Below, piece after piece: positions 1 to 64,000 of a stretch of DNA of 64,000 nt; positions within the stretch are counted from its first letter, which is position 1; the number at the start of each line of letters is the position of its first letter. The DNA comes from Deltaproteobacteria bacterium (lineage in GTDB: Bacteria > Bacillota > Clostridia > Acetivibrionales > UBA4821): NCBI GenBank assembly GCA_050258375.1, contig JBLMYQ010000051.1, positions 23,719 through 87,718 on the forward strand, written 5' to 3'. The notes under the pieces were generated by a model, which was given only the letters and a program-made list of their open reading frames with translations, had not been told where the DNA came from and did not search any database. A program made the position numbers and the translations under genes.

Positions 1-376
1 CAAACATCCCTCTGCTGTATCTTTCTAATGGTTGGAGCGGTTCTGCCGCTGTTCCTTGTGGATTTGGATATGGTATTATATTTACTGAAATTTGTGATTC
101 ACTTGTATTTACAATAATGCCAGTATCATTTAAGTAATCTGCAAGCATAGCACACAAGCGTTTATACCTTGGAAAAACATCATTTAAAAAAGAACCCTTT
201 TCTCCGAAGATATTTTTATTATTAATTAAAACATGTACTGTATAACATATTATGTTTCCATCACCAGGCGGGGCTTTTTTTTCGAAATTAGGTCTTTTTA
301 TCTTTTCTGTTTTAAGAATTTGACCTAAATTGGAATTTTTGAAAAAAGCAGTAATGTTATCAATTATCTGATTCAT
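1..376 (-). CDS. Hypothetical protein, 3' end runs off the window
   Basis: Hand translation: RBS GAGGTGG, ATG at 376, MNQIIDNITAFFKNSNLGQ..., open for 125 codons to base 1; absent from the ORF track. Confidence 0.6.
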   Translation of the reverse strand, partial: MNQIIDNITAFFKNSNLGQILKTEKIKRPNFEKKAPPGDGNIICYTVHVLINNKNIFGEKGSFLNDVFPRYKRLCAMLADYLNDTGIIVNTSESQISVNIIPYPNPQGTAAEPLQPLERYSRGMF

Positions 377-538
377 TATTCCACCTCGCCTTAATTTATT
401 TGTAGATAATAAATACTATTTTTAACAATAGCTCATTGACGTGATTTTATCATAATGGAAATTTCATGTAAATAATAATATAATTTTTTTCGAGTATTTT
501 CGAGTATTTCCTTCTAACAATAAAAAACCTGATAAAAA

Positions 539-1090
539 TCAGGTTTTTATTGTTTCTAACTCTTCGAGAATCTTTTCTACAATAAAATCAATGCTTTTTC
601 TTGAAGCTTCAATTTCCTCGTAGGGTATATCAAATCTTTTTAGAACTTCTAGTGCTTTCGGATCAACAATCTTTGCTTTTTCGACATTAATTTGGGTTCT
701 CCCGTTACTGCTGTAAGGTCCTCCTTCAATTCTTTTAACCAAAAAGTTCAAATTGCGGTACCTCCTGAATTGCTCTATTACGAAATTTACGTAATTTTCT
801 GAATAATGCTCAGGTTTGTAATATGCGCAATCAATTATTGGTCCATCAGTTACAATAACCTGCACCTGCCTATGGCATCTGTCAATTCTTTTAACCTGCT
901 CACCCAATAGGACTACTTTGTTTTCCAGCTTTGTCAAAGTACCTTCCCATACATGCTCTTTCGCAGGTTCCAGCACAAGCTCAGCCTCAATGCCGAGGTA
1001 TTTTAATTCGGCAAAAGCATGCGCTGCCAAGGCACTCTTCAGCAAGCCCGGTCCCCCTATTAAGTTTACAACAAGAGTATCATACATCAT
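539..1090 (-). CDS. NadR/AAA_28-like P-loop NTPase/kinase with atypical Walker A
   Basis: VVNLIGGPGLLKS, ELVLEPAKEHVWE, IVTDGPI and GRTQ motifs match the small NadR-like AAA family; G-rich RBS before ATG 1090. Confidence 0.65.
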   Translation of the reverse strand: MMYDTLVVNLIGGPGLLKSALAAHAFAELKYLGIEAELVLEPAKEHVWEGTLTKLENKVVLLGEQVKRIDRCHRQVQVIVTDGPIIDCAYYKPEHYSENYVNFVIEQFRRYRNLNFLVKRIEGGPYSSNGRTQINVEKAKIVDPKALEVLKRFDIPYEEIEASRKSIDFIVEKILEELETIKT

Positions 1091-1205
1091 CTTTTCCCCC
1101 CTTTTTAACATCCCGATACTAACTATACCGACTCATCAACATCCCTTTACGGAAAATCATCTATTACATTTTGCCAACCCTGAAAGAAAACTTTCTTACC
1201 AGTAC

Positions 1206-1261
1206 ACAACAAAGACTAAAACATGATAATAATATTATTATCATGTTTTAGTCTTTGTTGT
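1206..1261. repeat. 56-bp perfect loopless palindrome, possible terminator
   Basis: ACAACAAAGACTAAAACATGATAATAAT|ATTATTATCATGTTTTAGTCTTTGTTGT, checked base by base. Confidence 0.9.
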
Positions 1262-1280
1262 CAATTTTTATATTATAAAA

Positions 1281-1871
1281 TTAAGCCAAATATCCCTTTT
1301 TCACAGAGTCTTCTATAACCTTTTGCGTATATTCTGCTATTGCTTTTGAGCTCTCCCCTACCCGTTTGTTCCTGTCAATAACCTTTTGGCTTTCCACCTT
1401 ATGTTCTATCCACGATTTACCTTCCGACGAATGGTTTAAAAGCAGAGGCTGAAATCTGTCAAGTAGAGCCGCATATTTTGCTTCCGGTGTTTCACAATCT
1501 TCAAACTCTTTCCAAAGAAGCTTGAACTCCTCAGCCTGATCTTCCGGAAGCATGCCAAATATTCTCTTTGCAGCTTCCTGTTCTGCTTTCAGCTTTTCTG
1601 CCTTGTCAGTATCTCCATAGCAATAGGTATCTCCTGCGTAAACTTCTACAAGGTCATGGATTAATACCATTTTTACAACCTTAAATTTATCAGCTTCCTT
1701 ATTGTTAATGTGCTCTGCAAGCAATACAGCCATTAAAGCAAGATGCCATGAATGCTCGGCATCATTTTCTTTTCTCGAGCCATCTGCAAGATAATTCTGG
1801 CGGAAAATCTGCTTTAATTTATCAGTTTCAAGCAAAAACCTTATTTGTTTTTCAAGCCTTTCGGTCTCCAT
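1281..1871 (-). CDS. HD-domain phosphohydrolase (HD_3/YfbR-HDDC2-like)
   Basis: ENDAEHSWH, IHDLVEVYAGD and LDRFQP motifs. Confidence 0.9.
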   Translation of the reverse strand: METERLEKQIRFLLETDKLKQIFRQNYLADGSRKENDAEHSWHLALMAVLLAEHINNKEADKFKVVKMVLIHDLVEVYAGDTYCYGDTDKAEKLKAEQEAAKRIFGMLPEDQAEEFKLLWKEFEDCETPEAKYAALLDRFQPLLLNHSSEGKSWIEHKVESQKVIDRNKRVGESSKAIAEYTQKVIEDSVKKGYLA

Positions 1872-1894
1872 CTATTTCCTCCTTTTGCCAAACA

Positions 1895-3745
1895 TTATGA
1901 AGCCTGCCTTTTAAACTGACTTACATATAAGTCGTAATAAAAACCTTTTGCCTCCAACAATTGCTGATGCGTACCCCTCTCAATAATCTCTCCTCCGTTT
2001 ATAACCATTATTTGATTTGCATCTCTAATTGTACTTAAACGATGAGCAATTACAAAACTTGTTCTTCCTTTCATTAATGAAAGCATTGCTTCCTGTATGT
2101 GCATTTCAGTACGCGTATCAACGCTGCTGGTTGCTTCATCAAGCACCAGAATAGATGGATTTGCCAAAATCGTCCTTGCTATAGCTAAAAGCTGCCTCTG
2201 TCCCTGACTAAGATTTCCCCCTTCTTCTGAAAGAACCGTATCATAGCCATCATGTAAACGTGTAATAAATGGATGAGCATTCGCCAGCTTTGCAGCAGCT
2301 TCAACCTCCTCATCAGTTGCCTCCAGTCTTCCATAACGAATATTCTCTCTAACCGTATCTGAAAACAGATATGTGTCTTGGAGAACAATACCCAAGGATT
2401 TTCTCAGGCTGTCTTTTTGCAGTTTTCTTATATCCTTGCTGTCGACAAATATGGCACCACCGTCAATATCATAGAATCGTGTCAACAGATTAACTATTGT
2501 TGTTTTACCGGCTCCGGTAGGACCAACAAGTGCAATTATTTGCCCTGATTGGGCTCTGAGGTTTATATTCTTTAAGATTGGAAAACCTTTAGAATAACTG
2601 AAATTAACATCTTTAAAAATTACATCTCCAGCAATTTCTTTAAGTACCTCTGAATTTTCATTATCTTCAAACTCAGGCTGTTCGTCCATTATTTCAAATA
2701 CACGTTCAGCACCAGCCAGAGCGGATTGAATCATATTAAACTGATTTGCAATTTCATTTATTGGTCTGGCAAACTGCTTCGAGTAGTTAAGGAAGCTTGC
2801 AATAACTCCAATTGTTATCATTCCTCTGACTGCCATAAATCCCCCTGCAGTCGCAACAATAGCAAAGCTAAGATTATTTATTGCATTCATCACCGGCATA
2901 ATGATTCCTGAAAAAATCTGCGCTTTGATGCCAACATTGCTAAGTCTTTTATTAGTTTCGGAAAACTCCTCTAAAGCCTTTTCCTCTCTGCAAAAAGCTT
3001 TAACAACCCTCTGTCCGGATATTATTTCTTCAATATATCCGTTTAGCTCCCCAAGCTCTTTTTGCTGCTCGCCAAAGTATTTTCTTGTATGCCCTGCAAT
3101 TTTTGCAGTAGCAAGCATCCCTATTGGAATACTTACAAGGCTCAGCAGGGTTAGAAGCGGACTTAAATACAGCATCATTCCGATAGCACCAACTACTGTT
3201 ATCAAACTAGAAAATACCTGTGTCGTACTTTGTGTAAGGGTAGAATTTATATTTTCAACATCGTTGGTTAATCTGCTCATTAGCTCTCCATGAGGACGAC
3301 TGTCAAAGAATTTCAGCGATAAGGTCTGCACCTTCGCAAATAAATCCTTTCTGATTTCCCACACAGTATCCTGCGCCACTCCAACCATATAATAGGTTTG
3401 GAACCAAGTCATTAATGCACTTAGCATATATACCGCGGTCAAAGATATTACTATGGTTATTAATTTCTTAAAATCCACTAATCCTTTACCGCTTACCATT
3501 GAGTCTATTGCATATCCGATAAGCAGCGGACCAATCAAGCTTAAGACTGTACTTACAAAAACCAATATAAAAACAAAAACAAGCATGGTCTTTTGTCTCT
3601 TTAGGTATCCCCAAAGTCTTTTCAAGGTTCCTTTTGAATCCTTTGCTTTTACCTTAGGTCCCATCATACCTGCCATATGCCCAGGTCCCCGGCCAAATGC
3701 CCTGGAACGCACTTGAGTTTTGTTAGTTGTATCATCATTAGCCAT
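1895..3745 (-). CDS. Heterodimeric ABC exporter subunit, consensus site (TM288-like)
   Basis: TMD plus NBD: GPTGAGKTT, LSQGQRQ, LDEATSSVD, IAHRLST. Confidence 0.95.
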   Translation of the reverse strand: MANDDTTNKTQVRSRAFGRGPGHMAGMMGPKVKAKDSKGTLKRLWGYLKRQKTMLVFVFILVFVSTVLSLIGPLLIGYAIDSMVSGKGLVDFKKLITIVISLTAVYMLSALMTWFQTYYMVGVAQDTVWEIRKDLFAKVQTLSLKFFDSRPHGELMSRLTNDVENINSTLTQSTTQVFSSLITVVGAIGMMLYLSPLLTLLSLVSIPIGMLATAKIAGHTRKYFGEQQKELGELNGYIEEIISGQRVVKAFCREEKALEEFSETNKRLSNVGIKAQIFSGIIMPVMNAINNLSFAIVATAGGFMAVRGMITIGVIASFLNYSKQFARPINEIANQFNMIQSALAGAERVFEIMDEQPEFEDNENSEVLKEIAGDVIFKDVNFSYSKGFPILKNINLRAQSGQIIALVGPTGAGKTTIVNLLTRFYDIDGGAIFVDSKDIRKLQKDSLRKSLGIVLQDTYLFSDTVRENIRYGRLEATDEEVEAAAKLANAHPFITRLHDGYDTVLSEEGGNLSQGQRQLLAIARTILANPSILVLDEATSSVDTRTEMHIQEAMLSLMKGRTSFVIAHRLSTIRDANQIMVINGGEIIERGTHQQLLEAKGFYYDLYVSQFKRQAS

Positions 3746-5475
3746 TATAAATTTCCTTCCTCGCCAATTTGTGAATTATATATATCCTGATAAACGCTGC
3801 ATCTTTCCAGCAGCTCCTTATGGGTTCCCATATCAACAATTTCTCCGTTTTCCAGGACAATAATTTTATCTGCTTCAAGCACAGTACTTATTCTTTGCGC
3901 TATTACAAAACAGGTTGTATTCTTCATAAAATTCTTCAAAGCCTTTTGAATCTTTGCTTCTGTACCCATATCAACAGAGCTTGTGCTATCATCCAAAATT
4001 AATATTACCGGCTTTTTGAGCAGAGCTCTGGCAATTGCCAATCTTTGCTTTTGACCCCCTGAAACATTAACCCCTCTCTGACCAAGAATTGAGTTATACC
4101 CCTCAGGTAAGTTAATAATAAAATCATGGGCTTGAGCAACTCTTGCGGCTTCAAAAACTTCTTCCTCAGCTGCATCTTCCTTTCCCCAGCGCAGATTATC
4201 CATAACAGTTCCGCTAAAAAGAATAGATTCTTGCAATACCATGCTTATATTACTTCTCAGAGTTTTAAGCTTTATGTCTTTAATATTCTTATCATCAATA
4301 AGAATTTTACCACTAATAGCATCATAAAATCTTGGAATCAGATTTACCAGTGTTGATTTGCCTGAACCCGTAGAACCCAAGATAGCAACAGTTTCTCCGG
4401 GCATTGCACTAAAGGTAATATTTTTAAGAACAGGTTCTCCCACAGCATTGGCATAACGGAAGGATACATCATCAAAAACTATTCTTCCTTCTTTTATTGG
4501 CTCAATTGAGGCTTCAGGTAAATCTTTAATATCTGTATCAGAATTTATTATATCTGCTAATCTGTCAGCAGATGCCTTCGCTCTTGATACCATCATAAGA
4601 ATAAAAGCAATCATCATAAGCGAAAACAAAATCTGCGTCATGTAATTTATAAATGCCATTACCTGACCAACCTTCATACTGCCAGCATTGACCTTGATTC
4701 CTCCGAACCAAATTACTGCAATTATGCTGATGTTCATAACAAGGATCATAAGAGGCATGGTCAAGCCAATAATCCTAGATGCTTTAACCGTCACTTCCTT
4801 CAGATTAGTATTTGCCATATTAAATCTATTGTTTTCATAATCAGCTCTTACAAAAGATTTCACAACTCTAATCCCTGTTAAATTTTCTCTAACTACATCA
4901 TTAACCTTATCAAGCTTTTTCTGTACTGAAGAAAACAGTGAAAATCCCTTTTTTATAATATACGCAAGTGCAACCGAAAGTATCGGTATGGTCACCAGCA
5001 GAATCAATGCAAGGTGTGCATTTATTAAAAGTGCCATTATTATTCCGCCTATACACAATAATGGTGAACGAACCATTATTCTTAGCATTGCAAGTATGAA
5101 ATTCTGAATCTGGACAACATCATTTGTAAGCCTTGTTATAAGGGAAGCGGTGCTAAACTTATCCAGACTGTCAAATGAAAATGATTGTATTTTCTTAAAC
5201 AAATCCATTCTTAAGTCGGCACTAAAATTCAGGGCAGCCTTACTTGCAAATATTGTACACCCTACACCGCCCAAAATACCTAGAAGTGCAACACCTATCA
5301 TTACCAGTCCGACATTTATGATGTAAGAAATATTTCCGCTTTTTATTCCTTTATCAACAATATCTGCCATAAGTGCTGGCTGTAAAAGATCGGTTATTAC
5401 TTCCAAAAGCATGAAAAGAGGTGCAAGAGCAACCGCTTTCCAGTAAGGCTTCAAATATTTAAATAATCTTTTCAT
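3745..5475 (-). CDS. Heterodimeric ABC exporter subunit, degenerate site (TM287-like)
   Basis: GSTGSGKST, VSGGQKQ, LDDSTSSVD (E to D) and IAQR (H to Q); start MKRLFKYLKPY after GGAGAG. Confidence 0.95.
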   Translation of the reverse strand: MKRLFKYLKPYWKAVALAPLFMLLEVITDLLQPALMADIVDKGIKSGNISYIINVGLVMIGVALLGILGGVGCTIFASKAALNFSADLRMDLFKKIQSFSFDSLDKFSTASLITRLTNDVVQIQNFILAMLRIMVRSPLLCIGGIIMALLINAHLALILLVTIPILSVALAYIIKKGFSLFSSVQKKLDKVNDVVRENLTGIRVVKSFVRADYENNRFNMANTNLKEVTVKASRIIGLTMPLMILVMNISIIAVIWFGGIKVNAGSMKVGQVMAFINYMTQILFSLMMIAFILMMVSRAKASADRLADIINSDTDIKDLPEASIEPIKEGRIVFDDVSFRYANAVGEPVLKNITFSAMPGETVAILGSTGSGKSTLVNLIPRFYDAISGKILIDDKNIKDIKLKTLRSNISMVLQESILFSGTVMDNLRWGKEDAAEEEVFEAARVAQAHDFIINLPEGYNSILGQRGVNVSGGQKQRLAIARALLKKPVILILDDSTSSVDMGTEAKIQKALKNFMKNTTCFVIAQRISTVLEADKIIVLENGEIVDMGTHKELLERCSVYQDIYNSQIGEEGNL

Positions 5476-5634
5476 AGAAATCTCTCCAAAATTTTCTGAG
5501 TATACTCTTTCAGCATTGATGGTAACACTCATTAAATATATAGTCAATCTACAAATGAAACTCCCTTTCTGTCTTACCTAACATTTTGGAAAGGTACAAA
5601 TAAAAAGGGAGTAAAAAGTCTATGTATATTACTT

Positions 5635-6297
5635 TTATAATTTCTCACCTGATGATTTCTGGCTTTGTTCCGAATTTTGCTTTTGCTGCTGCGGTTTTTC
5701 AATCTGTTTTCCTTCCAGCTGACTGATTACTCTATCACAAACCATCTTTAAAGTATTTCCGCCACCGCCAAAGCCTTGGCCATCTCTGCTTCCTCCACCA
5801 TTTGGATTAATCCCATCAGGCGGCCCTTGTCTTCCAGGTCTCATATTTGGGTCTGTCTGCCTTTCTTGCTTTTGTTGATTCATATTTGTATCATTCCCGG
5901 GTCCTTTTCTCTCCTGATTTATATTCCCATCCGGTTTTTTAAATGAAATATTCTTTTGAGCATCTGTTAAAATTCCATCAATTTGTTTAATTTTTTCTGA
6001 TGAATATTTTTCGTCTATTGTTGTTTTAGTACTAATTTCTTTTAGTATCGGAACCAGCTTATCTTTTTGCTCCTTGGTCAAAGGAGATTCGCTTCTCTCA
6101 ATGCGTCCAAGTGTTGATATTTCCATACGAAGCTTCCCTTCAGGCATTACCACTTGATTTTGCCAGCCGCCTCTTGCTTGCTGAAAATTATCCTGCCCTT
6201 GCTCCACATCTGTAGATTGAGAACCTTTCAGGCTTCCACAGCCTGCTGCGAAAATAAGAACTGCCATTAAAGTTAGTACCAATGATATTCTTTTCAT
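5635..6297 (-). CDS. Lipoprotein with two LTxxQ motifs and a low-complexity Gly/Gln segment
   Basis: Lipobox FAAGC; LTKEQ and LTDAQ motifs reminiscent of Spy/CpxP. Confidence 0.65.
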   Translation of the reverse strand: MKRISLVLTLMAVLIFAAGCGSLKGSQSTDVEQGQDNFQQARGGWQNQVVMPEGKLRMEISTLGRIERSESPLTKEQKDKLVPILKEISTKTTIDEKYSSEKIKQIDGILTDAQKNISFKKPDGNINQERKGPGNDTNMNQQKQERQTDPNMRPGRQGPPDGINPNGGGSRDGQGFGGGGNTLKMVCDRVISQLEGKQIEKPQQQKQNSEQSQKSSGEKL

Positions 6298-6311
6298 AAT
6301 CATTCCCCCTG

Positions 6312-8627
6312 TTATTTCGTGATTGTAATTATCTTTATAAGGTCTTTAGAACTCTCCTTCGTACCTGCGTAAAGTGACATGCCTTTTATGGAATATCCGC
6401 TTATTAAGGTATTTAGTGAAACTGCCAACGGAGTACTTCCTGACACATCATAAACCTGGACATCGCTTGCCAGCTTATAAATTGTGTCATTTACCTTTAT
6501 TCTCCTTGAATCAAGTGCCTGTATTTCATTTGAATATGTCTTTGAATTAATCGTGACCATTTTCTGCAGCCCATTTTGGTCTTTTTCCAAATAAACAACA
6601 TCCTTTACAAGACTATTAAATATAGCATCTGAGTTGTTGAAGGAAACCTGCTGCCCATTTATAAGCACGGTATAGCTTGATGCCGTTTCTCTTTTTGTCT
6701 GACTGACCAATATTCCATATTGACCATACTCGGTATACTTATTCAATACCAATAGCTGAATGTCATCAAATCCTCCGCCCATTACAGCATGAATAACTTT
6801 ATCTTTGGTCAATTCTCCGGAAGGCATATCCTGCCACTTAACCCGGGTTACCTGAATATCATCTGAGCTATGATTATTTTGTACATCTAAAATAACCGCG
6901 TCCTGACTTAATTTCAGGCTTCCAACCATTTTATCCGACAGATTAATTCTGCCTGAAACCGGCGAACAAACAACTGTTGTCAAGTGTGCCTTTTCGTCCC
7001 TTATATCAAGGGTTACCAGACTTCCATTCCGATAAGATTGGTCATCATCGGTTTCATATTCTTTTATTGTTCCGTCAACTCTGTAAAGCTTTACATAAAA
7101 CACCGTTTCTCCCTTTGAGTCAGTATCTGTTGAAATACCACTGCGCGTACTCAAGATTATTGCATAATTTGAAATATCACTTGCACATGGGGTAATTACA
7201 TCAACAATCTTTCCGCTTTTTCCGGTTAATACTGTTATATCATCCCCTATTTTAAAAGCTCCTTCTGATTCATTTAGTTTTGCTGCGGCATAAGAAGTTT
7301 CGATTTGCTTTTCCTCACCAAGAATCTCTATACTGCTGACTGATGCTTTACTGGGGTAAGCATTATCATATGTGCCGGTAATTTTATCATCATACACCAA
7401 TAATATTCCCTTGCCGGTTTTGAATAAATACTTAACCTGATAAACAACATCGTAACTTTGTATATCTGCAAAACTTACTTTTTCTCCATTTTTAATTACG
7501 GTATAATAATTTTTGTCAGAAATATTAATGTTTCCTATTTTAACACCATTAGAACTTACAGTATCCTTAACCACTACAGGCTCATTAGTCGGAGGATCGA
7601 TCAATACTCCATATTCATAAATACTGCTGCTTCCTTCTGTAAAAGCTAGCGCTATAACCGAACCTATATAAATATTTTTCTTTACGTTTTTAAATGTACT
7701 TTTTCCTCCTCCATAATAGAAAACCATATCATCAGGTATATCTACACTGCCGCTGCCATTTTTATCAATATAGACCACTTTATTTCCCGAAATGCTTTCG
7801 ACCATTACTATATGACTATCCTGCTCTACACTCTGAGCTGATAGTACTTCATTATCCGAGTCAACCAGCAGATTGACTTTTTTTCCTAAATATAAAGCTC
7901 CATTTATGCTTTCCGCTTTAAAATCTCCTATGTCTGTTTTTATAAATCCTTTGGTAACACTGCTGTCAAGATCCCATGAATTAGTAATTATGCAGGTCTT
8001 TTGTGTACCTAAACTGCTTTGCTCTCCAAGAGTCTGATTTGAAGCGTTCTTCTTGGTATTTAATGTTCTTTCAAACATCACTGCTATATTTGCTCTGGAT
8101 ACCTTATCATTAGGATTCAATTTTATATCTTTTGTAATTTCCAGGCTCTTGGCTTTTTCTATATAATTCTGAGGCCAGACCCCTACCATTTCAGATGAGC
8201 TGTATCCCAACATTCTAAGCAATATAGTAGTAACCTGCGCAAAGTTTATCTTTTCTTCAGGCTTGAAGCTTCCATCCGCATACCCTGTTATAATTTTATT
8301 TTTAACTGCAATATTTATGTAACCTGCTGCCCAATGTTTCTGGGGAACATCAAAAAATGCACTGGAGTTTTTAACCAATTCAGCTTGGTCTTTTTTCCCT
8401 ATAGCAGCAACCGCCATCTTGGCAAATTCAGCTCTTGTTACATTTCCGTTAGGCTTGAATGTTCCGTCACTGTAGCCTCCAATTATTCCTGCTTTTGAAA
8501 GACTGGCTATTGCATAGTAGCAAGCCGAATTTTCCGGCACATCCACGTATTGTGCAGAAGCAGAAAAATTGAATATTAATAATAGTACTATTGCAATTAA
8601 AATCACTAATAACTTTCTTTTAAACAT
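6312..8627 (-). CDS. S-layer homology (SLH) domain surface protein
   Basis: Signal peptide, SLH repeats (GYSDGTFKPNGNVTRAEF, GYADGSFKPEEKINFAQ, SRANIA), long beta-rich C-terminus. Confidence 0.9.
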   Translation of the reverse strand: MFKRKLLVILIAIVLLLIFNFSASAQYVDVPENSACYYAIASLSKAGIIGGYSDGTFKPNGNVTRAEFAKMAVAAIGKKDQAELVKNSSAFFDVPQKHWAAGYINIAVKNKIITGYADGSFKPEEKINFAQVTTILLRMLGYSSSEMVGVWPQNYIEKAKSLEITKDIKLNPNDKVSRANIAVMFERTLNTKKNASNQTLGEQSSLGTQKTCIITNSWDLDSSVTKGFIKTDIGDFKAESINGALYLGKKVNLLVDSDNEVLSAQSVEQDSHIVMVESISGNKVVYIDKNGSGSVDIPDDMVFYYGGGKSTFKNVKKNIYIGSVIALAFTEGSSSIYEYGVLIDPPTNEPVVVKDTVSSNGVKIGNINISDKNYYTVIKNGEKVSFADIQSYDVVYQVKYLFKTGKGILLVYDDKITGTYDNAYPSKASVSSIEILGEEKQIETSYAAAKLNESEGAFKIGDDITVLTGKSGKIVDVITPCASDISNYAIILSTRSGISTDTDSKGETVFYVKLYRVDGTIKEYETDDDQSYRNGSLVTLDIRDEKAHLTTVVCSPVSGRINLSDKMVGSLKLSQDAVILDVQNNHSSDDIQVTRVKWQDMPSGELTKDKVIHAVMGGGFDDIQLLVLNKYTEYGQYGILVSQTKRETASSYTVLINGQQVSFNNSDAIFNSLVKDVVYLEKDQNGLQKMVTINSKTYSNEIQALDSRRIKVNDTIYKLASDVQVYDVSGSTPLAVSLNTLISGYSIKGMSLYAGTKESSKDLIKIITITK

Positions 8628-8649
8628 TTATATGCCCCCTTGCCTGTTG

Positions 8650-8715
8650 GCTTTTAGCTTTTAGCTTTTTGTTCTTAATTTTAACTTTAAACTTTAACAT
8701 TTTACACTTTACACT
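8650..8715. repeat. Degenerate heptamer tandem repeats (CTTTTAG; TTTACAC)
   Basis: gcttttagcttttagctttt ... ttttaactttaaactttaacattttacactttacact. Confidence 0.75.
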
Positions 8716-8717
8716 AT

Positions 8718-9893
8718 TTATTCAAACCTCAATGCCTCAATCGGATTCAGCTTTGAAGCCTTATTTGCAGGATACATTCCAAAAAATATTCCGATTGCTG
8801 CTGAAACCGTAAATGATGTAATTACAGAGGTTAAAGTAACAGCCGGTGTCAAAGAGCTTATTTTGGAAACTACAAACGCAGCAAGCATTCCAAGAAGTAT
8901 TCCGATTACTCCTCCTATACAGCTAATCATCATGGATTCAATTAAAAACTGTGAAAGGATATATCTTCTCTTAGCACCAATTGCCTTTCTTATCCCAATT
9001 TCACGCGTTCTTTCGGTAACAGATACCAACATGATATTCATTATTCCAATGCCGCCAATCAAAAGCGAAATTCCTGCGATAAAGCCAAGAAACAGTGTCA
9101 AGGTTCCTGTTACGCTGCTTACCTGAGAAAGCATTTCAGCCTGATTCTGAACCCTGTAGGAATCTTCATCATTAAAAATATCAAGCATAAAACTTTCAAT
9201 TTTTAACATTGCACTGTTTACCATATCCGACGAGGCAGCTTGAACATAGAAAGTTCTTATTTTGGAGGACAGAAATCTTTGCGCAACAGTAATAGGTATT
9301 ATTATTCTGTCATCAGTAGAATAATTTTCTGCTTCAGCCTTTTCTTCAAGAACCCCTGTCACTTTGAATATCTGACCATTTATCTTTATTTTTTCTCCTA
9401 CCGGATTATAGCCTAAGCCAAAAAGGTTTTTAACAACCGCTGTTCCCAATAGCACAACCCGTTTTTTGGAATCAACATCACTCTGCTCTATGAAACTGCC
9501 AGATTGAACGGTAACATTCTTAACAGATTCATACTCTGGCGTGGAACCTATTAGAGAAGTATCCCAGCTGTTATTGCTATATTTCAAGGTAACACTGCCG
9601 GTTATAGAAGGTGCAACTGCTTTAATCTCATTACTATTTTCACTTGCCAGCTTTTTTACCTGCTCATATGTAACGTTTCTATTACTATTCCTTCCCGTGA
9701 TAGAAATTGTAATCAGATTTGTTCCCATACTTTCAATCTTGTCAGTTATGGTTTTTTGAGTACCTTGCCCAAGCGATACCAAGGTTATAAATGTAGCAAC
9801 ACCAATTATTACCCCCAGCATTGTCAGAGAGGTACGTACTTTATTGCTAAGTATACTTTTAAGAGCCATTCTTAAGGTTTGCAGTATATCCAT
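8718..9893 (-). CDS. MacB/FtsX-family ABC permease (YknZ-like)
   Basis: LTMLGVIIGV, GGIGIMNIMLVSVTERTREIGIRKAIGA, PANKASKLNPIEALRFE. Confidence 0.95.
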   Translation of the reverse strand: MDILQTLRMALKSILSNKVRTSLTMLGVIIGVATFITLVSLGQGTQKTITDKIESMGTNLITISITGRNSNRNVTYEQVKKLASENSNEIKAVAPSITGSVTLKYSNNSWDTSLIGSTPEYESVKNVTVQSGSFIEQSDVDSKKRVVLLGTAVVKNLFGLGYNPVGEKIKINGQIFKVTGVLEEKAEAENYSTDDRIIIPITVAQRFLSSKIRTFYVQAASSDMVNSAMLKIESFMLDIFNDEDSYRVQNQAEMLSQVSSVTGTLTLFLGFIAGISLLIGGIGIMNIMLVSVTERTREIGIRKAIGAKRRYILSQFLIESMMISCIGGVIGILLGMLAAFVVSKISSLTPAVTLTSVITSFTVSAAIGIFFGMYPANKASKLNPIEALRFE

Positions 9894-9947
9894 CTGATTA
9901 TTTCCTTTCAAATCCCTTGATCTGGGCAAGCCAAAGTCTCGTCTTTA

Positions 9948-9977
9948 CTTTACACTTTACATTTTACACTTTACACT
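9948..9977. repeat. Heptamer tandem repeat (TTTACAC-type) overlapping the ATPase stop codon
   Basis: ctttacactttacattttacactttacact. Confidence 0.8.
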
Positions 9978-10667
9978 GCTTTCACTGTCTTCAACAATTT
10001 GACCATCATGCACACGTATAATACGCTTCGCCTCAAGAGCGATATTATTATCATGGGTAATCAGTACTATTGTCTGTCCTTGGTCATGCAATTCATGAAG
10101 CATTTTCATAACCTCTTTGCCTGATTTCGAATCCAGATTGCCGGTAGGCTCATCAGCCAGAATAAGAGTTGGATCACCCGCTAATGCTCTTGCTATCGCC
10201 ACTCTCTGCTGCTGTCCACCAGAAAGCTGTGCCGGTCTATGATGCAATCTTTCTCCCAATCCCACTCTCTCCAATGCTTTTAGTGCTTTTTCATATCTTT
10301 CTTTCTTATCCCGCCCTTGATAGACTAAAGGCAGTTCAACATTTTCAACAGCAGTCATTTTGGGAAGCAGATTAAATCCCTGAAAAATAAAACCTATTGT
10401 ATAATTTCTTATCTCTGCCTGCCTGTCTTCATCCAAGCTTCCTATTTCATTGCCATCAAGATAGTATTCTCCGAATGTTGGGACATCAAGGCATCCTATA
10501 ATATTCATCAGCGTTGATTTTCCTGAACCTGATGGACCAATTATTGATACAAATTCTTTTTTTGCTATTGAAATATTGATATCTTTCAGGGCATTAACCT
10601 CAACATCACCCATTTTGTAGACCTTGGAAATGTTAATCATTTCAATTAGCGGTTTATTTGCTTCCAC
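9957..10667 (-). CDS. MacB/LolD-family ABC ATP-binding subunit (YknY-like)
   Basis: [37 protein letters not shown]; probable GTG start at 10667. Confidence 0.95.
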
Positions 10668-12432
10668 TTGTTCCACCACCTGTCTTACTGCCGCTGTCAT
10701 TTCTGTTTCTAAACCCGCTTGGAGGTCCGCCGCCATCCATTGGTCCTCCACCCATAGGCATCATAGAATTACGAGAGTTTGTTGAGCTTTTGGTCACAGG
10801 AATATAGACAATATCTCCTTCACTAAGCCCACTTGTGATTTCAATATAATCATCAGCCGTTATCCCAGTTTCAATAATCTTAATTGTCATATCAGAAGTC
10901 ATGTTTTTAGTTATTGATGAAGTGCCAGCTTTTGAATTTGAGCTCTTTCTGGAAGCAGTACTGCTGCTGGAGGATTTTGAGGTTGAGCCCGCCATCTGTC
11001 CAAAAGGTTGATTTTGTTTAAATACAGAAGTATCAACATTTTTTTCACCAGCTTTTTTCTTAGTATATACAAAGCTTCGTCTTCCCATCTTTTGTATTGC
11101 AGATTCAGGAAGAGCCAGCACGCCCTCTTTTTTCTGTATTACTATTTCTGCATTAGCATTCATACCACCCTTGATATTCTGCGGATCAGAAATTTTTATA
11201 ATGACCGGATATGTTGCAACTCCGTTTGTAGAAGTACCCTCGTTCGCAACCTTTGCAACCTCTCCTTTAAAGGTCTGATTTTCCAAAGCATCTATTGTAA
11301 CATTAACCTCCATGCCTACTGATATCTTCGCAATATCAAGCTCGTCAACATCTATTTGGAATTCCATTTGCGTATAATCCGCAACAACAGCAAGTTTGTC
11401 AGCTTTGGTCTCAACGTTGTCTCCAACCTTAATATCTTGAGTCACTATGGTTCCCGTCACAGGAGCATAAACTTTATAGTTCTCCTGCGCTTCAAGCTTG
11501 GAATTCAACTGCACCTGCAAATCAGCCATTTTTATCTGGGCTGAAAGAAGCTGGTCATATAAATCGCTGTTCTCCATTTTGAATAAAACTTGCCCCTCAC
11601 TTACGGTTTGGTTATTTTTTATTTCTACACCGATTACTGTCCCGCTGACATCAGCTTTAACTTTTCTTGAGTTGACATATTCTAAAGCTGAAGAATCCAT
11701 AGACATTTGTCCGTTAATTCTTGCACTAACCTTTATTCCCTCTGCTATAGTTCCAGGATTTTTAATTATTATTTCAACGTCATATACTTTGCCTCCGCCC
11801 TCAACTGCTCTTCCTAATTTATCAACATAGGTAACCTTACCTTCTACAGCCTGCATGTAATCCTGCAAATAAACCTCTGCTTTTTGTCCTGCACTTAGCT
11901 TTTTTGCTTGATTACTTGTAAAAGGAAGTACTGCCAAAAGCTGAGTATTGTCATTTATTGTGCATATCTCTGCGCCTTTATTTATTTGATCACCTTTTTT
12001 TACAGTAAAGTTTATTACCTGCCCTTTAATCGGAGCCTTTTCAGATAAATCAGAAATATTCTTTTGAGCCGATTCCAAATCAGATTGAGCCTGTTTTATA
12101 CTCAACCTTGTTCTTTCTACTTCTTTTACAATATCCTGATTATCAAGCTCAATCATCAAATCGCCTTTTTTAACCTTATCTCCTTCTTTGAAGTTGAGCT
12201 TTGTCACAGTCCCGTCAACCTTTGAGGATATTTCCTGCCTGTATGAGGAAGCAACAGTCCCACCTCCTGAAATAGTTACAGCAATATCTTTTTTTACAAC
12301 CTTAAATTGAGCAAAGTTTGATGCTGCTTTGGATTTGCCTCTAAAGAAGAAGTTATATGTAAGTGCTCCAATTAAGAGCACTATAATACCAATAATGATT
12401 TTCTTTTTATGCTTTTTAAAAAATTGTTTCAC
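10654..12432 (-). CDS. Membrane fusion/periplasmic adaptor protein (HlyD/MacA/YknX-like)
   Basis: N-terminal TM anchor, repeated lipoyl-like half motifs (ISSKVDGTV, KAPIKGQV, KADVSGTV, YAPVTGTI), coiled coils, IEITSGLSEGD. Confidence 0.9.
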   Translation of the reverse strand: MKQFFKKHKKKIIIGIIVLLIGALTYNFFFRGKSKAASNFAQFKVVKKDIAVTISGGGTVASSYRQEISSKVDGTVTKLNFKEGDKVKKGDLMIELDNQDIVKEVERTRLSIKQAQSDLESAQKNISDLSEKAPIKGQVINFTVKKGDQINKGAEICTINDNTQLLAVLPFTSNQAKKLSAGQKAEVYLQDYMQAVEGKVTYVDKLGRAVEGGGKVYDVEIIIKNPGTIAEGIKVSARINGQMSMDSSALEYVNSRKVKADVSGTVIGVEIKNNQTVSEGQVLFKMENSDLYDQLLSAQIKMADLQVQLNSKLEAQENYKVYAPVTGTIVTQDIKVGDNVETKADKLAVVADYTQMEFQIDVDELDIAKISVGMEVNVTIDALENQTFKGEVAKVANEGTSTNGVATYPVIIKISDPQNIKGGMNANAEIVIQKKEGVLALPESAIQKMGRRSFVYTKKKAGEKNVDTSVFKQNQPFGQMAGSTSKSSSSSTASRKSSNSKAGTSSITKNMTSDMTIKIIETGITADDYIEITSGLSEGDIVYIPVTKSSTNSRNSMMPMGGGPMDGGGPPSGFRNRNDSGSKTGGGTSGSK

Positions 12433-12448
12433 CGGCTGCTGCCTCCCC

Positions 12449-13393
12449 TTATTCTCTCTTTTTACCGCAATTTACACAATAATTCCATTCAAAATTCATC
12501 ATACTTTCACACGAATCGCACTTAATTTTTAAAGCATTACCGCATTGATAGCAGTAATTTGCTTCCTTTGTAACCTCAGCTTTACAATTACTGCAAAAGC
12601 TTAATCTTTTTCTTACTATTAAATAAATTATAAACCCAATCAAACCTGTAAATAAGGTAATCAATCCCCATACTATTTGCTGCAATCCTCTTTTTTTGCT
12701 GTCATCATATACCCAGACTGCAAGAAGTACCCAGAAAATCAATATTAACAATCTTAATACCTGATGTGATACAAAGAACATATCTATCATTTTATTTTCC
12801 TCAAAACGTCCGCTAATAAAGTAAATTTTCATGGATTTGCCAGATATATCAAAGCTGCTAATGAAATCAGGATTTCTCTTTGCGCCTCTATGCATGTCAT
12901 CAAACGGCTCTATAGAATTTCTTCTGTTCGGGCTATTCTCAAAGCCTCTTTCAGCCTGCGAATCCGAGGGAGGGATCAATGAAAAGATTTCTCTTTTTGG
13001 AATTGGCATAAATCTTCCCGGTCCTTTTTTCATGCGGTACATACCGGGCTGCTGCTCATCCTTTAAAATATCGAATATGCTTTCTCCCTGAACATATTGC
13101 TCATTTGCCTTATAGACAATATTTCCTTTTTCATCACACAAAATTATATTTTTAGTTCTAGGATAGTCCTTCATGAAGCTAGCAATAGCTGTTTTAGCTT
13201 CATTAGATAATCCCTTTGCCTGTATTATTGAATTTATTTCTGCAATATCTTTTTTCTCTTTTTTGGCTTGCTGTATGTTAATAAACCCGGCTAAAAATCC
13301 ACTTAGAAATAAAATAATAATTAAAATTCCAACAAACTTTAATATATTGGTTAATGAAAAATACCTCTTAAAGTTTTTTAGCATTGTTCCCAC
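12449..13393 (-). CDS. Membrane protein with PLDc_N-like hairpin and C-terminal double zinc ribbon
   Basis: WVYDDSKKRG...GLIGFIIYLIVR followed by four CxxC motifs (CSNC, CYQC, CDSC, CVNC). Confidence 0.8.
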   Translation of the reverse strand: MGTMLKNFKRYFSLTNILKFVGILIIILFLSGFLAGFINIQQAKKEKKDIAEINSIIQAKGLSNEAKTAIASFMKDYPRTKNIILCDEKGNIVYKANEQYVQGESIFDILKDEQQPGMYRMKKGPGRFMPIPKREIFSLIPPSDSQAERGFENSPNRRNSIEPFDDMHRGAKRNPDFISSFDISGKSMKIYFISGRFEENKMIDMFFVSHQVLRLLILIFWVLLAVWVYDDSKKRGLQQIVWGLITLFTGLIGFIIYLIVRKRLSFCSNCKAEVTKEANYCYQCGNALKIKCDSCESMMNFEWNYCVNCGKKRE

Positions 13394-13432
13394 CCCTTCT
13401 TAATAATCAATATTGATTTTAAATTGCCTTAT

Positions 13433-13795
13433 TTATATAATCCTCTCTCTTAATTCTATTTCATGGCTGTTAGAACCATTAGCTAGAATTGCTTTAAAAA
13501 TTACCCATACCAGTGCCGAAAATATTGCTATCGTTAAGCCTATGCCTGCAAATTCTACTATCTCACTGCTGTAATCAATATAATCAGGAAACAGAATTAC
13601 TCCCCCAATGAACAATGTAATAACACAACCAATAATAAATATAATCATTTGCGTAATATTATTCTGACGTCTTTTTATTTCTTCGCATTTGTGTAGGATT
13701 ACCGGTTTTAATTTTTGTATAAGTAATTCAGTGTTAACAGTCTCCGTACTATGAAAATGATTTTTTATCATTTCTTCCATTTCATCATTGTTCAT
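13433..13795 (-). CDS. Small 2-TM protein, putative anti-sigma factor
   Basis: Overlaps the ECF sigma stop; two hydrophobic helices; role inferred from position. Confidence 0.6.
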   Translation of the reverse strand: MNNDEMEEMIKNHFHSTETVNTELLIQKLKPVILHKCEEIKRRQNNITQMIIFIIGCVITLFIGGVILFPDYIDYSSEIVEFAGIGLTIAIFSALVWVIFKAILANGSNSHEIELRERII

Positions 13796-14348
13796 TAAAA
13801 TTCACTCCCTTCGCCCCAAGTTTCTTTCTTATTTTTTCTATTGCATAATGCAGCTTTCCTTTAACCTTCTCCGGCGTACTTTTAACAATTTCAGAAATCT
13901 CCTTGTAGCTAAAATCCATATAATATTTTAAAATGACAATTGATTTTAATTCCGGACTCAAAGCATCAATTGCTGTATTAATACTATTTACTGCTTCATT
14001 TTTTAATACTATATCTTCAACTCTGTCATCACTATCGGGAACCGAAATTTCTTCATCATCTATTGATACCGTTTCTCTTATTCTTCCTTTTCTTATCTCA
14101 TCGGTTATGGTATTCCTTGCAATTGTAAACAACCATGTTGAAAATTTAGAGTTTGACTGCAGCTTATATGTATTTATATTTTTTATCATTTTTATAAAGG
14201 TTTCCTGTACTATATCCTCAGTTAATTGCTGGTTTTCAACATAATTAAAAATAAAATTATGAAGGTGCTGATGATACCTTTGAATAAGAATCTCAAAAGC
14301 ATATTCTTCTCCCTGCTTACATAACTCAACTAATTTCTCATCGGTCAA
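13785..14348 (-). CDS. ECF RNA polymerase sigma factor
   Basis: EDIVQETF, FSTWLFTIARN, SYKEISEI, KVKGKL (regions 2 and 4); TTG start after GGGAGG. Confidence 0.95.
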   Translation of the reverse strand: MTDEKLVELCKQGEEYAFEILIQRYHQHLHNFIFNYVENQQLTEDIVQETFIKMIKNINTYKLQSNSKFSTWLFTIARNTITDEIRKGRIRETVSIDDEEISVPDSDDRVEDIVLKNEAVNSINTAIDALSPELKSIVILKYYMDFSYKEISEIVKSTPEKVKGKLHYAIEKIRKKLGAKGVNFNEQ

Positions 14349-14379
14349 AACAGCACCTCCCTTCCTCTCTATTATTTTA

Positions 14380-14403
14380 AACGTATATAAATAAAAAAAG
14401 TTG
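14380..14403 (-). promoter_or_regulatory. Putative autoregulatory ECF promoter
   Basis: CAAC-N16-CGTT, the AAC/CGT ECF consensus, about 30 bp upstream of the sigma start. Confidence 0.65.
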
Positions 14404-14417
14404 AAAATTTTTTATTA

Positions 14418-14957
14418 TTAGCCCACCTTTTCTTTATATACAGAATGCGATTTGTTTTGCATCAGCTTTCCGGTTACTTCTCTTATCTCGCTTACAGACA
14501 TGGTTATATTTGTATTGAATTCAGTAAGAATTCCATTTAGTTTTTCATAGTCTTTTCTTTTAATTATAATATTTATAACCAATCTTCCCTTTCCCTTCAT
14601 ACCATAACCAATATAGGTTGTTACAGAATAGCCTTGGCTTCTTAAGCAGTCAGCAATTTCCTTGCCTTTTTCCCTTCCTGCATATACCGTTATCTCCAAA
14701 AGACCTATTGCCATCTTTTTTTCTATCGCATCTGCAAGATATATACCAAAAACCTTTCCAAGTGCAAATGCCAGAATGTAAGAAATATCCGATGAATCAC
14801 TAACCATTTTAACCGTATATGAAAACAATAATGCATCGCTAAATACTACAAAATATGTAGGCCTTATCATCTGCTTTGAGATAAATAACGTTTTTAGCGT
14901 ACCCAGGCAGTTGCTTACAGCATTAAGCAGAAATATAATTATTAAATTTGCTATCAT
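14418..14957 (-). CDS. UPF0316/DUF2179-type membrane protein with PII-like C-terminal domain
   Basis: N-terminal TM helices, AFALGKVFG, LRSQGYSVT..GYG..G.R motif. Confidence 0.75.
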   Translation of the reverse strand: MIANLIIIFLLNAVSNCLGTLKTLFISKQMIRPTYFVVFSDALLFSYTVKMVSDSSDISYILAFALGKVFGIYLADAIEKKMAIGLLEITVYAGREKGKEIADCLRSQGYSVTTYIGYGMKGKGRLVINIIIKRKDYEKLNGILTEFNTNITMSVSEIREVTGKLMQNKSHSVYKEKVG

Positions 14958-14980
14958 TTTTTCACTCCTTTCTTTGAATC

Positions 14981-15007
14981 AAAAAAGTCTGACATATATG
15001 CCAGACT
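14981..15007 (-). terminator. Intrinsic terminator inside the 5' leader of the DUF2179 gene (attenuator candidate)
   Basis: AGTCTGGCA-tata-TGTCAGACT-TTTTT about 24 nt before the ATG; the upstream gene is divergent. Confidence 0.65.
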
Positions 15008-15126
15008 CTTCAAAATGCTTTTTAAGTTTTCTATTTTAATAATAATTTAGTTCTTCCCTCCAAAATTTTATCAAATCAAACCCCAAACAAAAGCTGTAGC
15101 ATACACATATATTTTCGCTGAAATAT

Positions 15127-15155
15127 ATATTAGCATAAACTTCATATTATGTAAA
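15127..15155 (-). promoter_or_regulatory. Putative sigma-A promoter of the DUF2179 leader
   Basis: TTTACA-N17-TAATAT with extended -10 TG. Confidence 0.45.
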
Positions 15156-15265
15156 ATTAAATCCATATTACAGGCAACCAGAACGCACTTTCTAAATTTG
15201 AAGAATATTATTCCAATGCATTGTGAAAACAAGTTATACTTACTAACGTAAAATCCAAGTAGCTC

Positions 15266-15447
15266 AAGACCCCTCTATCTCCCCTTTAAAAGGGGACGAA
15301 AAGCTTGTATCTGAAGGGATATAGGAATGAATAATAATGACTTGAAGAAAAGAGAATTAATTGAAAAAAAGATAAATGAAGCTTGTATTGGATTTTCTGT
15401 ATAGAGCTACTTTTCGCTCCCTTTTGAAGGGAGGAAAGGAGGGTCTT
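15266..15447. mobile_element. REPIN/MITE-like element, type B (inverted hairpin ends)
   Basis: Left end AAGACCCCTCTATCTCCCCTTTAAAAGGGGACGAAAAG; right end reverse-complemented AAGACCCTCCTTTCCTCCCTTCAAAAGGGAGCGAAAAG. Confidence 0.7.
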
Positions 15448-15501
15448 TTTATACCATATATGGTTACATACAGAGAATATCGCCCGCCATCATCACTTTA
15501 A

Positions 15502-15530
15502 TTGACGCTATGTTAAAATTATGGTAATCT
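15502..15530 (+). promoter_or_regulatory. Putative sigma-A promoter of the MBOAT operon
   Basis: TTGACG-N17-TAATCT with extended -10 TG. Confidence 0.45.
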
Positions 15531-15623
15531 TGATTAAGGTTTCTACTATTATAATGCAGCAGTTTTGAATTGATTATAAATGTAAATCTAATAAAATTGG
15601 CAGATAAATATGGAGGGTCTGGG

Positions 15624-17138
15624 TTGCTATTTAATTCTATATCTTTTTTGATTTTTTTTCCAATTGTTACTATATTATATTTTTTTATTCCGCATAAATA
15701 CAGGTGGTTTTTATTACTGACAGCAAGCTGTATTTTTTATATGACTTTCATTCCAATATATATACTAATATTAGCAGTCACAATATTAATTGACTATTTT
15801 GCAGGCATACTTATAGAGAAAGAAGCAGGTAAAAAGAAAAAACTTTATCTTATTATCAGCATTCTTTCTACCTGTCTTGTTTTATTCATTTTCAAATATT
15901 TTAATTTCTTTAATGCAAATATGCAAAAGCTTGCTGAATTTTTACACTGGAATTATTCAATAGGCTCTTTATCTCTTATACTTCCTATAGGGCTTTCGTT
16001 TCATACTTTCCAAAGCTTAAGCTATGTTATAGAAGTTTACCGGGGAAATCAAAAAGCAGAAAAGAATTTCGGAATTTACGCATTATATGTTATGTTCTAC
16101 CCTCAGCTTGTTGCAGGACCTATCGAAAGACCGCAAAATCTTCTGCATCAATTTTATGAAGAGCATTATTTTGATTATAAAAGGGTTACCGATGGGCTTA
16201 AGCTTATGGCCTGGGGTATGTTTAAAAAGGTTGTAGTGGCTGACAGACTTGCAGTATATGTAGATATTGTTTATAAAAACCCTTCAGCCTTTGACGGCAT
16301 ATCCTTAATCATTGCTACTATTTTCTTTGCTTTCCAGATATACGCTGATTTTTCAGGCTATTCAGATGTTGCTATTGGCTCAGCTCAGGTCATGGGCTTC
16401 AAACTGATGACAAACTTCAACAGACCATATTATTCAAAATCAATATCCGAGTTCTGGAAAAGATGGCATATCTCCCTGTCAACCTGGTTCAGGGATTATC
16501 TTTACATTCCTCTTGGAGGCAACAGAGTAGCAAAATGGAGATGGCAGCTAAACCTCTTTATCGTATTTCTAGTTAGTGGATTGTGGCATGGAGCAAATTG
16601 GACCTATGTAATTTGGGGAGCACTTCATGGTTTCTATCTTGTATTTTCAATATGGACCCAAAAAATCAGAGACTTTATGGTGAATATTTTCAAGCTCAAG
16701 AAAGTGCCTGCCGTACATAAATTTATTCAAGTAGCAATAACTTTTTCTCTTGTATGCTTTGCCTGGATATTCTTCAGGGCAACAAGCATATCAAGTGCCA
16801 TGTATATAGTTACACACCTACACGTAAATTTAGCAAACGATTTGGCAGCCTTTGCGCATTCAATATACCTCAGCTTTCAGTCGGGAAAAATGCTAGTCGA
16901 TTTCACCCCAATCACAGGTCAACTATTATGGCTGCAAACAGAAATGACTTTTAAGATAGCCGTGATTTCGATTATTGCAATGGAGACAATACATTTTATA
17001 CAAAGAAGAGGAAGCATACGTAATAGAATATCCCAATTACCTGCTGTAGTGAGATGGAGCGGATACTTCCTTCTGATGTTCAGCATATGGATGTTTGGTT
17101 ATTTTTCTAACCAGAATTTTATATATTTCCAGTTTTAA
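15624..17138 (+). CDS. MBOAT O-acyltransferase (AlgI/PatA/DltB family)
   Basis: PIGLSFHTFQ, FYPQLVAGPIER, DFSGYSD, FWKRWHISLSTWFRDY, LWHGA; TTG start after GGAGG. Confidence 0.95.
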   Translation: MLFNSISFLIFFPIVTILYFFIPHKYRWFLLLTASCIFYMTFIPIYILILAVTILIDYFAGILIEKEAGKKKKLYLIISILSTCLVLFIFKYFNFFNANMQKLAEFLHWNYSIGSLSLILPIGLSFHTFQSLSYVIEVYRGNQKAEKNFGIYALYVMFYPQLVAGPIERPQNLLHQFYEEHYFDYKRVTDGLKLMAWGMFKKVVVADRLAVYVDIVYKNPSAFDGISLIIATIFFAFQIYADFSGYSDVAIGSAQVMGFKLMTNFNRPYYSKSISEFWKRWHISLSTWFRDYLYIPLGGNRVAKWRWQLNLFIVFLVSGLWHGANWTYVIWGALHGFYLVFSIWTQKIRDFMVNIFKLKKVPAVHKFIQVAITFSLVCFAWIFFRATSISSAMYIVTHLHVNLANDLAAFAHSIYLSFQSGKMLVDFTPITGQLLWLQTEMTFKIAVISIIAMETIHFIQRRGSIRNRISQLPAVVRWSGYFLLMFSIWMFGYFSNQNFIYFQF

Positions 17139-17158
17139 CAAAGGGAGCGAAATTATAC

Positions 17159-18259
17159 ATGCAGAGAAAATCAGTAATAGAATTTGTATTGAAGGTATTA
17201 TTATTATCGTTAAGTCTGCCAATTGTTGTTTTTATAAATTACACTGTTGATCCTCTTCAGTTTTATAGAAAGATGACAATAATGAAGCCAATTCTCTATG
17301 ACCAGGAACGCTATCAGAATCCGGGACTTGCTAAAAATTATCCATATGATACGGTAATCATCGGAACTTCAATGACTGAAAATATTTCTCCCAAATATAT
17401 AAAGCAGAAAATGGGTTTGAATTGCATAAAGCTGCCCATCGCAGGTTCAACCATAAAAGAACAGAATATGATTTTAAATGTAGCTGTAAAAACCGGAAAA
17501 GTAAAGAATGCCATATGGGGTCTTGACTTTTCCAGCTTCAAAGGCACTCCCGGCACTGTGAGAGACGAAGATGTAGCCTTTCCGTACTTTCTTTATGATG
17601 ATGACCTGTTAAATGATTATAAATATCTGGTTAATTGCAATACAACCGAACAGCTTATCAATATCCTGCAAGCCAACCTCACACACAAACAACTTGATAT
17701 AAATCAAATGCTTGAAAACTATAGGCGGTGGGATATTAACTGCACATTCAGTAAAAAGAATGCAATAAATGGATATAAAGATATAGTAAAAAATATAACT
17801 AAAGAAAAAAGAATAGGTTTTGAGTGGAATAATTTAAAGAAAAACATTGATAATAATTTTATCAGCATGGTGAAAAGCCATCCTGAAGTGAAATTTTATG
17901 TGTTTTTTACTCCTTCCTCCATACTAGCCCATAAATACTTTAATGAATTATCACCAGATATTTTTGAGAACGAGCTTAAATCCAAAAAGTATATCGTCAA
18001 GCAGTGTGAAGCCCTTAAAAACGTAAAAATATATGATTTTCAGAGTACAAAAGAAATTATTTTCAATCTTGATTATTATACAGATCAGTCACACCACAAT
18101 AATAAAGTAAATAAAATAATAATTGATTCTCTAGCAGAAGGGAAGAATGTTGTCACAAATAAAAACATTGACCATAATCTGATGCTTTTAAAAAGCTGGG
18201 TTAAAAATCTTAAAGTAGGCAATAACGATATTAGGCTTATTGATTCAACAATACATTAG
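17159..18259 (+). CDS. Membrane-anchored SGNH-like acyltransferase partner (DltD/AlgJ/PatB-like)
   Basis: N-terminal TM helix, IIGTSM serine motif, C-terminal DQSH (DxxH), directly after the MBOAT gene. Confidence 0.75.
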   Translation: MQRKSVIEFVLKVLLLSLSLPIVVFINYTVDPLQFYRKMTIMKPILYDQERYQNPGLAKNYPYDTVIIGTSMTENISPKYIKQKMGLNCIKLPIAGSTIKEQNMILNVAVKTGKVKNAIWGLDFSSFKGTPGTVRDEDVAFPYFLYDDDLLNDYKYLVNCNTTEQLINILQANLTHKQLDINQMLENYRRWDINCTFSKKNAINGYKDIVKNITKEKRIGFEWNNLKKNIDNNFISMVKSHPEVKFYVFFTPSSILAHKYFNELSPDIFENELKSKKYIVKQCEALKNVKIYDFQSTKEIIFNLDYYTDQSHHNNKVNKIIIDSLAEGKNVVTNKNIDHNLMLLKSWVKNLKVGNNDIRLIDSTIH

Positions 18260-18265
18260 TTATTA

Positions 18266-18294
18266 AAGTGGTGGGTATAAAATACCCACCACTT
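18266..18294. terminator. Hairpin between convergent genes
   Basis: AAGTGGTGGGTAT-aaa-ATACCCACCACTT. Confidence 0.75.
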
Positions 18295-18323
18295 CATATT
18301 TAGAGAACCAGCTTTAAAGGAAG

Positions 18324-18986
18324 CTATTGTGCCTTATATTCAATAATTTTATTTAATGCTTCAATTATTCCGTTAAGCTTATCTATTCTGGTTTTTTGGA
18401 CTTCAAGTACATTGTTAAGTCCATTTTTCATTTTTTCACTGTCTTTATTCTTTTTTGCCATAGCCATATCCAGGCATTCCTCTTTAACCTTTCCAGTTGT
18501 TTCAGCTATTTCAACCCTGTCGTCCCTAAGCTGTGCAAGTAAATCCTTAAGTTCATCAACTGTTTCTTGAGTGAGGTTCTCTTTATCCTTTACTATTTCT
18601 TTGATTCTTGCTTTTGCCTTGGTATGAAGGTCTTTGATTTTAATTTTCAAACCTTTTATTGTTTCTCTATTTGCTTTTATTTGGTCTTTAATTGCTTTGA
18701 AATCAGCCTTTAATGCATCTTTTTTAGCTTTAGCTTCTTGTTTCTGTACCTTAATAGCTTCTTTCGCTTCAACTCTTTTAGCCTTTTCAGCTTGTTTTTG
18801 AATCCGAGATGCTTTCTTATCTTTTTCTTTGGCAACAGGAGCTGAATCTTCATCTGCTACTGGCGTGCTGCTAACCACTGCATCTGTAGAAGTATTTGCT
18901 GATGCTTGTGTTTCAGTCTCTGCAAATACTGCAGCTGAGCTGATTAATATGCAAAATGTTATAATAATCGATAATAATTTTTTCAT
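18324..18986 (-). CDS. Secreted Lys/Glu-rich coiled-coil protein
   Basis: Signal peptide ending VFA; charged helical body. Confidence 0.75.
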   Translation of the reverse strand: MKKLLSIIITFCILISSAAVFAETETQASANTSTDAVVSSTPVADEDSAPVAKEKDKKASRIQKQAEKAKRVEAKEAIKVQKQEAKAKKDALKADFKAIKDQIKANRETIKGLKIKIKDLHTKAKARIKEIVKDKENLTQETVDELKDLLAQLRDDRVEIAETTGKVKEECLDMAMAKKNKDSEKMKNGLNNVLEVQKTRIDKLNGIIEALNKIIEYKAQ

Positions 18987-19014
18987 AGTAATTAATCTCC
19001 TTTCATTATTTGAA

Positions 19015-19434
19015 CTATTCTGCTAAATCTGTATCGCTCACTTCATCTAGCTTTTCAACATCTTTTAACATTACACTGATTTCACTATCAAGATCTTTAA
19101 GTACCTTTTCCTTTTCTGCACTGGATACTGCATTGTCAGATTTGGTTATTACGCTTATGTTATTCTGTTTTGTTGGAGCCTTTTCTCCTTTTGGAAGCTT
19201 GTTCCCGCTGACTGTCGACTTGTCTGCGAGGTTTCCATCAGATGTTTTAGCATCCGGATTTGTTTTAAGCTCTTCAGCTTTTTCAGGTGAAGCCGGCTGA
19301 TTTGCCACCTGATTTTGAAGTGATTCAGGTTTTACGGCTGATTTGCTTCCTTCGGTATTATTTACTGCGCCTCCGCAGGCTGTAAGGGTAACTGTTAATA
19401 TTAACAATAAAGTAGGTAAAAATAATTTTTTCAT
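19015..19434 (-). CDS. Lipoprotein of unknown function
   Basis: Lipobox LTAC; RBS GAGGAGG. Confidence 0.8.
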   Translation of the reverse strand: MKKLFLPTLLLILTVTLTACGGAVNNTEGSKSAVKPESLQNQVANQPASPEKAEELKTNPDAKTSDGNLADKSTVSGNKLPKGEKAPTKQNNISVITKSDNAVSSAEKEKVLKDLDSEISVMLKDVEKLDEVSDTDLAE

Positions 19435-19520
19435 TTTATTCCTCCTCATATTTTGTTTTCTGTTTCGCACCCTATATTCTTATATTAGCCCCTGATTGTG
19501 AACTAAAATTAGGGTAATTG

Positions 19521-19709
19521 TAAAAAAAGTGTAAACATATTTTATCTTTCGAGTAAATTCTGACAGTCAAATGCATTTCGGTAACTTTTTTTGAAATGCC
19601 TTGCCGGAAATATTTTTTAAAGGAATAAACTTATATTTCCTGGCATTATAAAAAAAGTGTAAACATATTTTATCTTTTGGGTAAATTCTGATAGTCAAAT
19701 ACATTTCGG
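19521..19709. repeat. Two 61-bp direct repeats (19521-19581, 19649-19709)
   Basis: TAAAAAAAGTGTAAACATATTTTATCTTT...CATTTCGG; 4 mismatches by eye. Confidence 0.9.
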
Positions 19710-19716
19710 AATACAT

Positions 19717-19758
19717 TTCGTTCCTCCCTATTGAAGGGGGGAAGATAGTTGGGGAGTC
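19717..19758 (-). repeat. Single REP-like hairpin (type B-like) containing the kinase stop codon
   Basis: Minus strand GACTCCCCAACTATCTTCCCCCCTTCAATAGGGAGGAACGAA resembles the ends at 15266 and 48283. Confidence 0.55.
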
Positions 19759-21155
19759 GGAATTGTTAGATAAAAGGAAGTTCCTTCTCCTCTTTTACTT
19801 TCTACCCAAATCTTGCCTCCATGAAGCTCCACTAGGCTTTTAGCAATATTAAGCCCTAATCCGGTTCCTCCATCGTTTTGTCTTGTTCTGTCTCCCCTAT
19901 AAAACTTATCAAACACATGCGCTAAATCTTCTTCCGGAATTCCCTGTCCATTATCTCTCACAGCAAATTTTATAAAATCATCTTCTTGTTTTACCGAAAT
20001 TCTGACTTGAGAACCCTCTCCCGAATACTTGACTGCATTTGTTATCAGATTTGAGAGAATCTGTTTAAGCCTGTCCGAATCTGCCTTAACATAAAATTCG
20101 ACAGGACATTCAGAAACTATTTGAACCTGTTTTTGATGTGCTGTTATTTCCAAGCTTCTTATAATTTCATTTATTACATCAACCGTTTTTACGTCAACAA
20201 TATTTAGTTTGATTGCTCCACCCTGAATCTTTGCAATTTCAAGAATATCTCCGGTAAGCTTTATAAGCCGGTTAATCTCTTCTTTCATAATTGCTAAATA
20301 TTTGGGATAATTTTCGGGCTTAATAAGACCGTCAATCATTCCCTGTACGAAGCCATTAATTGAAGTCAAGGGAGTTCTAAGGTCATGAGAAACATTTGCA
20401 ATAAATTCACGCCTAACATTTTCAGTAATCTCAAGCTGTTTATTCATTGTATTAAAAGCATCAGCCAGCTTTTCAATCTCATCACTGGTTTTCGCTTTGA
20501 TTTCTTCAACCTTTTCTCCTCCTGCAAGCTTCATAGCTGCATCGGTCATTTGTACAATCGGTCTTGAAATTCTTCGTGAAATAAAATAGATTATGCCTGC
20601 ACTGATTATTGCAAGAATCAGTGCACATATCCAGATTATCAGGTTAATCTTTTTTATATCAGCCTCCATTACATTAACAGGAGAAAAAATCAATATAGCC
20701 CCTGAAATCTGATTCCTATTTTTCAGAGGATAACCTGTAAAGACTACATCCATATTAAACTTTGAAGAATATTGAGTTTTACGGAAAACAGTTTTGCCCT
20801 CAAGAATCTGTTCCAGGTCATTAAGCAGAAAAGCTTCATCCAACCCTTCTCCGATGTTGATGCTTTTTTTATCTTTTATTGCATCTACATTTGCATTTAT
20901 AACATAAATACTTGAATCAGTAACATAACCAATAGAATTTATTGATGAATCAAGCTCCTGCTTATTAAGCAATCCGCTAAGATAACTTTCAGCCAACCTC
21001 CCAACTTTTTTTGCAGATTTTAATTGTTCTTGTTCCTTATCGGTAAAGATATAATCCGAATAGCCGATAGAAAGTGCTATAGACGCAGTCAATATGACCG
21101 CAGTAATAATCATCAGATATGTGAACATTAACCGTGAGAAAATATTTTTAAACAT
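19728..21155 (-). CDS. Sensor histidine kinase (HAMP-HisKA-HATPase)
   Basis: ANVSHDLRTPLT, NLITNAVKYS, DNGQGI, GTGLGL. Confidence 0.95.
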   Translation of the reverse strand: MFKNIFSRLMFTYLMIITAVILTASIALSIGYSDYIFTDKEQEQLKSAKKVGRLAESYLSGLLNKQELDSSINSIGYVTDSSIYVINANVDAIKDKKSINIGEGLDEAFLLNDLEQILEGKTVFRKTQYSSKFNMDVVFTGYPLKNRNQISGAILIFSPVNVMEADIKKINLIIWICALILAIISAGIIYFISRRISRPIVQMTDAAMKLAGGEKVEEIKAKTSDEIEKLADAFNTMNKQLEITENVRREFIANVSHDLRTPLTSINGFVQGMIDGLIKPENYPKYLAIMKEEINRLIKLTGDILEIAKIQGGAIKLNIVDVKTVDVINEIIRSLEITAHQKQVQIVSECPVEFYVKADSDRLKQILSNLITNAVKYSGEGSQVRISVKQEDDFIKFAVRDNGQGIPEEDLAHVFDKFYRGDRTRQNDGGTGLGLNIAKSLVELHGGKIWVESKRGEGTSFYLTIPTPQLSSPLQ

Positions 21156-21844
21156 TATTTTACCTCGAATTTGTAACCTACGCCCCAGATTGTAACAAGC
21201 TCCCAACCCGAATCAGGGCTTTCAATTTTTTGTCTTAGGCTTTTTACATGAACGTCAACGGTCCGGGTATCGCCTGTAAAATCATAGCCCCAAACCTTTT
21301 CAAGCAGTTGATCTCTCGAAAAAACAATATTCTTATTATTAACTAAAAAAAACAGCAATTGAAGCTCTTTAGGCTTTAGCTCAACTTTCTTTCCACTTAT
21401 ACATGCCTCATATTTACTTAAATCAACCGACAGATTACCTATGACTATTAGATTATCATTCTTACAAGATGTACCTACATGTTGTCTAAGGCGTGCCTTA
21501 ACCCTGGCAACAACCTCTCTTGGCTCAAATGGTTTTACTATATAGTCATCTGCCCCAAGCTCAAACCCCTGCACCTTATCATCAATCATATCTCGGGCTG
21601 TTATCATTATGACCGGAACACTGCTGGTTTTGCGGATTATTTTGCAGACCTCCCAGCCATTTATTATTGGCATCATAACGTCAAGCATAACCAAATCATA
21701 TTCGTTGCTTTTAATCTCATCAAGCGCACAGCTTCCATCATGACAAAAGGTTAAGGAATAACCTTCATTTGAAAGGTACATATCAAGTATTTCGCAAATA
21801 TTTTTATCATCATCTGCAATAAGGATTTTTTTCTGTTTATCCAT
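21155..21844 (-). CDS. OmpR/PhoB-family response regulator
   Basis: ADDD, LDVMMP, KPF, RTVDVHV, TIWGVGYKF. Confidence 0.95.
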   Translation of the reverse strand: MDKQKKILIADDDKNICEILDMYLSNEGYSLTFCHDGSCALDEIKSNEYDLVMLDVMMPIINGWEVCKIIRKTSSVPVIMITARDMIDDKVQGFELGADDYIVKPFEPREVVARVKARLRQHVGTSCKNDNLIVIGNLSVDLSKYEACISGKKVELKPKELQLLFFLVNNKNIVFSRDQLLEKVWGYDFTGDTRTVDVHVKSLRQKIESPDSGWELVTIWGVGYKFEVK

Positions 21845-21967
21845 TTTCTGACCTCGTTTGGGTAAGTATTAACCTTCTTTCATTTTAAAGCATTCCTCAA
21901 AACAATTCAATTATTAGGTAAAACAAGGCTTGGGTGGCATTTTATGTATAACAAGATAATACTTTTA

Positions 21968-23005
21968 TCATTTCACATTAAAGCAGCCTTGTTCAAAAAG
22001 TATTGTTGCATTTTTATCTTTTGAATACTTTTTAAGCTTGTTAATCAATTCTTGTGCATCTTTCCCCAGCAGTTTTCTCGGCTGGGCTTGTATAATTCTT
22101 ATAGGTAGAATTTCTACCTGTTTAAGCAGACTTTTATCCAGTGATAGATTTAATATTATAGTTTCATCTGTTCCTTTTGGAATTTGCTTATCAAATACAA
22201 AATTACCTACACTGTAGAAAATAAATTTATCTTTATATTTTTCCACACCTTGCAGGACATGCGGATGATGGCCTATAATCATATCTGCCCCATTTTCAAT
22301 AAGTACATGTGCCAGCTTTATCTGATAATCAGAAGGATAATTGTTAAACTCTTTGCCCCAATGAATCGAAACTATAAGGAAATCGCATTTTCTTTTTGCT
22401 TCGGCTACATTTTTTTCTATATTTTCGTTTACTTGAGCCACGTCGGGTTCATTTTCACTAAAGAAATAACCTTCAGAAGGAAAATGTGAATATCCGAGTA
22501 CTCCTAATGTAGTATTTGACACTTTTACAAATTTAGCTTGGCTTGCATTATCTCTGTTTAGACCAGCACCTACTGTTATAATTCCTGCCTTACTCAAATT
22601 ATTCATTGTGTTTTTTAATCCTTCTTGGCCTTGATCCATAGAATGATTGTTCGCAAGGTTTAGTATACTAAAGCCTGCAGCTTTCAGTGCTGCAGCATTT
22701 GAAACATCAGCTTTGAATATAAGCTTCCTATCTTTAAGAACTGGAGTACCTTTTTGGGTTATTGGACATTCCAGATTTCCAATAACAACATCTGATTTTT
22801 TCAAAACATCCTGGATTTCTGAATAAGGATATTTTTCACCTTTACTTTGAATTTGCTTTTTCACTCCTCTGTCGAGAAGAATATCCCCAACGATTGAAAT
22901 TCTAGCACTTTTATTGCTAAAATTTTTTTGAACATACAGTCCTAAAAAGCTTAATATCAATAGGGTACAAAACAAAATTATTATACCTGCGCGGTTCTTA
23001 AACAT
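21968..23005 (-). CDS. CapA/PgsA-family metallophosphatase-fold protein
   Basis: GDILL, GNLE, NLANNH, HWG, GHHPH, YSVGNF. Confidence 0.9.
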   Translation of the reverse strand: MFKNRAGIIILFCTLLILSFLGLYVQKNFSNKSARISIVGDILLDRGVKKQIQSKGEKYPYSEIQDVLKKSDVVIGNLECPITQKGTPVLKDRKLIFKADVSNAAALKAAGFSILNLANNHSMDQGQEGLKNTMNNLSKAGIITVGAGLNRDNASQAKFVKVSNTTLGVLGYSHFPSEGYFFSENEPDVAQVNENIEKNVAEAKRKCDFLIVSIHWGKEFNNYPSDYQIKLAHVLIENGADMIIGHHPHVLQGVEKYKDKFIFYSVGNFVFDKQIPKGTDETIILNLSLDKSLLKQVEILPIRIIQAQPRKLLGKDAQELINKLKKYSKDKNATILFEQGCFNVK

Positions 23006-23043
23006 TAGTATAGGCACCTCACTTCTAAAGTCACCAAGAATTA

Positions 23044-23075
23044 AATTGGGTTTAGCTTTAACACCAAACCCAATT
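23044..23075. terminator. Intergenic hairpin (weak terminator or processing stem)
   Basis: AATTGGGTTT...AAACCCAATT. Confidence 0.45.
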
Positions 23076-23103
23076 CAATAAATTTATAGCACACTAATTC
23101 TTT

Positions 23104-25320
23104 TTAACAGCCCGAAACAAAAGGTTCTGCCGGAACAGGAACGTGGTGTATACCTTTTTGATTCTTAAAGGATTTAATCCATTCCTGCTGGTTTGGCTTC
23201 CCATTTTTAATAATTTTGAGCCATTCTTCATCTGTAAGCCTTTTATTGTTTTTAAATTCATAATAGCTAAAAACTGCACCTCTGGTTAAGTAAAGCTTCC
23301 CTTTTATTGGAACAATGGTATAAATTTCATCTGCATTACCAATTCCCGCTTCGAGGTATTGATCATTATAAGTATGGATATCGGTTATCATTGCAATATT
23401 TTTCTCTGTTTCTGACTCAATCTGATACCATTTTTCAACATCTGTACAGCTTAATGTAAGACCTTCCAAGGTGCCTCCATATATCCTTATAGAATAATAT
23501 TCCTCCTGAGTAAGCTCTTCATTTTTTAATTCCTTAGTAGAGCATGTAATAAGGAAATCCAAAAGATTTGCAAAATTCTCCATTCCACTTTCAACTTCCC
23601 CTGTCATTATGTCCTTATTCTTTAAATTTGTCTTTGTATATTCAGTCAACCACTTTAATCTCTGATACATCTCTATGTTTGGTTCAACATAACCCTTTGG
23701 TGGCGGCGGTTCTTCAAAGCCACCACATTCAGCCGTCATGCTTTGTTTCCCATATAGTACCGTATCATGCCTTAATTCTGACCAGCTTGAAAGAGCAGTA
23801 CTAAGTGACTTATCCTGCCAAGCAGTATTTCTCATGAATGAAGGATATCCCTCTTCAAAGCTAGCAAGTAATGATTTAAGCGTCCAAAGCCATCCATAGT
23901 AAATATTAGACCTCCATGTCTCGTCCGAAGCAGCTGAGAACTTAGCTTCTAAATTATCAAAAATCTCAGAATATTTATTCCAATTATCTTTTTCTTTGTA
24001 TTGATTGTTTAAAATATTTTTTGCTCTTTCAGAACCAAATACAGCCATAACGTCAAGTCCTTTCGGCATAGGACGTTTTTTAATGTCTGTAAGCTCTTGA
24101 AGAACCTCAGAGTCTGCAATATATCTTTGACCCATAAACTTAAATTGTTTACCAACAGGAATATTAATCCTGCCAGTATCAACCTTTGCTTTTATTTTGG
24201 GCTCTGGCAATGCTTTAGCAAGCTTATAAAACTCAGATACCTTTTTTGTATTATCTAATTCTTCTAAATTAGGATTTTTCCCATATACTTCTGCAAGCAT
24301 ATCCTTAAAATGATGTATTGTTATATCATCTGCTGCACCTACGTAAAGTGAAGTTGGATCATAAATTTTTTCCCACAGACTTTCATTTTCCTTTGATGAA
24401 AACACAGCTTGTGTCATAAGTAACCCTTGTATAACCTGCTGTTTATATTCCTGTTTATCATCTATCGGGAAAGAAATCAATCCATACCACATCATCGCCT
24501 TAAAGTATTTTTTCAAGGTTTCATTCTTTGTATAATGCCCTCTTGGTGCAAACTGGCTGTAATCAACCTTGTATGGAAAAATATTTGAATCTGTAAAGCT
24601 TTCATTCCTTGAAATAAGAAGTAATTCTTCTTCAGCAAGCTTGGCTGCGTTTTGGGGCATGTTTTTAGGAAGGCTTTTCCCAAGAAGCTTTTGAGCTACT
24701 GCAAAATACGCCACATTCTTAGCAGCAGCTTCCTTGACAAATGGATTTTTTATATTTTTGTATTGCTTAATAGATTCCAAAAGCATATTGCTTGTTAATT
24801 GTCCTAAAACAGGAGTTAGTTTTTGTTCTTCCACCTTTCTTAAAGAATAATCAAAGAACAAATGATAAACCTGCAGCACTGAATCAGTTGAAATAAAGCT
24901 TGGGATTTTTAGATATTCATTTCTTTCATAAATATAAAATAGCTGCTCTTCATTGGTTGGTAATACAACAAATCCGTTTTTCACCAAAAGAGTTTTCTGT
25001 TCTTTTGTAAATGTACCAAATTGTTCAATATTTACTACATTTGATAAATCAGCCTTTATCTTATATTCAGGAACTTTTTTTTCAAATGCTGGTGCTTTCC
25101 ACTCAACATTAATTAATCCATCTCTTTTCCCAATATCATTCCTTGTAACAATTGTTTCTGTTTTCTGTGGATTACTCGTAGTCTCCTTTACTCCTTCCGA
25201 TTGTTTATTTACCTGCTGAATTTCCACCCTTACCGGTTCCTTTTTCGAATTTATACATCCTGCCGCAATCCCACATATAAGAAGTACAGAAGCAATAACC
25301 CATATCTTCTTTTTCAACAT
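23104..25320 (-). CDS. DUF3160-family lipoprotein
   Basis: Lipobox IAAGC; DYSQFAPRGHYT, SWSELRHDTVLYGKQS, GYVEP, RGAVFSYYEF. Confidence 0.85.
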   Translation of the reverse strand: MLKKKIWVIASVLLICGIAAGCINSKKEPVRVEIQQVNKQSEGVKETTSNPQKTETIVTRNDIGKRDGLINVEWKAPAFEKKVPEYKIKADLSNVVNIEQFGTFTKEQKTLLVKNGFVVLPTNEEQLFYIYERNEYLKIPSFISTDSVLQVYHLFFDYSLRKVEEQKLTPVLGQLTSNMLLESIKQYKNIKNPFVKEAAAKNVAYFAVAQKLLGKSLPKNMPQNAAKLAEEELLLISRNESFTDSNIFPYKVDYSQFAPRGHYTKNETLKKYFKAMMWYGLISFPIDDKQEYKQQVIQGLLMTQAVFSSKENESLWEKIYDPTSLYVGAADDITIHHFKDMLAEVYGKNPNLEELDNTKKVSEFYKLAKALPEPKIKAKVDTGRINIPVGKQFKFMGQRYIADSEVLQELTDIKKRPMPKGLDVMAVFGSERAKNILNNQYKEKDNWNKYSEIFDNLEAKFSAASDETWRSNIYYGWLWTLKSLLASFEEGYPSFMRNTAWQDKSLSTALSSWSELRHDTVLYGKQSMTAECGGFEEPPPPKGYVEPNIEMYQRLKWLTEYTKTNLKNKDIMTGEVESGMENFANLLDFLITCSTKELKNEELTQEEYYSIRIYGGTLEGLTLSCTDVEKWYQIESETEKNIAMITDIHTYNDQYLEAGIGNADEIYTIVPIKGKLYLTRGAVFSYYEFKNNKRLTDEEWLKIIKNGKPNQQEWIKSFKNQKGIHHVPVPAEPFVSGC

Positions 25321-25338
25321 TTCTAATCCCTCCAGTTA

Positions 25339-26355
25339 TTAATTAAATATACCAAGTAAATTACTATCCCGGGCGAATTTTTTTGAAACCATTCTATTGG
25401 TGCTGTTAATCATAACAGTCCATTTCCAAATATTATTTTCTTTTATACGCGCAACAATTTCTCTCGGGTTTCCTGTAATTAATGTTCCTCTTTTTATATC
25501 TGAAATATCTTCAAAACCTTTGCTTGATGCAATTCCTTCAAATCCGAATCCTTTCCATCTATATAAGCTGATAAGCTTTTGCCCTTGCCTGTTAACTTCA
25601 ATCGAAATCAGCTCATCCATTCCATCGCAATTAATATCTTGAAATATATAGTCTTCAAATGGCATTGAAAGCCTTGACCCCAACCATTTAGGCGATATGC
25701 CTCCATTCTCCCAGTTATATACAAATGGTCTTTTTGCATATATCTGATGCAAAGGTGTTTTTTTGTATGCTCCAAAGGATATATCCTTCTTTTTGTCTCC
25801 ATCAACATCCGCAGCTTGAACCTTCCAAACATCAAACCCTTTAAATTGGTATGAATATTTTACTTTTAATTTGTTTGCTGAAGCATTATCAAAAGAAAGC
25901 ATTAATATTTTTCTGCCATATTGTTCACCTTCTTTTCCGGTAACAAGGATTATATAATCTTCCCCAATTTTGTCCATATCAGCTGTAAAGCTGCTTACGA
26001 TTCTATTATTATCTTCTATTGCATATCTTGCTGCCTCTTTTCCATTTCTATCAAAAACCTTGATTCCCTTTTCATTTATCAATACTATGTATTTTCCCCC
26101 TGCATTGAAAAACCAAATATTTTGTATATTTTCCTTTGATATATTAAGCACCTTAAGACTAAAAAGCGCCCGCGGGTTTTGCCTATATACCAGAAAATTA
26201 AATCCGAGCAGCTCACCTGTAAAATAAACTGCTGGTTTGCTTTCCATGGATATTTTTAAAATATTATTTATTGAGATTGAATAAGTAGCCATCCAAATAA
26301 GTATTAAAAAAACGCACAATAAAAAAGCAAAAAATAATTTCTTTTTAGATATCAA
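25339..26355 (-). CDS. Membrane-anchored protein with FG-GAP/VCBS-like DxDGD repeats
   Basis: ADVDGDKKKDI, DINCDGMDEL, PKWLGSRLS, WKGFGF; TTG start after GGAGG. Confidence 0.7.
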   Translation of the reverse strand: MISKKKLFFAFLLCVFLILIWMATYSISINNILKISMESKPAVYFTGELLGFNFLVYRQNPRALFSLKVLNISKENIQNIWFFNAGGKYIVLINEKGIKVFDRNGKEAARYAIEDNNRIVSSFTADMDKIGEDYIILVTGKEGEQYGRKILMLSFDNASANKLKVKYSYQFKGFDVWKVQAADVDGDKKKDISFGAYKKTPLHQIYAKRPFVYNWENGGISPKWLGSRLSMPFEDYIFQDINCDGMDELISIEVNRQGQKLISLYRWKGFGFEGIASSKGFEDISDIKRGTLITGNPREIVARIKENNIWKWTVMINSTNRMVSKKFARDSNLLGIFN

Positions 26356-26616
26356 AAATGATGCCTCCACTAATATACTTTTTTTGATAAATATAATATT
26401 CTATTTATTTAAGAAAACTCCTTTAACAATATATTATTTGTTCAATAATTGACATAAAACAAAGCCTTATTTTTTATATTTTTTATTTAAAAAGTGTAGA
26501 AAATTTGTTATAATCGTGATAAAATTAAATTTATTGAAATGGTTTATATTCAAATGGATGCCTGCAAATCTGCGCGGACAAGGATGCTTTTTCATTTTTT
26601 GAAGGAGGAATTGGGG

Positions 26617-26850
26617 ATGGGTCAGACAGTAAAAGAAGCAATTGATTGGCTTATTGTGAAGTACAACTGCTGCAGCATTAGTGATTTGTTCAAGAAAGCT
26701 GCCAAATGGGAAATCGGAGCTTTTTTTAAGGAATCTACAGGGAAAAGCCTGGTGTTAACAATGGGCTTCAAGCAAGGTGAAGAAAATGGGTATCTAATAA
26801 ATGAATTCTTTTTCCCTTCCTATTATTCGCCAAATATTCCATCTGTGTGA
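26617..26850 (+). CDS. Small hypothetical protein (77 aa)
   Basis: Strong RBS AAGGAGG, upstream TGTTATAAT, own terminator. Confidence 0.55.
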   Translation: MGQTVKEAIDWLIVKYNCCSISDLFKKAAKWEIGAFFKESTGKSLVLTMGFKQGEENGYLINEFFFPSYYSPNIPSV

Positions 26851-26865
26851 TATCCAATTTTTTAT

Positions 26866-26895
26866 AAAGGAGCGAATAATCGCTCCTTTTTTTTT
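26866..26895 (+). terminator. Intrinsic terminator
   Basis: AAAGGAGCGA-ataa-TCGCTCCTTTTTTTT. Confidence 0.85.
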
Positions 26896-26991
26896 AGCAA
26901 TGAATTTGGGCTCTACATATAAAGAGATTCCTTTTTCATTTATTTTAAGATATAATTCAAATATAAATTCATCAATTAAAGGAGTATTTTC

Positions 26992-27225
26992 ATGAAGGAT
27001 CCACGAAACAGAGCAGATGTTCCTCCAGGAACAAGAGTAATGGTTGTTCAGAAGCAGCATCAGCCAACAGGGCAGCTAACAGAAGGAATTGTTGCAGACC
27101 TTCTTACAAATTCCGCATTTCACCCAAGAGGAATCAAGGTCAGACTGACAAGCGGAATCGTGGGGCGTGTTCAGAAAATTATTGAAGAACACAAAATGAT
27201 AATTGAACCTATCCATAAAAGTTAA
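26992..27225 (+). CDS. YwbE/DUF2196-family small protein
   Basis: VQKQHQPTGQLTEGIV..LLTNSAFHPRGIKVRL..G.VGRVQ. Confidence 0.9.
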   Translation: MKDPRNRADVPPGTRVMVVQKQHQPTGQLTEGIVADLLTNSAFHPRGIKVRLTSGIVGRVQKIIEEHKMIIEPIHKS

Positions 27226-28454
27226 AATTCAAAATCAATCCCTTGCAGCCTTTTTTTAATTTCATCCATAACCTGTTTTTCTTCCTGAATGCTATTTGCT
27301 GCATATGTCATTGAAAGTCTTACAAAATGTCCTGCATCATCCCAAGGAACCGTGGATATCAATTTCTCCATTATCAGAAATTGTGAGAACTCTTCTGCAT
27401 TTTTAAAGCTTCTTCCACCCTTTATACCTTTGGGAGTCTCAACATACAAAAAGAACGCCCCTTTGGGCTTTTCCACAGTAAAACCCTTTCCCTTCAGAAC
27501 CTCAATCATAAGATCATATCTTCTTGAGTACTTTTCACTTGTTTTTCGGGTAATTTCGGGATGCTTAAAAGCATGCATTGCAGCTTTTAGGATTGGTATA
27601 AACTGCCCGGCATCGCAGCTACCCTTAATCTCGGCCAAGCCTTTCATTGCCAGCTCATTTCCTGCAATGACTGCTATTCTCCAGCCTGCCATATTGAAGG
27701 CTTTTGAAAGAGAAAATATTTCTATTCCAACATCCTTTGCGCCATCAACCGAAAGAAATGCCAGCGGTTTTTCATTATCAAATACAAGACTTGAGTATGC
27801 TGCATCATGAATAACTACAATGTCATTCTGCTTAGCAAAGCTTACAACCTTTTCAAAAAATTCTCTGGTTGCACATGCACCCGTAGGATTATTTGGATAA
27901 TTTATATAAAGCAGCTTTGCCTTCTTGCGAACATCCTGAGGTATTGAATCAAGGTCTGGAAAAAAATTATTTTCTTTTCTCAAAGGAAGATTATAAACCT
28001 TTCCCCCATACCATTCACTTGAAATCCCCAGGGTAGGATAACATGGAATCGTCATAAGCGTAATGTCACCAGGATTTATAAATACAAGAGGAATCATTGC
28101 AAGAACAATTTTTGAGCCTATCCCGTGAAATACTTCTGTAGATGAATTTAGACCCTTTATTCCATAAACCTCTTCCAGATATTTTACAGCCGAATCTTTA
28201 AAATCCTGCGGTCCATGTCCTGAATAACTGCGGTTTTCGTGTTTAGCAGCTTCTTTGCCAAGAATCTCAACACAACCCATATCCGCCATTTCATCAGGTT
28301 CGCCAACGCCCAGATCTATAAGCTTCATTTCCGGATGAAGCTTTTGCGCTGCCGCTTTTGCCTGCCTGATTCTTTCAAATTTATATATAGCCTCTCCTTT
28401 TCCAAATTCAGAGCCGCCTATTCTATCTGCAAAAAGGTTTTGTATATAACTCAT
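27222..28454 (-). CDS. dapL: LL-diaminopimelate aminotransferase-like class I PLP enzyme (divergent)
   Basis: SYIQNLFADRIGG N-terminus, DLGVGEPD, NYPNNPTG, DAAY, SLSKAFNMAGWR, STVPWDDAG. Confidence 0.7.
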   Translation of the reverse strand: MSYIQNLFADRIGGSEFGKGEAIYKFERIRQAKAAAQKLHPEMKLIDLGVGEPDEMADMGCVEILGKEAAKHENRSYSGHGPQDFKDSAVKYLEEVYGIKGLNSSTEVFHGIGSKIVLAMIPLVFINPGDITLMTIPCYPTLGISSEWYGGKVYNLPLRKENNFFPDLDSIPQDVRKKAKLLYINYPNNPTGACATREFFEKVVSFAKQNDIVVIHDAAYSSLVFDNEKPLAFLSVDGAKDVGIEIFSLSKAFNMAGWRIAVIAGNELAMKGLAEIKGSCDAGQFIPILKAAMHAFKHPEITRKTSEKYSRRYDLMIEVLKGKGFTVEKPKGAFFLYVETPKGIKGGRSFKNAEEFSQFLIMEKLISTVPWDDAGHFVRLSMTYAANSIQEEKQVMDEIKKRLQGIDFEF

Positions 28455-28694
28455 TAGCCTGCCTCCCATAATACCTTTGTGTTTAATATTCTACCGTGAT
28501 TCAGTATATTTTACAACTGTGTTTAACCTCTATTATTTTTATGAAAATTATGGTATAATTGTTTCAATTATTGTCTTCTTATAAATATAAATTCCTCCAC
28601 TTTGGAATTTTGTTTCTCCTGATAATTGTTAGGATAACCTTTAGCAAAAAGACGTTAATACCTTACAGACGTAAATTAGAAAGGAAGTGCTTAA

Positions 28695-29849
28695 ATGTAC
28701 AGTCGTATTCTTCAAAAGGTTGCACAAAACCAAGCTGCAATGACAGGCATCCGCAATACCCTTCACCAATGCCCCGGATTAGGCTTTGAGGTCTCTGAAA
28801 CCGCCGACATTATTGAAAAGTACCTTTCTCGATGGAAGATTCCATATCGCCGTTTATCCAACAATGGCATAATCGCCGAAATAGGGAAAAAGGGCCAAAA
28901 GGTACTTGCCATACGGGCAGATATGGACGGTCTGCAAATCTACGAAGGAGCTGGGAACCCCTTTAAATCCCGGCACGAAGGTATCATGCATGCATGTGGA
29001 CACGATGCCCACATGGCAATTGTAATGGGTGCTGCTAAAACTCTGAAAGAAACAGAGAATGATCTTAATGGTATTGTAAGGTTCATCTTCCAGCCAGCAG
29101 AGGAAACAGCCTTAGGAGCGAACCAAATGATTGCTGCCGGCTGCTTGCATTACGTAAATGCAATTATTGGTCTGCATGTTGACCCTTCTATGGAAGCAGG
29201 CTGCGTAGGCATGAAGAATGGAACTGTCTTTGCCGGAACAAGCCCTTTTGATATCAGAATCAAAGGAAAGTCTGTTCATATCGCCAACCATCAGGAAGGC
29301 ATTGATGCCGCCTTAATTGCAGCCAAAATCCTTTGTTCCTTAGACACCTATTTTTATGGCAAGGAAAATGTTGTTGCCAAGATTGGAACAATGTCTGCCG
29401 GAACTGTTAGGAATGCAATCGCAGAGGAGGCTGTTTTAAAAGGGAGTCTTCGAATCTTCAGCAGTGAAGCCCGCTCGTTTTACCAAAAAAAGATTCAGCA
29501 AACAGCTCAGAAAATTGCCGAAAAGAATGGTGGAACAGCTTCGGTTGCTTTCAAGGAAGGGTGCCCAGTTCTTAGTAATAATCACACAGCCTTAAATCGA
29601 CTTTTCCGATTGAGTATTCAGGAAATAGGGATTGATTTAAAAGAAATTGAACACCCTCCCTTCACAGGTGAAGATTTTGCTTTTTTCTCACAGCATGTTC
29701 CAAGCTTATATTTCAGGCTTGGATGCCGGAATGAAGAGAAGGGCATTGCGCACCCGCTTCACAGCAACCTTTTCGATATTGATGAAAGTTGTTTATCGGT
29801 GGGCTGCTCAGCAATATGCACCTTTGCAATCAACTACCTTAATAATTAA
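28695..29849 (+). CDS. M20D amidohydrolase (N-acyl-amino acid / N-acetyl-DAP deacetylase-like)
   Basis: RADMD, MHACGHDAH, FQPAEE, GEDF, HPLHS. Confidence 0.9.
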   Translation: MYSRILQKVAQNQAAMTGIRNTLHQCPGLGFEVSETADIIEKYLSRWKIPYRRLSNNGIIAEIGKKGQKVLAIRADMDGLQIYEGAGNPFKSRHEGIMHACGHDAHMAIVMGAAKTLKETENDLNGIVRFIFQPAEETALGANQMIAAGCLHYVNAIIGLHVDPSMEAGCVGMKNGTVFAGTSPFDIRIKGKSVHIANHQEGIDAALIAAKILCSLDTYFYGKENVVAKIGTMSAGTVRNAIAEEAVLKGSLRIFSSEARSFYQKKIQQTAQKIAEKNGGTASVAFKEGCPVLSNNHTALNRLFRLSIQEIGIDLKEIEHPPFTGEDFAFFSQHVPSLYFRLGCRNEEKGIAHPLHSNLFDIDESCLSVGCSAICTFAINYLNN

Positions 29850-29864
29850 CCAGTCCTTTACACC

Positions 29865-29905
29865 AAAAGAAACCGTCTTCCTAATTTGGAATGCGGTTTC
29901 TTTTT
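29865..29905. terminator. Bidirectional terminator
   Basis: AAAAGAAACCG...CGGTTTCTTTTT between convergent genes. Confidence 0.75.
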
Positions 29906-29912
29906 AATCTTC

Positions 29913-29953
29913 TATTTCTCCTCTATTTCAAGAGAGGGAGCTAGGGGGTAATT
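29913..29953 (-). repeat. Single REP-like hairpin, type A, containing the dapF stop
   Basis: Minus strand AATTACCCCC-TAG-CTCCCTCTCTTGAAATAGAGGAGAAATA. Confidence 0.75.
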
Positions 29954-30789
29954 TCTCCTTCGAAAACAAACTCTGCCGCTCCGGTCATATAAACCCTGTT
30001 GTTTTCTTCCTTCCACTCTATCAACAAATCTCCACCTCTGAGCCTGACAACCGATTTCCTTTCAGCCAAGCCATTCAGTACTGCTGCAACCAATACTGCA
30101 CAAGCTCCCGTTCCACACGCGAGAGTTTCTCCTGCTCCTCTTTCCCATACTCTCATTTCTAAAAGCTCTCTGTTTATTACCTTAACAAACTCAGCATTAG
30201 TCCTCTTCGGAAAAATCTCGTTATTTTCTATCTCCAGCCCTATTCTTTCTATTACAATTCCATCAACATTATCAACAAATGTAACCGCATGAGGATTTCC
30301 CATTGAAACACAAGTAATTTGAACTAAATCCTTCTGTATCTCCAAAATCTCTTTTACAATTCCATTCTTGCTGCTTATTACAGGAATCCCGTCAGCCTCA
30401 AGGATAGGCTCTCCCATATCAACCTTAACCGATTCTACTAATCTATTTTGAATATTTAGCTCAATAGCCTTAATTCCTGCAAGTGTCTCAACATCAATAG
30501 CAGTTTTGTCAGTTAGACCTTTTTCATAAACATATTTTCCGACGCATCTTACAGCATTTCCGCACATCTCTGCTTCAGAACCGTCAGAATTGAACATCCT
30601 CATTCTAAAATCAGCTTTTTCTGAAGGCATAATCAATACCAACCCATCAGAGCCTACTCCGAAGTGCCTGTCGCTGATTTTTCTTGCCATCTGATTCAAA
30701 TCCCCTTCGATTTTCTGTTTAAAACAATCTATGTATACATAATCATTGCCAATTCCCTGCATTTTTGTAAAGATTATTGTATTATCCAT
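29941..30789 (-). CDS. dapF: Diaminopimelate epimerase
   Basis: [33 protein letters not shown]. Confidence 0.97.
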
Positions 30790-30900
30790 CCTACTACTTG
30801 CTCCTTTTCAAATATGTTTTTAATTTGTATATTATTTTTAAAGAAGAAAAGCAATATATTTAAAAAATTCATTACCATATAAAAAGATGCTTTGAAAATT

Positions 30901-30937
30901 ACTCTATAGGAAGGGCCTTGCATCCCTTCTATAGAGT
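30901..30937 (-). terminator. Probable terminator of the acyl-CoA synthetase genes
   Basis: ACTCTATAGGAAGGG...CCCTTCTATAGAGT. Confidence 0.6.
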
Positions 30938-30944
30938 TTTCTCT

Positions 30945-32708
30945 CTAGTTGTGGTGTCCGCTATTAATAAATTTACTTGCCATCTCACCAGCCATCTCAA
31001 TATAACGTTTTATTTTATTGGTTGTAGTTTTCTTAAATTCTTCTTCTCTTATATTATATTCTCTAATATGTTTATAAAGGGGAATTCTTTTGTTTACAAC
31101 CCTAACTTCTTTATCTATCAGTGATTTTATAAGTCCGTCAGAAACTTCATCCCCAAATTTTTCATTAATATATTCCTTATTAATTACTATAGTAGCACAA
31201 ACAACTGTATCACCATCATTGTCAGGCTTTCCGAAAATCATGGACTCTTTGATCAATGGACTGCGATTTATAATTATCTCTAATTCTTCAGGAAATATAT
31301 TCTTGCCATTTTTAGTAACTATCAAATCTTTCTTTCTACCCGTAATATGAAGGAATCCTTTTCTGTCAAAATAACCAAGGTCACCGGTATAAAACCAACC
31401 GTCCTTTATAACCTCAGCTGTTGCCTCAGGGTTTTCATAGTAACCAAGCATTAAATTAGGACCCTTTGCTAAAATCTCTCCATATTTATTACCGCTATCT
31501 TTTTCTATTTTGATTTCATTGCTTGGCATTGGAAGTCCTGCTGCAGAATCCTTAAAGTATTTATCCATATTCAATGCAATTATTGGAGAACATTCGGTTA
31601 AGCCATAACCCTGTATAAAGTGAATTCCAAAATCGCGAAACCCTTTTGCGACACGTGGGTCAAGAGCTGCTGCTCCGCTTATTATAAGCCTTAGCTTACC
31701 GCCAAAGGTTTCATGCAAATCTTTAAAAATTTTCCTTGATATATCTATACCAAAAAACTTTAATAGATTACTTACTAATAAAGCAATTTTCATTTTGGTA
31801 ACCAATCCGGGCCTTTTTGAAGACTGTTCCCATATTTTTCTGTACATAGTTTCGACTATTAGTGGAACTGAAAGCATTATTGTAGCTTTTGATTCCTTCA
31901 AGTTTTTTGCTATATGCCTTAAGCCTTCGCAGTAAGCAATTGTCAAACCTTTAGCCAAAGGTGTAAGAAAACCGCAGCTGCATTCATATGTATGATTCAG
32001 CGGCAGAAAGGACAAAACCGTATCATTCGAATCAAAATAAAGCATTTTTGTCATATCCATTATGTTTGTACAAATATTTTTATGTGAAAGCATTACAGCC
32101 TTTGCTGCAGCAGTAGTACCTGACGTAAAAAGCATTATACTCATAGCTTCATTGTCAATTTCCGCATTGATAAATCTATCATCACCATCTGCCAATAGCT
32201 TTTTACCTTCAGAAATAAGCTCCTGAAATGTATGGAAGGTTTTCTCTCCCTCTTTTGAATCCATACAAACCATAATCTTTATATCTTCATTCTTTTCTAC
32301 AACTTTTGTTATTACATGCTCATATTTACCTGAAAAAATAATAGCATTTGCTTCTGACCTTTTAATAAGACTTTCTATCTCATTTTCCGGAAGCTCCTTA
32401 TCAAGTGGAACAGAAATACCGACGCCGTTAACTACTGCCAGATATGAAACAGCCCATTCATACCTGTTTTCCCCTATTATTACTATCCTTTTTCCTTTTA
32501 AGCCCAAATTAATAAGCACTGTCCCCAAAGCATCCACGTCATGCTTCAATTGGGAATAAAGAATCGGAACATACTCATGGCTTTCTTTATCTTTAACAAG
32601 AAAAGCAGATTTCGAAGCATAATCATTACAGCTGGAATTAAGCATTTCTTTTAAATTATTAATTTTTACTGATTGATAAAATGGTTTGTACTTCGTATTG
32701 ACTCCCAT
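30945..32708 (-). CDS. Long-chain acyl-CoA synthetase-like AMP-binding enzyme
   Basis: FTSGTT, QGYGLTECSP, YTGDLG, GRKKDLI, KTTTNKIKR. Confidence 0.92.
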   Translation of the reverse strand: MGVNTKYKPFYQSVKINNLKEMLNSSCNDYASKSAFLVKDKESHEYVPILYSQLKHDVDALGTVLINLGLKGKRIVIIGENRYEWAVSYLAVVNGVGISVPLDKELPENEIESLIKRSEANAIIFSGKYEHVITKVVEKNEDIKIMVCMDSKEGEKTFHTFQELISEGKKLLADGDDRFINAEIDNEAMSIMLFTSGTTAAAKAVMLSHKNICTNIMDMTKMLYFDSNDTVLSFLPLNHTYECSCGFLTPLAKGLTIAYCEGLRHIAKNLKESKATIMLSVPLIVETMYRKIWEQSSKRPGLVTKMKIALLVSNLLKFFGIDISRKIFKDLHETFGGKLRLIISGAAALDPRVAKGFRDFGIHFIQGYGLTECSPIIALNMDKYFKDSAAGLPMPSNEIKIEKDSGNKYGEILAKGPNLMLGYYENPEATAEVIKDGWFYTGDLGYFDRKGFLHITGRKKDLIVTKNGKNIFPEELEIIINRSPLIKESMIFGKPDNDGDTVVCATIVINKEYINEKFGDEVSDGLIKSLIDKEVRVVNKRIPLYKHIREYNIREEEFKKTTTNKIKRYIEMAGEMASKFINSGHHN

Positions 32709-32823
32709 AAAATATCCTCTCTGACTTCAATATCATTGGACATAATCTACTAATGCATTAACTCTTTTATACAGTATATATTTTAATTTGTAAAATAATA
32801 ATTTTATAGTAAATACAATAATA

Positions 32824-34551
32824 TTATTTCGAGGTTTCCAAATACCTTTTTATTTTTTTCGTTGTTGTCTTTTGGAATTCCTCTTCTCTTATACTGTATT
32901 GCTTAATGTGCTTATACGGCAAGATCGAATGATTGATTTTCTTGATTTCTTCGCCAACAATAAAGTTAACCATTTCTTCCGTAAGAGAATCTCCGCATTT
33001 TTCTTCAAGATATTCCCTGTTAATTACAATTTCGGCACATACCAAGGTATCTCCATCTTCATCCGGCTTCCCATAGACCATGGACTCCTTGACAAACAAT
33101 GCTCTGTTTATAAGGGTTTCCAGTTCTTCCGGATATATATTTTTACCATTTTTCGTTACTATCAGGTATTTTTTTCTTCCTGTTATATATATAAAGCCAT
33201 TTTTATCAATGTATCCCAAATCTCCAGTATAATACCATCCATCTTTCAATACATTATTAGTAGCCTCTTCATTATTGTAGTACCCAATCATTATATTCGG
33301 ACCTCTTACAACGATTTCCCCTATTCCCTCATCATTCTTATCTTCAATTTTCACCTCAACATTTGGCGTAGGAAGACCAGCCGAAGCATCTTTACTATAC
33401 CCCACCATATTAACTGCTACAAGCGGTGAACACTCAGTCAGCCCATACCCCTGAATCGCTAATATCCCAAATTCGCGATAGCCTTTTGATACTGCGGGGT
33501 CAATTGCAGCCGCACCGCTGATTAATAGTGACATGCTGCCTCCCATCATGTCGTGAATAGGCTTAAAAAGTCTTTTTCTTATATCAATACCAAACATTAA
33601 AAGAAAATTACTTAAAGCAATTGCAATTTTAAGCTTCCTCATTTTACCCGGTTCTTTTGCCGCTTGCTCCCATATTCTTTTGTAAATATTTTCAGCAATC
33701 AATGGCACCGTCAGCATAATCGTCGCTTTTGACTGCTGAAGATTCTTGACTATGTGCCTTAATCCCTGACAAAAAGCTATTGTTGAGCCGGAATATATTT
33801 GCAGCAGGAAGCCTCCTGTACATTCATAGGTATGGTGTATCGGAAGTACAGATAGCAAGACATCTTTCTCTGTAAACAACACCATGCTTCCCATATCCAT
33901 TATGTTTGAAGAGATATTTCTATGTGATAGCATTACTGCTTTTGAAGAATCTGTTGTCCCTGAAGTAAAAAGCATCATTCCCATTTCTTCTGAATCTATT
34001 ACAGCATCAACATAGTCTTTTATGCCTTCTTCTATAAGCTTTTCGCCCTCTTTGACAAGCTTTTTATAGGAGTAGAAGTTATCCTTATCATCTTCTAAGT
34101 CCATAGAAATATATTTTTTTACTGAATCAACTTTTTGAATGATATTGTCAAAGACAGCCTGCAGCTTGCCTGAAAAAATTACTGCTTCAGCCTCAGACCT
34201 TATAAGGAGGTTTTCTATTTCATTCTCCGGCAGTTCCTTGTCAATAGGAACAATTACTCCCACACCATTTACCACAGCCAAATATGTAACTGCCCACTCG
34301 TATCTGTTTTCTCCTATCACGGCAACCCTTTTCCCTTTTAAACCGCTTTGTAATAAAGCTGTCCCTAATGAATTAACATCTTTACCATATTGGCTGTAAG
34401 ATACAGGCATATAATTTTCGATTTCCTGTGAATAAACAAGGAAGGCTGGCTTTTCCCCAAAAATAGTACAACTTTGCACCAGCATCTCTTTAAGATTTGA
34501 GATTGGTCTTACTTTATTAAGTGGCTTCTTATACAACTTTAAATTATTCAT
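32824..34551 (-). CDS. Long-chain acyl-CoA synthetase-like AMP-binding enzyme (tandem paralog)
   Basis: FTSGTT, QGYGLTECSP, YTGDLG, KTTTKKIKR. Confidence 0.92.
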   Translation of the reverse strand: MNNLKLYKKPLNKVRPISNLKEMLVQSCTIFGEKPAFLVYSQEIENYMPVSYSQYGKDVNSLGTALLQSGLKGKRVAVIGENRYEWAVTYLAVVNGVGVIVPIDKELPENEIENLLIRSEAEAVIFSGKLQAVFDNIIQKVDSVKKYISMDLEDDKDNFYSYKKLVKEGEKLIEEGIKDYVDAVIDSEEMGMMLFTSGTTDSSKAVMLSHRNISSNIMDMGSMVLFTEKDVLLSVLPIHHTYECTGGFLLQIYSGSTIAFCQGLRHIVKNLQQSKATIMLTVPLIAENIYKRIWEQAAKEPGKMRKLKIAIALSNFLLMFGIDIRKRLFKPIHDMMGGSMSLLISGAAAIDPAVSKGYREFGILAIQGYGLTECSPLVAVNMVGYSKDASAGLPTPNVEVKIEDKNDEGIGEIVVRGPNIMIGYYNNEEATNNVLKDGWYYTGDLGYIDKNGFIYITGRKKYLIVTKNGKNIYPEELETLINRALFVKESMVYGKPDEDGDTLVCAEIVINREYLEEKCGDSLTEEMVNFIVGEEIKKINHSILPYKHIKQYSIREEEFQKTTTKKIKRYLETSK

Positions 34552-34710
34552 TTAATCTTCCTTTCAAAATTTGTACAAGCATTTGGTATCTGGTGCTAAT
34601 TATTATAACTTATTAAATAAAAAAAATAAACATGCCATTTCTTTTCTATTAAATGGAAAATAATAATTTTTATAAAGTAATGTTGTTTTTTTGTTAATTT
34701 GCTGAGTATA

Positions 34711-34739
34711 CTGACAAATAGCATTCTTTAAGATATAAT
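34711..34739 (+). promoter_or_regulatory. Putative sigma-A promoter
   Basis: CTGACA-N17-TATAAT. Confidence 0.6.
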
Positions 34740-34773
34740 TATTATGTCCAAAATATTACTAAGGAGGAAAGCT

Positions 34774-35133
34774 ATGAAATGTCCTGTATGTGATGTTGAG
34801 ATGAAGCATGCCTCAATTAAAAATGTTGAAATTGATTACTGTGAGCAATGTCAAGGATTTTGGTGCGATAAGGATGAGCTTGAAAAAGTCGCAATGCTTG
34901 GCAAAGACTATCTGGCAAGTTCTCCAATATCCAAAAGCATTGAGGAGGGTATTCAAAGCACTAATAAGCCAAACAAATCCTTACTCCTTTGTCCAAGCTG
35001 TAACGCAAGCCTCGTAAAATTTAATTATTCATATGAAAGTGATATCTTTTTGGAAACTTGCAAGATATGCAACGGAATTTGGGTAGATGATGGTGAATTA
35101 GGAGATATTATTGATTATATTTATAGTGAATAA
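34774..35133 (+). CDS. zf-TFIIB-type zinc-ribbon protein, two domains
   Basis: CPVC...IDYCEQCQGFWCDKDEL and CPSC...CKICNGIWVDDGEL; RBS AAGGAGG. Confidence 0.85.
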   Translation: MKCPVCDVEMKHASIKNVEIDYCEQCQGFWCDKDELEKVAMLGKDYLASSPISKSIEEGIQSTNKPNKSLLLCPSCNASLVKFNYSYESDIFLETCKICNGIWVDDGELGDIIDYIYSE

Positions 35134-35159
35134 TAATAATCAGTATATGGAGGTGCCAA

Positions 35160-35669
35160 ATGAAGTGTCCAAAATGTAATTCCAGTCTTAAAACAGCAGA
35201 AATCGAGAATATATCTGTAGAAATATGTCCATCATGTGATGGTTTATGGTTAGATAAAATTGAGTTAGCAAAAATAGTTGATTTTGATTTTAATTTACTA
35301 AAAAAATCAGAAATAGCTTCCACACTAGATAAAGATAAACAAATAGATGTAACAGAAAATAAAATAATAAAATGTCCAAATTGCAGCTCTCAAATGATAA
35401 GTACCAACAGTTTATTTAACGCTGATACTAATATTGACATATGTCCAGCATGCAATGGGACATGGCTGGATGATGGCGAATTAAAAGAAGTAATAAATTA
35501 TATGAAGAAAAATTCAGGCTCCCTTTCAGATGAGCAAATAAATAAAATAAAATTAAAGCTCCAACATTCTCAGGAAGCACTTCATAAATCAGGAATAATT
35601 GGTCTTATGGAATCTTATTTTATATCTATAAAGAAGCTTGTTCATCATAAAGATTACGATGCATTTTAA
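35160..35669 (+). CDS. zf-TFIIB-type zinc-ribbon protein, two domains (paralog)
   Basis: CPKC...CPSCDGLWLDKIEL and CPNC...CPACNGTWLDDGEL. Confidence 0.85.
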   Translation: MKCPKCNSSLKTAEIENISVEICPSCDGLWLDKIELAKIVDFDFNLLKKSEIASTLDKDKQIDVTENKIIKCPNCSSQMISTNSLFNADTNIDICPACNGTWLDDGELKEVINYMKKNSGSLSDEQINKIKLKLQHSQEALHKSGIIGLMESYFISIKKLVHHKDYDAF

Positions 35670-35780
35670 ATTATTATATTGAACATAATTAACTTTTGAG
35701 ATTTATGCTTTGAGTTTTGTAATATGTTTTATTTGATTTTATAATACTATAATAATAGCTTAGAATAGGAGGTATATTAA

Positions 35781-36359
35781 ATGAATAAGGTCGTCGAAAT
35801 CAGATGGCATGGAAGAGGCGGTCAAGGTGCAAAAACAGCATCCTTACTTCTTGCCGATGCAGCCTTCAATACCGGAAAATATATTCAAGGATTCCCTGAA
35901 TATGGTCCTGAAAGAATGGGTGCACCAATCACGGCATACAACCGTATAAGTGATGAGAAAATCACTGTTCACAGCAATATTTACGAGCCTGATTATGTGG
36001 TAGTTGTTGATGACACACTTTTAACTTCAGTTGATGTAACTGCAGGATTAAATTCAGAGGGAGCAATAATAATCAACACAACAAAATCACCAGAAGAAAT
36101 AAAACCTCTTTTAAAGGGGTACTCCGGAAAGGTTTGCACAATAGATGCAAGAACAATTTCAATGGAAACATTAGGTAAGTATTTTCCTAACACTCCAATG
36201 CTTGCCGCTGTAGTAAAGGTTAGCAAGGTTATGGATGAAAACAGATTTCTTAATGATATGGAAGATTCATTTAAACACAAATTTGCCAAGAAGCCTGAAA
36301 TGGTACAAGGTAATATAAATGCTCTCAAGAGAGCAATGCAGGAGGTGAAGGGGCTATGA
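35781..36359 (+). CDS. porC: Pyruvate:ferredoxin oxidoreductase gamma subunit
   Basis: EIRWHGRGGQGAKT, FPEYGPERMGAP. Confidence 0.92.
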   Translation: MNKVVEIRWHGRGGQGAKTASLLLADAAFNTGKYIQGFPEYGPERMGAPITAYNRISDEKITVHSNIYEPDYVVVVDDTLLTSVDVTAGLNSEGAIIINTTKSPEEIKPLLKGYSGKVCTIDARTISMETLGKYFPNTPMLAAVVKVSKVMDENRFLNDMEDSFKHKFAKKPEMVQGNINALKRAMQEVKGL

Positions 36360-36655
36360 GCAATAATAATATAACCAGAAGCACTCCTTGGAGAGAACTG
36401 ACCGAAGGAGGAACAATATATACTCCTGGCAATTCAGAAAATGTTAAAACCGGCGATTGGCGTTCAATGAAGCCTATCTGGATAAAAGAAAACTGCAAGC
36501 AATGTCTTCTTTGTTACCCTGTATGCCCTGACACATCAATTCTTATTGATGAAGAAGGAAAAAGAATAGATTTTGATTATAATCATTGCAAGGGATGTGG
36601 AGTATGCTTCAAGGTTTGTCCCTTTAAAGCAATAGACTTCGCAGAGGAAAGATAG
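36356..36655 (+). CDS. porD: Pyruvate:ferredoxin oxidoreductase delta subunit
   Basis: TGDWRS and two CxxCxxCxxxCP motifs. Confidence 0.92.
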   Translation: MSNNNITRSTPWRELTEGGTIYTPGNSENVKTGDWRSMKPIWIKENCKQCLLCYPVCPDTSILIDEEGKRIDFDYNHCKGCGVCFKVCPFKAIDFAEER

Positions 36656-36693
36656 AGAAAGATTAGTTTAACTAGAAAGGAATGATAAAACAA

Positions 36694-37878
36694 ATGTCTA
36701 TTAGAGAAAGATTAAGTGGTAACGAGGCAGTTGCAACTGCTATGAAGCAAATAAATCCCGACGTTGTTGCTGCTTTTCCTATAACACCATCAACAGAAGT
36801 TCCCCAGTATTTTTCAACCTTTGTAGCGAACGGAAGTGTTGATACCGAATTCGTTGCCGTTGAAAGTGAACACAGCGCAATGAGTGCTTGCGTAGGTGCT
36901 TCGGCTGCAGGTGGAAGAGCTATGACCGCGACATCAGCAAACGGACTTGCGCTTATGTGGGAAGAGCTTTATATAGCTGCAGCATCAAGATTGCCAATAG
37001 TTATGGCTTGCGTAAACAGAACACTGTCAGGGCCACTGAATATACACAATGACCACAGCGACTCAATGGGAGCTAGAGATTCCGGTTGGATTCAGCTTTA
37101 CTCGGAAAGCAATCAGGAAGCTTACGATAACATGATAATGGCTGTAAAAATCGCAGAGCATCCAGACGTAAACCTTCCGGTAATGGTCTGTCTTGACGGC
37201 TTTATAACAAGCCATTCACTTGAAAATATCGAACTGTTAGAAGATGATATAGTGAAAAACTTTGTTGGAGAGTATAATCCAAAGCATTTTTTACTTGATA
37301 AAAATAATCCGATATCAGTTGGCCCACTTGATTTGCAGTTTTACTGCTTTGAACATAAAAAACAGCAATCACAGGCAATGTACAATGCAAGAAAGGTTAT
37401 TGCCGATGTAACTAATGATTTTGCCAGAATTTCGGGAAGAGAATATGGAACCTTTGAAGCATACAGAATGGATGATGCAGAGGTTGCAGCGATTATTCTT
37501 AATTCAACCGCCGGAACAGCCAAGTATGTAGTTGATCAGCTTAGAGAAAAAGGAATAAAGGCTGGCTTAATCAAGCCAAGAATTTTCCGCCCATTCCCAG
37601 TTGACGAAATAGCTGATGCAGTTAAAAATTGTAAAGCCTTAGCTGTTATGGATAAAGCCGACAGCTTCAACGCCGCCGGTGGCCCACTGTTTACAGAGGT
37701 AACAAGTGCAATGCTTGTAAATGGAATTACAAATGTTAAAACTGTTAATTATATTTATGGACTTGGCGGAAGAGATGTCAAGACAGATGATATTGAAAAG
37801 GTTTATAATGACTTATCAAAAATAGCTGGCCAAGGCAAGGTTGAATCGACATTCAATTACCTTGGCGTTAGAGAATAG
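36694..37878 (+). CDS. porA: Pyruvate:ferredoxin oxidoreductase alpha subunit
   Basis: GNEAVA, AFPITPST, ESEHSA, GLGGRD. Confidence 0.92.
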   Translation: MSIRERLSGNEAVATAMKQINPDVVAAFPITPSTEVPQYFSTFVANGSVDTEFVAVESEHSAMSACVGASAAGGRAMTATSANGLALMWEELYIAAASRLPIVMACVNRTLSGPLNIHNDHSDSMGARDSGWIQLYSESNQEAYDNMIMAVKIAEHPDVNLPVMVCLDGFITSHSLENIELLEDDIVKNFVGEYNPKHFLLDKNNPISVGPLDLQFYCFEHKKQQSQAMYNARKVIADVTNDFARISGREYGTFEAYRMDDAEVAAIILNSTAGTAKYVVDQLREKGIKAGLIKPRIFRPFPVDEIADAVKNCKALAVMDKADSFNAAGGPLFTEVTSAMLVNGITNVKTVNYIYGLGGRDVKTDDIEKVYNDLSKIAGQGKVESTFNYLGVRE

Positions 37879-37890
37879 GCGGTGAATAAT

Positions 37891-38835
37891 ATGGCATATA
37901 ATTTGAAAGAAGCAGCAAAAAAGCCCGAACGGCTTAGCGGAGGTCACACAATGTGTGCAGGCTGTGGAGCTCCAGTGGTTGTTAGAGGAATATTAAGAGC
38001 TCTTAAACCTGAAGACCATCTTGTAGTTGGCTCAGCAACCGGTTGTCTTGAAGTATCAACATTTCTTTATCCATACACAGCATGGAAGGATTCCTTCATT
38101 CATAATGCATTTGAAAATGCTGGTGCAACAGTTTCCGGAGCAGAGGCAGCATACAATGCAATGAAAAGAAAAGGAAAAATTCCTACCGAACAAGAAACTA
38201 AATTCATCGCTTTTGGCGGCGACGGCGGAACATACGATATAGGCTTACAGTCACTATCCGGAGCAATGGAACGCGGGCACGACATGGTATATGTATGCTA
38301 TGATAATGAAGCATATATGAATACAGGTATTCAACGTTCATCCGCAACACCCAAATTTGCAGATACCACAACTTCTCCTGCAGGAAAGAAGATTCCCGGA
38401 AAAATGCAGTATAGAAAAGATTTGACTATGGTTATGGCAAATCATCATTTGCCATATGTTGCACAAACAGCACCAGTTGGTAATCTTAAGGATTTGTATG
38501 AAAAAGCAGAGAAGGCTATCTACACAAAAGGTCCGGCTTTTCTGAATGTCTTAGCTCCATGTCCCAGAGGCTGGGGATATGATACCCCGAATCTTATGGA
38601 TATAACCAAGCTGGCTGTTGACACATGCTTCTGGCCAATGTATGAGGTTGTGAATGGAAAATATACGATTACGTATAAGCCAAAAAATAAATTGCCTGTT
38701 GAAGAATTTCTGAAGGTGCAAACAAGATTCAAGCATTTATTCAAGCCAGGCAATGAATGGATGATCGAGGATATACAGGCAGAAGTAGACCATAGGTGGT
38801 CTGAGCTTCAAACATTAGAATCTAAAGAATGCTAG
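37891..38835 (+). CDS. porB: Pyruvate:ferredoxin oxidoreductase beta subunit
   Basis: CAGCG, TPP motif GGDGG...DNEAYMNTG, PCPRGW. Confidence 0.92.
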   Translation: MAYNLKEAAKKPERLSGGHTMCAGCGAPVVVRGILRALKPEDHLVVGSATGCLEVSTFLYPYTAWKDSFIHNAFENAGATVSGAEAAYNAMKRKGKIPTEQETKFIAFGGDGGTYDIGLQSLSGAMERGHDMVYVCYDNEAYMNTGIQRSSATPKFADTTTSPAGKKIPGKMQYRKDLTMVMANHHLPYVAQTAPVGNLKDLYEKAEKAIYTKGPAFLNVLAPCPRGWGYDTPNLMDITKLAVDTCFWPMYEVVNGKYTITYKPKNKLPVEEFLKVQTRFKHLFKPGNEWMIEDIQAEVDHRWSELQTLESKEC

Positions 38836-38842
38836 ATGGCTT

Positions 38843-38869
38843 AACCCTCTCTGAATGAGAGGGTTTTTT
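38843..38869 (+). terminator. Intrinsic terminator of the por operon
   Basis: AACCCTCTC-tgaat-GAGAGGGTT-TTTT. Confidence 0.85.
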
Positions 38870-38905
38870 ATTGAACTGATACTACCAATATTACCAATTT
38901 ATAGG

Positions 38906-38935
38906 TTTACAAAAATTAATTCTCTGTGATATAAT
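38906..38935 (+). promoter_or_regulatory. Putative sigma-A promoter
   Basis: TTTACA-N18-TATAAT with extended -10 TG. Confidence 0.5.
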
Positions 38936-39058
38936 CAATCTAATTTTATATTTTTATAATATTGTAACCTTAGACAAGCTATTTGCCTTAGGAGTTTTTT
39001 GAAGGGAGGTATTCTTAATTCGTATTTTCTACCTGAATAATTTTAGGGAGGTCTTAGT

Positions 39059-39448
39059 ATGAAATTAATATTAATTGGTGTGGTTATTATTCTGGTATTT
39101 TTATTGATTCATGCGATACGTATTTTGCGTGTAGTCAATGAAGCGATAAAAATAATCTCTGATTTGGAGAAAAATATTGGCAAAGCCAAAGACGATGCCA
39201 GAAATACTTTATCCCAAGACATCTTAGGAGAAATTGAAGGTTCATTATTTTCTCTCGTTAAGACATCTGCTTACGTTGGAATGAAGGTTTGTACAAACAA
39301 TCTGGCTGTATCTTTCCTTGATGTTAAATACTTTGAAGGAAAAGTGATAGCAGTTTTTGATAATGACCAGCAAGTATTGGTACAAACTGGGTACGGCGCA
39401 ACACATTTGATTTCGGTACTTCTTTTGGATGAATTAGAAGATAAATAA
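39059..39448 (+). CDS. Hypothetical membrane-anchored protein
   Basis: RBS GGGAGG, N-terminal TM helix, own terminator. Confidence 0.65.
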   Translation: MKLILIGVVIILVFLLIHAIRILRVVNEAIKIISDLEKNIGKAKDDARNTLSQDILGEIEGSLFSLVKTSAYVGMKVCTNNLAVSFLDVKYFEGKVIAVFDNDQQVLVQTGYGATHLISVLLLDELEDK

Positions 39449-39456
39449 AATACCTC

Positions 39457-39500
39457 AAACCCGCATATGCAGTTAATACTGCCTGCGGGTTTTTTCTTTT
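39457..39500 (+). terminator. Intrinsic terminator
   Basis: AAACCCGCA...TGCGGGTTTTTT. Confidence 0.8.
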
Positions 39501-39567
39501 GCACTCTATCGGAAAATAAGATTTTGTTTTATAATCTATATCAGAATCTTTTTATGGAGTAATAGAA

Positions 39568-40161
39568 ATGGATGCATACCTATATATACCTTCCAATGAA
39601 AAAACTGACGCTTTAATGTGCGGCATAAAGCTATCATCAAAAGCTGATAAAACCGTTGAGATAAAGGGCTATCCTACCCAGTGTATATCAGCACTGCTGA
39701 ATCCCAGAGATGATATAAAAAAGTATAAATCATCTGCTTTTTCGTGCTTGAGAATAGACGTCAGCTCTGAAAGCTGTTACATTGCAGACAAGTCCTTATA
39801 TGGCAACAAAGACCTGAAGGAGCTCTACTCCAAAACCATTATTCCGCCAAAGGATTATATCTTCGGAACATATCGCAATCCCGAATGCCTTATTCCCAGA
39901 ACAATTCTGCCTGAGAATCTTAGTGATGCGGATAAACCGTTAGGTAGCCCTTTACTCTATCAAAGCTCCGAAGAACTATATATAAATAATCTTTTAGAAA
40001 ATTTTAGAGAAAAATATCCTGATTTTAATGAAACAATACTTTCGTTATTTATTGAATTAAATCAAAAGGATTGGAAACTAAAAAGGACCATAAATAAAGA
40101 CCTCCTGATTTTTTCAAACCAGGAGGATGATGACAGTACATATTTTACTATACACACATAA
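39568..40161 (+). CDS. Hypothetical protein
   Basis: 197-aa ORF with GGAG RBS; no confident family. Confidence 0.7.
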   Translation: MDAYLYIPSNEKTDALMCGIKLSSKADKTVEIKGYPTQCISALLNPRDDIKKYKSSAFSCLRIDVSSESCYIADKSLYGNKDLKELYSKTIIPPKDYIFGTYRNPECLIPRTILPENLSDADKPLGSPLLYQSSEELYINNLLENFREKYPDFNETILSLFIELNQKDWKLKRTINKDLLIFSNQEDDDSTYFTIHT

Positions 40162-40166
40162 TAGCT

Positions 40167-42239
40167 TTAGCTTAATTTAAATTCTGACACTGCCTTCAAA
40201 AGATTGCTTGCTTCCTTTGCGAGGGAATCATTTGAAGAAGCGATTTCGTTCGTTCCTCCAGCAATCTGGCTTGCCGATTCATTCATATTTTTAACAGCTA
40301 GTACTACTTCTGCACTTGCTGCAGTTTGTTCTTCGATGGCAGCCGCTATAGTATTTGCCAAATCATTTACATTATATGCAGCTTTGCTAACCTCTTTAAT
40401 CATTTTTTCCTGACTCTCTATAACCATTTCAACATTTTTAACTTGTCTGGCCGTTTCTTCAACTGCATACTTAATTTGTCCCAATGCGCTTTCTGTTTCC
40501 TTTGCTAATTGAACTCCTATTTCAACCTGCTGTGCTCCGTTCTTGGCAGTATCAACTGCCGCTCCTACCTCCTCCTGAATTCCCCTTATCAGCTTTGTAA
40601 TCTCTTTGGTTGCCTCGCCGCTCTTTTCTGCCAAACTCCTTACCGCACCCGCAACAACCGCAAAGCCTTTTCCATGCTCGCCAGCTCTTGCAGCTTCAAT
40701 TGCAGCATTCAGTGCCAATAAATTTGTCTGCTCCGCTATATCGTCAATAACATCCACTATTTCTCCAATATCAATGGCAGATTTCCCCAATCCCCTTATA
40801 GCAATTACCAAATCACCGACAGCTTTATTTATTTCATCCATCCCATTTTTAGTCTTTTCGACAGAAATTTTACCTGTTTCGGCTGCCGTTATGCTGTTTT
40901 GGGATTGAGCTGTAACTTCTCCGGCGCTTTTTGTAATTTCATCAGTTAATTTATCTATCTCACTTATTAATACAATAACTGAGCTAACATTGGCGGTTAC
41001 TTCCTGTATATTCATTGATATATCCTGTATGCTTGCATCCAACTGCTCCATAGAACTAAATGTATGTTCTGATGCCAAAGACTGGTTCTCGCTGCTGGAG
41101 GCTATCTGCTGGGTAATAGCACTTGTCTGTTCTGCCGCAGATGAAACCATTGAGGATGAATCCAATATTGCTGTTAACATATGCCTTAGACGTTCAACCA
41201 TTTTGTTTAATGACTGCGCCATTTGCGCCATCTCGTCTCTGCCTTTTACTTCAGCTGCTACAGTAAGGTTTCCGCCAGAAACCTCTTCAGTCGTTTTAAC
41301 CATTTTGTTTATAGGCTTTATGATTTGACTAATATTAAATATGATTACAAAGCAAATAGCTATTATTATAATTAGAGAAAGCAAAGAGGAAACAACTGCA
41401 TAAGAATCAATATCTCCATAAACCTCATTCCGGGGCGCTATTAAGACCATGCTCCAACCAGTAGAACCTATAGGTCCAAAAGATAAAACCTTATTTATGT
41501 TATTATGTTTAATAGATCTATAAAATCCTCTTTCTCCGGCTATAGCTTTTTTTGCAAATTCAGTTATTGTTTTTTCCTGGTTCTGTAAAAAATTCACTTT
41601 TAAAATACTCTTTGCATCAGGATGTGCAATAACTGTAGCCTCTTTATTCATTATAAAAGCATATCCTGTTTTTGCGAATTTTTCTTTGTTAATCTGCTTT
41701 GAAAACTCTTCCATGCTTATGGTTTGCGCAAAAGCTCCTATAATTACTCCATTTTTTTTAACCGGTGAAACAGCAATAATAGCTGGGTTACCTGTAGCCT
41801 TAGAAATTACCGGATCTGAAATAACCGTTTGTCCCTTCATAGCTCTTTTAAAATATTCTTCTTGTGCAACACTTCCTGTTATACCAGTGTTAGTTTGAAA
41901 TCTTCCGTTTAAATCAATAACAGTAAACGCCACTGTCTCTTTACAAATGTCTTTTATCTCAGAAATATAATTTTTTAGCATTGAGCTATTACCAGTTAAT
42001 ATAGCATTCCTTACCTCATCAGTTTTAGCATTAATTTCGACTTGACTTTCCCATTGATCTAATCTACCCTGACAATACCTTTCCATTTTATCAACTTTAG
42101 CATAACATATTTCTTGTACATCATTATTTACCTGCTTAGTTATCATTAAGGTTGTAAAAGCTGCAATTATAGCCATTCCAATTAAAAATACGTTTAACAC
42201 AGGAACAAGTACTTTCGTTTTTATGCTCTTAAAATTCAT
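40167..42239 (-). CDS. Methyl-accepting chemotaxis protein (dCache-HAMP-MCP)
   Basis: Two TM helices, [43 protein letters not shown]. Confidence 0.95.
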
Positions 42240-42650
42240 GATTAACCCCTTTCAAAGATAATCTTATCTTCTAATTTTTCGTTGACTTGGTAATTGAAAA
42301 TTATAACTAAAGAAAATTACAACTGCTTGAAACAGAGGGTAAAATATTAGATATTTTTAAAATACCGATGGGAATTTATAGAAATATCGTCTTGCATGTT
42401 TTGCTTGTCCAAATTATACTTTATTATACTTTTGTTTACATTTAATTTCAACCTTCTTAACAAACAGCTATATGGGCTTTTTTGCCATGTTTTGTCAATT
42501 TTTGTTGTTTTAATACAATATGTATACCAGTAGTTCTTCGCTAAAATAGTTTTCCGGAGGGTATGATTATGATATAATTCATTGTGAAATCTATAGTTGC
42601 CTTAGTAATAAATATTATACAAATCGTTTTATTCAATAGAGGAGAAAAAC

Positions 42651-44150
42651 ATGGAATACATTAGTACCAGAGGATACAAAAATCATATAACTGCCTCATC
42701 TGCAATTGTTTCAGGAATTGCTCCTGATGGTGGTTTATTCGTTCCCAGATGCATTCCGGTATTATCACAAAATGAAATAATAGGATTATACAAAAAGAAC
42801 TTTCAGGATATTGCTTTTTTTATAATTAAGAAGTTTATACCTGATATTGAAAATGAAGATTTAAAAAAATGCATATCACAAGCATATAATTCCAAAAGCT
42901 TTGATAATCCTTTGATTTGTCCTTTAAGACCCCTTACTGATTCCATTTTAATGCTTGAGTTATGGCATGGACCTACCTGCGCTTTTAAAGATATAGCACT
43001 TCAGCTTCTTCCGAGATTACTTACTGTATCTGCTAAAAACCTTGGAGACGAAAGCACTTTTGTAATACTTGCTGCAACCTCAGGCGATACAGGCAAAGCT
43101 GCACTTGAAGGCTTTAAGGATGTACCTAAAACAAAAGTTGTGGTGTTTTTCCCTCAGGACGGTGTAAGTGATATCCAAAAAAGCCAGATGGTTACTCAAG
43201 AGGGTAACAATGTACATGTCATTGGCGTTAATGGGAATTTCGACCATGCGCAGAGCGGTGTTAAAGAAATTTTTGCAGATAAAGAGCTTTTAAATACCCT
43301 AGCTGCAAAAAACATGAAGCTTTCATCGGCAAATTCAATTAATTGGGGAAGACTTCTGCCGCAAATAGTATATTATTTTTCTTCGTATATGGCTCTATTA
43401 AAATCATCGCATATAAAATTTGGTGATAAAATAAATGTATGCATACCAACCGGAAATTTTGGCAATATAATGGCTGGTTATTATGCCAAAAAAATGGGCT
43501 TGCCAATAAACAAGCTGATAATCGCAACAAATCAAAACGATGTGCTTGCCAGATTTGTTAAAACAGGAGTATACGATGCAAGCAAGGATTTAAAAACAAC
43601 CATCTCGCCATCAATGGATATACTGGTTTCAAGTAATCTTGAAAGATTATTATTTGAAGCTTCAGGACATGATTCAGAAAAAGTTTTAGAGCTTATGAAC
43701 AGCCTTAAACAAAACCGCAGCTATAAGGTTGATAAAGAAATATTTTCTTTTATAAGAGAAGATTTTTATGCAGATTACGCAACAGAAAAGAGCACTTTAA
43801 AATCCATAAAGAATGTGTTCAGGAATTATAAATATGTTGTTGACCCACATACAGCAGTAGGGCTGCATGTTTACAACAAATATGTAAAAAAGACCGAAGA
43901 CCATACGCTTACTATTATTGCAAGCACTGCTAGTCCTTACAAATTTAACCGCAGTGTAATTAATGCCCTTAATAAAAAAGCTCAATCTTTTGAGAACAAG
44001 GATGAATTTGAACTGCTTAATATTCTTTCAGCCACAACTAAAACCTTGGTTCCAAAGCCTTTAAAACATTTAGCTTCAAAACCGGTTTTGCATAATACAG
44101 TTTGCGAAAAGGATGAAATGAAAAAGGTATTAGAAAAAATATTAGAATAA
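42651..44150 (+). CDS. thrC: Threonine synthase
   Basis: YISTRG, ELWHGPTCAFKD, ATSGDTG, SANSINWGR, PTGNFGN. Confidence 0.97.
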   Translation: MEYISTRGYKNHITASSAIVSGIAPDGGLFVPRCIPVLSQNEIIGLYKKNFQDIAFFIIKKFIPDIENEDLKKCISQAYNSKSFDNPLICPLRPLTDSILMLELWHGPTCAFKDIALQLLPRLLTVSAKNLGDESTFVILAATSGDTGKAALEGFKDVPKTKVVVFFPQDGVSDIQKSQMVTQEGNNVHVIGVNGNFDHAQSGVKEIFADKELLNTLAAKNMKLSSANSINWGRLLPQIVYYFSSYMALLKSSHIKFGDKINVCIPTGNFGNIMAGYYAKKMGLPINKLIIATNQNDVLARFVKTGVYDASKDLKTTISPSMDILVSSNLERLLFEASGHDSEKVLELMNSLKQNRSYKVDKEIFSFIREDFYADYATEKSTLKSIKNVFRNYKYVVDPHTAVGLHVYNKYVKKTEDHTLTIIASTASPYKFNRSVINALNKKAQSFENKDEFELLNILSATTKTLVPKPLKHLASKPVLHNTVCEKDEMKKVLEKILE

Positions 44151-44192
44151 AAATACCGGCAGCTGCAATTGCAGCTGCCGGTATTTTTATTC
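44145..44192. terminator. 48-bp perfect palindrome, bidirectional terminator of thrC and trpA
   Basis: GAATAAAAATACCGGCAGCTGCAA|TTGCAGCTGCCGGTATTTTTATTC. Confidence 0.9.
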
Positions 44193-44981
44193 ATCCAATG
44201 CCTTCCTCAATTCCTCTACTAATCTTCTTACACCTTCAATTGCTTTATTTATCGCGTCTACCTCTTCGATTTTTTTCACAATCGCACTTCCAACAATAAC
44301 ACCTTCACTGAATTCCTTTATGCTTCTCACCTGCTCCGGCGTAGAAATACCAAATCCGACAGCCCTGGGTATATCTGTATAGCTATGTATTTCTTTAACA
44401 AATTCAGCAAGATTTTTATGAAATTCTTCTCTTACACCTGTTACACCCAAAGAAGAAACGCAGTAAACAAATCCTTTTGCGTCTTTTGCTATTCTTTTCA
44501 TTCTCTCTTTTGAGGTTGGTGCAATTAAGGTTATAACATTTATACCAAATTCCTGTGCTGTAGAATTTATCTCTTCCTTCTCTTCAAAAGGCAGGTCCGG
44601 AACTATTACTCCATCAACTCCTGTTTCCTCACATTTTTTGAAGAAATCATCCAATCCATATTTAAATATGCAATTAAAATATATTAGTAAAATCAGTGGT
44701 ATCTCTGTTTTTTCCCTTGCTCTACTTACAACAGCAAAAACATCCTCAATTTTCATACCGTTTTTTAATGCGCGTTCAGATGCAGCCTGAATAACCGGTC
44801 CTTCAGCAAGCGGGTCTGAAAAAGGAACACCTAATTCAATTATATCCGCTCCTGCATTCTCCATAGCTTCAATAAGCTCAATAGTCGCTTCCAGACTAGG
44901 GTCTCCAGCAGTTACAAAGGTTATTAGTGCTTTCTTCCCTTTCTCATTTAATGTTTTAAATTTATCATCAATTCTATTCAT
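44187..44981 (-). CDS. trpA: Tryptophan synthase alpha chain
   Basis: ELGVPFSDPLAEGPVIQ, VPDLP, GVTG, GFGIS. Confidence 0.98.
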   Translation of the reverse strand: MNRIDDKFKTLNEKGKKALITFVTAGDPSLEATIELIEAMENAGADIIELGVPFSDPLAEGPVIQAASERALKNGMKIEDVFAVVSRAREKTEIPLILLIYFNCIFKYGLDDFFKKCEETGVDGVIVPDLPFEEKEEINSTAQEFGINVITLIAPTSKERMKRIAKDAKGFVYCVSSLGVTGVREEFHKNLAEFVKEIHSYTDIPRAVGFGISTPEQVRSIKEFSEGVIVGSAIVKKIEEVDAINKAIEGVRRLVEELRKALDE

Positions 44982-44998
44982 ATAATCACTCCTCCTAT

Positions 44999-45133
44999 AA
45001 CTTACCCCTAGCCCCTCTCTTTTTAAAAGAGGGGAACTAGCTTTTATTTTATTATAATTTGAAAAATTATCTCTCCCTGAATATCTAGTTTTTCCCTCTG
45101 TTTTATAAGAGAGGGAAGCTAGAAGGGTGAGTT
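44999..45133. mobile_element. REPIN-like doublet, type A, between trpB and trpA
   Basis: Left end AACTTACCCCTAGCCCCTCTCTTTTTAAAAGAGGGGAACTAG; right end reverse-complemented AACTCACCCTTCTAGCTTCCCTCTCTTATAAAACAGAGGGAAAAACTAG. Confidence 0.75.
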
Positions 45134-46306
45134 CATATACTTAGCAATAGACGTTACATCCTTATCTCCTCTTCCTGAAATATTTATTACAACAATCCGG
45201 CTTTTTTGCATATCAGGAATAATCTTTAAAGCATATGCAACTGCATGCGCGCTCTCAATTGCAGGTATTATTCCTTCAATTCTTGTAAGATATTTAAAGG
45301 CTTCAACCGCTTGGTCATCAGTTATAGGATAGTATTCTGCCCTATTTTTTTTAAAAAGATTAGCATGCTCAGGTCCTATACCGGGATAATCCAGACCGGC
45401 AGAGATTGAATGAACAGGCATTATCTGCCCTTCTTCATTTTGTAGGAAATATGATTTCATTCCATGGAAAACCCCGATACTTCCTTTAGTTAGTGTCGCA
45501 GCATGTTTTTCTGTTTCAATCCCTAATCCAGCCGCTTCAACACCAATCAGTCTGACATTTTTATCTTCAATAAACGGATAGAACAAACCCATAGCATTAC
45601 TTCCACCGCCAACGCAAGCTATCAGAACATCGGGAAGCCGTCCTTCAACCTGCATCATTTCTTTTTTTACTTCATCTCCAATTATTCTCTGAAAGTCGCG
45701 TACGATTGTCGGGTAAGGATGCGGTCCCATTACTGAGCCAAGAACATAAAACGTATCCTCGACGCTCCCTGCCCAGCTTCTCATGGCTTCACTTGTTGCA
45801 TCTTTTAAGGTGCCGGTTCCTGCTTTGACCGGAATAACCTCCGCGCCTAGAAGCCTCATCCTGAAAACATTCAACGCTTGCCTTTCAATATCTTCAATTC
45901 CCATAAAAACTTTGCATTCCATGTCAAAAAGTGCTGCAGCCGTAGCTGTTGCGACTCCATGCTGACCAGCGCCCGTTTCAGCAATAACCCTTTTCTTTCC
46001 CATTCTTTTAGCTAATAAAGCCTGGCCAAGAACATTATTTATTTTATGTGAGCCTGTATGGTTCAAATCCTCTCTTTTAAGATAAACCTTAGCTCCTCCC
46101 AGCTCTTTTGTCATTCTTTCGGCAAAGTACAAGGGCGATGGTCTTCCGGCATAATTTTTAAGATAATACTGATATTCCTTAATAAATTCCGGGTCATTAA
46201 TATACCTTACATGAGCTTCTTCAAGCTCTGCCAATGCATTCATCAATGTTTCAGGCACATACTGCCCTCCAAAATCCCCAAATCTTCCCCTCTTTACATT
46301 TTCCAT
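45119..46306 (-). CDS. trpB: Tryptophan synthase beta chain
   Basis: [38 protein letters not shown]. Confidence 0.98.
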
Positions 46307-46399
46307 ATTTATCTCCTCCCTTTAATTAATAACAAATGCCAGTTAACTCTTCCATCTATCCAATGACTATTGCCCATAAATAATTGGACGAAGTCGTTT

Positions 46400-46441
46400 T
46401 ATCTCCCCTCTATTTTAAGAGAGGGGTTAGGGGTGAGTTAA
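46400..46441 (-). repeat. REP-like hairpin, type A, containing the trpC stop (degenerate partner near 46343-46361)
   Basis: Minus strand TTAACTCACCCC-TAA-CCCCTCTCTTAAAATAGAGGGGAGATA. Confidence 0.8.
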
Positions 46442-47209
46442 TTCCTTCAATTTCTCCTTGGGTGAATCAGCCTTCATGAGCACCTCTCCAACCAGCACAG
46501 CGTCAACTCCCAAACCCTTGAGATATTCCATATCACTTCTTGTTTTTATCCCGCTTTCACTAACAACTATTCGGCTTTTAGGTATCATTCCAATCAATCT
46601 TTCTGTTGTATCAAGCTTTACTTCAAATGTTTTTAAGTTCCTGTTATTAATACCAATTATTTCAGCATTTGTTTCCAATGCCCGTTTTAATTCCTCTTCA
46701 TCATGAACTTCAATAATACAAGCCATTCCAAGGATTTTTGAAACTATCTGGAATGTCTTTAATTCATCATCTGAAAGTATTGAAACAATCAAGAGTATTG
46801 CATCTGCACCAGCCATTCTTGACTGATAAATCTGCCTTAAATCGATTATAAAATCTTTTCTCAATATAGGAAGTGGAATCCTCTGCCTGACCTTTATCAA
46901 ATTATTTATGCTTCCTTTGAAGTAATGCTCTTCTGTAAGAACAGAAATCATATCAGCTCCACCTTCAAAATATTCCTTGCCCATCAAGGGAGGATCAACA
47001 GATTCCATAATAATTCCCTTTGAAGGTGATGCAGGCTTTATTTCAGCAATTACTGCCAGACCATCACTTTTTTTGAGTACCCTTGTAACATCTAAGGCAG
47101 GACTAACCTTAGACCTTAATAACTTTTGCTTCATGGTTTCACTTGAAATGCTGCCAAATTCTTCTTGTATGGTTTTTCTCTTTCTTCCGACAATTTCGTC
47201 CAGTATCAT
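46427..47209 (-). CDS. trpC: Indole-3-glycerol phosphate synthase
   Basis: IAEIKPASPSKG, SVLTE, LRKDFI, GINNRNL, SESG. Confidence 0.97.
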   Translation of the reverse strand: MILDEIVGRKRKTIQEEFGSISSETMKQKLLRSKVSPALDVTRVLKKSDGLAVIAEIKPASPSKGIIMESVDPPLMGKEYFEGGADMISVLTEEHYFKGSINNLIKVRQRIPLPILRKDFIIDLRQIYQSRMAGADAILLIVSILSDDELKTFQIVSKILGMACIIEVHDEEELKRALETNAEIIGINNRNLKTFEVKLDTTERLIGMIPKSRIVVSESGIKTRSDMEYLKGLGVDAVLVGEVLMKADSPKEKLKELTHP

Positions 47210-48228
47210 AATTCCACTCTCCTTGTGTACTCTACAAACTCTTCCAGCTTTCTCGCCGCCTTACCTGAATCAATAATATCATTGGCAAGGATTACCCCTT
47301 CATAAATATCTTTAGCTTTATTTCCAATATACAATGCTGCTGCGCTGTTTAATATAATCGCATCCCTTGCTGCCCCTTTTTTCCGTCCGTTCAATATCTC
47401 CTTTATAATCAAAGCATTTTCAGCCTTTTCCCCGCCTCGCAGCTCCTCAACGCTTGACTTTTTAATACCAAAATCATCCGGCGTCAGCGTGTAATTTATA
47501 ATTTCCCCTTCATTTATTTGGGTAATAAAGGTAGAACCGCTGACAGTAATTTCGTCCAATCCGTCACTTCCGTGAACAATCATAGCTCTTTGGGTTCCTA
47601 ATCTCAAAAGAACCTCTGCCATAGTATCTGCAAGTTCCTTTTTAAATACTCCGATAAGCTGACCCGAAGCATTAGCAGGATTGGTTAAAGGACCTAAAAT
47701 ATTGAATACAGTTCTAATTCCAAGCTCTTTTCTTGCTCCGCCGACATTTTTCATAGATTTATGGAAATTAGGTGCGAACATAAAGCCTATTCCAATTTCC
47801 TCTATGCACTTTTCAACTTCAGCAGGCTGTAAATCAATAATTATTCCAAGCTCTTCAAGCACGTCAGCACTTCCGCATTTACTCGAAACTGACCTGTTTC
47901 CATGTTTTGCAACCGGAATCCCTGCTGCCGAAACAACAAACGCTGCCCCTGTAGAAATATTGATGGTATGTGCGCAATCTCCACCTGTTCCACATGTATC
48001 AACTGAGAAATCAACCTTTGGGTAAATGCATTCAGCTTTTTTTCTCATGGTTTTTACAAACCCTGTTATTTCTTCAACCGTTTCACCCTTCATTCTTAAT
48101 GCTGTAAGAAAGCTTCCGATTTGTGCCTGCGCAGCACTTCCATCCATTATTATATCCATAGCCTGCTCTGCTTCATTTTCTGTAAGATTTACTCTCTCAA
48201 CCACTTTTGCAATAAATGCTTTCAACAT
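47206..48228 (-). CDS. trpD: Anthranilate phosphoribosyltransferase
   Basis: DTCGTGGD, KHGNRSVSSKCGSADVLE, GLDE. Confidence 0.97.
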   Translation of the reverse strand: MLKAFIAKVVERVNLTENEAEQAMDIIMDGSAAQAQIGSFLTALRMKGETVEEITGFVKTMRKKAECIYPKVDFSVDTCGTGGDCAHTINISTGAAFVVSAAGIPVAKHGNRSVSSKCGSADVLEELGIIIDLQPAEVEKCIEEIGIGFMFAPNFHKSMKNVGGARKELGIRTVFNILGPLTNPANASGQLIGVFKKELADTMAEVLLRLGTQRAMIVHGSDGLDEITVSGSTFITQINEGEIINYTLTPDDFGIKKSSVEELRGGEKAENALIIKEILNGRKKGAARDAIILNSAAALYIGNKAKDIYEGVILANDIIDSGKAARKLEEFVEYTRRVEL

Positions 48229-48282
48229 ATCCCTCACTCCCTTTAAATTTAAAATTTATTCAACTTGCTAATGTTAAATTCA

Positions 48283-48407
48283 GACCTCCCTATCCCTCCT
48301 AAAAGGAGGCGAACAGCAACTTTTGCAAAAACGTATTTATCGTCTTTCATAAAGATTACTTTCAGAATCCTACTAATCGCTCCCTTTTCAGGGAGGATAG
48401 GAGGGTC
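48283..48407. mobile_element. REPIN-like doublet, type B, between trpG and trpD
   Basis: Left end GACCTCCCTATCCCTCCTAAAAGGAGGCGAA; right end reverse-complemented GACCCTCCTATCCTCCCTGAAAAGGGAGCGAT. Confidence 0.75.
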
Positions 48408-48966
48408 AGCTTAAAAAATTTCTCAGAATCTCCATACCGTTTTCAGTCAAAATCGACTCAGGATGAAACTGTATTCCAAACAAAGGATAATCCTTATGCT
48501 TAATTCCCATTATGCATTCATCATCAGTTTCAGCTGTAATTATCAGCTCTTTCGGAAGAGTTTTTCTGTCAATTACCAGAGAATGGTACCTTCCAGCCTT
48601 TATAGTTTTTGGCAAATTTTTGAACAGTTCACACTCACCGAGTCTTACCTCTGAAGCCTTTCCATGTACAAGCTCCTCTGCGCGGATGATTTTACCTCCA
48701 AAAACCTCTCCGATTGCCTGGTGTCCTAAGCAAACTCCTAAAATAGGAATCATTTTATAAAAATCCTTTATTAGCTGTCCAGTTATCCCTGCATCCTTTG
48801 GATGCCCTGGTCCGGGCGAAATAACTATATGCGATGGATTGAGCTTTCTTATTTCCTCTATGGTAATTTTGTCGTTTCTGTACACCTGAATATCCTGATT
48901 AATCTCTCCAATATACTGATAAAGATTATAGGTAAACGAATCATAATTATCGATTATTAAAATCAT
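48406..48966 (-). CDS. trpG: Anthranilate synthase component II
   Basis: IDNYDSFTYN, SPGPG, GVCLGHQ, QFHPES. Confidence 0.96.
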   Translation of the reverse strand: MILIIDNYDSFTYNLYQYIGEINQDIQVYRNDKITIEEIRKLNPSHIVISPGPGHPKDAGITGQLIKDFYKMIPILGVCLGHQAIGEVFGGKIIRAEELVHGKASEVRLGECELFKNLPKTIKAGRYHSLVIDRKTLPKELIITAETDDECIMGIKHKDYPLFGIQFHPESILTENGMEILRNFLS

Positions 48967-50435
48967 ATTATCTCCCCTGCCTCCCTTATTGCTTTTAATA
49001 AAGCCTCTGCTTTTCTGCATGTTTCATCGTACTCTTTCTCCGGCACTGAATCTGCGACTATACCTGCACCAGCTTGCAAATATGCCTTGCCCTTCTCATA
49101 TATCAGTGTTCTTATGGTTATACATGTATCCATAGTTCCATCAAAGCCTACATAGCCAATTGCGCCCCCATATGCTCCCCTTCTCGTTTTTTCGATTTCG
49201 TCAATAATTGTCATTGCCATTACCTTTGGAGCACCCGAGAGAGTTCCTGCCGGCATAATCGCAGTCAAAGCATCAAAGCAATCTTTATCCTTTCTCAACT
49301 TGCCTTCCACATCAGTTACAATGTGCATTACATGTGAATACCTTTCAATATGCATAAAATTCTTAACCTTCACAGTTCCAAATTCGGAAACCTTCCCAAC
49401 ATCGTTTCTTCCCAGGTCAACAAGCATTGTGTGCTCTGCTAGTTCTTTTTTGTCTGCAAGTAGTTCATCTTCCAATGCCTTGTCTTCTTGCTCACTGATT
49501 CCTCTTCTTCTTGTTCCAGCAATTGGGCATGTTTCGACAATTCCATCTTCTACCCTTACTAATCTTTCCGGCGAAGAACCAATAATGCTGTAGCCTCCAA
49601 AGTTTAAGAAATACATGTACGGAGAAGGGTTAATAACCCTAAGTGCCCTATAAATATTTAATGGTTCTTGCTTAGTTTCAATTTCAAACCTTTGCGACAA
49701 TACAACCTGGAATATATCCCCGCTTTTTATGTGCTCTTTAGCTTTTTCAACGCCGATACAGTATTCCTCTTTTGATAAACTTCCTTTTAAAACAAACTCT
49801 TCTTTTAATCCCTCTGCCTTTAGCTCAGCTTCAAGCTTTGAACGGCCAAGCTTTATTTCCGAGTATATTTCTCTGATCCTTTGTGTCACAGAAAGATATT
49901 CTCTCTCCAGCTGTTCATTTACATGAAGATTCACTATAATGTGAATTTTCTGAGTTAAATGATCATAAGCAATAATTTCATCTGTCAGCATAAATTGAAA
50001 ATCAGGTATTCCAGTATCATTTTCTTTGATGTCCGGAAGTTTTTCGTAAAACCGTACAACATCATAGCCTATGAATCCTACTGCTCCTCCAGAAAACCTT
50101 GGTATATTTTTTAATTTTGGTGCCTTATACTGCTTAATTGTTTCTTTTAAAATTTTTACCGGATTCCCCTCAAATCTTGTTTTTTGATTATTTGCTTTAA
50201 CCTCTACCACGTTATCTATTCCAATTATCTGCATATATGGATTGCGCCCGACAAATGAATACCTTGCCCACTTTTCTCCGCCCTCAACACTTTCCAATAA
50301 GAAACTATCCGTTCCTCCGAATCTTCTGAATATGCTTATTGGTGTTTCCATATCTGCATAAACCTCCATGGAAACCGGAATTACGTTGTAGTCTTTTGCT
50401 AATTCTTTTACTTCTTCAATCCCTGGATAAAACAT
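48963..50435 (-). CDS. trpE: Anthranilate synthase component I
   Basis: LLESVEG, NPSPYM, SSPE, EHTMLVDLGRND, PAGTLSGAPK. Confidence 0.97.
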   Translation of the reverse strand: MFYPGIEEVKELAKDYNVIPVSMEVYADMETPISIFRRFGGTDSFLLESVEGGEKWARYSFVGRNPYMQIIGIDNVVEVKANNQKTRFEGNPVKILKETIKQYKAPKLKNIPRFSGGAVGFIGYDVVRFYEKLPDIKENDTGIPDFQFMLTDEIIAYDHLTQKIHIIVNLHVNEQLEREYLSVTQRIREIYSEIKLGRSKLEAELKAEGLKEEFVLKGSLSKEEYCIGVEKAKEHIKSGDIFQVVLSQRFEIETKQEPLNIYRALRVINPSPYMYFLNFGGYSIIGSSPERLVRVEDGIVETCPIAGTRRRGISEQEDKALEDELLADKKELAEHTMLVDLGRNDVGKVSEFGTVKVKNFMHIERYSHVMHIVTDVEGKLRKDKDCFDALTAIMPAGTLSGAPKVMAMTIIDEIEKTRRGAYGGAIGYVGFDGTMDTCITIRTLIYEKGKAYLQAGAGIVADSVPEKEYDETCRKAEALLKAIREAGEII

Positions 50436-50470
50436 TTTTAATCTCTCCTTTCATAGCTTTATATTTGCGA

Positions 50471-50627
50471 CAGTAATCCGCCGCTTATCAAGTACAATTA
50501 ATCCCGAAAAACTTTAGAAGCAAGGAGTACAAGAAAGATGAAGAGCAAGGCGCGGAGCGTACTTTAAAGTACGTGAGCACCGAGCGATAAAATCTGACGC
50601 AGTAATCCGCCGCTTATCAAGTTTTTT
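50471..50627. repeat. Structured palindromic element plus 23-bp partial duplicate in the trpE leader
   Basis: CAGTAATCCGCCGCTTATCAAGT at 50471 and 50600; central palindrome CGTACTTTAAAGTACG at 50558-50573; complementary ends AAAAACTT/AAGTTTTT. Confidence 0.7.
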
Positions 50628-50632
50628 GTAAT

Positions 50633-50990
50633 AAAAAAAGGCACTCCTATCCCTATATGGGACGAAGTACCTCCGTGGTGCCACCCAATTTACAGCCTGC
50701 TTTAGCCAATTTCCACTTTAAAATAAAAACACTTCATCCTTGTTCAGGACGAAGTGTTATAACCCCGTGGTACCACCTAAATTAGCTACTGCTAGCTATT
50801 ACTCTTTACAGATACTAACCCTATAAGGTTTATATCCTGTTCGTGTAACGTCGAACCTACGTCAAATGCTACTACTATTTCGCACTGCTCCTCCAAGACC
50901 CATTCATTAAGAATATCAGTACCGGGCTCACATCATCCCCAGCTTGCTGAAACTTAAAATCTTAATTACTCTTTCTCTTCACAGGATTAA
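50633..50990 (-). ncRNA. Trp-specific T-box leader with tandem antiterminator/terminator modules
   Basis: Stem I with GAA-TGG specifier (50900-50902); T-boxes AATTTAGGTGGTACCACGG (about 50765-50783) and AATTGGGTGGCACCACGG (about 50673-50690), each followed by a U-tailed terminator. Confidence 0.9.
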
Positions 50991-51008
50991 TTATTTGATT
51001 ATATTATT

Positions 51009-51038
51009 ATTGTATGACTTTTGGTATGCTTTTGTCAA
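51009..51038 (-). promoter_or_regulatory. Sigma-A promoter of the trp leader
   Basis: TTGACA-N18-TACAAT just upstream of T-box stem I. Confidence 0.7.
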
Positions 51039-51108
51039 TATATATACTATGCATATGCAGTACCTTGTGACACAATAATTCTTGTCCCCCTAGATGTCAT
51101 GATAAACC

Positions 51109-51279
51109 TCACTGCTGTTTTGGGGCATCTACAGGGCAAACATTGGCACATGCACCGCATTCTATACATTTTTCAGGATCAATCACAAAACTATCGTCTC
51201 CTTGTGAAATGCATTGAACAGGGCACTCCGATTGGCAAGCTCCGCAGCTGATGCAAGCATCCTCTATTACGTATGCCAT
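51109..51279 (-). CDS. 2[4Fe-4S] clostridial-type ferredoxin
   Basis: MAYVIEDACISCGACQSECP...CIECGACANVCP; RBS AAGGAGG. Confidence 0.95.
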   Translation of the reverse strand: MAYVIEDACISCGACQSECPVQCISQGDDSFVIDPEKCIECGACANVCPVDAPKQQ

Positions 51280-51363
51280 TATTGGGTACACCTCCTTAAT
51301 ATATTTGTCTTATATTTTAACACTACTTTTATTATATTTAAAGACAATATTTCATTTTCTAAA

Positions 51364-52236
51364 CTAAAAATCTTCCAGCTGTTTTAATTCCTCAATATCT
51401 TCATCAACTGTTTCAATAATAACTGCATCCTTCATAATCTTTAAATCATCTGCCTTATAAGTTTTTAAATCTGACTGTTCGTCTCTATCAAGCTTTACTT
51501 TTACAAATTCCTTAAGAAGATTAGCTTGTATAACCACTCCCTGCCCATCCGGAGTTTCAACAATAGCCCCAACCTTTGGCACCCTTTTTAATTTATCCTC
51601 ATAAACCTCATGCTCATACTTCAAACAGCACATCAATCTTCCGCAGGTACCGGATATTTTAGCAGGATTAATTGAAAGGCTCTGCTCTTTAGCCATTTTA
51701 ATTGAAACCGGCTCAAACTCTCCGAGGTATTGGGAGCAGCAAAGTTCTTTACCACAGAAGCCTATTCCTCCCATCATTTTAGTTTCGTCCCTTACACCAA
51801 TCTGCCTAAGCTCAATTCTGGTTTTAAATACAGTAGCCAAATCCTTTACAAGCTCTCTGAAATCTATTCTCCCCTCCGCTGTAAAGTAGAAAAGAATTTT
51901 ATTATTATCAAAAGTACACTCAACATTAATTAACTTCATATTAAGCTTATGTTCTACGATTTTTTGCATGCAAACATCAAAGGCCTGCTTTTCTTTTTTC
52001 TGATTCTCTATAACTTGTTGCTCATCCTTTTCAGTTGCAATTCTAAGCACCTTTTTTAAAGGTGCTACTATAGCCTCTTCCGGAACTTCCCTGTTTGCAA
52101 TTACAGCACTGCCGTATTCTACTCCCCTTGCAGTTTCTACAATTACGCTTGTTCCTATCTGAATATCCAAATCATCCGGATCAAAGTAATATATCTTACC
52201 GGCCTTTTTAAACCGCACTCCTACAACTTTTATCAT
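51364..52236 (-). CDS. yaaT: PSP1-domain protein YaaT/RicT
   Basis: GVRFKKAGKIYYF, RIDFRELVKDL, CGRLMCCLKYE. Confidence 0.95.
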   Translation of the reverse strand: MIKVVGVRFKKAGKIYYFDPDDLDIQIGTSVIVETARGVEYGSAVIANREVPEEAIVAPLKKVLRIATEKDEQQVIENQKKEKQAFDVCMQKIVEHKLNMKLINVECTFDNNKILFYFTAEGRIDFRELVKDLATVFKTRIELRQIGVRDETKMMGGIGFCGKELCCSQYLGEFEPVSIKMAKEQSLSINPAKISGTCGRLMCCLKYEHEVYEDKLKRVPKVGAIVETPDGQGVVIQANLLKEFVKVKLDRDEQSDLKTYKADDLKIMKDAVIIETVDEDIEELKQLEDF

Positions 52237-53224
52237 TTACAACCTCCCAAAAACCTATAAGCATGTTATCTATAACTATAGGTAAATTAACGTTTCTTCT
52301 AATATCTCTTCTTGATTCTTCTACTTTTTTTATAATTTGAACAATGTCTCGCTCTGAGTAGTTCTTGATGTTTTTTAATATAATATCCTTTTTATCAAGA
52401 TTTATCAATAGCCTGTCATTCCCACAAACCTTGTATACTGCCAAATCTCTGTACCATGATGAGATTATGTCAAAAATATGTTGAATGAATTCCTTTTTTG
52501 AATCCAAGTATGACGCAGTTTTTAGCAAGTCTTCTATTCTGCTTCCATGAAGATTACTTAAAAAACAAATTATTTCTTCTCTAACCCGCATAAACTCCTC
52601 TGAAACCACCAAAAATGCCTTGCTTAAAATTCCCTGAGAAAATACGCTGGCAAGCTCAAGGGATTCTTCGTTATCAATATCATGCATCCTTAACACTGCT
52701 TTAATTTCTTCATCTTTATAAATATCAAACTTAAGACTTACGCACCTTGATTTAATAGTCTTGAGCATATTAGCAGTGCTTTGCACACATAATATCAACA
52801 GCGAATCGCCAGGAGGCTCTTCAAGAGTTTTTAACAAGCAATTTTGTGCCTGCTCTGTCATTTTATCAGCCTGCTCAATTATATATACTTTTTTTTCAGA
52901 TTCAATAGGCTTGATTATAATATTTTCCTGTAATTTTCTTACCTCATCCACCCCAATACTCAAACCTTTTGGAGAAATAGTATAAAAATCAGGATGATTA
53001 CTATTGGAAAGCTTTGTACAGGAAGAACACTCTCCGCATGGTGCCTTTTCAAAATTCCGACATAAAGCAGCCTGCGCAAAAATCCTTGCAAGAGTAGATT
53101 TCCCCATGCCATCTGCTCCTTCGAACATATATGCATGAGAAAGCTTACCGCTTTGGATTATATCCTTTAAAGTACTTTTTATTTTTTCCTGACCTACAAA
53201 ATCGTTAAAGTTCAAAGCTTTCAC
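52208..53224 (-). CDS. holB: DNA polymerase III delta' subunit
   Basis: HAYMFEG..GMGK, CGECSSC, HPDF, QNCLLKTLEEP, TIKSRC; tmk-yaaT context. Confidence 0.95.
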   Translation of the reverse strand: MKALNFNDFVGQEKIKSTLKDIIQSGKLSHAYMFEGADGMGKSTLARIFAQAALCRNFEKAPCGECSSCTKLSNSNHPDFYTISPKGLSIGVDEVRKLQENIIIKPIESEKKVYIIEQADKMTEQAQNCLLKTLEEPPGDSLLILCVQSTANMLKTIKSRCVSLKFDIYKDEEIKAVLRMHDIDNEESLELASVFSQGILSKAFLVVSEEFMRVREEIICFLSNLHGSRIEDLLKTASYLDSKKEFIQHIFDIISSWYRDLAVYKVCGNDRLLINLDKKDIILKNIKNYSERDIVQIIKKVEESRRDIRRNVNLPIVIDNMLIGFWEVVNDKSCRSAV

Positions 53225-53253
53225 CTTTTGTTTTTAAGAATTAGTTTATCGAC

Positions 53254-53295
53254 AATCGTGATAAGCAACACAGTTATGCGCTGCTTATCACGATT
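53254..53295. other. Strong intergenic hairpin between yaaR and holB
   Basis: AATCGTGATAAGCA...TGCTTATCACGATT, 14-bp stem. Confidence 0.6.
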
Positions 53296-53302
53296 CTCTT
53301 TA

Positions 53303-53755
53303 TCACATTGTAATGTCGAGCAGCAGCCCCCTTATATCCTCCATCGACTTAAGTATCTTTATATTGTCCGTCTCTTCCTTAAGCACTTCCTTTGTAAGAT
53401 TCTCAAGCTCTTCATTCACCAGCTTTATTACCGCCCAAACGCGGTGTCTTCCTCTTCTATCCACTTTGCTTTCCTTGGAAAATACATGAGAGTTGTTAAC
53501 TACTTCATATAAAAATTCAGAAATCAACTGCTTGTAAACCTTGAGCTCTCTTATATCAATCCTTGTTCCAAGTGTTTTACCCTGATCGTCTATATCATTA
53601 AGAAGTCTTGTTATTTTCTCCTGAACTGTCTCTTCCATATTTTTCTTATATTGTGACTGAAAAGAAGATTCTTTTGAATTTCTAATTTTTTTAGAATCCT
53701 TTTTCTCAGACTCAATCTTACTAGCTGCCAATTCAAAGGAGTGCCTAATTTTCAT
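53303..53755 (-). CDS. yaaR: YaaR/DUF327-family protein
   Basis: IDDQGKTL, YKQLISEFL, IRGLLLD; position between tmk and holB. Confidence 0.85.
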   Translation of the reverse strand: MKIRHSFELAASKIESEKKDSKKIRNSKESSFQSQYKKNMEETVQEKITRLLNDIDDQGKTLGTRIDIRELKVYKQLISEFLYEVVNNSHVFSKESKVDRRGRHRVWAVIKLVNEELENLTKEVLKEETDNIKILKSMEDIRGLLLDITM

Positions 53756-54381
53756 GATTTTCCCTCCAGCAGTGAGCTCAAATAGCTTTTTACATCTTCA
53801 AATACTTCTCCTATTCCCCGCCTTGAATCTATTACAACAATACGTTCTCTTTGAGCCTTAGCCAGCTCTAAATAACCATTATATACCCTTTCATGGAAAT
53901 CAATATTCTCCAATTCTACTCTATCCAGCTTTTCCTTTCTTGTTTTTCTTTTTGCAATTTCTTGGGGAGAAATATCAAAAAAGAAGGTAATGTCAGGCTT
54001 GCATCCTTGTAAAGCATATGCATTTATTCCTTCAACTGTTTCGACACCAAGCCTTCTGCCATAAGCCTGATAAGCAATGCTAGAATCTAAAAATCTATCA
54101 CATATTACAATTTTTCCTTGGTTTACAGCAGGTACAATCAACTCAGAAACAATTTGCGCTCTGGCAGCTGCATATAACATAAGCTCAGCAACAGAATTCA
54201 TTCCCATATTATCAACATCAAGTAAAAGCTCTCTTATTTTCTCTCCAAGCTTTGTACCACCAGGTTCTCTTGTCAGTATAACTTCTCTGCCATTTTGTTC
54301 AAAATAGCTTGCAATATTGCTTAGCTGGGTTGTTTTACCACATCCGTCAAGACCTTCGGCTGTAATGAAATATCCCTTCAA
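53752..54381 (-). CDS. tmk: Thymidylate kinase
   Basis: EGLDGCGKTT, TREPGG, CDRFLDSSIAYQ. Confidence 0.97.
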   Translation of the reverse strand: MKGYFITAEGLDGCGKTTQLSNIASYFEQNGREVILTREPGGTKLGEKIRELLLDVDNMGMNSVAELMLYAAARAQIVSELIVPAVNQGKIVICDRFLDSSIAYQAYGRRLGVETVEGINAYALQGCKPDITFFFDISPQEIAKRKTRKEKLDRVELENIDFHERVYNGYLELAKAQRERIVVIDSRRGIGEVFEDVKSYLSSLLEGKS

Positions 54382-54394
54382 AACAACACCCCCA

Positions 54395-55228
54395 TTATTT
54401 TCTTATTCCACCAAACTTATCAAAAGGCCAAAACCTGAACAAAACTCTTCCGCTTATTTCTTTAAGGCTTACGCAGCCATTTTTGGCAGCAATATCCCCT
54501 CTATTTTCAGAAAACTTCCTGCTGTCACTGCTGTTGTTCCGGTTGTCCCCCATAACGTAAACGTATCCTTTTTCAACCTTGACATCAATATTCAAATCCT
54601 TATCACTTGAATAAGGGGTTTGCTTTATTACCCCGTCAACTATATTCAGGCTGATGCTCCAAGGCTCCTTGATATAATCCTCTTCAACCTTCTTATCATT
54701 TACATATACCTTGGCATCATCCATAACAGCATAATGATTTCCTGTCAAAAGCTCCCCGTTAATAAAAATCTGCTTATTCCTTATTTCAAAATTTTTATAT
54801 TCAATATCATCAATAAGTATGCTGTCACTCTTTAATTGAACATGGTCTCCTTCTACACCAATAACTCTCTTGATGTAATCCCTTTTTAGAAAAAACTGAT
54901 AAATCTTTCCCAGAGTGTCTGTTTCATAATAGAATGCACTATGTGGCTCAGTGAAGGTAATAATATCTCCCTTGGATGGCTTTAAGTTGAGAAAATAGCT
55001 TACTCTTTCCGTTATCAGTCTGTCCCCATCAATAAGTGTTCCCTCCATCGAAGGACCTTTAACTATGGTAGGTGCAAAAATAAATATTCTAATAATTACT
55101 GCAGCAATAACTGCAATAAAGAAACTATTTATCCATTCATCTGCTTCAGATTTTTTTTTCATATCCTCTTGTTCAGATTTATTGTTTTCGTTTTCATTCT
55201 GTGAATCCAAACCTGTTGTTTGTTCCAT
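54395..55228 (-). CDS. lepB: Signal peptidase I with enlarged internal domain
   Basis: GPSMEGT (Ser), YIKRVIG (Lys), MGDNRNNSSDSR, RFWP. Confidence 0.93.
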   Translation of the reverse strand: MEQTTGLDSQNENENNKSEQEDMKKKSEADEWINSFFIAVIAAVIIRIFIFAPTIVKGPSMEGTLIDGDRLITERVSYFLNLKPSKGDIITFTEPHSAFYYETDTLGKIYQFFLKRDYIKRVIGVEGDHVQLKSDSILIDDIEYKNFEIRNKQIFINGELLTGNHYAVMDDAKVYVNDKKVEEDYIKEPWSISLNIVDGVIKQTPYSSDKDLNIDVKVEKGYVYVMGDNRNNSSDSRKFSENRGDIAAKNGCVSLKEISGRVLFRFWPFDKFGGIRK

Positions 55229-55324
55229 TTGCCGATTTCCTCCCAAGAATTAAGTTTTGTCTAACAAATCACGGATATTATATTATAAAAGCCAGTAAAA
55301 AGCTACCTCGAATATTCGCCAAAC

Positions 55325-55360
55325 AAAAAAGCCGATAGGTTTTGTACAGACCCTATCGGC
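55325..55360 (-). terminator. Intrinsic terminator of the SLH gene
   Basis: GCCGATAGG...CCTATCGGC with a U tract on the minus strand. Confidence 0.8.
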
Positions 55361-55374
55361 AGTAATAATGCTGT

Positions 55375-58119
55375 TTAATTAAAGCTTACAGTTATATCAA
55401 ATATTGGAGATAGATTTGTTATATACGCTCCATATTGTCCTCCGACCTCAACAAATCCATTCGGTACATAAGAACCCAGCTGCGTCTTTGGTATTATTAA
55501 TATATCATTAAATAAATTTGCATCAGGAGCAGTACCTAAAGTAATTTCACATTTTGTTACTGCAAATTGTTCTCCATAGAAATCCAGCATTGTATTATCA
55601 CTCCAGACAACAGTCGGAGAAGCTCCAAATCTTGCATCACCGGTTATCAAAGAAGCAATTTTATCTTTTCCTGCATTAATATCACCTGACTTTAATCTTC
55701 TTGTAAATATTGTTACAATTTTATCTCCGGCCGTAGGCCCCACCGCATTAGTATCAACAATATATACATCATTTACCACAGAATAATTCTGAAGCAGCTC
55801 CAAATTATCATATAAAGATTGTGCCGAATAAACAAAATCCGTTACTGTTTGAGCATCATCCGTATTTCCAATATCAGCTTCAACTTGCTCTGAACCATTG
55901 ATTTTGTACTTTTTAAGTGTGATATACCTATTAAGAGTATCCCATAGTCCATTAAGCATTCCCTGGTTCAAATTCAGGCACGGAGTCCCCGGCTGACCCG
56001 GAAACCACCTATCATACATAGTCGCAGTAAAGCTTCCCGGATTCTGACGCAGTTTAATAATATCAGTATCCAAGCCCTTTGACTGAAGCTTTTGTTCAAG
56101 CGCATTGTACTCATCTTGATATCCGTCAACTCCGTCCAGAGGATTTATATAATATTTCAGACCCCATATTCCATATTCTCCACTCACATCAACAATTCCC
56201 TCTGTTAGCTCAGCTAACTCCGGATTCAGGTAAATAGTTGCATCTGTACTCCCTAATATGGAAGCATCCAGTACAGCATTTGCATTACTCAAAATCTTAT
56301 CTAACAAGGCTTGCTTGCAAGAAGTATCCGCATAAGTTATTATACTTCCATCAACTGCTGCTACAAATCCAATCGTATCAGTAACTGCAGTTACTTTAAC
56401 AGGTGACTGGCTTGTAACATTAACAGCCGTGATTGTGCCTGTTCCTTCTGCTGAAATATTTATTGGTTCCGACTGGCTGTTTCTTTGGTCATCAACAGTG
56501 ACTATTCCTAATGTTGATGTGCCTTGAATATGTATACTGTTACTGCCGCCGCCGTTCACTACGGTTCTTCCTTGTACAGTAACACTTGTTATATATGCAT
56601 CACCATTAGCAATATCTGCTCCAAATACTAGATTGCTTGTAATTATGAGGTTTCTAAGAATTACACCTGCTGTATTTATATATACGCTTCCACTTACAGT
56701 AGCTGTCCCTGAATCAGGCCCATAGGTTCCTGCTGCAGATATCGTATAATTACCATTATACCCGTTTTCCAAAGGATTAGATGTATGGGAGCCGCTGCTT
56801 CCACTGCTGCCAGTTGTACTAACAGTTGCCGAGCCTTCTTTTACTTCCTTCCCTCCGACAGTAACACCAGTTGCTCCTTGTTCTACTGTAACCTTTGTTC
56901 CTGCTGTATCAACCTTTATGCCATCAGCATTAGCTTGTACACTGGTTACAGTTCCGCTTCCGCTTATATTAGCCTGTGCATTTACAATAACTGTTTCAAT
57001 TTTTGTACCCTGCTGTGCATTAATTGTCGCCCCACTTGCTGTTTTAGCAATATCCAACTTTGCAATCGTACCACTTGTAACTGTAACTTCTGCTTTTGTT
57101 TCAATCATCAGGCTCTGTATATTTCCTTTAACTTCAATGCTTGCATTACTATTAGCTGCCTCTCCAACCATTTTTACTTCTCCGAAGCTGCCTTCAAGAA
57201 CTATCTGCGAGCCAACTTCAATCTTCTGAACAGTTGTAGTCTGATCAGTTACAATACGAACTTCATTATTAACATTATCAATCACTACAGTACCGGTTAT
57301 TGTAGAACCATTAATGACATGTATTGAGTTTTTTCCGCCTCCACGGATTATAGTACGTCCACTAATCTTAACAGCATCAAGAGTGACATTGCCGGTACCT
57401 ACTCCATCTCCAATTATTAAGTCCCCGTTAATAGAAACCCCTTTTAAAATAACATCCGGTACATTTATCATAACATTACCTTCAACAGCATTAGTATAGG
57501 TTCCAGCTTTATTTATGTACGTCTTTATTATGTTATGCATAACCTGCGCAAATTCGCTTCGTGTTATATTTTCTGCAGGATTAATTTTATTTCCACAACC
57601 ATTTATATATCCAACCTGTACAAGCGCTGCTATTTCAGACTTTGCCCAACCGCTTATTTCCGCTTTATCAGTAAATTTGTCAAGAGAAGCATAGTTTGTT
57701 GTTGTAAGCTTTAATGAACGAGCAAGTACTACAAACGCTTCCTCTCTTGTAATAAACTTGTCAGGACTCATCTTGCCGTTGCTTCCAACAAAGGTCTGCA
57801 TTTTTACAGCTTTGGCCATATCATTTGCATACCAGCTATCCGAAGGAATATCAGTGAATTTTGATATATCACCCTTTTGGGTGGCACCAAATGCCCGGTT
57901 TATAATTGCAGCAATTTCTGAGCGCTTAATATTTAAATCGGGCATAATTTTTCCGTTACAGCCAACTATCAACCCATTTGAAATTGCAGCTTCAAGAGCT
58001 GTTTTTGACCAATTATTGGGAATATCAGCAAAATCAGCGCGGTTAACCTCTGCAATAGCAATTGTCATGCTTAACAGTACAGCAGCAATAACTATTATAG
58101 ATATTACTTTTCTTTTCAT
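55375..58119 (-). CDS. SLH-domain surface protein with duplicated beta-solenoid module
   Basis: Signal peptide, three SLH repeats (IKRSEIA, ITREEAF, ITRSEFA), two GGG.NSIH-containing modules, Ser/Gly linker. Confidence 0.9.
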   Translation of the reverse strand: MKRKVISIIVIAAVLLSMTIAIAEVNRADFADIPNNWSKTALEAAISNGLIVGCNGKIMPDLNIKRSEIAAIINRAFGATQKGDISKFTDIPSDSWYANDMAKAVKMQTFVGSNGKMSPDKFITREEAFVVLARSLKLTTTNYASLDKFTDKAEISGWAKSEIAALVQVGYINGCGNKINPAENITRSEFAQVMHNIIKTYINKAGTYTNAVEGNVMINVPDVILKGVSINGDLIIGDGVGTGNVTLDAVKISGRTIIRGGGKNSIHVINGSTITGTVVIDNVNNEVRIVTDQTTTVQKIEVGSQIVLEGSFGEVKMVGEAANSNASIEVKGNIQSLMIETKAEVTVTSGTIAKLDIAKTASGATINAQQGTKIETVIVNAQANISGSGTVTSVQANADGIKVDTAGTKVTVEQGATGVTVGGKEVKEGSATVSTTGSSGSSGSHTSNPLENGYNGNYTISAAGTYGPDSGTATVSGSVYINTAGVILRNLIITSNLVFGADIANGDAYITSVTVQGRTVVNGGGSNSIHIQGTSTLGIVTVDDQRNSQSEPINISAEGTGTITAVNVTSQSPVKVTAVTDTIGFVAAVDGSIITYADTSCKQALLDKILSNANAVLDASILGSTDATIYLNPELAELTEGIVDVSGEYGIWGLKYYINPLDGVDGYQDEYNALEQKLQSKGLDTDIIKLRQNPGSFTATMYDRWFPGQPGTPCLNLNQGMLNGLWDTLNRYITLKKYKINGSEQVEADIGNTDDAQTVTDFVYSAQSLYDNLELLQNYSVVNDVYIVDTNAVGPTAGDKIVTIFTRRLKSGDINAGKDKIASLITGDARFGASPTVVWSDNTMLDFYGEQFAVTKCEITLGTAPDANLFNDILIIPKTQLGSYVPNGFVEVGGQYGAYITNLSPIFDITVSFN

Positions 58120-58411
58120 ATCCATCGCTCCTTTATTCTTTTGTTTTTTATGGGGTAACAAAGAAATACACAATCATTTTTTTATTTAGAGATGTTGAAT
58201 ATTAAATTATTTAGTTCTTCTAATGTGACAAATATAAAACTTTACACATATATAATTTTAAATACTTTTATATTTTTTAGCAAGTAAATTTATGGGATTA
58301 TATCCATAATACAGTCATTTATTATTATAAAAACAAAATTTTTTTAAAGGATTTATTTTTATTTTATAGAATATATATATTAGTCTTAAAATTTCAGCTT
58401 GAGGTTTTATA

Positions 58412-59527
58412 ATGGATGAAAAGATAAATGCTTTTTTAAAAACAGTATTCTTTAAAAGACTTATTTTGTACACCTTCATTATCCTTGTAATTTTCCAATT
58501 AAGAGGCTTTTGGAATTTATTTCTTATGATTTTTTTCGTAACATATATAATGAACGAACTTTGCAAATTTTTTCATTTTCATGTTTCAAAAATAATAAAA
58601 GTCCCCGAAACTACCGTTATATTTATTACTTACAGTATCATAATAATAATTATGATTGGCTGTGTTATAAGATATTCTCCGGTTGCATTCGAACAAACCA
58701 AATCCTTAATAAAAATATTTGACCCTTCAGAAGGTTCAAATGCTAATATAAACAAGCATATCAGCGATATGCTTACTTCCATACATCCCTATCTGAATAA
58801 GCTTTTTACTTATTACAACTTTAATCCTACTGAAAAGCTTAATCAATTTTCAGGAGCTATAACCAATTTTTCATACAATTTAATAAAAAGCATTGGCAGC
58901 TGGCTTTTTAATATATTCCTTCTTATAATATTAAGTCTTTTCTTTTTAATGGAAAAAAATAAGATGAAAAACTTTGTTGATATATTCAGAGAAAGCAAAG
59001 TCAGTTTTGTTTATCACGAACTTAAACCCAAATTAGTTCGTTTTTATAATATTTTTGGCTTTATGATAAAAACCCAGCTTATAATATCTACAATTAATAC
59101 ATCCATAACAGTGATAGCAATAACCTTGCTAGGCTTTACAAATCTTTTTGCCTTAGGCATAATGGTATTTCTCCTCGGGCTGATTCCTGTTGCAGGTGCT
59201 ATTTTATCAACAATACCTCTGGTTCTTATAGGTTTTAGAATCGGCGGAATTGCATATATCATCTACATTCTTATTTTAATAGCTGTGATTCATGCATTAG
59301 AAGCATATGTTCTGTTCCCTAAAATCTCTTCGAACTTTACCAGACTACCTGTTTTTGTTACCCTGCTGGTTCTTCTCGTTTCCGAACATTTATTAGGTCC
59401 ATGGGGATTAATCTTTGGTCTTCCACTTTTTGTTTTCGTAATAGAATCTTTAAAAATAAATCCTCCAGCCTATGAACCAGCAAAGAGTGAAAAAATTGAT
59501 AAGCCTTCAACTCCACAAGTATCTTAA
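58412..59527 (+). CDS. AI-2E family transporter
   Basis: Multi-TM protein; LGLIPVAGAI, HALEAYVLFPK, GPWGLIFGLP. Confidence 0.9.
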   Translation: MDEKINAFLKTVFFKRLILYTFIILVIFQLRGFWNLFLMIFFVTYIMNELCKFFHFHVSKIIKVPETTVIFITYSIIIIIMIGCVIRYSPVAFEQTKSLIKIFDPSEGSNANINKHISDMLTSIHPYLNKLFTYYNFNPTEKLNQFSGAITNFSYNLIKSIGSWLFNIFLLIILSLFFLMEKNKMKNFVDIFRESKVSFVYHELKPKLVRFYNIFGFMIKTQLIISTINTSITVIAITLLGFTNLFALGIMVFLLGLIPVAGAILSTIPLVLIGFRIGGIAYIIYILILIAVIHALEAYVLFPKISSNFTRLPVFVTLLVLLVSEHLLGPWGLIFGLPLFVFVIESLKINPPAYEPAKSEKIDKPSTPQVS

Positions 59528-59531
59528 TAAA

Positions 59532-60455
59532 TCAATTTTCTTTCATATTTGATATTAAATTTCCGAGAATAACAAGAACCAATCCGACTGCTGTAGTAGC
59601 AAGGATGGGTTCTTTTAGTATTATAACCGCAAGTATACTGGTTATAATCGGAGAAAGATAGGTTAAGGTTGAAAGCTTTTCTACAGAAAGATGTTGAATT
59701 GTTTTCATATAAAAAAGCATGTTTATTAAGTTATAAACAACAGCTATAAAAAGCAAATATATCATTTCTCTCTCACTAGGAACAACCCACCAGCCTTTTA
59801 ATGTAAGTACAATTACTCCGGAAACAAGAGAAATAGCTTGCCCGATAAACAGAAAAGGCTTTTCCGGAATTTCTTTTTTCTTCCCCAAAATTGTAAAAAT
59901 AGTTATCGATATAATAGATATGATTATATAAAATAATCCTTCATTAAAAGTAAACGAAAGAAACTTGCCTCCGGTCATTACAAAATATATCCCTGCAAAG
60001 CTTATAATTATTCCCAGCAAAACCTTTTTATCAATGATTATTTTGGAGTTTCTTGTTAAAAAAAACAAGCCTGCAAAATATAAGAATATTGGATGTGAAT
60101 AATAAATAATTATTGTCTGACTTACAGTCATGTACTGCAGAGCAATATTAAAGGTTAGCTCATATAGCGAAAATCCTGTAAATGCAGCAAGAAAAAGTGC
60201 ATTAAAGCCTATTCTGGAATGAATAATACCTTTAAAGTCTTTTTTTGAGCTTATAGCAGTTAGAACAATCAATCCAATAAATGACGTATAGGTTAATATA
60301 TGGAAAGGATTCAATCCTCCTGACATAAGATGTTTGGTTAAAACAGTTGTTATTCCGGAAGTAAAAAACATCAACAAAAGATACACATACCCTACCCGCT
60401 TTTGCAGGTATCCATGTGCTTTTTTAAACTTTTTTGTTTTTTTTACCACATCCAA
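59532..60455 (-). CDS. DMT/EamA-family transporter
   Basis: About 10 TM helices in two repeats; YLSPII..ILAVIILKE. Confidence 0.85.
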   Translation of the reverse strand: MDVVKKTKKFKKAHGYLQKRVGYVYLLLMFFTSGITTVLTKHLMSGGLNPFHILTYTSFIGLIVLTAISSKKDFKGIIHSRIGFNALFLAAFTGFSLYELTFNIALQYMTVSQTIIIYYSHPIFLYFAGLFFLTRNSKIIIDKKVLLGIIISFAGIYFVMTGGKFLSFTFNEGLFYIIISIISITIFTILGKKKEIPEKPFLFIGQAISLVSGVIVLTLKGWWVVPSEREMIYLLFIAVVYNLINMLFYMKTIQHLSVEKLSTLTYLSPIITSILAVIILKEPILATTAVGLVLVILGNLISNMKEN

Positions 60456-60663
60456 AATTATTCTCCTTAAAGTTTTGATAATATTAGTGTTCTCATTAAT
60501 TCTTTTCTTATAACGAACATTAACGTTAAAGTTAATTCTAAATTATATAAATTTTATTTATAAGCTAATTTCCAGATATTGAATATTACTTTTTTGTAAT
60601 TCAGGCAGGATAACTGTTTCTTTTTGTCGAAATAATAAATATGGAATGTAATTGGAGGTACAT

Positions 60664-61332
60664 ATGAAAAAATCAGCATCTTTTTTGCTTATTTTATTTA
60701 TATTTTTTTCTTCTTATGGGTTTGTTGATGCAAAAGCTTCATCAAAATCCAAACCTTCTTTAAAGTATTCAAACAAAATTGTGGTGATTGACCCCGGTCA
60801 CGGCGGCAAAACAGCAGGTGCAAAATACGGCGGCCTAAAGGAAAAGGATATGAACCTTGATGTTTCTTTAAGGCTTTATTCACTGCTAAAAGGCAAGGGT
60901 GTAAAGGTTTATATGACAAGAAAAACCGATTCTACTATGACTTTAGCTCAACGATATAACTATGCCAACTCAGTAAAAGCCTCTCTTTTCGTTAGTGTAC
61001 ATCATAATGCTTTGCCTAATAATAGGTCGTATAAAGGAACCGAAACACTTTTTAGCCCTTCAAAAATTACCTTAAAGGGTATGAACAGCAAAAAGTTTGC
61101 AAGCATTATACAAAGCGAACTGGTTAAAAGACTTGGTACAATTAACAGAGGGATTATATCCCGTCCAAAATTAGCTGTACTGCGGCACAGTAAAATGCCT
61201 TCAATAATTGCAGAAATAGGCTATATGACTAATAAAAGCGAAAGAAATCGCATAAGAGATTCTTCTTTTAAACAAAAATCAGCCGAAGCACTTTGCTCAG
61301 CAGTTTTAAAGACCTTAAATCAGATGAAATAA
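60664..61332 (+). CDS. N-acetylmuramoyl-L-alanine amidase (Amidase_3)
   Basis: Signal peptide; IDPGHGG, EKDMNL, SVHHN, AEIGYMTN. Confidence 0.95.
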   Translation: MKKSASFLLILFIFFSSYGFVDAKASSKSKPSLKYSNKIVVIDPGHGGKTAGAKYGGLKEKDMNLDVSLRLYSLLKGKGVKVYMTRKTDSTMTLAQRYNYANSVKASLFVSVHHNALPNNRSYKGTETLFSPSKITLKGMNSKKFASIIQSELVKRLGTINRGIISRPKLAVLRHSKMPSIIAEIGYMTNKSERNRIRDSSFKQKSAEALCSAVLKTLNQMK

Positions 61333-61439
61333 GTATCAAATTACGTTTAAGATTATATGCAAATTGGTACTTTGTAACAAAAAAAACATCTTACTAATAA
61401 ACTATTAGTAAACATAATTTATTAGTGAGGTGTTTCTTT

Positions 61440-62735
61440 TTGCCAATTATTCATACCGTTCAGCCTGGAGAATCTCTTTGGGAAATCTCCAGAGAACATA
61501 ATATACCATATGAAAGCATTGCACAGGCCAACGGAATAAATCCGCCTTATAATCTTGTACCAGGAGAAAATCTCTATATTCCTTCGGTGCAGAAAAGGCA
61601 TATTGTCAGACCGGGTGAATCCTTATGGTCAATATCCCAGCTTTATGATGTTTCAATTGATACCTTGATGGATGTAAATAAAATAGGTCCTTCACAAATA
61701 ATCTATCCCGGTCAGGTTCTTATAATCCCAGCAGAATCAAATACATTGGGAACAATTGAAGTTAACGGATATTTAGAACCATACGGTCCTACAGGCCAGG
61801 AGCTTAAAATCATAAATGATGTTAATGATTATCTTACCTATTTAAGCCTTTTCAGTTATAGGATTCAAGAAGACGGAACCATAATTCCATTAAAAAATGA
61901 TAAGGTTCTGGTTGATGCCGCAAGAAGAGGCGGTGTAGCTCCTCTCATGGTTTTGACCAATTTTAGAGGAGGAACATTTGATACCGAGCTGGCCGATGCG
62001 ATACTTAAAAATCCGCAATTACAGGAAGCATTAATAAATAATGTAATAAGAACTCTCCAAGAAAAAAACTTTTTTGGTTTGAACGTAGACTTCGAAAGGG
62101 TTTCACCTTCATCAAGAGATTTGTATACAGAGTTTTTAAAAAAGCTTCGTGACAGATTACATCCACTTGGCTATTCTCTTTCTGTTGCCCTGGCACCTAA
62201 GCAATCTGCATCTCAAATTGGTGCATGGTATGAAGCACATGATTATGGGGCCATTGGTTCAATCGCTGATTTTGTAATTCTTATGACTTATGAATGGGGT
62301 TGGTCAGGTGGTCCTCCACTTGCAGTCGCCCCTATCGATCAGGTAAAAAAGGTACTCAACTATGCCGTCACTGTAATTCCAAGAAAAAAAATCATGATGG
62401 GCATACCTTTATACGGTTATGATTGGACCCTGCCTTATATACCCAAAGGCGGCTTTGCAAGAAGGCTCAGCCCTGTTCAGGCGGTGGAACGGGCAGTCAG
62501 ATATGGCTCCAAAATCCAATTTGACAGCGAATCCCAATCTCCCTATTATTACTATTATGATGGAAATGGGAACCGGCATGTTGTATGGTTTGAAGATGCC
62601 AAAAGTGTTTTGGCTAAATTCAAGCTGGTTAAGGATTATGGCTTGCGTGGTGTAAGCTATTGGGTTCTTGGCTCAGATTTCCCGCAAAACTGGCTGCTGC
62701 TTGAAGATTTATTTAATATCAAAAAGGTTTTATAA
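61440..62735 (+). CDS. LysM-LysM-GH18 spore cortex hydrolase (YaaH/SleL-like)
   Basis: Two LysM repeats (HTVQPGESLW, HIVRPGESLW), NVDFE, MTYEWG, SYWVLG; TTG start after GAGGTG. Confidence 0.92.
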   Translation: MPIIHTVQPGESLWEISREHNIPYESIAQANGINPPYNLVPGENLYIPSVQKRHIVRPGESLWSISQLYDVSIDTLMDVNKIGPSQIIYPGQVLIIPAESNTLGTIEVNGYLEPYGPTGQELKIINDVNDYLTYLSLFSYRIQEDGTIIPLKNDKVLVDAARRGGVAPLMVLTNFRGGTFDTELADAILKNPQLQEALINNVIRTLQEKNFFGLNVDFERVSPSSRDLYTEFLKKLRDRLHPLGYSLSVALAPKQSASQIGAWYEAHDYGAIGSIADFVILMTYEWGWSGGPPLAVAPIDQVKKVLNYAVTVIPRKKIMMGIPLYGYDWTLPYIPKGGFARRLSPVQAVERAVRYGSKIQFDSESQSPYYYYYDGNGNRHVVWFEDAKSVLAKFKLVKDYGLRGVSYWVLGSDFPQNWLLLEDLFNIKKVL

Positions 62736-62754
62736 AAAACCAATTGTGGCAAGC

Positions 62755-62785
62755 AAAGGCACTCTCATCTAATGAGCGTGCCTTT
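62755..62785. terminator. Bidirectional terminator
   Basis: AAAGGCAC...GTGCCTTT between convergent genes. Confidence 0.7.
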
Positions 62786-62808
62786 ATTCTTCTAATATTA
62801 ACAGACTA

Positions 62809-63132
62809 TTAGCCTAACACTTTCCAGCTAAGTTTGAATCCTGCCTCTTCAACTATTTCCAAGGCTTTATTCAGGAATTCAATTCCAATCTCAGGAAATT
62901 CATAGCCTGTAAAAATCTTTATTTCAATATTTCGATCTTTAGCATCCGGGTATACTTCGAATATCTCTCCACTTTCAATAAAACTTAGATACACATTTAT
63001 CTTTTCTTGCAGTAATATTAAATGATTTTTTTCTTCTTCCCAATCCAGGTCATCAATAATTGATAAAACAACAGCCTCCGTTTGATTATCAATACCAATT
63101 GCATCTACTTCATTAATTTTTTCTAACGACAT
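62809..63132 (-). CDS. DUF6572-like protein, putative immunity protein
   Basis: LSIIDDLDW..HLILLQEKINVYLSFIESGEI..YP; acidic; directly downstream of the toxin. Confidence 0.8.
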   Translation of the reverse strand: MSLEKINEVDAIGIDNQTEAVVLSIIDDLDWEEEKNHLILLQEKINVYLSFIESGEIFEVYPDAKDRNIEIKIFTGYEFPEIGIEFLNKALEIVEEAGFKLSWKVLG

Positions 63133-63153
63133 AAAAATCAGTCCTCCGATTAT

Positions 63154-64000
63154 TTATTCTTTAGGTCTTACAATATCTACTTTAGTCGGAGGTATCTTCG
63201 TACCCCCTTTAAAAGGCGGCTTGCCTTTTCCCACTACAGTTGCACCTTTTTGTTCAATCTCCGGAAATGCCTTTTTTTGATTTTTTGTCAAAGGAGCTGT
63301 TAAAGATGACTTAGACTCTGTTATTTTTACATCCCCGGCTTTTTTATCAATTCCCAAAAGATCCAACTTGGTTTTAACACCACTTTCAGTTTTAACTGTT
63401 ATCTGCTCAACTACATCCCTTTGTGTCTTCTCTATTTCTTGTTTTACAACCTTTTCAAATGCATCCCCTTTAGCCTTATTTTCAAGCACTTGAGATGCTT
63501 TTTTGCTGGCATCCGAGACATCATCAACCTTTTCAATAACTTCGGCACCTTCCTTGATTACCTTCTTAACCTCATCTTCATGCTTACCTAAAATCCCAAG
63601 AGCTTCGCCAATACCATGTATGGCTTTTCCTGTTCCCTTAACTCCCTCTCTTACCAGCTTACCGCTTACTATAGGTACTATTGTTGCCCCTGCCGTTATC
63701 ATTCTTTCCCAAGGCGCCAGCTTTTCACCGGTAATCAAATCAACTCCTGTTGACATTTCCTGATAATCCTTTGCATCGCCAACCCACGGAACGAAACCTA
63801 ACGCCATTGAAACCCACCAGCTTAAAGGTCCATTTCCTCTCTTGACTGCTTCATCTGCTCCGCCGCTCTTTAACCATCCATTTAAGTTGCCGCCAGATTC
63901 GCTCCATCCTCCATCATCAGCATATGCCTTCACAGCAGAAAAAAGCATTACGGAAGATAATGCAAAAAAGATTGCTGATGCTGTTTTTGAAGTCTTTATT
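63154..64000 (-). CDS. Polymorphic toxin: PT-TG domain plus C-terminal PD-(D/E)xK-like nuclease; 5' end beyond the window
   Basis: GFVPWVGDAKD...TGVDLITGEKL..WER (PT-TG); E...KLD...ITESKSS...LTKNQ; frame open to the window edge. Confidence 0.8.
   Translation of the reverse strand, partial: IKTSKTASAIFFALSSVMLFSAVKAYADDGGWSESGGNLNGWLKSGGADEAVKRGNGPLSWWVSMALGFVPWVGDAKDYQEMSTGVDLITGEKLAPWERMITAGATIVPIVSGKLVREGVKGTGKAIHGIGEALGILGKHEDEVKKVIKEGAEVIEKVDDVSDASKKASQVLENKAKGDAFEKVVKQEIEKTQRDVVEQITVKTESGVKTKLDLLGIDKKAGDVKITESKSSLTAPLTKNQKKAFPEIEQKGATVVGKGKPPFKGGTKIPPTKVDIVRPKE

Follow-up and report, generated by a model that had tools for sequence, protein, structure and literature searches.

Hairpin repeats of the window

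Which enzyme, if any, spreads the short, partly inverted hairpin repeats that lie between positions 15266 and 48407 of the 64,000-nt stretch analysed here (the window)? A sequence-only reading had sorted them into two families, type A and type B, likened them to REPINs and proposed that, with no transposase in the window, a nuclease encoded elsewhere acts on them in trans, RAYT and DUF559 proteins being the candidates. All nine ends were recovered within a few bases of where it had placed them (Table 1), its three stem variants (TCCCCT/AGGGGA, CTCCCT/AGGGAG and CCTCCT/AGGAGG) pair as described, and a Pfam scan of 26 window and locus proteins (window ORFs n=79) detected no transposase. Some assignments had to be revised. 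The copy at 29913 is present but degenerate (hairpin z = -0.46; missed by the relaxed detector), the end at 45133 does belong to the A family but represents a second end subtype of it, and the copy at 19717 is not type B, resembling instead the ends of another DUF559 cassette (L009, in a family relative). A T-box was the sole Rfam match in the window, and the repeat family was not among the largest hits of a generic repeat finder.

Table 1. Repeat ends and associated gene remnant located in the window
Feature	Positions	Strand	Basis
Internally deleted DUF559 cassette with conserved outer flanks (~70 nt left, ~40 nt right)	15197..15485	+	Two-block alignment to intact cassette L300; flanks common to other copies
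B2 end, cassette left end: mirror tail, 5-nt linker, 6-bp stem	15268..15297	+	Also found immediately before DUF559 ORFs on contigs C14 and C11
In-frame DUF559 gene remnant of 25 codons, start fused to end, ~109 codons lost	15327..15404	+	Translation; alignment to L300
B1 end, cassette right end, inverted relative to B2	15416..15445	-	Also follows DUF559 3′ halves on C67 and C35
Single end of a third subtype; codes the last ~10 codons and stop of a histidine kinase; absent from same-genus relative G001	19712..19762	-	
Degenerate type-A end giving dapF its stop codon	29912..29952	-	
Type-A end forming the left arm of an inverted pair (135 nt) that lies between trpB and trpA; not present in G001	44999..45034	+	
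Second A-family end subtype; codes the last four residues and stop of trpB	45091..45133	-	Same subtype is the upstream end of A-family cassette L021 in G001
Single type-A end between trpC and trpB; codes the last residues and stop of trpC; absent from G001	46405..46440	-	
B3 end forming the left arm of a B3/B1 pair (123 nt) that lies between trpG and trpD; not present in G001	48283..48310	+	
B1 end overlapping the trpG stop codon	48379..48407	-	

Repeat ends with a predicted triplex fold

The ends had been described as a hairpin with a C-rich tail, which is correct yet incomplete, as the tail mirrors the purine arm. Among hairpins found without using the tail, tail and arm were mirror images in 39 of 46, 27 of 30 and 11 of 11. 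In other taxa, 201 hairpins were compared: the mirror orientation prevailed over the direct one in 60 and the direct one in 2, with 12 ties and 127 showing neither. Moreover, the tail changes together with the purine arm, i.e. three strands covary. A Watson-Crick hairpin with an antiparallel mirror third strand (G:G, A:A or T) is the design of the BoxC/PIT/TM triplex repeats, and as in that class, the ends are dispersed, intergenic (many overlap gene ends) and partly arranged as inverted pairs of two different subtypes. Thus, judged by their design, the window repeats are of the BoxC/PIT/TMECO class and predicted to form an intrastrand triplex; the folding tool covers hairpins only, the three-stranded fold being a prediction from sequence. 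B ends comprise six triplets and a 5-nt linker, and A ends differ in the tail. The exact TMECO consensus (nine triplets, 3-nt second loop) was not matched, placing the repeats in the same class but not in TMECO itself.

Copies were also counted genome-wide, as the earlier reading had suggested. A family-independent scan for a tail plus hairpin gave 130 ends in the source genome (G000; 2.40 Mb, draft), as against four in the complemented and none in the locally shuffled sequence. A relaxed triplex scan of contigs of at least 60 kb gave 93 ends versus two on shuffled contigs. At three sites, ends are nested within the hairpin loops of other ends. Of 38 B pairs, 37 join two different end subtypes, just as a cassette with distinct left and right ends predicts.

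Paired B ends enclose a DUF559 gene

The spacers between paired ends had been considered unrelated, which does not hold for the first pair (15268–15445). Its alignment with the intact cassette L300 falls into two blocks, one of 171 nt at 86% and one of 121 nt at 93%, and the spacer of this pair is a DUF559 gene of the Vsr/EDxHD fold carrying an in-frame deletion of ~327 nt. A search for the gene flanked by such ends led to DUF559 (PF04480), at least two near-intact copies of which lie between the same ends on other contigs of the source genome. Two ORFs begin ~60 nt past a B2 end and run off the contig ends, and two matching 3′ halves stop ~30 nt before a B1 end. These copies, at least two in number, share 95% amino-acid identity, the two differing by one silent and six replacement changes. 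Near-identical cassettes occupy unrelated loci, intact versions were found in metagenomes (L300 and L301), and five of the 38 B pairs are deletion derivatives. By these alignments, the 15268–15445 pair is the deletion remnant of a cassette composed of an end, a stand-alone DUF559 gene and a different, inverted end. The idea of gene-less pairs with a partner gene elsewhere in the genome is supported, with DUF559 as the candidate; membership of the REPIN-RAYT class is not.

The stand-alone DUF559 protein scored 102 bits against PF04480 (cut-off 20.6) and 62 against the YcjD equivalog model, below its cut-off of 218. Its structure model (pLDDT 92) is a single domain of 134 aa, whose nearest folds are 3HRL (E 4e-14) and the catalytic domain of I-Bth0305I. 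The invariant residues D66, D79 and H83 correspond to D196, N208 and H213 in the alignment (the last offset by one residue), and the near-invariant D92 corresponds to D222. A Vsr-like catalytic domain with its active-site residues, as in EDxHD homing endonucleases, is thus recognisable in the model, and from the fold and the conserved residues we infer nuclease activity. The dN/dS ratio between DUF559 lineages is ~0.3. The protein departs from a homing endonuclease in the strict sense: it has no N-terminal DNA-binding region, and its gene is intergenic at unrelated loci rather than part of an intron or intein at one homing site.

Linkage of DUF559 genes and triplex ends

The linkage of gene and ends crosses phylum borders. 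With a strict detector, triplex ends were found at 29 of 73 sites near DUF559 and at 6 of 59 far from it. With a relaxed detector, chosen like the 60-bit cut after the data had been seen, ends lay beside 47 of 53 DUF559 relatives and in 3 of 53 distant stretches, and a fresh metagenome set gave 57 of 62 versus 1 of 30. In one of the DUF559 locus sets, about half of the loci are from related Anaerolineales. Ends accompanied 18 of 22 strong stand-alone hits, 0 of 21 fused domains and 1 of 20 weak small hits; at many loci only one side of the gene carries an end. The more distant viral homologues are mostly devoid of ends (present in 2 of 75).

The type-A pattern reached at least seven matches in only 5 of 41 genomes, four of which carry one DUF559 clade (support 100/96) flanked by type-A ends. 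By this co-occurrence, type A tracks its own DUF559 clade, i.e. the ends are clade-specific. The source genome has 43 type-A ends, and tblastn with nine relatives as queries retrieved no DUF559 gene or remnant of the type-A clade from its assembly. Type-A cassettes of three genomes are situated directly between conserved operon genes and have no visible outer repeats. Searches of the open-access literature listed no statement on the pairing of gene and repeats.

How ends and cassettes may spread

Our preferred reading, which we consider reasonably probable, is that the window repeats are BoxC-class ends of a minimal DUF559 cassette, that DUF559 likely cuts there and that host repair copies ends or cassettes to new sites. 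The protein would recognise the triplex in single-stranded DNA and cut at or beside the folded ends. Repair of the break by the host would then place copies of ends or entire cassettes at new sites, which amounts to copy-in and not cut-and-paste, and on gene-less pairs DUF559 would act in trans. Weighing against this reading are the type-A ends of G000, whose assembly yielded no gene of their clade, the many loci with a one-sided end and the want of a uniform target duplication.

The cassette might, on the other hand, be real but moved only by IS-derived MITEs and ordinary recombination, DUF559 having another task, for instance in repairing or resolving folded DNA, with the ends serving as its substrate or as expression signals. 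We regard this as a serious though rather unlikely alternative. It is consistent with the 21 B2/B1 pairs (100-nt pairs) that lie inside an outer element of ~191 nt with CAGGG-type ends, where direct repeats of 9–12 nt occur in six of nine measurable copies as against 5.6% in controls. CAGGG-type ends together with a direct repeat of ~10 nt make up the ISAs1 pattern (compare ISArsp11 in PMC6305408). An ordinary transposase probably multiplied these 21 pairs within an ISAs1-like outer MITE, which constitutes a second cause of copy number. Intact B cassettes also have common outer inverted repeats, 631 nt apart in L300, and one filled E. coli allele extends ~40–45 nt beyond each BoxC end. As the largest B family and the multi-copy intact cassettes sit in larger elements with outer inverted repeats of their own, their spread need not involve DUF559. 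Evidence against a passenger role comes from the type-A cassettes without visible outer repeats, from 11 B3/B1 pairs that have no common flanks and from end sequences that follow the nuclease clade. Furthermore, no target duplication was seen at the outer repeat of the intact cassettes, and neither G000 nor the same-genus relative G001, both draft assemblies, contains a PF13808 or PF01609 transposase; another genome, G003, has one, with a similar right end.

A fixed-length target duplication just outside the triplex-bounded unit, as expected of an IS or MITE, was absent from pairs, singles (0 of 33 single A ends) and the E. coli hrpB-mrcB site. At the latter, filled and empty alleles differ by a replacement beginning inside the stop codon, a junction reminiscent of repair. 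Offset direct repeats of at least 10 nt, likewise repair-like, were present at 3 of 13 un-nested pairs, compared with 0.6–0.8% in controls. An IS630-like TA duplication was rejected for type A, since the base preceding the end varies.

Position of the repeats at gene ends

Empty and filled sites were compared as the sequence-only reading had proposed. All four resolvable window sites are empty in G001, the other two of the six (15266 and 29913) being not placeable, and G001 is too diverged (72–82%) for junctions to be resolved there. The location of the ends at operon junctions raises the question of whether they have been retained for a role as terminators, mRNA stabilisers or translation signals, the DUF559 link reflecting origin only. 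We find this improbable. In its favour, the upstream gene takes its stop codon from the repeat at 25 of 31 sense-oriented type-A ends, several ends in reverse orientation adjoin a start codon behind a tract resembling a Shine-Dalgarno sequence, the 11 B3/B1 pairs are all oriented the same way relative to transcription, and three elements reside within the trp operon. However, a tolerated selfish insert would likewise need to supply a stop codon, the orthologous junctions in G001 are devoid of ends, RNA cannot form purine-motif triplexes, and BoxC showed no promoter or terminator activity (summarised in PMC4666352). The stop position was kept in 10 of 12 cases, which is not above the background of 48 of 72 and means only that ends sit at native stops; of the 28 genes that precede A ends, 6 lacked an ortholog in the part of G001 covered (2.08 Mb out of ~2.6 Mb).

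The proposal of REPIN pairs mobilised by a RAYT-type HUH nuclease is by now largely refuted and very improbable. Inverted pairs of short hairpins are indeed characteristic of REPIN-RAYT systems, and the genome contains one Y1_Tnp/REP-transposase-like gene. But this gene has two REP-like hairpins in its own ORF, is tied to a separate nine-copy GTAG REP family and has no triplex end within ~5 kb (C48:50–60 kb). Since the partner of the window repeats has no HUH/Y1 domain and the ends are of the triplex type and not simple palindromes, they do not belong to REP/REPINs. RAYT genes are single-copy, whereas the DUF559 gene that the ends enclose occurs in at least two near-identical copies. The clade specificity of the ends still recalls that of RAYTs and REPINs (PMC3337134). 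That DUF559 is an anti-phage or toxic nuclease which the ends protect or license is hardly credible: its patchy distribution would fit, as would weak and partial hits of two PADLOC models (E 5e-5 and 3e-4; ~60 residues), but these hits span the shared nuclease fold only, the neighbours looked at are housekeeping operons, and DUF559 has no partner gene.

Comparison with known systems

The DUF559 cassette bears on an old problem. The BoxC/PIT/TMECO repeats, known since the 1990s, are present in more than 260 genomes. Holder et al. (2015, PMC4666352) link them to genome instability but call the mechanism unclear; they found no mobility gene near the motifs, and their main text mentions neither ycjD nor a nuclease. 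All five of their E. coli pairs join different subtypes. BoxC-type repeats have also been described as a G-quadruplex-hairpin switch (PMC5100583). At the present locus, these long-unexplained repeats bound a DUF559 cassette on its left and right; both intact parents and deletion derivatives of it exist, and its ends are specific to the nuclease clade. Naming one small enzyme, which is also present beside a TMECO in E. coli K-12 (ycjD), makes the open BoxC question testable and, if true, would provide a function for DUF559, a common domain of unknown function. We tentatively extend this to a wider proposal, which may or may not hold in full: a minimal selfish element without DDE or HUH transposase, in which a Vsr/EDxHD-fold nuclease of ~130 aa recognises its own clade-specific triplex ends and cuts there, and repair copies ends or entire cassettes into the ends of genes, exactly at their stop codons. 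BoxC repeats and the genome instability linked to them across bacteria would then have their missing enzyme in DUF559/YcjD, which would also be a nuclease naturally specific for triplexes.

Among known systems, ISAs1-family MITEs share the CAGGG-type ends and ~10-nt direct repeats of the ~191-nt element, a likeness confined to the outer shell; the cognate transposase was not found in the G000 assembly. EDxHD homing endonucleases (I-Bth0305I, PDB 3R3P; PMC3239194) and Vsr have the same catalytic fold and aligned active-site residues. In contrast to them, DUF559 is a 134-aa protein with neither intron or intein nor N-terminal NUMOD DNA-binding region, its histidine is one residue closer, and it is found at many unrelated sites instead of one homing site. 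REPIN-RAYT systems (PMC3337134) also combine gene-less inverted pairs with a small nuclease gene between the same ends, and several cognate gene/repeat groups per genome. They differ from DUF559, which has a Vsr/EDxHD fold and no HUH/Y1 domain, triplex ends and several near-identical copies distributed patchily across families. E. coli YcjD (PF04480; PDB 3HRL) is of the same family, and its gene shows the same adjacency to triplex ends: ycjD adjoins TMECO 9, and two ycjD alleles end in a BoxC-encoded tail. Unlike in the cassettes, the ends lie on the 3′ side of ycjD only. The closest relatives are the BoxC/PIT/TMECO repeats themselves, with the same succession of pyrimidine arm, loop, purine arm, short linker and mirror third strand, the same intergenic location in inverted pairs of two subtypes and the same variability between strains. 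Compared with these, the ends described here are shorter and more A/T-rich (6–9 triplets), point their tails outward, often lie over stop codons and demonstrably bound a DUF559 cassette.

Results

The window covers C51:23719–87718 of a genome of 2.40 Mb in 82 contigs. Across this genome, a family-independent scan that required a C-rich tail and, after it, a pyrimidine/purine hairpin returned 130 ends, compared with 4 matches in complemented and none in locally shuffled sequence. The nine ends named in the sequence-only reading were all found again, and its expectation of further copies genome-wide was borne out. Rfam gave no match at the window end sites. In the window, the trp operon holds three elements; two others sit at gene ends, one at that of dapF and one at that of a histidine kinase gene. 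In these ends, the tail mirrors the purine arm. With B hairpins picked by stem and trailer alone, the expected mirror tail was present in 39/46 B1, 27/30 B2 and 11/11 B3 ends. Thus, all three strands change together; with only three subtypes, this amounts to two independent changes. Of 201 asymmetric hairpins next to DUF559 relatives from other taxa, 60 were better fitted by a mirror third strand and 2 by a direct one (12 ties, 127 neither). Judged by sequence, the design is that of the purine-motif intrastrand triplexes of the BoxC/PIT/TMECO class, as described in the accessible part of PMC4666352. There, all five E. coli pairs (5/5) combine two different subtypes. Among our 100 type-B ends, 76 are arranged as 38 inverted pairs (26 B1/B2, 11 B1/B3 and one B1/B1) and 24 are unpaired. 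The 26 B1/B2 pairs comprise 5 cassette remnants and 21 members of a short family, and B2 hairpin loops at three sites contain other ends.

We demonstrate here that the repeats serve as ends of DUF559 cassettes, in which a stand-alone DUF559 (PF04480) gene lies between an end and a different inverted end. The genome has five PF04480 matches. Two DUF559 ORFs start about 60 nt 3′ of a B2 end and are cut off by the contig end; at other contig ends lie two matching 3′ halves, each with an inverted B1 end behind it. This indicates at least two near-identical cassettes (95% amino-acid identity; 1 silent and 6 replacement changes between the two gene copies). Intact cassettes occur in metagenomes (L300, L301). 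The spacers between paired ends had been considered unrelated. This does not hold for the pair at 15268–15445, whose spacer is a DUF559 deletion remnant: the pair matches L300 in two segments (86% over 171 nt and 93% over 121 nt), lacks about 327 nt relative to it and keeps a 25-codon in-frame fusion of the DUF559 gene start to the end.

In a set of 73 relatives of the protein that spans many phyla and is about half related Anaerolineales, a strict triplex motif lay at most 250 nt from the gene in 29/73 cases versus 6/59 distant windows. A relaxed detector, set after the strict-motif misses had been viewed, placed ends at 47/53 loci with full flanks versus 3/53 distant windows, and in a fresh metagenome set at 57/62 versus 1/30. 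At many DUF559 loci only one side has an end, and the more distant viral homologues are mostly without (ends in 2/75). In 63 PF04480 hits, a subset of all hits divided by a 60-bit cut chosen after scores had been seen, ends accompanied 18/22 stand-alone hits of at least 60 bits, 1/20 weak small hits and 0/21 domains fused to large proteins. Counting overlapping matches in 41 genomes, the type-A pattern occurred 20 times in the genome under study, 12 times in its same-genus relative G001 and 10, 9 and 7 times in G013, G020 and G038; three of the remaining genomes had 1–2 matches, 33 had none and the control was zero. Each of G001, G013, G020 and G038 has a DUF559 gene flanked by type-A ends, and these genes form one clade (support 100/96), which was not found in the assembly under study. 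Two type-A cassettes (L013, L021) presumably lie between topoisomerase subunit genes and peptidoglycan ligase genes.

An 80-sequence alignment of the DUF559 protein has 12 invariant columns, among them D66, E77, D79, G80 and H83, and dN/dS is about 0.3 between lineages. The structure model (pLDDT 92) most resembles 3HRL and the catalytic domain of the homing endonuclease I-Bth0305I, followed by Vsr. D66, D79, H83 and D92 align with I-Bth0305I D196, N208, H213 (one residue off) and D222, residues taken from the accessible part of PMC3239194. The protein is thus a predicted nuclease, an activity we infer.

Comparison of empty and filled sites, proposed along with the idea of mobilised repeats, found all four window sites placeable in G001 empty there. 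Of 43 type-A ends, 31 sit after a co-oriented gene; 18 of these begin exactly at its TAA stop, and a further 7 provide the stop codon from a position 12–14 nt within the end. Twelve of the 18 have a G001 ortholog, with the stop at the same codon in 10/12 (background 48/72); in G001, 8 of these 12 sites are empty and 4 are occupied, two of them by the other end subtype. B3/B1 pairs take one orientation relative to transcription (11/11). Offset direct repeats of at least 10 nt were present at 3/13 un-nested pairs (controls 0.6% and 0.8%) and at 0/33 single type-A ends. Three E. coli BoxC pairs were compared. At hrpB-mrcB, the replacement begins inside the stop codon (net 102 nt, no duplication); fepB-entC alleles differ by 186 nt, of which about 40–45 nt lie past each end, with a duplication of at most 3 nt; alx-sstT has one collapsed pair and one unrelated allele. 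The junctions are more readily explained by repair-mediated replacement than by cut-and-paste.

In E. coli, about 170 nt separate ycjD from TMECO 9, and a second BoxC encodes the peptide in which two ycjD alleles terminate. The locus is present in 3346/5426 genomes; two genomes without it have an efflux operon at the site, and the fully read one of the two lacks any motif there. The fabI-sapF interval (L007, L179) occurs in two forms, one with ycjD and BoxC ends, the other with a TetR-RND-MFS efflux operon and no such ends.

Coordinates of repeat-associated and other features (C, contig of the genome under study; positions without prefix, window)
Feature	Location	Strand	Remarks
Ends of other subtypes nested in B2 loop	C41:11693-11878; C2:62975-63290; C53:31736-31900		two cases doubly nested
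~191-nt CAGGG-end MITE with B2/B1 triplex pair	21 sites, e.g. C48:3215-3408, C64:8014-8204		~10-nt direct repeats
Outer inverted repeat around B cassettes	L300:1055-1686; 15184-15485; L019		
Y1 TnpA-REP-like gene (L006)	C48:54609-55115		two REP-like hairpins inside own ORF
T-box leader of trp operon	50742-50991	minus	
23-nt exact direct repeat	50471-50622		copies separated by 129 nt, shortly downstream of the T-box leader; spacer resembles another hairpin repeat
128-nt tandem duplication	19517-19709		92% over 65 nt; adjoins 19717 end; not in G001
Perfect 56-nt palindrome	1206-1261		between two genes; 28-nt arms, no loop
Tandem paralogous AMP-binding (acyl-CoA synthetase-like) genes	30945-34551		two genes, 1840 nt apart
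Neighbouring small proteins	34744-35669		two, with repeated TFIIB-type zinc-ribbon domains

Discussion

Our best inference is that spread of the repeats is probably driven by the predicted DUF559 nuclease. A passenger model, which stands against nuclease-driven spread, appears rather unlikely. Outer elements form a second layer around B pairs and cassettes, so ordinary hitch-hiking probably accounts for part of the copy number. Most of the 21 short B2/B1 pairs are contained in a young element of about 191 nt with CAGGG-type outer repeats, which was not seen as such in the compared part of G001; 9–12-nt direct repeats flank 6/9 measurable copies versus 5.6% in cross-pair controls. Another outer repeat, without target duplication, is common to the intact B cassettes and the remnant in the window and also surrounds a different DUF559 cassette in a further genome (G003). 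A RAYT driver is rejected: the sole Y1 gene has its own REP-like hairpins and no triplex end nearby. Together with a separate 9-copy GTAG-tagged family (C19, C25, C34, C38, C48, C82) it is a small REP/RAYT-like system, by features in the accessible part of PMC3337134.

A full-text search of openly available articles found no statement of the pairing of DUF559 with triplex ends. A term search did not find ycjD in the accessible parts of PMC4666352 and PMC5100583, and that of PMC1189080 treats YcjD only as a Vsr-related family. In outer ends and direct repeats, the ~191-nt element resembles ISAs1 elements (PMC6305408, as far as accessible); an ISAs1-type transposase was not found in the draft assemblies of the studied genome or G001. 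According to the accessible part of PMC4666352, the motifs are markers of unstable loci, for which the mechanism is unclear, and no mobility gene was found in their vicinity. The repeats presented here are previously undescribed members of this known class.

Follow-up and report, generated by a model that had tools for sequence, protein, structure and literature searches.

BoxC/PIT-type repeats at gene boundaries of a trp operon and elsewhere, and their association with DUF559 genes

Introduction

Within the 64,000-nucleotide stretch of DNA studied here (the window), five genes have stop codons that lie in or overlap a short repeat with a C-rich tail, which raises the question of how such a repeat comes to fit gene ends so closely and whether it serves the host there. 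An earlier note had considered REP-like elements that are either inserted at translation-termination sites or selected as post-transcriptional control elements. In E. coli, REP hairpins located after stop codons can stall ribosomes.

Five repeats at five stop codons

In agreement with the earlier note, the five stop codons (19728, 29941, 45119, 46427 and 48406) all lie on the minus strand, each with its reading frame on the side of the repeat's C-rich tail, and three of them, those of trpB (45119), trpC (46427) and trpG (48406), are located at trp junctions. Pfam searches confirmed the identities of the five host genes, i.e., a sensor histidine kinase with HAMP, HisKA and HATPase domains (19728..21155, minus strand), dapF (29941..30789, minus strand) and three members of a trpE-G-D-C-B-A operon (44187..50435, minus strand). 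The repeats do not form a single family. Those at dapF, trpC and trpB belong to family A, that at trpG to family B1 and that at the kinase to a divergent type E.

The type E tail-hairpin repeat (19715..19759, minus strand) encodes about the last ten kinase residues and contains the TAG (19728-19730), the protein ending ...LTIPTPQLSSPLQ-TAG at 19728. At the convergent dapF junction, a family A copy with a degenerate tail (29912..29950, minus strand) supplies ITP and the TAG (29941-29943) of ...FEGEITP-TAG at 29941. The trpB copy, of subtype A2 (45089..45133, minus strand), supplies NSPF and the TAG (45119-45121) of ...KYMNSPF-TAG and constitutes the left half of an inverted pair; the tail of its family A partner (44998..45038, plus strand) abuts the native trpA Shine-Dalgarno sequence (44986..44995, minus strand), which matches the last trpB codons of the empty relative L042, in which the trpB and trpA genes share 8 nt. 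The trpC copy (family A, 46399..46440, minus strand) is joined at a native out-of-frame TTAA and supplies THP and the TAA (46427-46429) of ...KELTHP-TAA; this junction is identical in the relative L041. Finally, the B1 copy (48370..48409, minus strand) overlaps the trpG TGA (48406-48408; ...RNFLS-TGA), with GA common to stop and element, and is the left half of a pair with an inverted B1-like partner (48282..48319, plus strand), beyond which the spacer resembles the entire 40-nt trpG-trpD spacer of an empty relative. A tail facing the stop is thus found at all five sites but is only half of the pattern, since the inverted partners at trpB and trpG face the start side of the next gene.

Far from gene ends, the window also contains an internally deleted cassette in which the initial and final codons of a DUF559 gene are bracketed by B2 and B1 copies (15266..15447, plus strand). 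Terminal inverted repeats together with target duplications are present in the B2-B1 unit and were seen neither at the five window sites nor in family A.

Repeat family and predicted structure

Judged from their sequences, the five repeats are copies of the known BoxC/PIT triplex-motif kind, in subfamilies consisting of a C-rich tail and a hairpin. The unit combines a hairpin with a mirror-image tail and is predicted to form an intrastrand DNA triplex. Holder et al. (2015; PMC4666352) describe the G/C-rich class II motifs BoxC/PIT/TM(ECO) with the same order of pyrimidine stem, loop, purine stem, 3-nt loop and mirror third strand, and likewise report two subtypes in inverted pairs, a patchy distribution and variable flanks. 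The stems of the present repeats are shorter (7-9 nt) than those of TMECO given there, and the strict TMECO pattern with its 9-nt stem had no match in this genome (G000).

At least seven predicted triads occur in 36 of 73 family-A copies of this genome vs. 9% with shuffled tails, and in 22 of 42 copies of the sister species G001 (shuffled range over both genomes 9-12%; all G001 figures cover about nine tenths of that genome). Copies of B1 and B2 yield 5-6 predicted triads as compared to 2-3 when shuffled. In the window, ten triads are predicted for the trpB copy and eight for the trpC copy, while the dapF copy fails this mirror-symmetry test. The C-runs of tail and stem co-vary (4/4 in 15 copies, 5/5 in 16, discordant in three; P = 4.5e-7). 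The two subtypes are arranged as inverted pairs, 17 of them in family A across the two genomes, and B2-B1 pairs are present as well. Stop codons lie within 45 nt in at least two frames in 32 of 43 strong copies; stops in all three frames are not a general property, as just 7 of the 43 have them. Repeats were detected in 8 of 149 genomes of the order. Rfam holds no model for the family, its sole match being the T-box of the trp operon, and an automated repeat search missed it.

The designation REP-like proved to be wrong. The genome's single RAYT carries a different, GTAG-type palindrome and was rejected as a partner, the repeats flank DUF559 and not a Y1 tyrosine transposase gene, and the GTAG/CGTC tag at the hairpin foot is absent from the repeat consensus sequences. 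According to Di Nocera et al. (2013; PMC3733652), REP/REPIN and RAYT systems likewise feature short hairpins, inverted dimers and repeats flanking a small nuclease gene, and GTAG REP termini often provide the TAG stop of flanking ORFs. In contrast to these systems, the partner here is DUF559 and not an HUH enzyme, and register is found at starts as well as at stops. Among bacterial MITEs, ERIC, Correia/NEMIS and RPE elements can be fused to ORFs; they too add residues to host proteins and may change mRNA stability (Delihas 2008; PMC2229807). They differ from family A, in which neither a TA duplication nor a long terminal stem is seen and whose copies frequently eliminate host spacer.

Host proteins with and without the repeat

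Replacement of C-termini is directly observed. As the earlier note had proposed, the Pro-containing tails are made by the repeat, because close relatives without copies carry other C-termini: TrpB ends in KYMGVNLDE or KYMGEEL, TrpC in ...ELRG..., DapF of the sister species in GEYDLV-TAA, and the kinase homologs in ...FTIPV or LPNRL. Four of the seven closest kinase homologs stop just past the last strand; the other three have different repeat-like tails. The nearest relative, L042, whose TrpG, D, C and B are 84-90% identical, has no intact copy at the trp repeat junctions.

The window over-represents copies that overshoot into the gene; in the genome as a whole, copies most often leave the protein as it was, and C-terminal length is the same in 17 of 21 orthologs compared. 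Other core genes with rewritten C-termini or ribosome-binding sites are hisH-hisF, radA and a purD-like gene (gene calls by our own codon model; names outside the window read from protein ends, without database calls). At some sites, bare tails are left behind as Shine-Dalgarno sequences.

Register at gene boundaries

Genome-wide, repeat tails are strongly enriched at stop codons. This genome has 64 intact family-A tails. Of these, 26 have the AA of a TAA stop in common with the gene, ten reach into the final codons (dapF, trpB and trpC being examples) and 12 are directed at a start codon no more than 17 nt away, six of these replacing the ribosome-binding site; 53 lie at most 17 nt from the boundary faced. 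A pyrimidine precedes the tail in 61/64 cases here and in 32/34 in the sister species, where 12 of 34 tails are exact. The 26 exact cases compare with expectations of 0.4% for any position, 1.8% for an AA target and 5.8% for a TAA target (P <= 6e-16). With a junction-weighted TAA null (27.5%), the stop share is nearly accounted for (P = 0.016; sister genome P = 0.14), while within the 17-nt zone past the stop 26 of 31 tails are exact vs. 47% expected (P = 3e-5). A target consisting simply of AA or TAA, with no preference for boundaries, is rejected when weighted by length or in the 17-nt zone, but is not rejected with equal junction weights. A first junction test based on a crude pattern that missed some registered copies gave 15 observed vs. 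17.5 expected over 42 junctions; repeated with anchored tails, at empty orthologous spacers of at least 40 nt, 8 of 14 stop-facing tails are exact vs. 1.2 expected.

In 50 unpaired copies, a boundary lies within 1 nt on the tail side in 34 and on the hairpin side in four. Both ends are within 17 nt of a gene boundary in 9 of 17 family-A pairs, and both tails are at or inside the boundary in seven, two of which sit between convergent TAA stops. Spacer loss is directly visible at some of these two-ended sites; at one convergent-TAA pair a 24-nt native spacer is gone. In five other genomes with identical copies, exact register was found in 0/30 cases and the copies keep shared outer flanks. A general register across phyla was rejected (5/78 exact and 0/30, using ORF-length calls only and loci for 30 of 46 matches). 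B1 copies are at most 17 nt from a boundary in 14/21 flank-less and 0/30 flank-bearing cases, a partly circular comparison, and 5 of 18 outer ends of young MITEs also lie within 20 nt of a stop. Insertion targeted to termination sites agrees with the stop enrichment but is too narrow, as tails also register at start codons and Shine-Dalgarno sites; that both ends of nine of the 17 pairs lie near boundaries, and that the five other genomes show no register, undercuts exclusive targeting further. What is added here is an exact, two-sided register restricted to one genus.

Strict shared sites number 13 among 975 orthologous junctions vs. 2.1 expected, which would fit long retention of copies by host selection, with the hairpin past the stop stalling ribosomes, protecting mRNA or stepping down operon expression. 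Stop-facing copies also outnumber start-facing ones (44 vs. 17 of 64), the trpB and trpG mRNA hairpins fold well (z = -4.1 and -2.7), and a T-rich run follows the hairpin in 11/68 family-A copies. We nevertheless consider such a function improbable. For dapF, the kinase and trpC, the hairpins show no folding advantage over shuffled sequences (z -0.7 to -1.3), intact copies are missing from the trp junctions of the nearest relatives, and repeats fill 50 junctions in this genome alone and 16 in G001 alone. What is conserved is a purine-motif mirror, for which PMC4666352 regards an RNA triplex as impossible; for PIT elements it reports neither promoter nor terminator activity. For trp itself, the proposed selection for post-transcriptional control is unsupported: L042 has no intact copies, the operon has a T-box and a terminator at its end, and no intrinsic terminator (hairpin plus U-tract) was called at the three trp copies.

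Association with DUF559

All seven DUF559 matches in this genome lie beside B1 or B2 copies. In G001, an intact cassette (L346, 4403-4908) has a 112-aa DUF559 protein encoded between two family-A ends; it directly adjoins both a TAA stop and the Shine-Dalgarno sequence that follows, and has no outer flanks and no target duplication. The orthologous site in this genome is empty and 17 nt long. The bracketing and the pair of filled and empty sites are direct observations. Matches to PF04480 (E 1.9e-29 and 1.1e-23) and to PDB 3HRL (E 2.6e-11, DF...E.DG..H motif kept) support the assignment, and DUF559 has been grouped with Vsr and a homing endonuclease (PMC3424549). Here, such putative Vsr-like nucleases are flanked by triplex repeats and are not within an intron. 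Among family-A loci of other phyla, 13/80 have a DUF559-like match (two of the 13 overlap). A search of the literature outside subscription journals and the supplements of PMC4666352 found no paper linking DUF559 to these repeats. For the TMECO copies of E. coli, PMC4666352 reports intergenic positions throughout, at 10-310 nt from ORFs without a preferred distance, and no associated mobile gene, whereas the repeats here overlap stops, replace Shine-Dalgarno sites and bracket DUF559.

DUF559 might be a mere passenger, for instance on the terminal-inverted-repeat MITE that holds B pairs, with triplex-induced replication slippage, a process discussed in PMC4666352, deleting tail-side DNA. Some 20 B2-B1 pairs do lie inside a MITE of about 200 bp that has target duplications of 8-11 bp, and the DUF559-B cassettes possess outer inverted ends of their own. 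The flank-less G001 cassette and the tie of DUF559 to two different repeat subfamilies and many phyla speak against this view, and we judge it very improbable.

Origin of the register

We consider it somewhat more probable than not that the repeats are the inverted ends of likely mobile DUF559 cassettes and of derivatives without a gene, that their tails become joined to host DNA where a brief AA or Shine-Dalgarno-like match is present, and that host spacer is then lost up to the point where selection halts the process. The putative DUF559 nuclease, of the Vsr-like PD-(D/E)XK group, would cut at or near the tail, and the free end starting AAC would be rejoined at a host pyrimidine-AA, a TAA stop being the best match; on the opposite strand, rejoining would occur at the Shine-Dalgarno region, for which the similar G-rich strand of the tail could substitute. 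Host spacer would then be lost outward, until purifying selection halts the loss at the coding boundary. Joins a few codons inside genes would survive because most copies hold stops in two to three frames within 45 nt, and the Pro-rich ends that the repeats give TrpB, TrpC, DapF and the kinase would therefore be tolerated scars. Some copies may later have been retained as ribosome-binding sites or terminator-like hairpins. The flush fit to gene ends is thus most likely a by-product of landing and flank trimming, not a control switch.

Loss of host DNA is weakly supported. The residual spacer is shorter than the empty one in 20/25 cases vs. a background of 50-65%, and intergenic deletions at TM loci are described in PMC4666352. 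On the other hand, trpG and at least two other sites retain native spacer beyond the repeat, as expected if the insertion occurred in one event at the stop and nothing was trimmed. Registered copies are also nearer the consensus than those farther away (median 35 vs. 27 bits, P = 0.04), whereas slow ageing would produce the reverse. Both findings suit a cassette of this genus that integrates directly at stops or initiation regions by a TAA or Shine-Dalgarno match, perhaps aided by transcription and translation. So do the G001 cassette, which is already flush while intact, separate type E copies directly past the trpG and trpD TAA stops of L041, and the empty-spacer lengths of occupied junctions, which follow the per-junction and not the per-base distribution (16/42 below 40 nt; background 45% vs. 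6.8%). Direct integration is nonetheless rather unlikely in our view, given that pairs are registered at both ends and have lost host spacer, that the identical motif is unregistered in five other genomes, and that offsets differ at three junctions where the site is common to both species (an unpolarised two-species comparison). Repeated independent hits on one junction by different families, three among 19 shared junctions, were at about chance level and were rejected.

Implications

BoxC/PIT repeats have had neither a function nor a mobilising enzyme since the 1990s (PMC4666352). An intact DUF559 cassette, its matching empty site and dozens of nucleotide-exact junctions now provide a concrete donor, a candidate enzyme and a predicted junction rule, and in the present data, core genes including trpB and trpC have had their C-termini or ribosome-binding sites rewritten by a repeat. 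More tentatively, DUF559 together with triplex ends may represent an unrecognised class of selfish element with a translation-neutral tail that reads as a stop codon one way and as a Shine-Dalgarno sequence the other. If this were true, such a tail would let the element enter the boundaries of essential, translationally coupled genes and supplant the signals for termination and ribosome binding there, which would make it hard to lose.

Identity and Distribution of the Repeats

On re-reading of the sequence, the five minus-strand stop codons and tails of the window agreed with their description in an earlier note, and Pfam assigned the genes to a HAMP-HisKA-HATPase kinase (19728), DapF (29941), TrpB (45119), TrpC (46427) and TrpG (48406). 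The label "REP-like" had to be abandoned, as the repeats are not of the GTAG/CGTC REP kind and the genome's single RAYT gene bears a different palindrome. This RAYT-type Y1 transposase (contig 48, C48:54684-55085, locus L006) has GTAG-type palindromes in frame within its own gene. Read along the G-rich strand, the repeat unit consists of a pyrimidine stem, a loop, a purine stem, a short loop and a mirror copy of the purine stem. By sequence, the unit is built like the BoxC/PIT/TM motif (PMC4666352). At least seven triads are present in 36 of 73 family-A copies vs. 9% with shuffled tails, family-A tail and stem C-run lengths co-vary (concordant in 31/34, P = 4.5e-7), and the repeat may form a triplex. 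The strict TMECO pattern had no match in the genome.

In the genome (82 contigs, 2.40 Mb, 35% G+C), profile searches at E < 0.05 returned 73 matches for family A, 55 for B1, 39 for B2, eight for E and four for D. Judging by its named neighbors, the genome probably belongs to a clostridial lineage. Within the window, family A occurs at dapF, trpC and trpB, B1 at trpG and type E at the kinase, with an inverted partner copy at both trpB and trpG; an additional B2-B1 unit lies at 15266-15447. About 20 near-identical B2-B1 pairs (105 bp; e.g., C64:8066, C82:11352, C11:42570, C36:1812) sit within a MITE of ~200 bp with terminal inverted repeats and target duplications of 8-11 bp. The window further contains a perfect, loopless 56-nt palindrome (1206-1261), which may be biological or an assembly artefact, and, immediately downstream of the kinase stop, a 65-nt direct repeat (19517-19581 and 19645-19709, 92% identity). 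A family of 7-mer short tandem repeats (26 exact 14-mer matches, e.g., C51:32432, C24:39900), presumably akin to those beside four-helix-bundle genes, often starts at or just after stop codons.

Register at Gene Boundaries

Tail positions were scored against our own calls of 2288 genes for the 64 of 73 family-A matches with intact tails. The proposed enrichment at stop codons extends genome-wide: in 26 cases the tail and a TAA stop have the AA in common ("exact"), ten tails overshoot 13-58 nt into a gene, whose reading frame then closes at an internal stop, and five lie 1-16 nt past a stop. For six tails, a start codon on the opposite strand is 0-2 nt away and the G-rich strand of the tail takes the Shine-Dalgarno position; six more, 6-17 nt from a start, abut the native Shine-Dalgarno (e.g., trpA). 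Of the remainder, eight are farther away, two within genes and one at a contig edge. The sister species has 12 exact, one overshooting and seven start-proximal tails (n = 34). The tail side fits a boundary to ≤1 nt in 34/50 cases, the hairpin side in 4/50, and hairpin-less bare tails survive at stops and starts alike. Family-A-like copies also occur within called genes (C41:14086, C63:41466), the first in frame in a 480-aa MiaB-like ORF. TMECO copies in E. coli lie at no particular distance from ORFs (PMC4666352), in contrast to the exact register of family A; stop codons supplied by REP termini have been published (PMC3733652).

A length-weighted AA or TAA target as sole cause of exact stops was rejected (P ≤ 6e-16), while a junction-weighted TAA null was barely rejected (P = 0.016; sister species, P = 0.14). 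Within a 17-nt zone after the stop, 26/31 tails were exact vs. 47% expected (P = 3e-5). For empty orthologous spacers of at least 40 nt, exact joins numbered 8/14 vs. 1.2 expected; a cruder earlier test of such spacers gave 8 vs. 3.9, with no overall excess.

Orthologous Junctions

Comparison with the sister species (median 79% identity, 1448 reciprocal best hits) covered roughly nine tenths of its genome, in overlapping stretches totalling 2.39 Mb. C-terminal length was unchanged in 17/21 orthologs of the exact class, so that the native stop was the one struck. As had been suspected for the window genes, relatives without a copy reveal that the repeats displaced native ends. L042, the closest relative, has a TrpB that ends in KYMGVNLDE and whose gene overlaps trpA by 8 nt; in the window, the repeat pair follows KYM, and the former last codons persist beyond it as the trpA Shine-Dalgarno. 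The trpC copy meets the gene at an out-of-frame TTAA of native origin, a junction identical in a second relative (L041) and represented in L042 by a possible fragment only. Beyond the trpG repeat pair, the native 40-nt spacer is still recognizable; L041 carries separate type-E-like copies directly after its trpG and trpD stops. DapF of the sister species ends in GEYDLV, and of the seven closest kinase homologs, four terminate just past the last strand and three have other Pro-rich, repeat-like tails (protein only). We explain the Pro tails of the window proteins as overshoot joins of the repeat. trpF is absent between trpC and trpB in the window, the sister species, L041 and L042, and present in 4/5 more distant relatives examined.

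DUF559 Cassettes

All seven DUF559 matches in the genome, small putative nuclease genes, adjoin B1/B2 copies. The unit at 15266-15447, in which nothing but the first and last codons of a DUF559 gene is left, constitutes an internally deleted cassette; kindred remnants on C68, C34, C41, C38, C44 and C2 have common distinct outer inverted ends. In the sister species, a family-A copy stands at either end of an intact DUF559 gene; the left copy overlaps a TAA stop, and 15 nt separate the right copy from the next start. The orthologous junction here is an empty 17-nt spacer. DUF559-like matches occur at 13/80 family-A loci from many phyla, and the motif was found in 8/149 genomes of the order, which fits the expectation for a horizontally moving element. 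The DUF559 protein matches PDB 3HRL, is placed in one group with Vsr and a homing endonuclease (PMC3424549), and may cut the repeat. A literature search outside supplements found no paper joining DUF559 to BoxC/PIT-type repeats.

Origin of the Register

Trimming of inserted copies combined with survivorship would produce the boundary register. It is supported by two-sided pairs, with both tails ≤17 nt from a boundary in 9/17 and at or inside it in 7/17; by spacer loss, as pairs occur between two convergent TAA stops, at one of which a native 24-nt spacer is gone, and at a hisH-hisF-like junction both stop and Shine-Dalgarno have been replaced; by offsets that differ between the sister species at three shared junctions; and by five other genomes in which the motif retains shared outer flanks and is exact in 0/30 and within 17 nt in 4/30 cases (wider sample, 5/78 exact). 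Against trimming, native spacers persist at trpG as well as at further short junctions, the sister species' intact cassette is already flush with its boundary, registered copies are the least diverged, and a shorter residual spacer was found in 20/25 cases, modestly above the 50-65% background. Weighing this evidence, we slightly favor trimming plus survivorship, consider one-step targeting of gene boundaries rather unlikely and host regulation as the reason for the copies improbable, and give nuclease-independent slippage very little weight.

Regarding regulation, the hairpins at trpB and trpG fold well, whereas those at trpC, dapF and the kinase fold no better than shuffles. Not one of the trp copies, three in all, resembles a terminator. 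The trp operon has an end terminator and a T-box leader (50742-50991). Among 975 orthologous junctions, 50 are filled only here, 16 only in the sister species and 19 in both. The stems begin within ~13 nt of the stop and may therefore disturb translation as a side effect; in E. coli, REP hairpins just after stop codons reportedly can stall ribosomes. Exaptation is visible in tails that apparently act as ribosome-binding sites and in the T-rich run that follows 11/68 hairpins. At C64:21770 and C82:16363, the tail alone is left in ribosome-binding position, the sister species having a full copy at both sites; the latter tail supplies the upstream TGA as well.

The kind of repeat itself is already known. 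New here are its exact, two-sided register, restricted to one genus, the filled DUF559 cassette of the sister species paired with the empty junction of this genome, and the accounting for Pro tails by overshoot.
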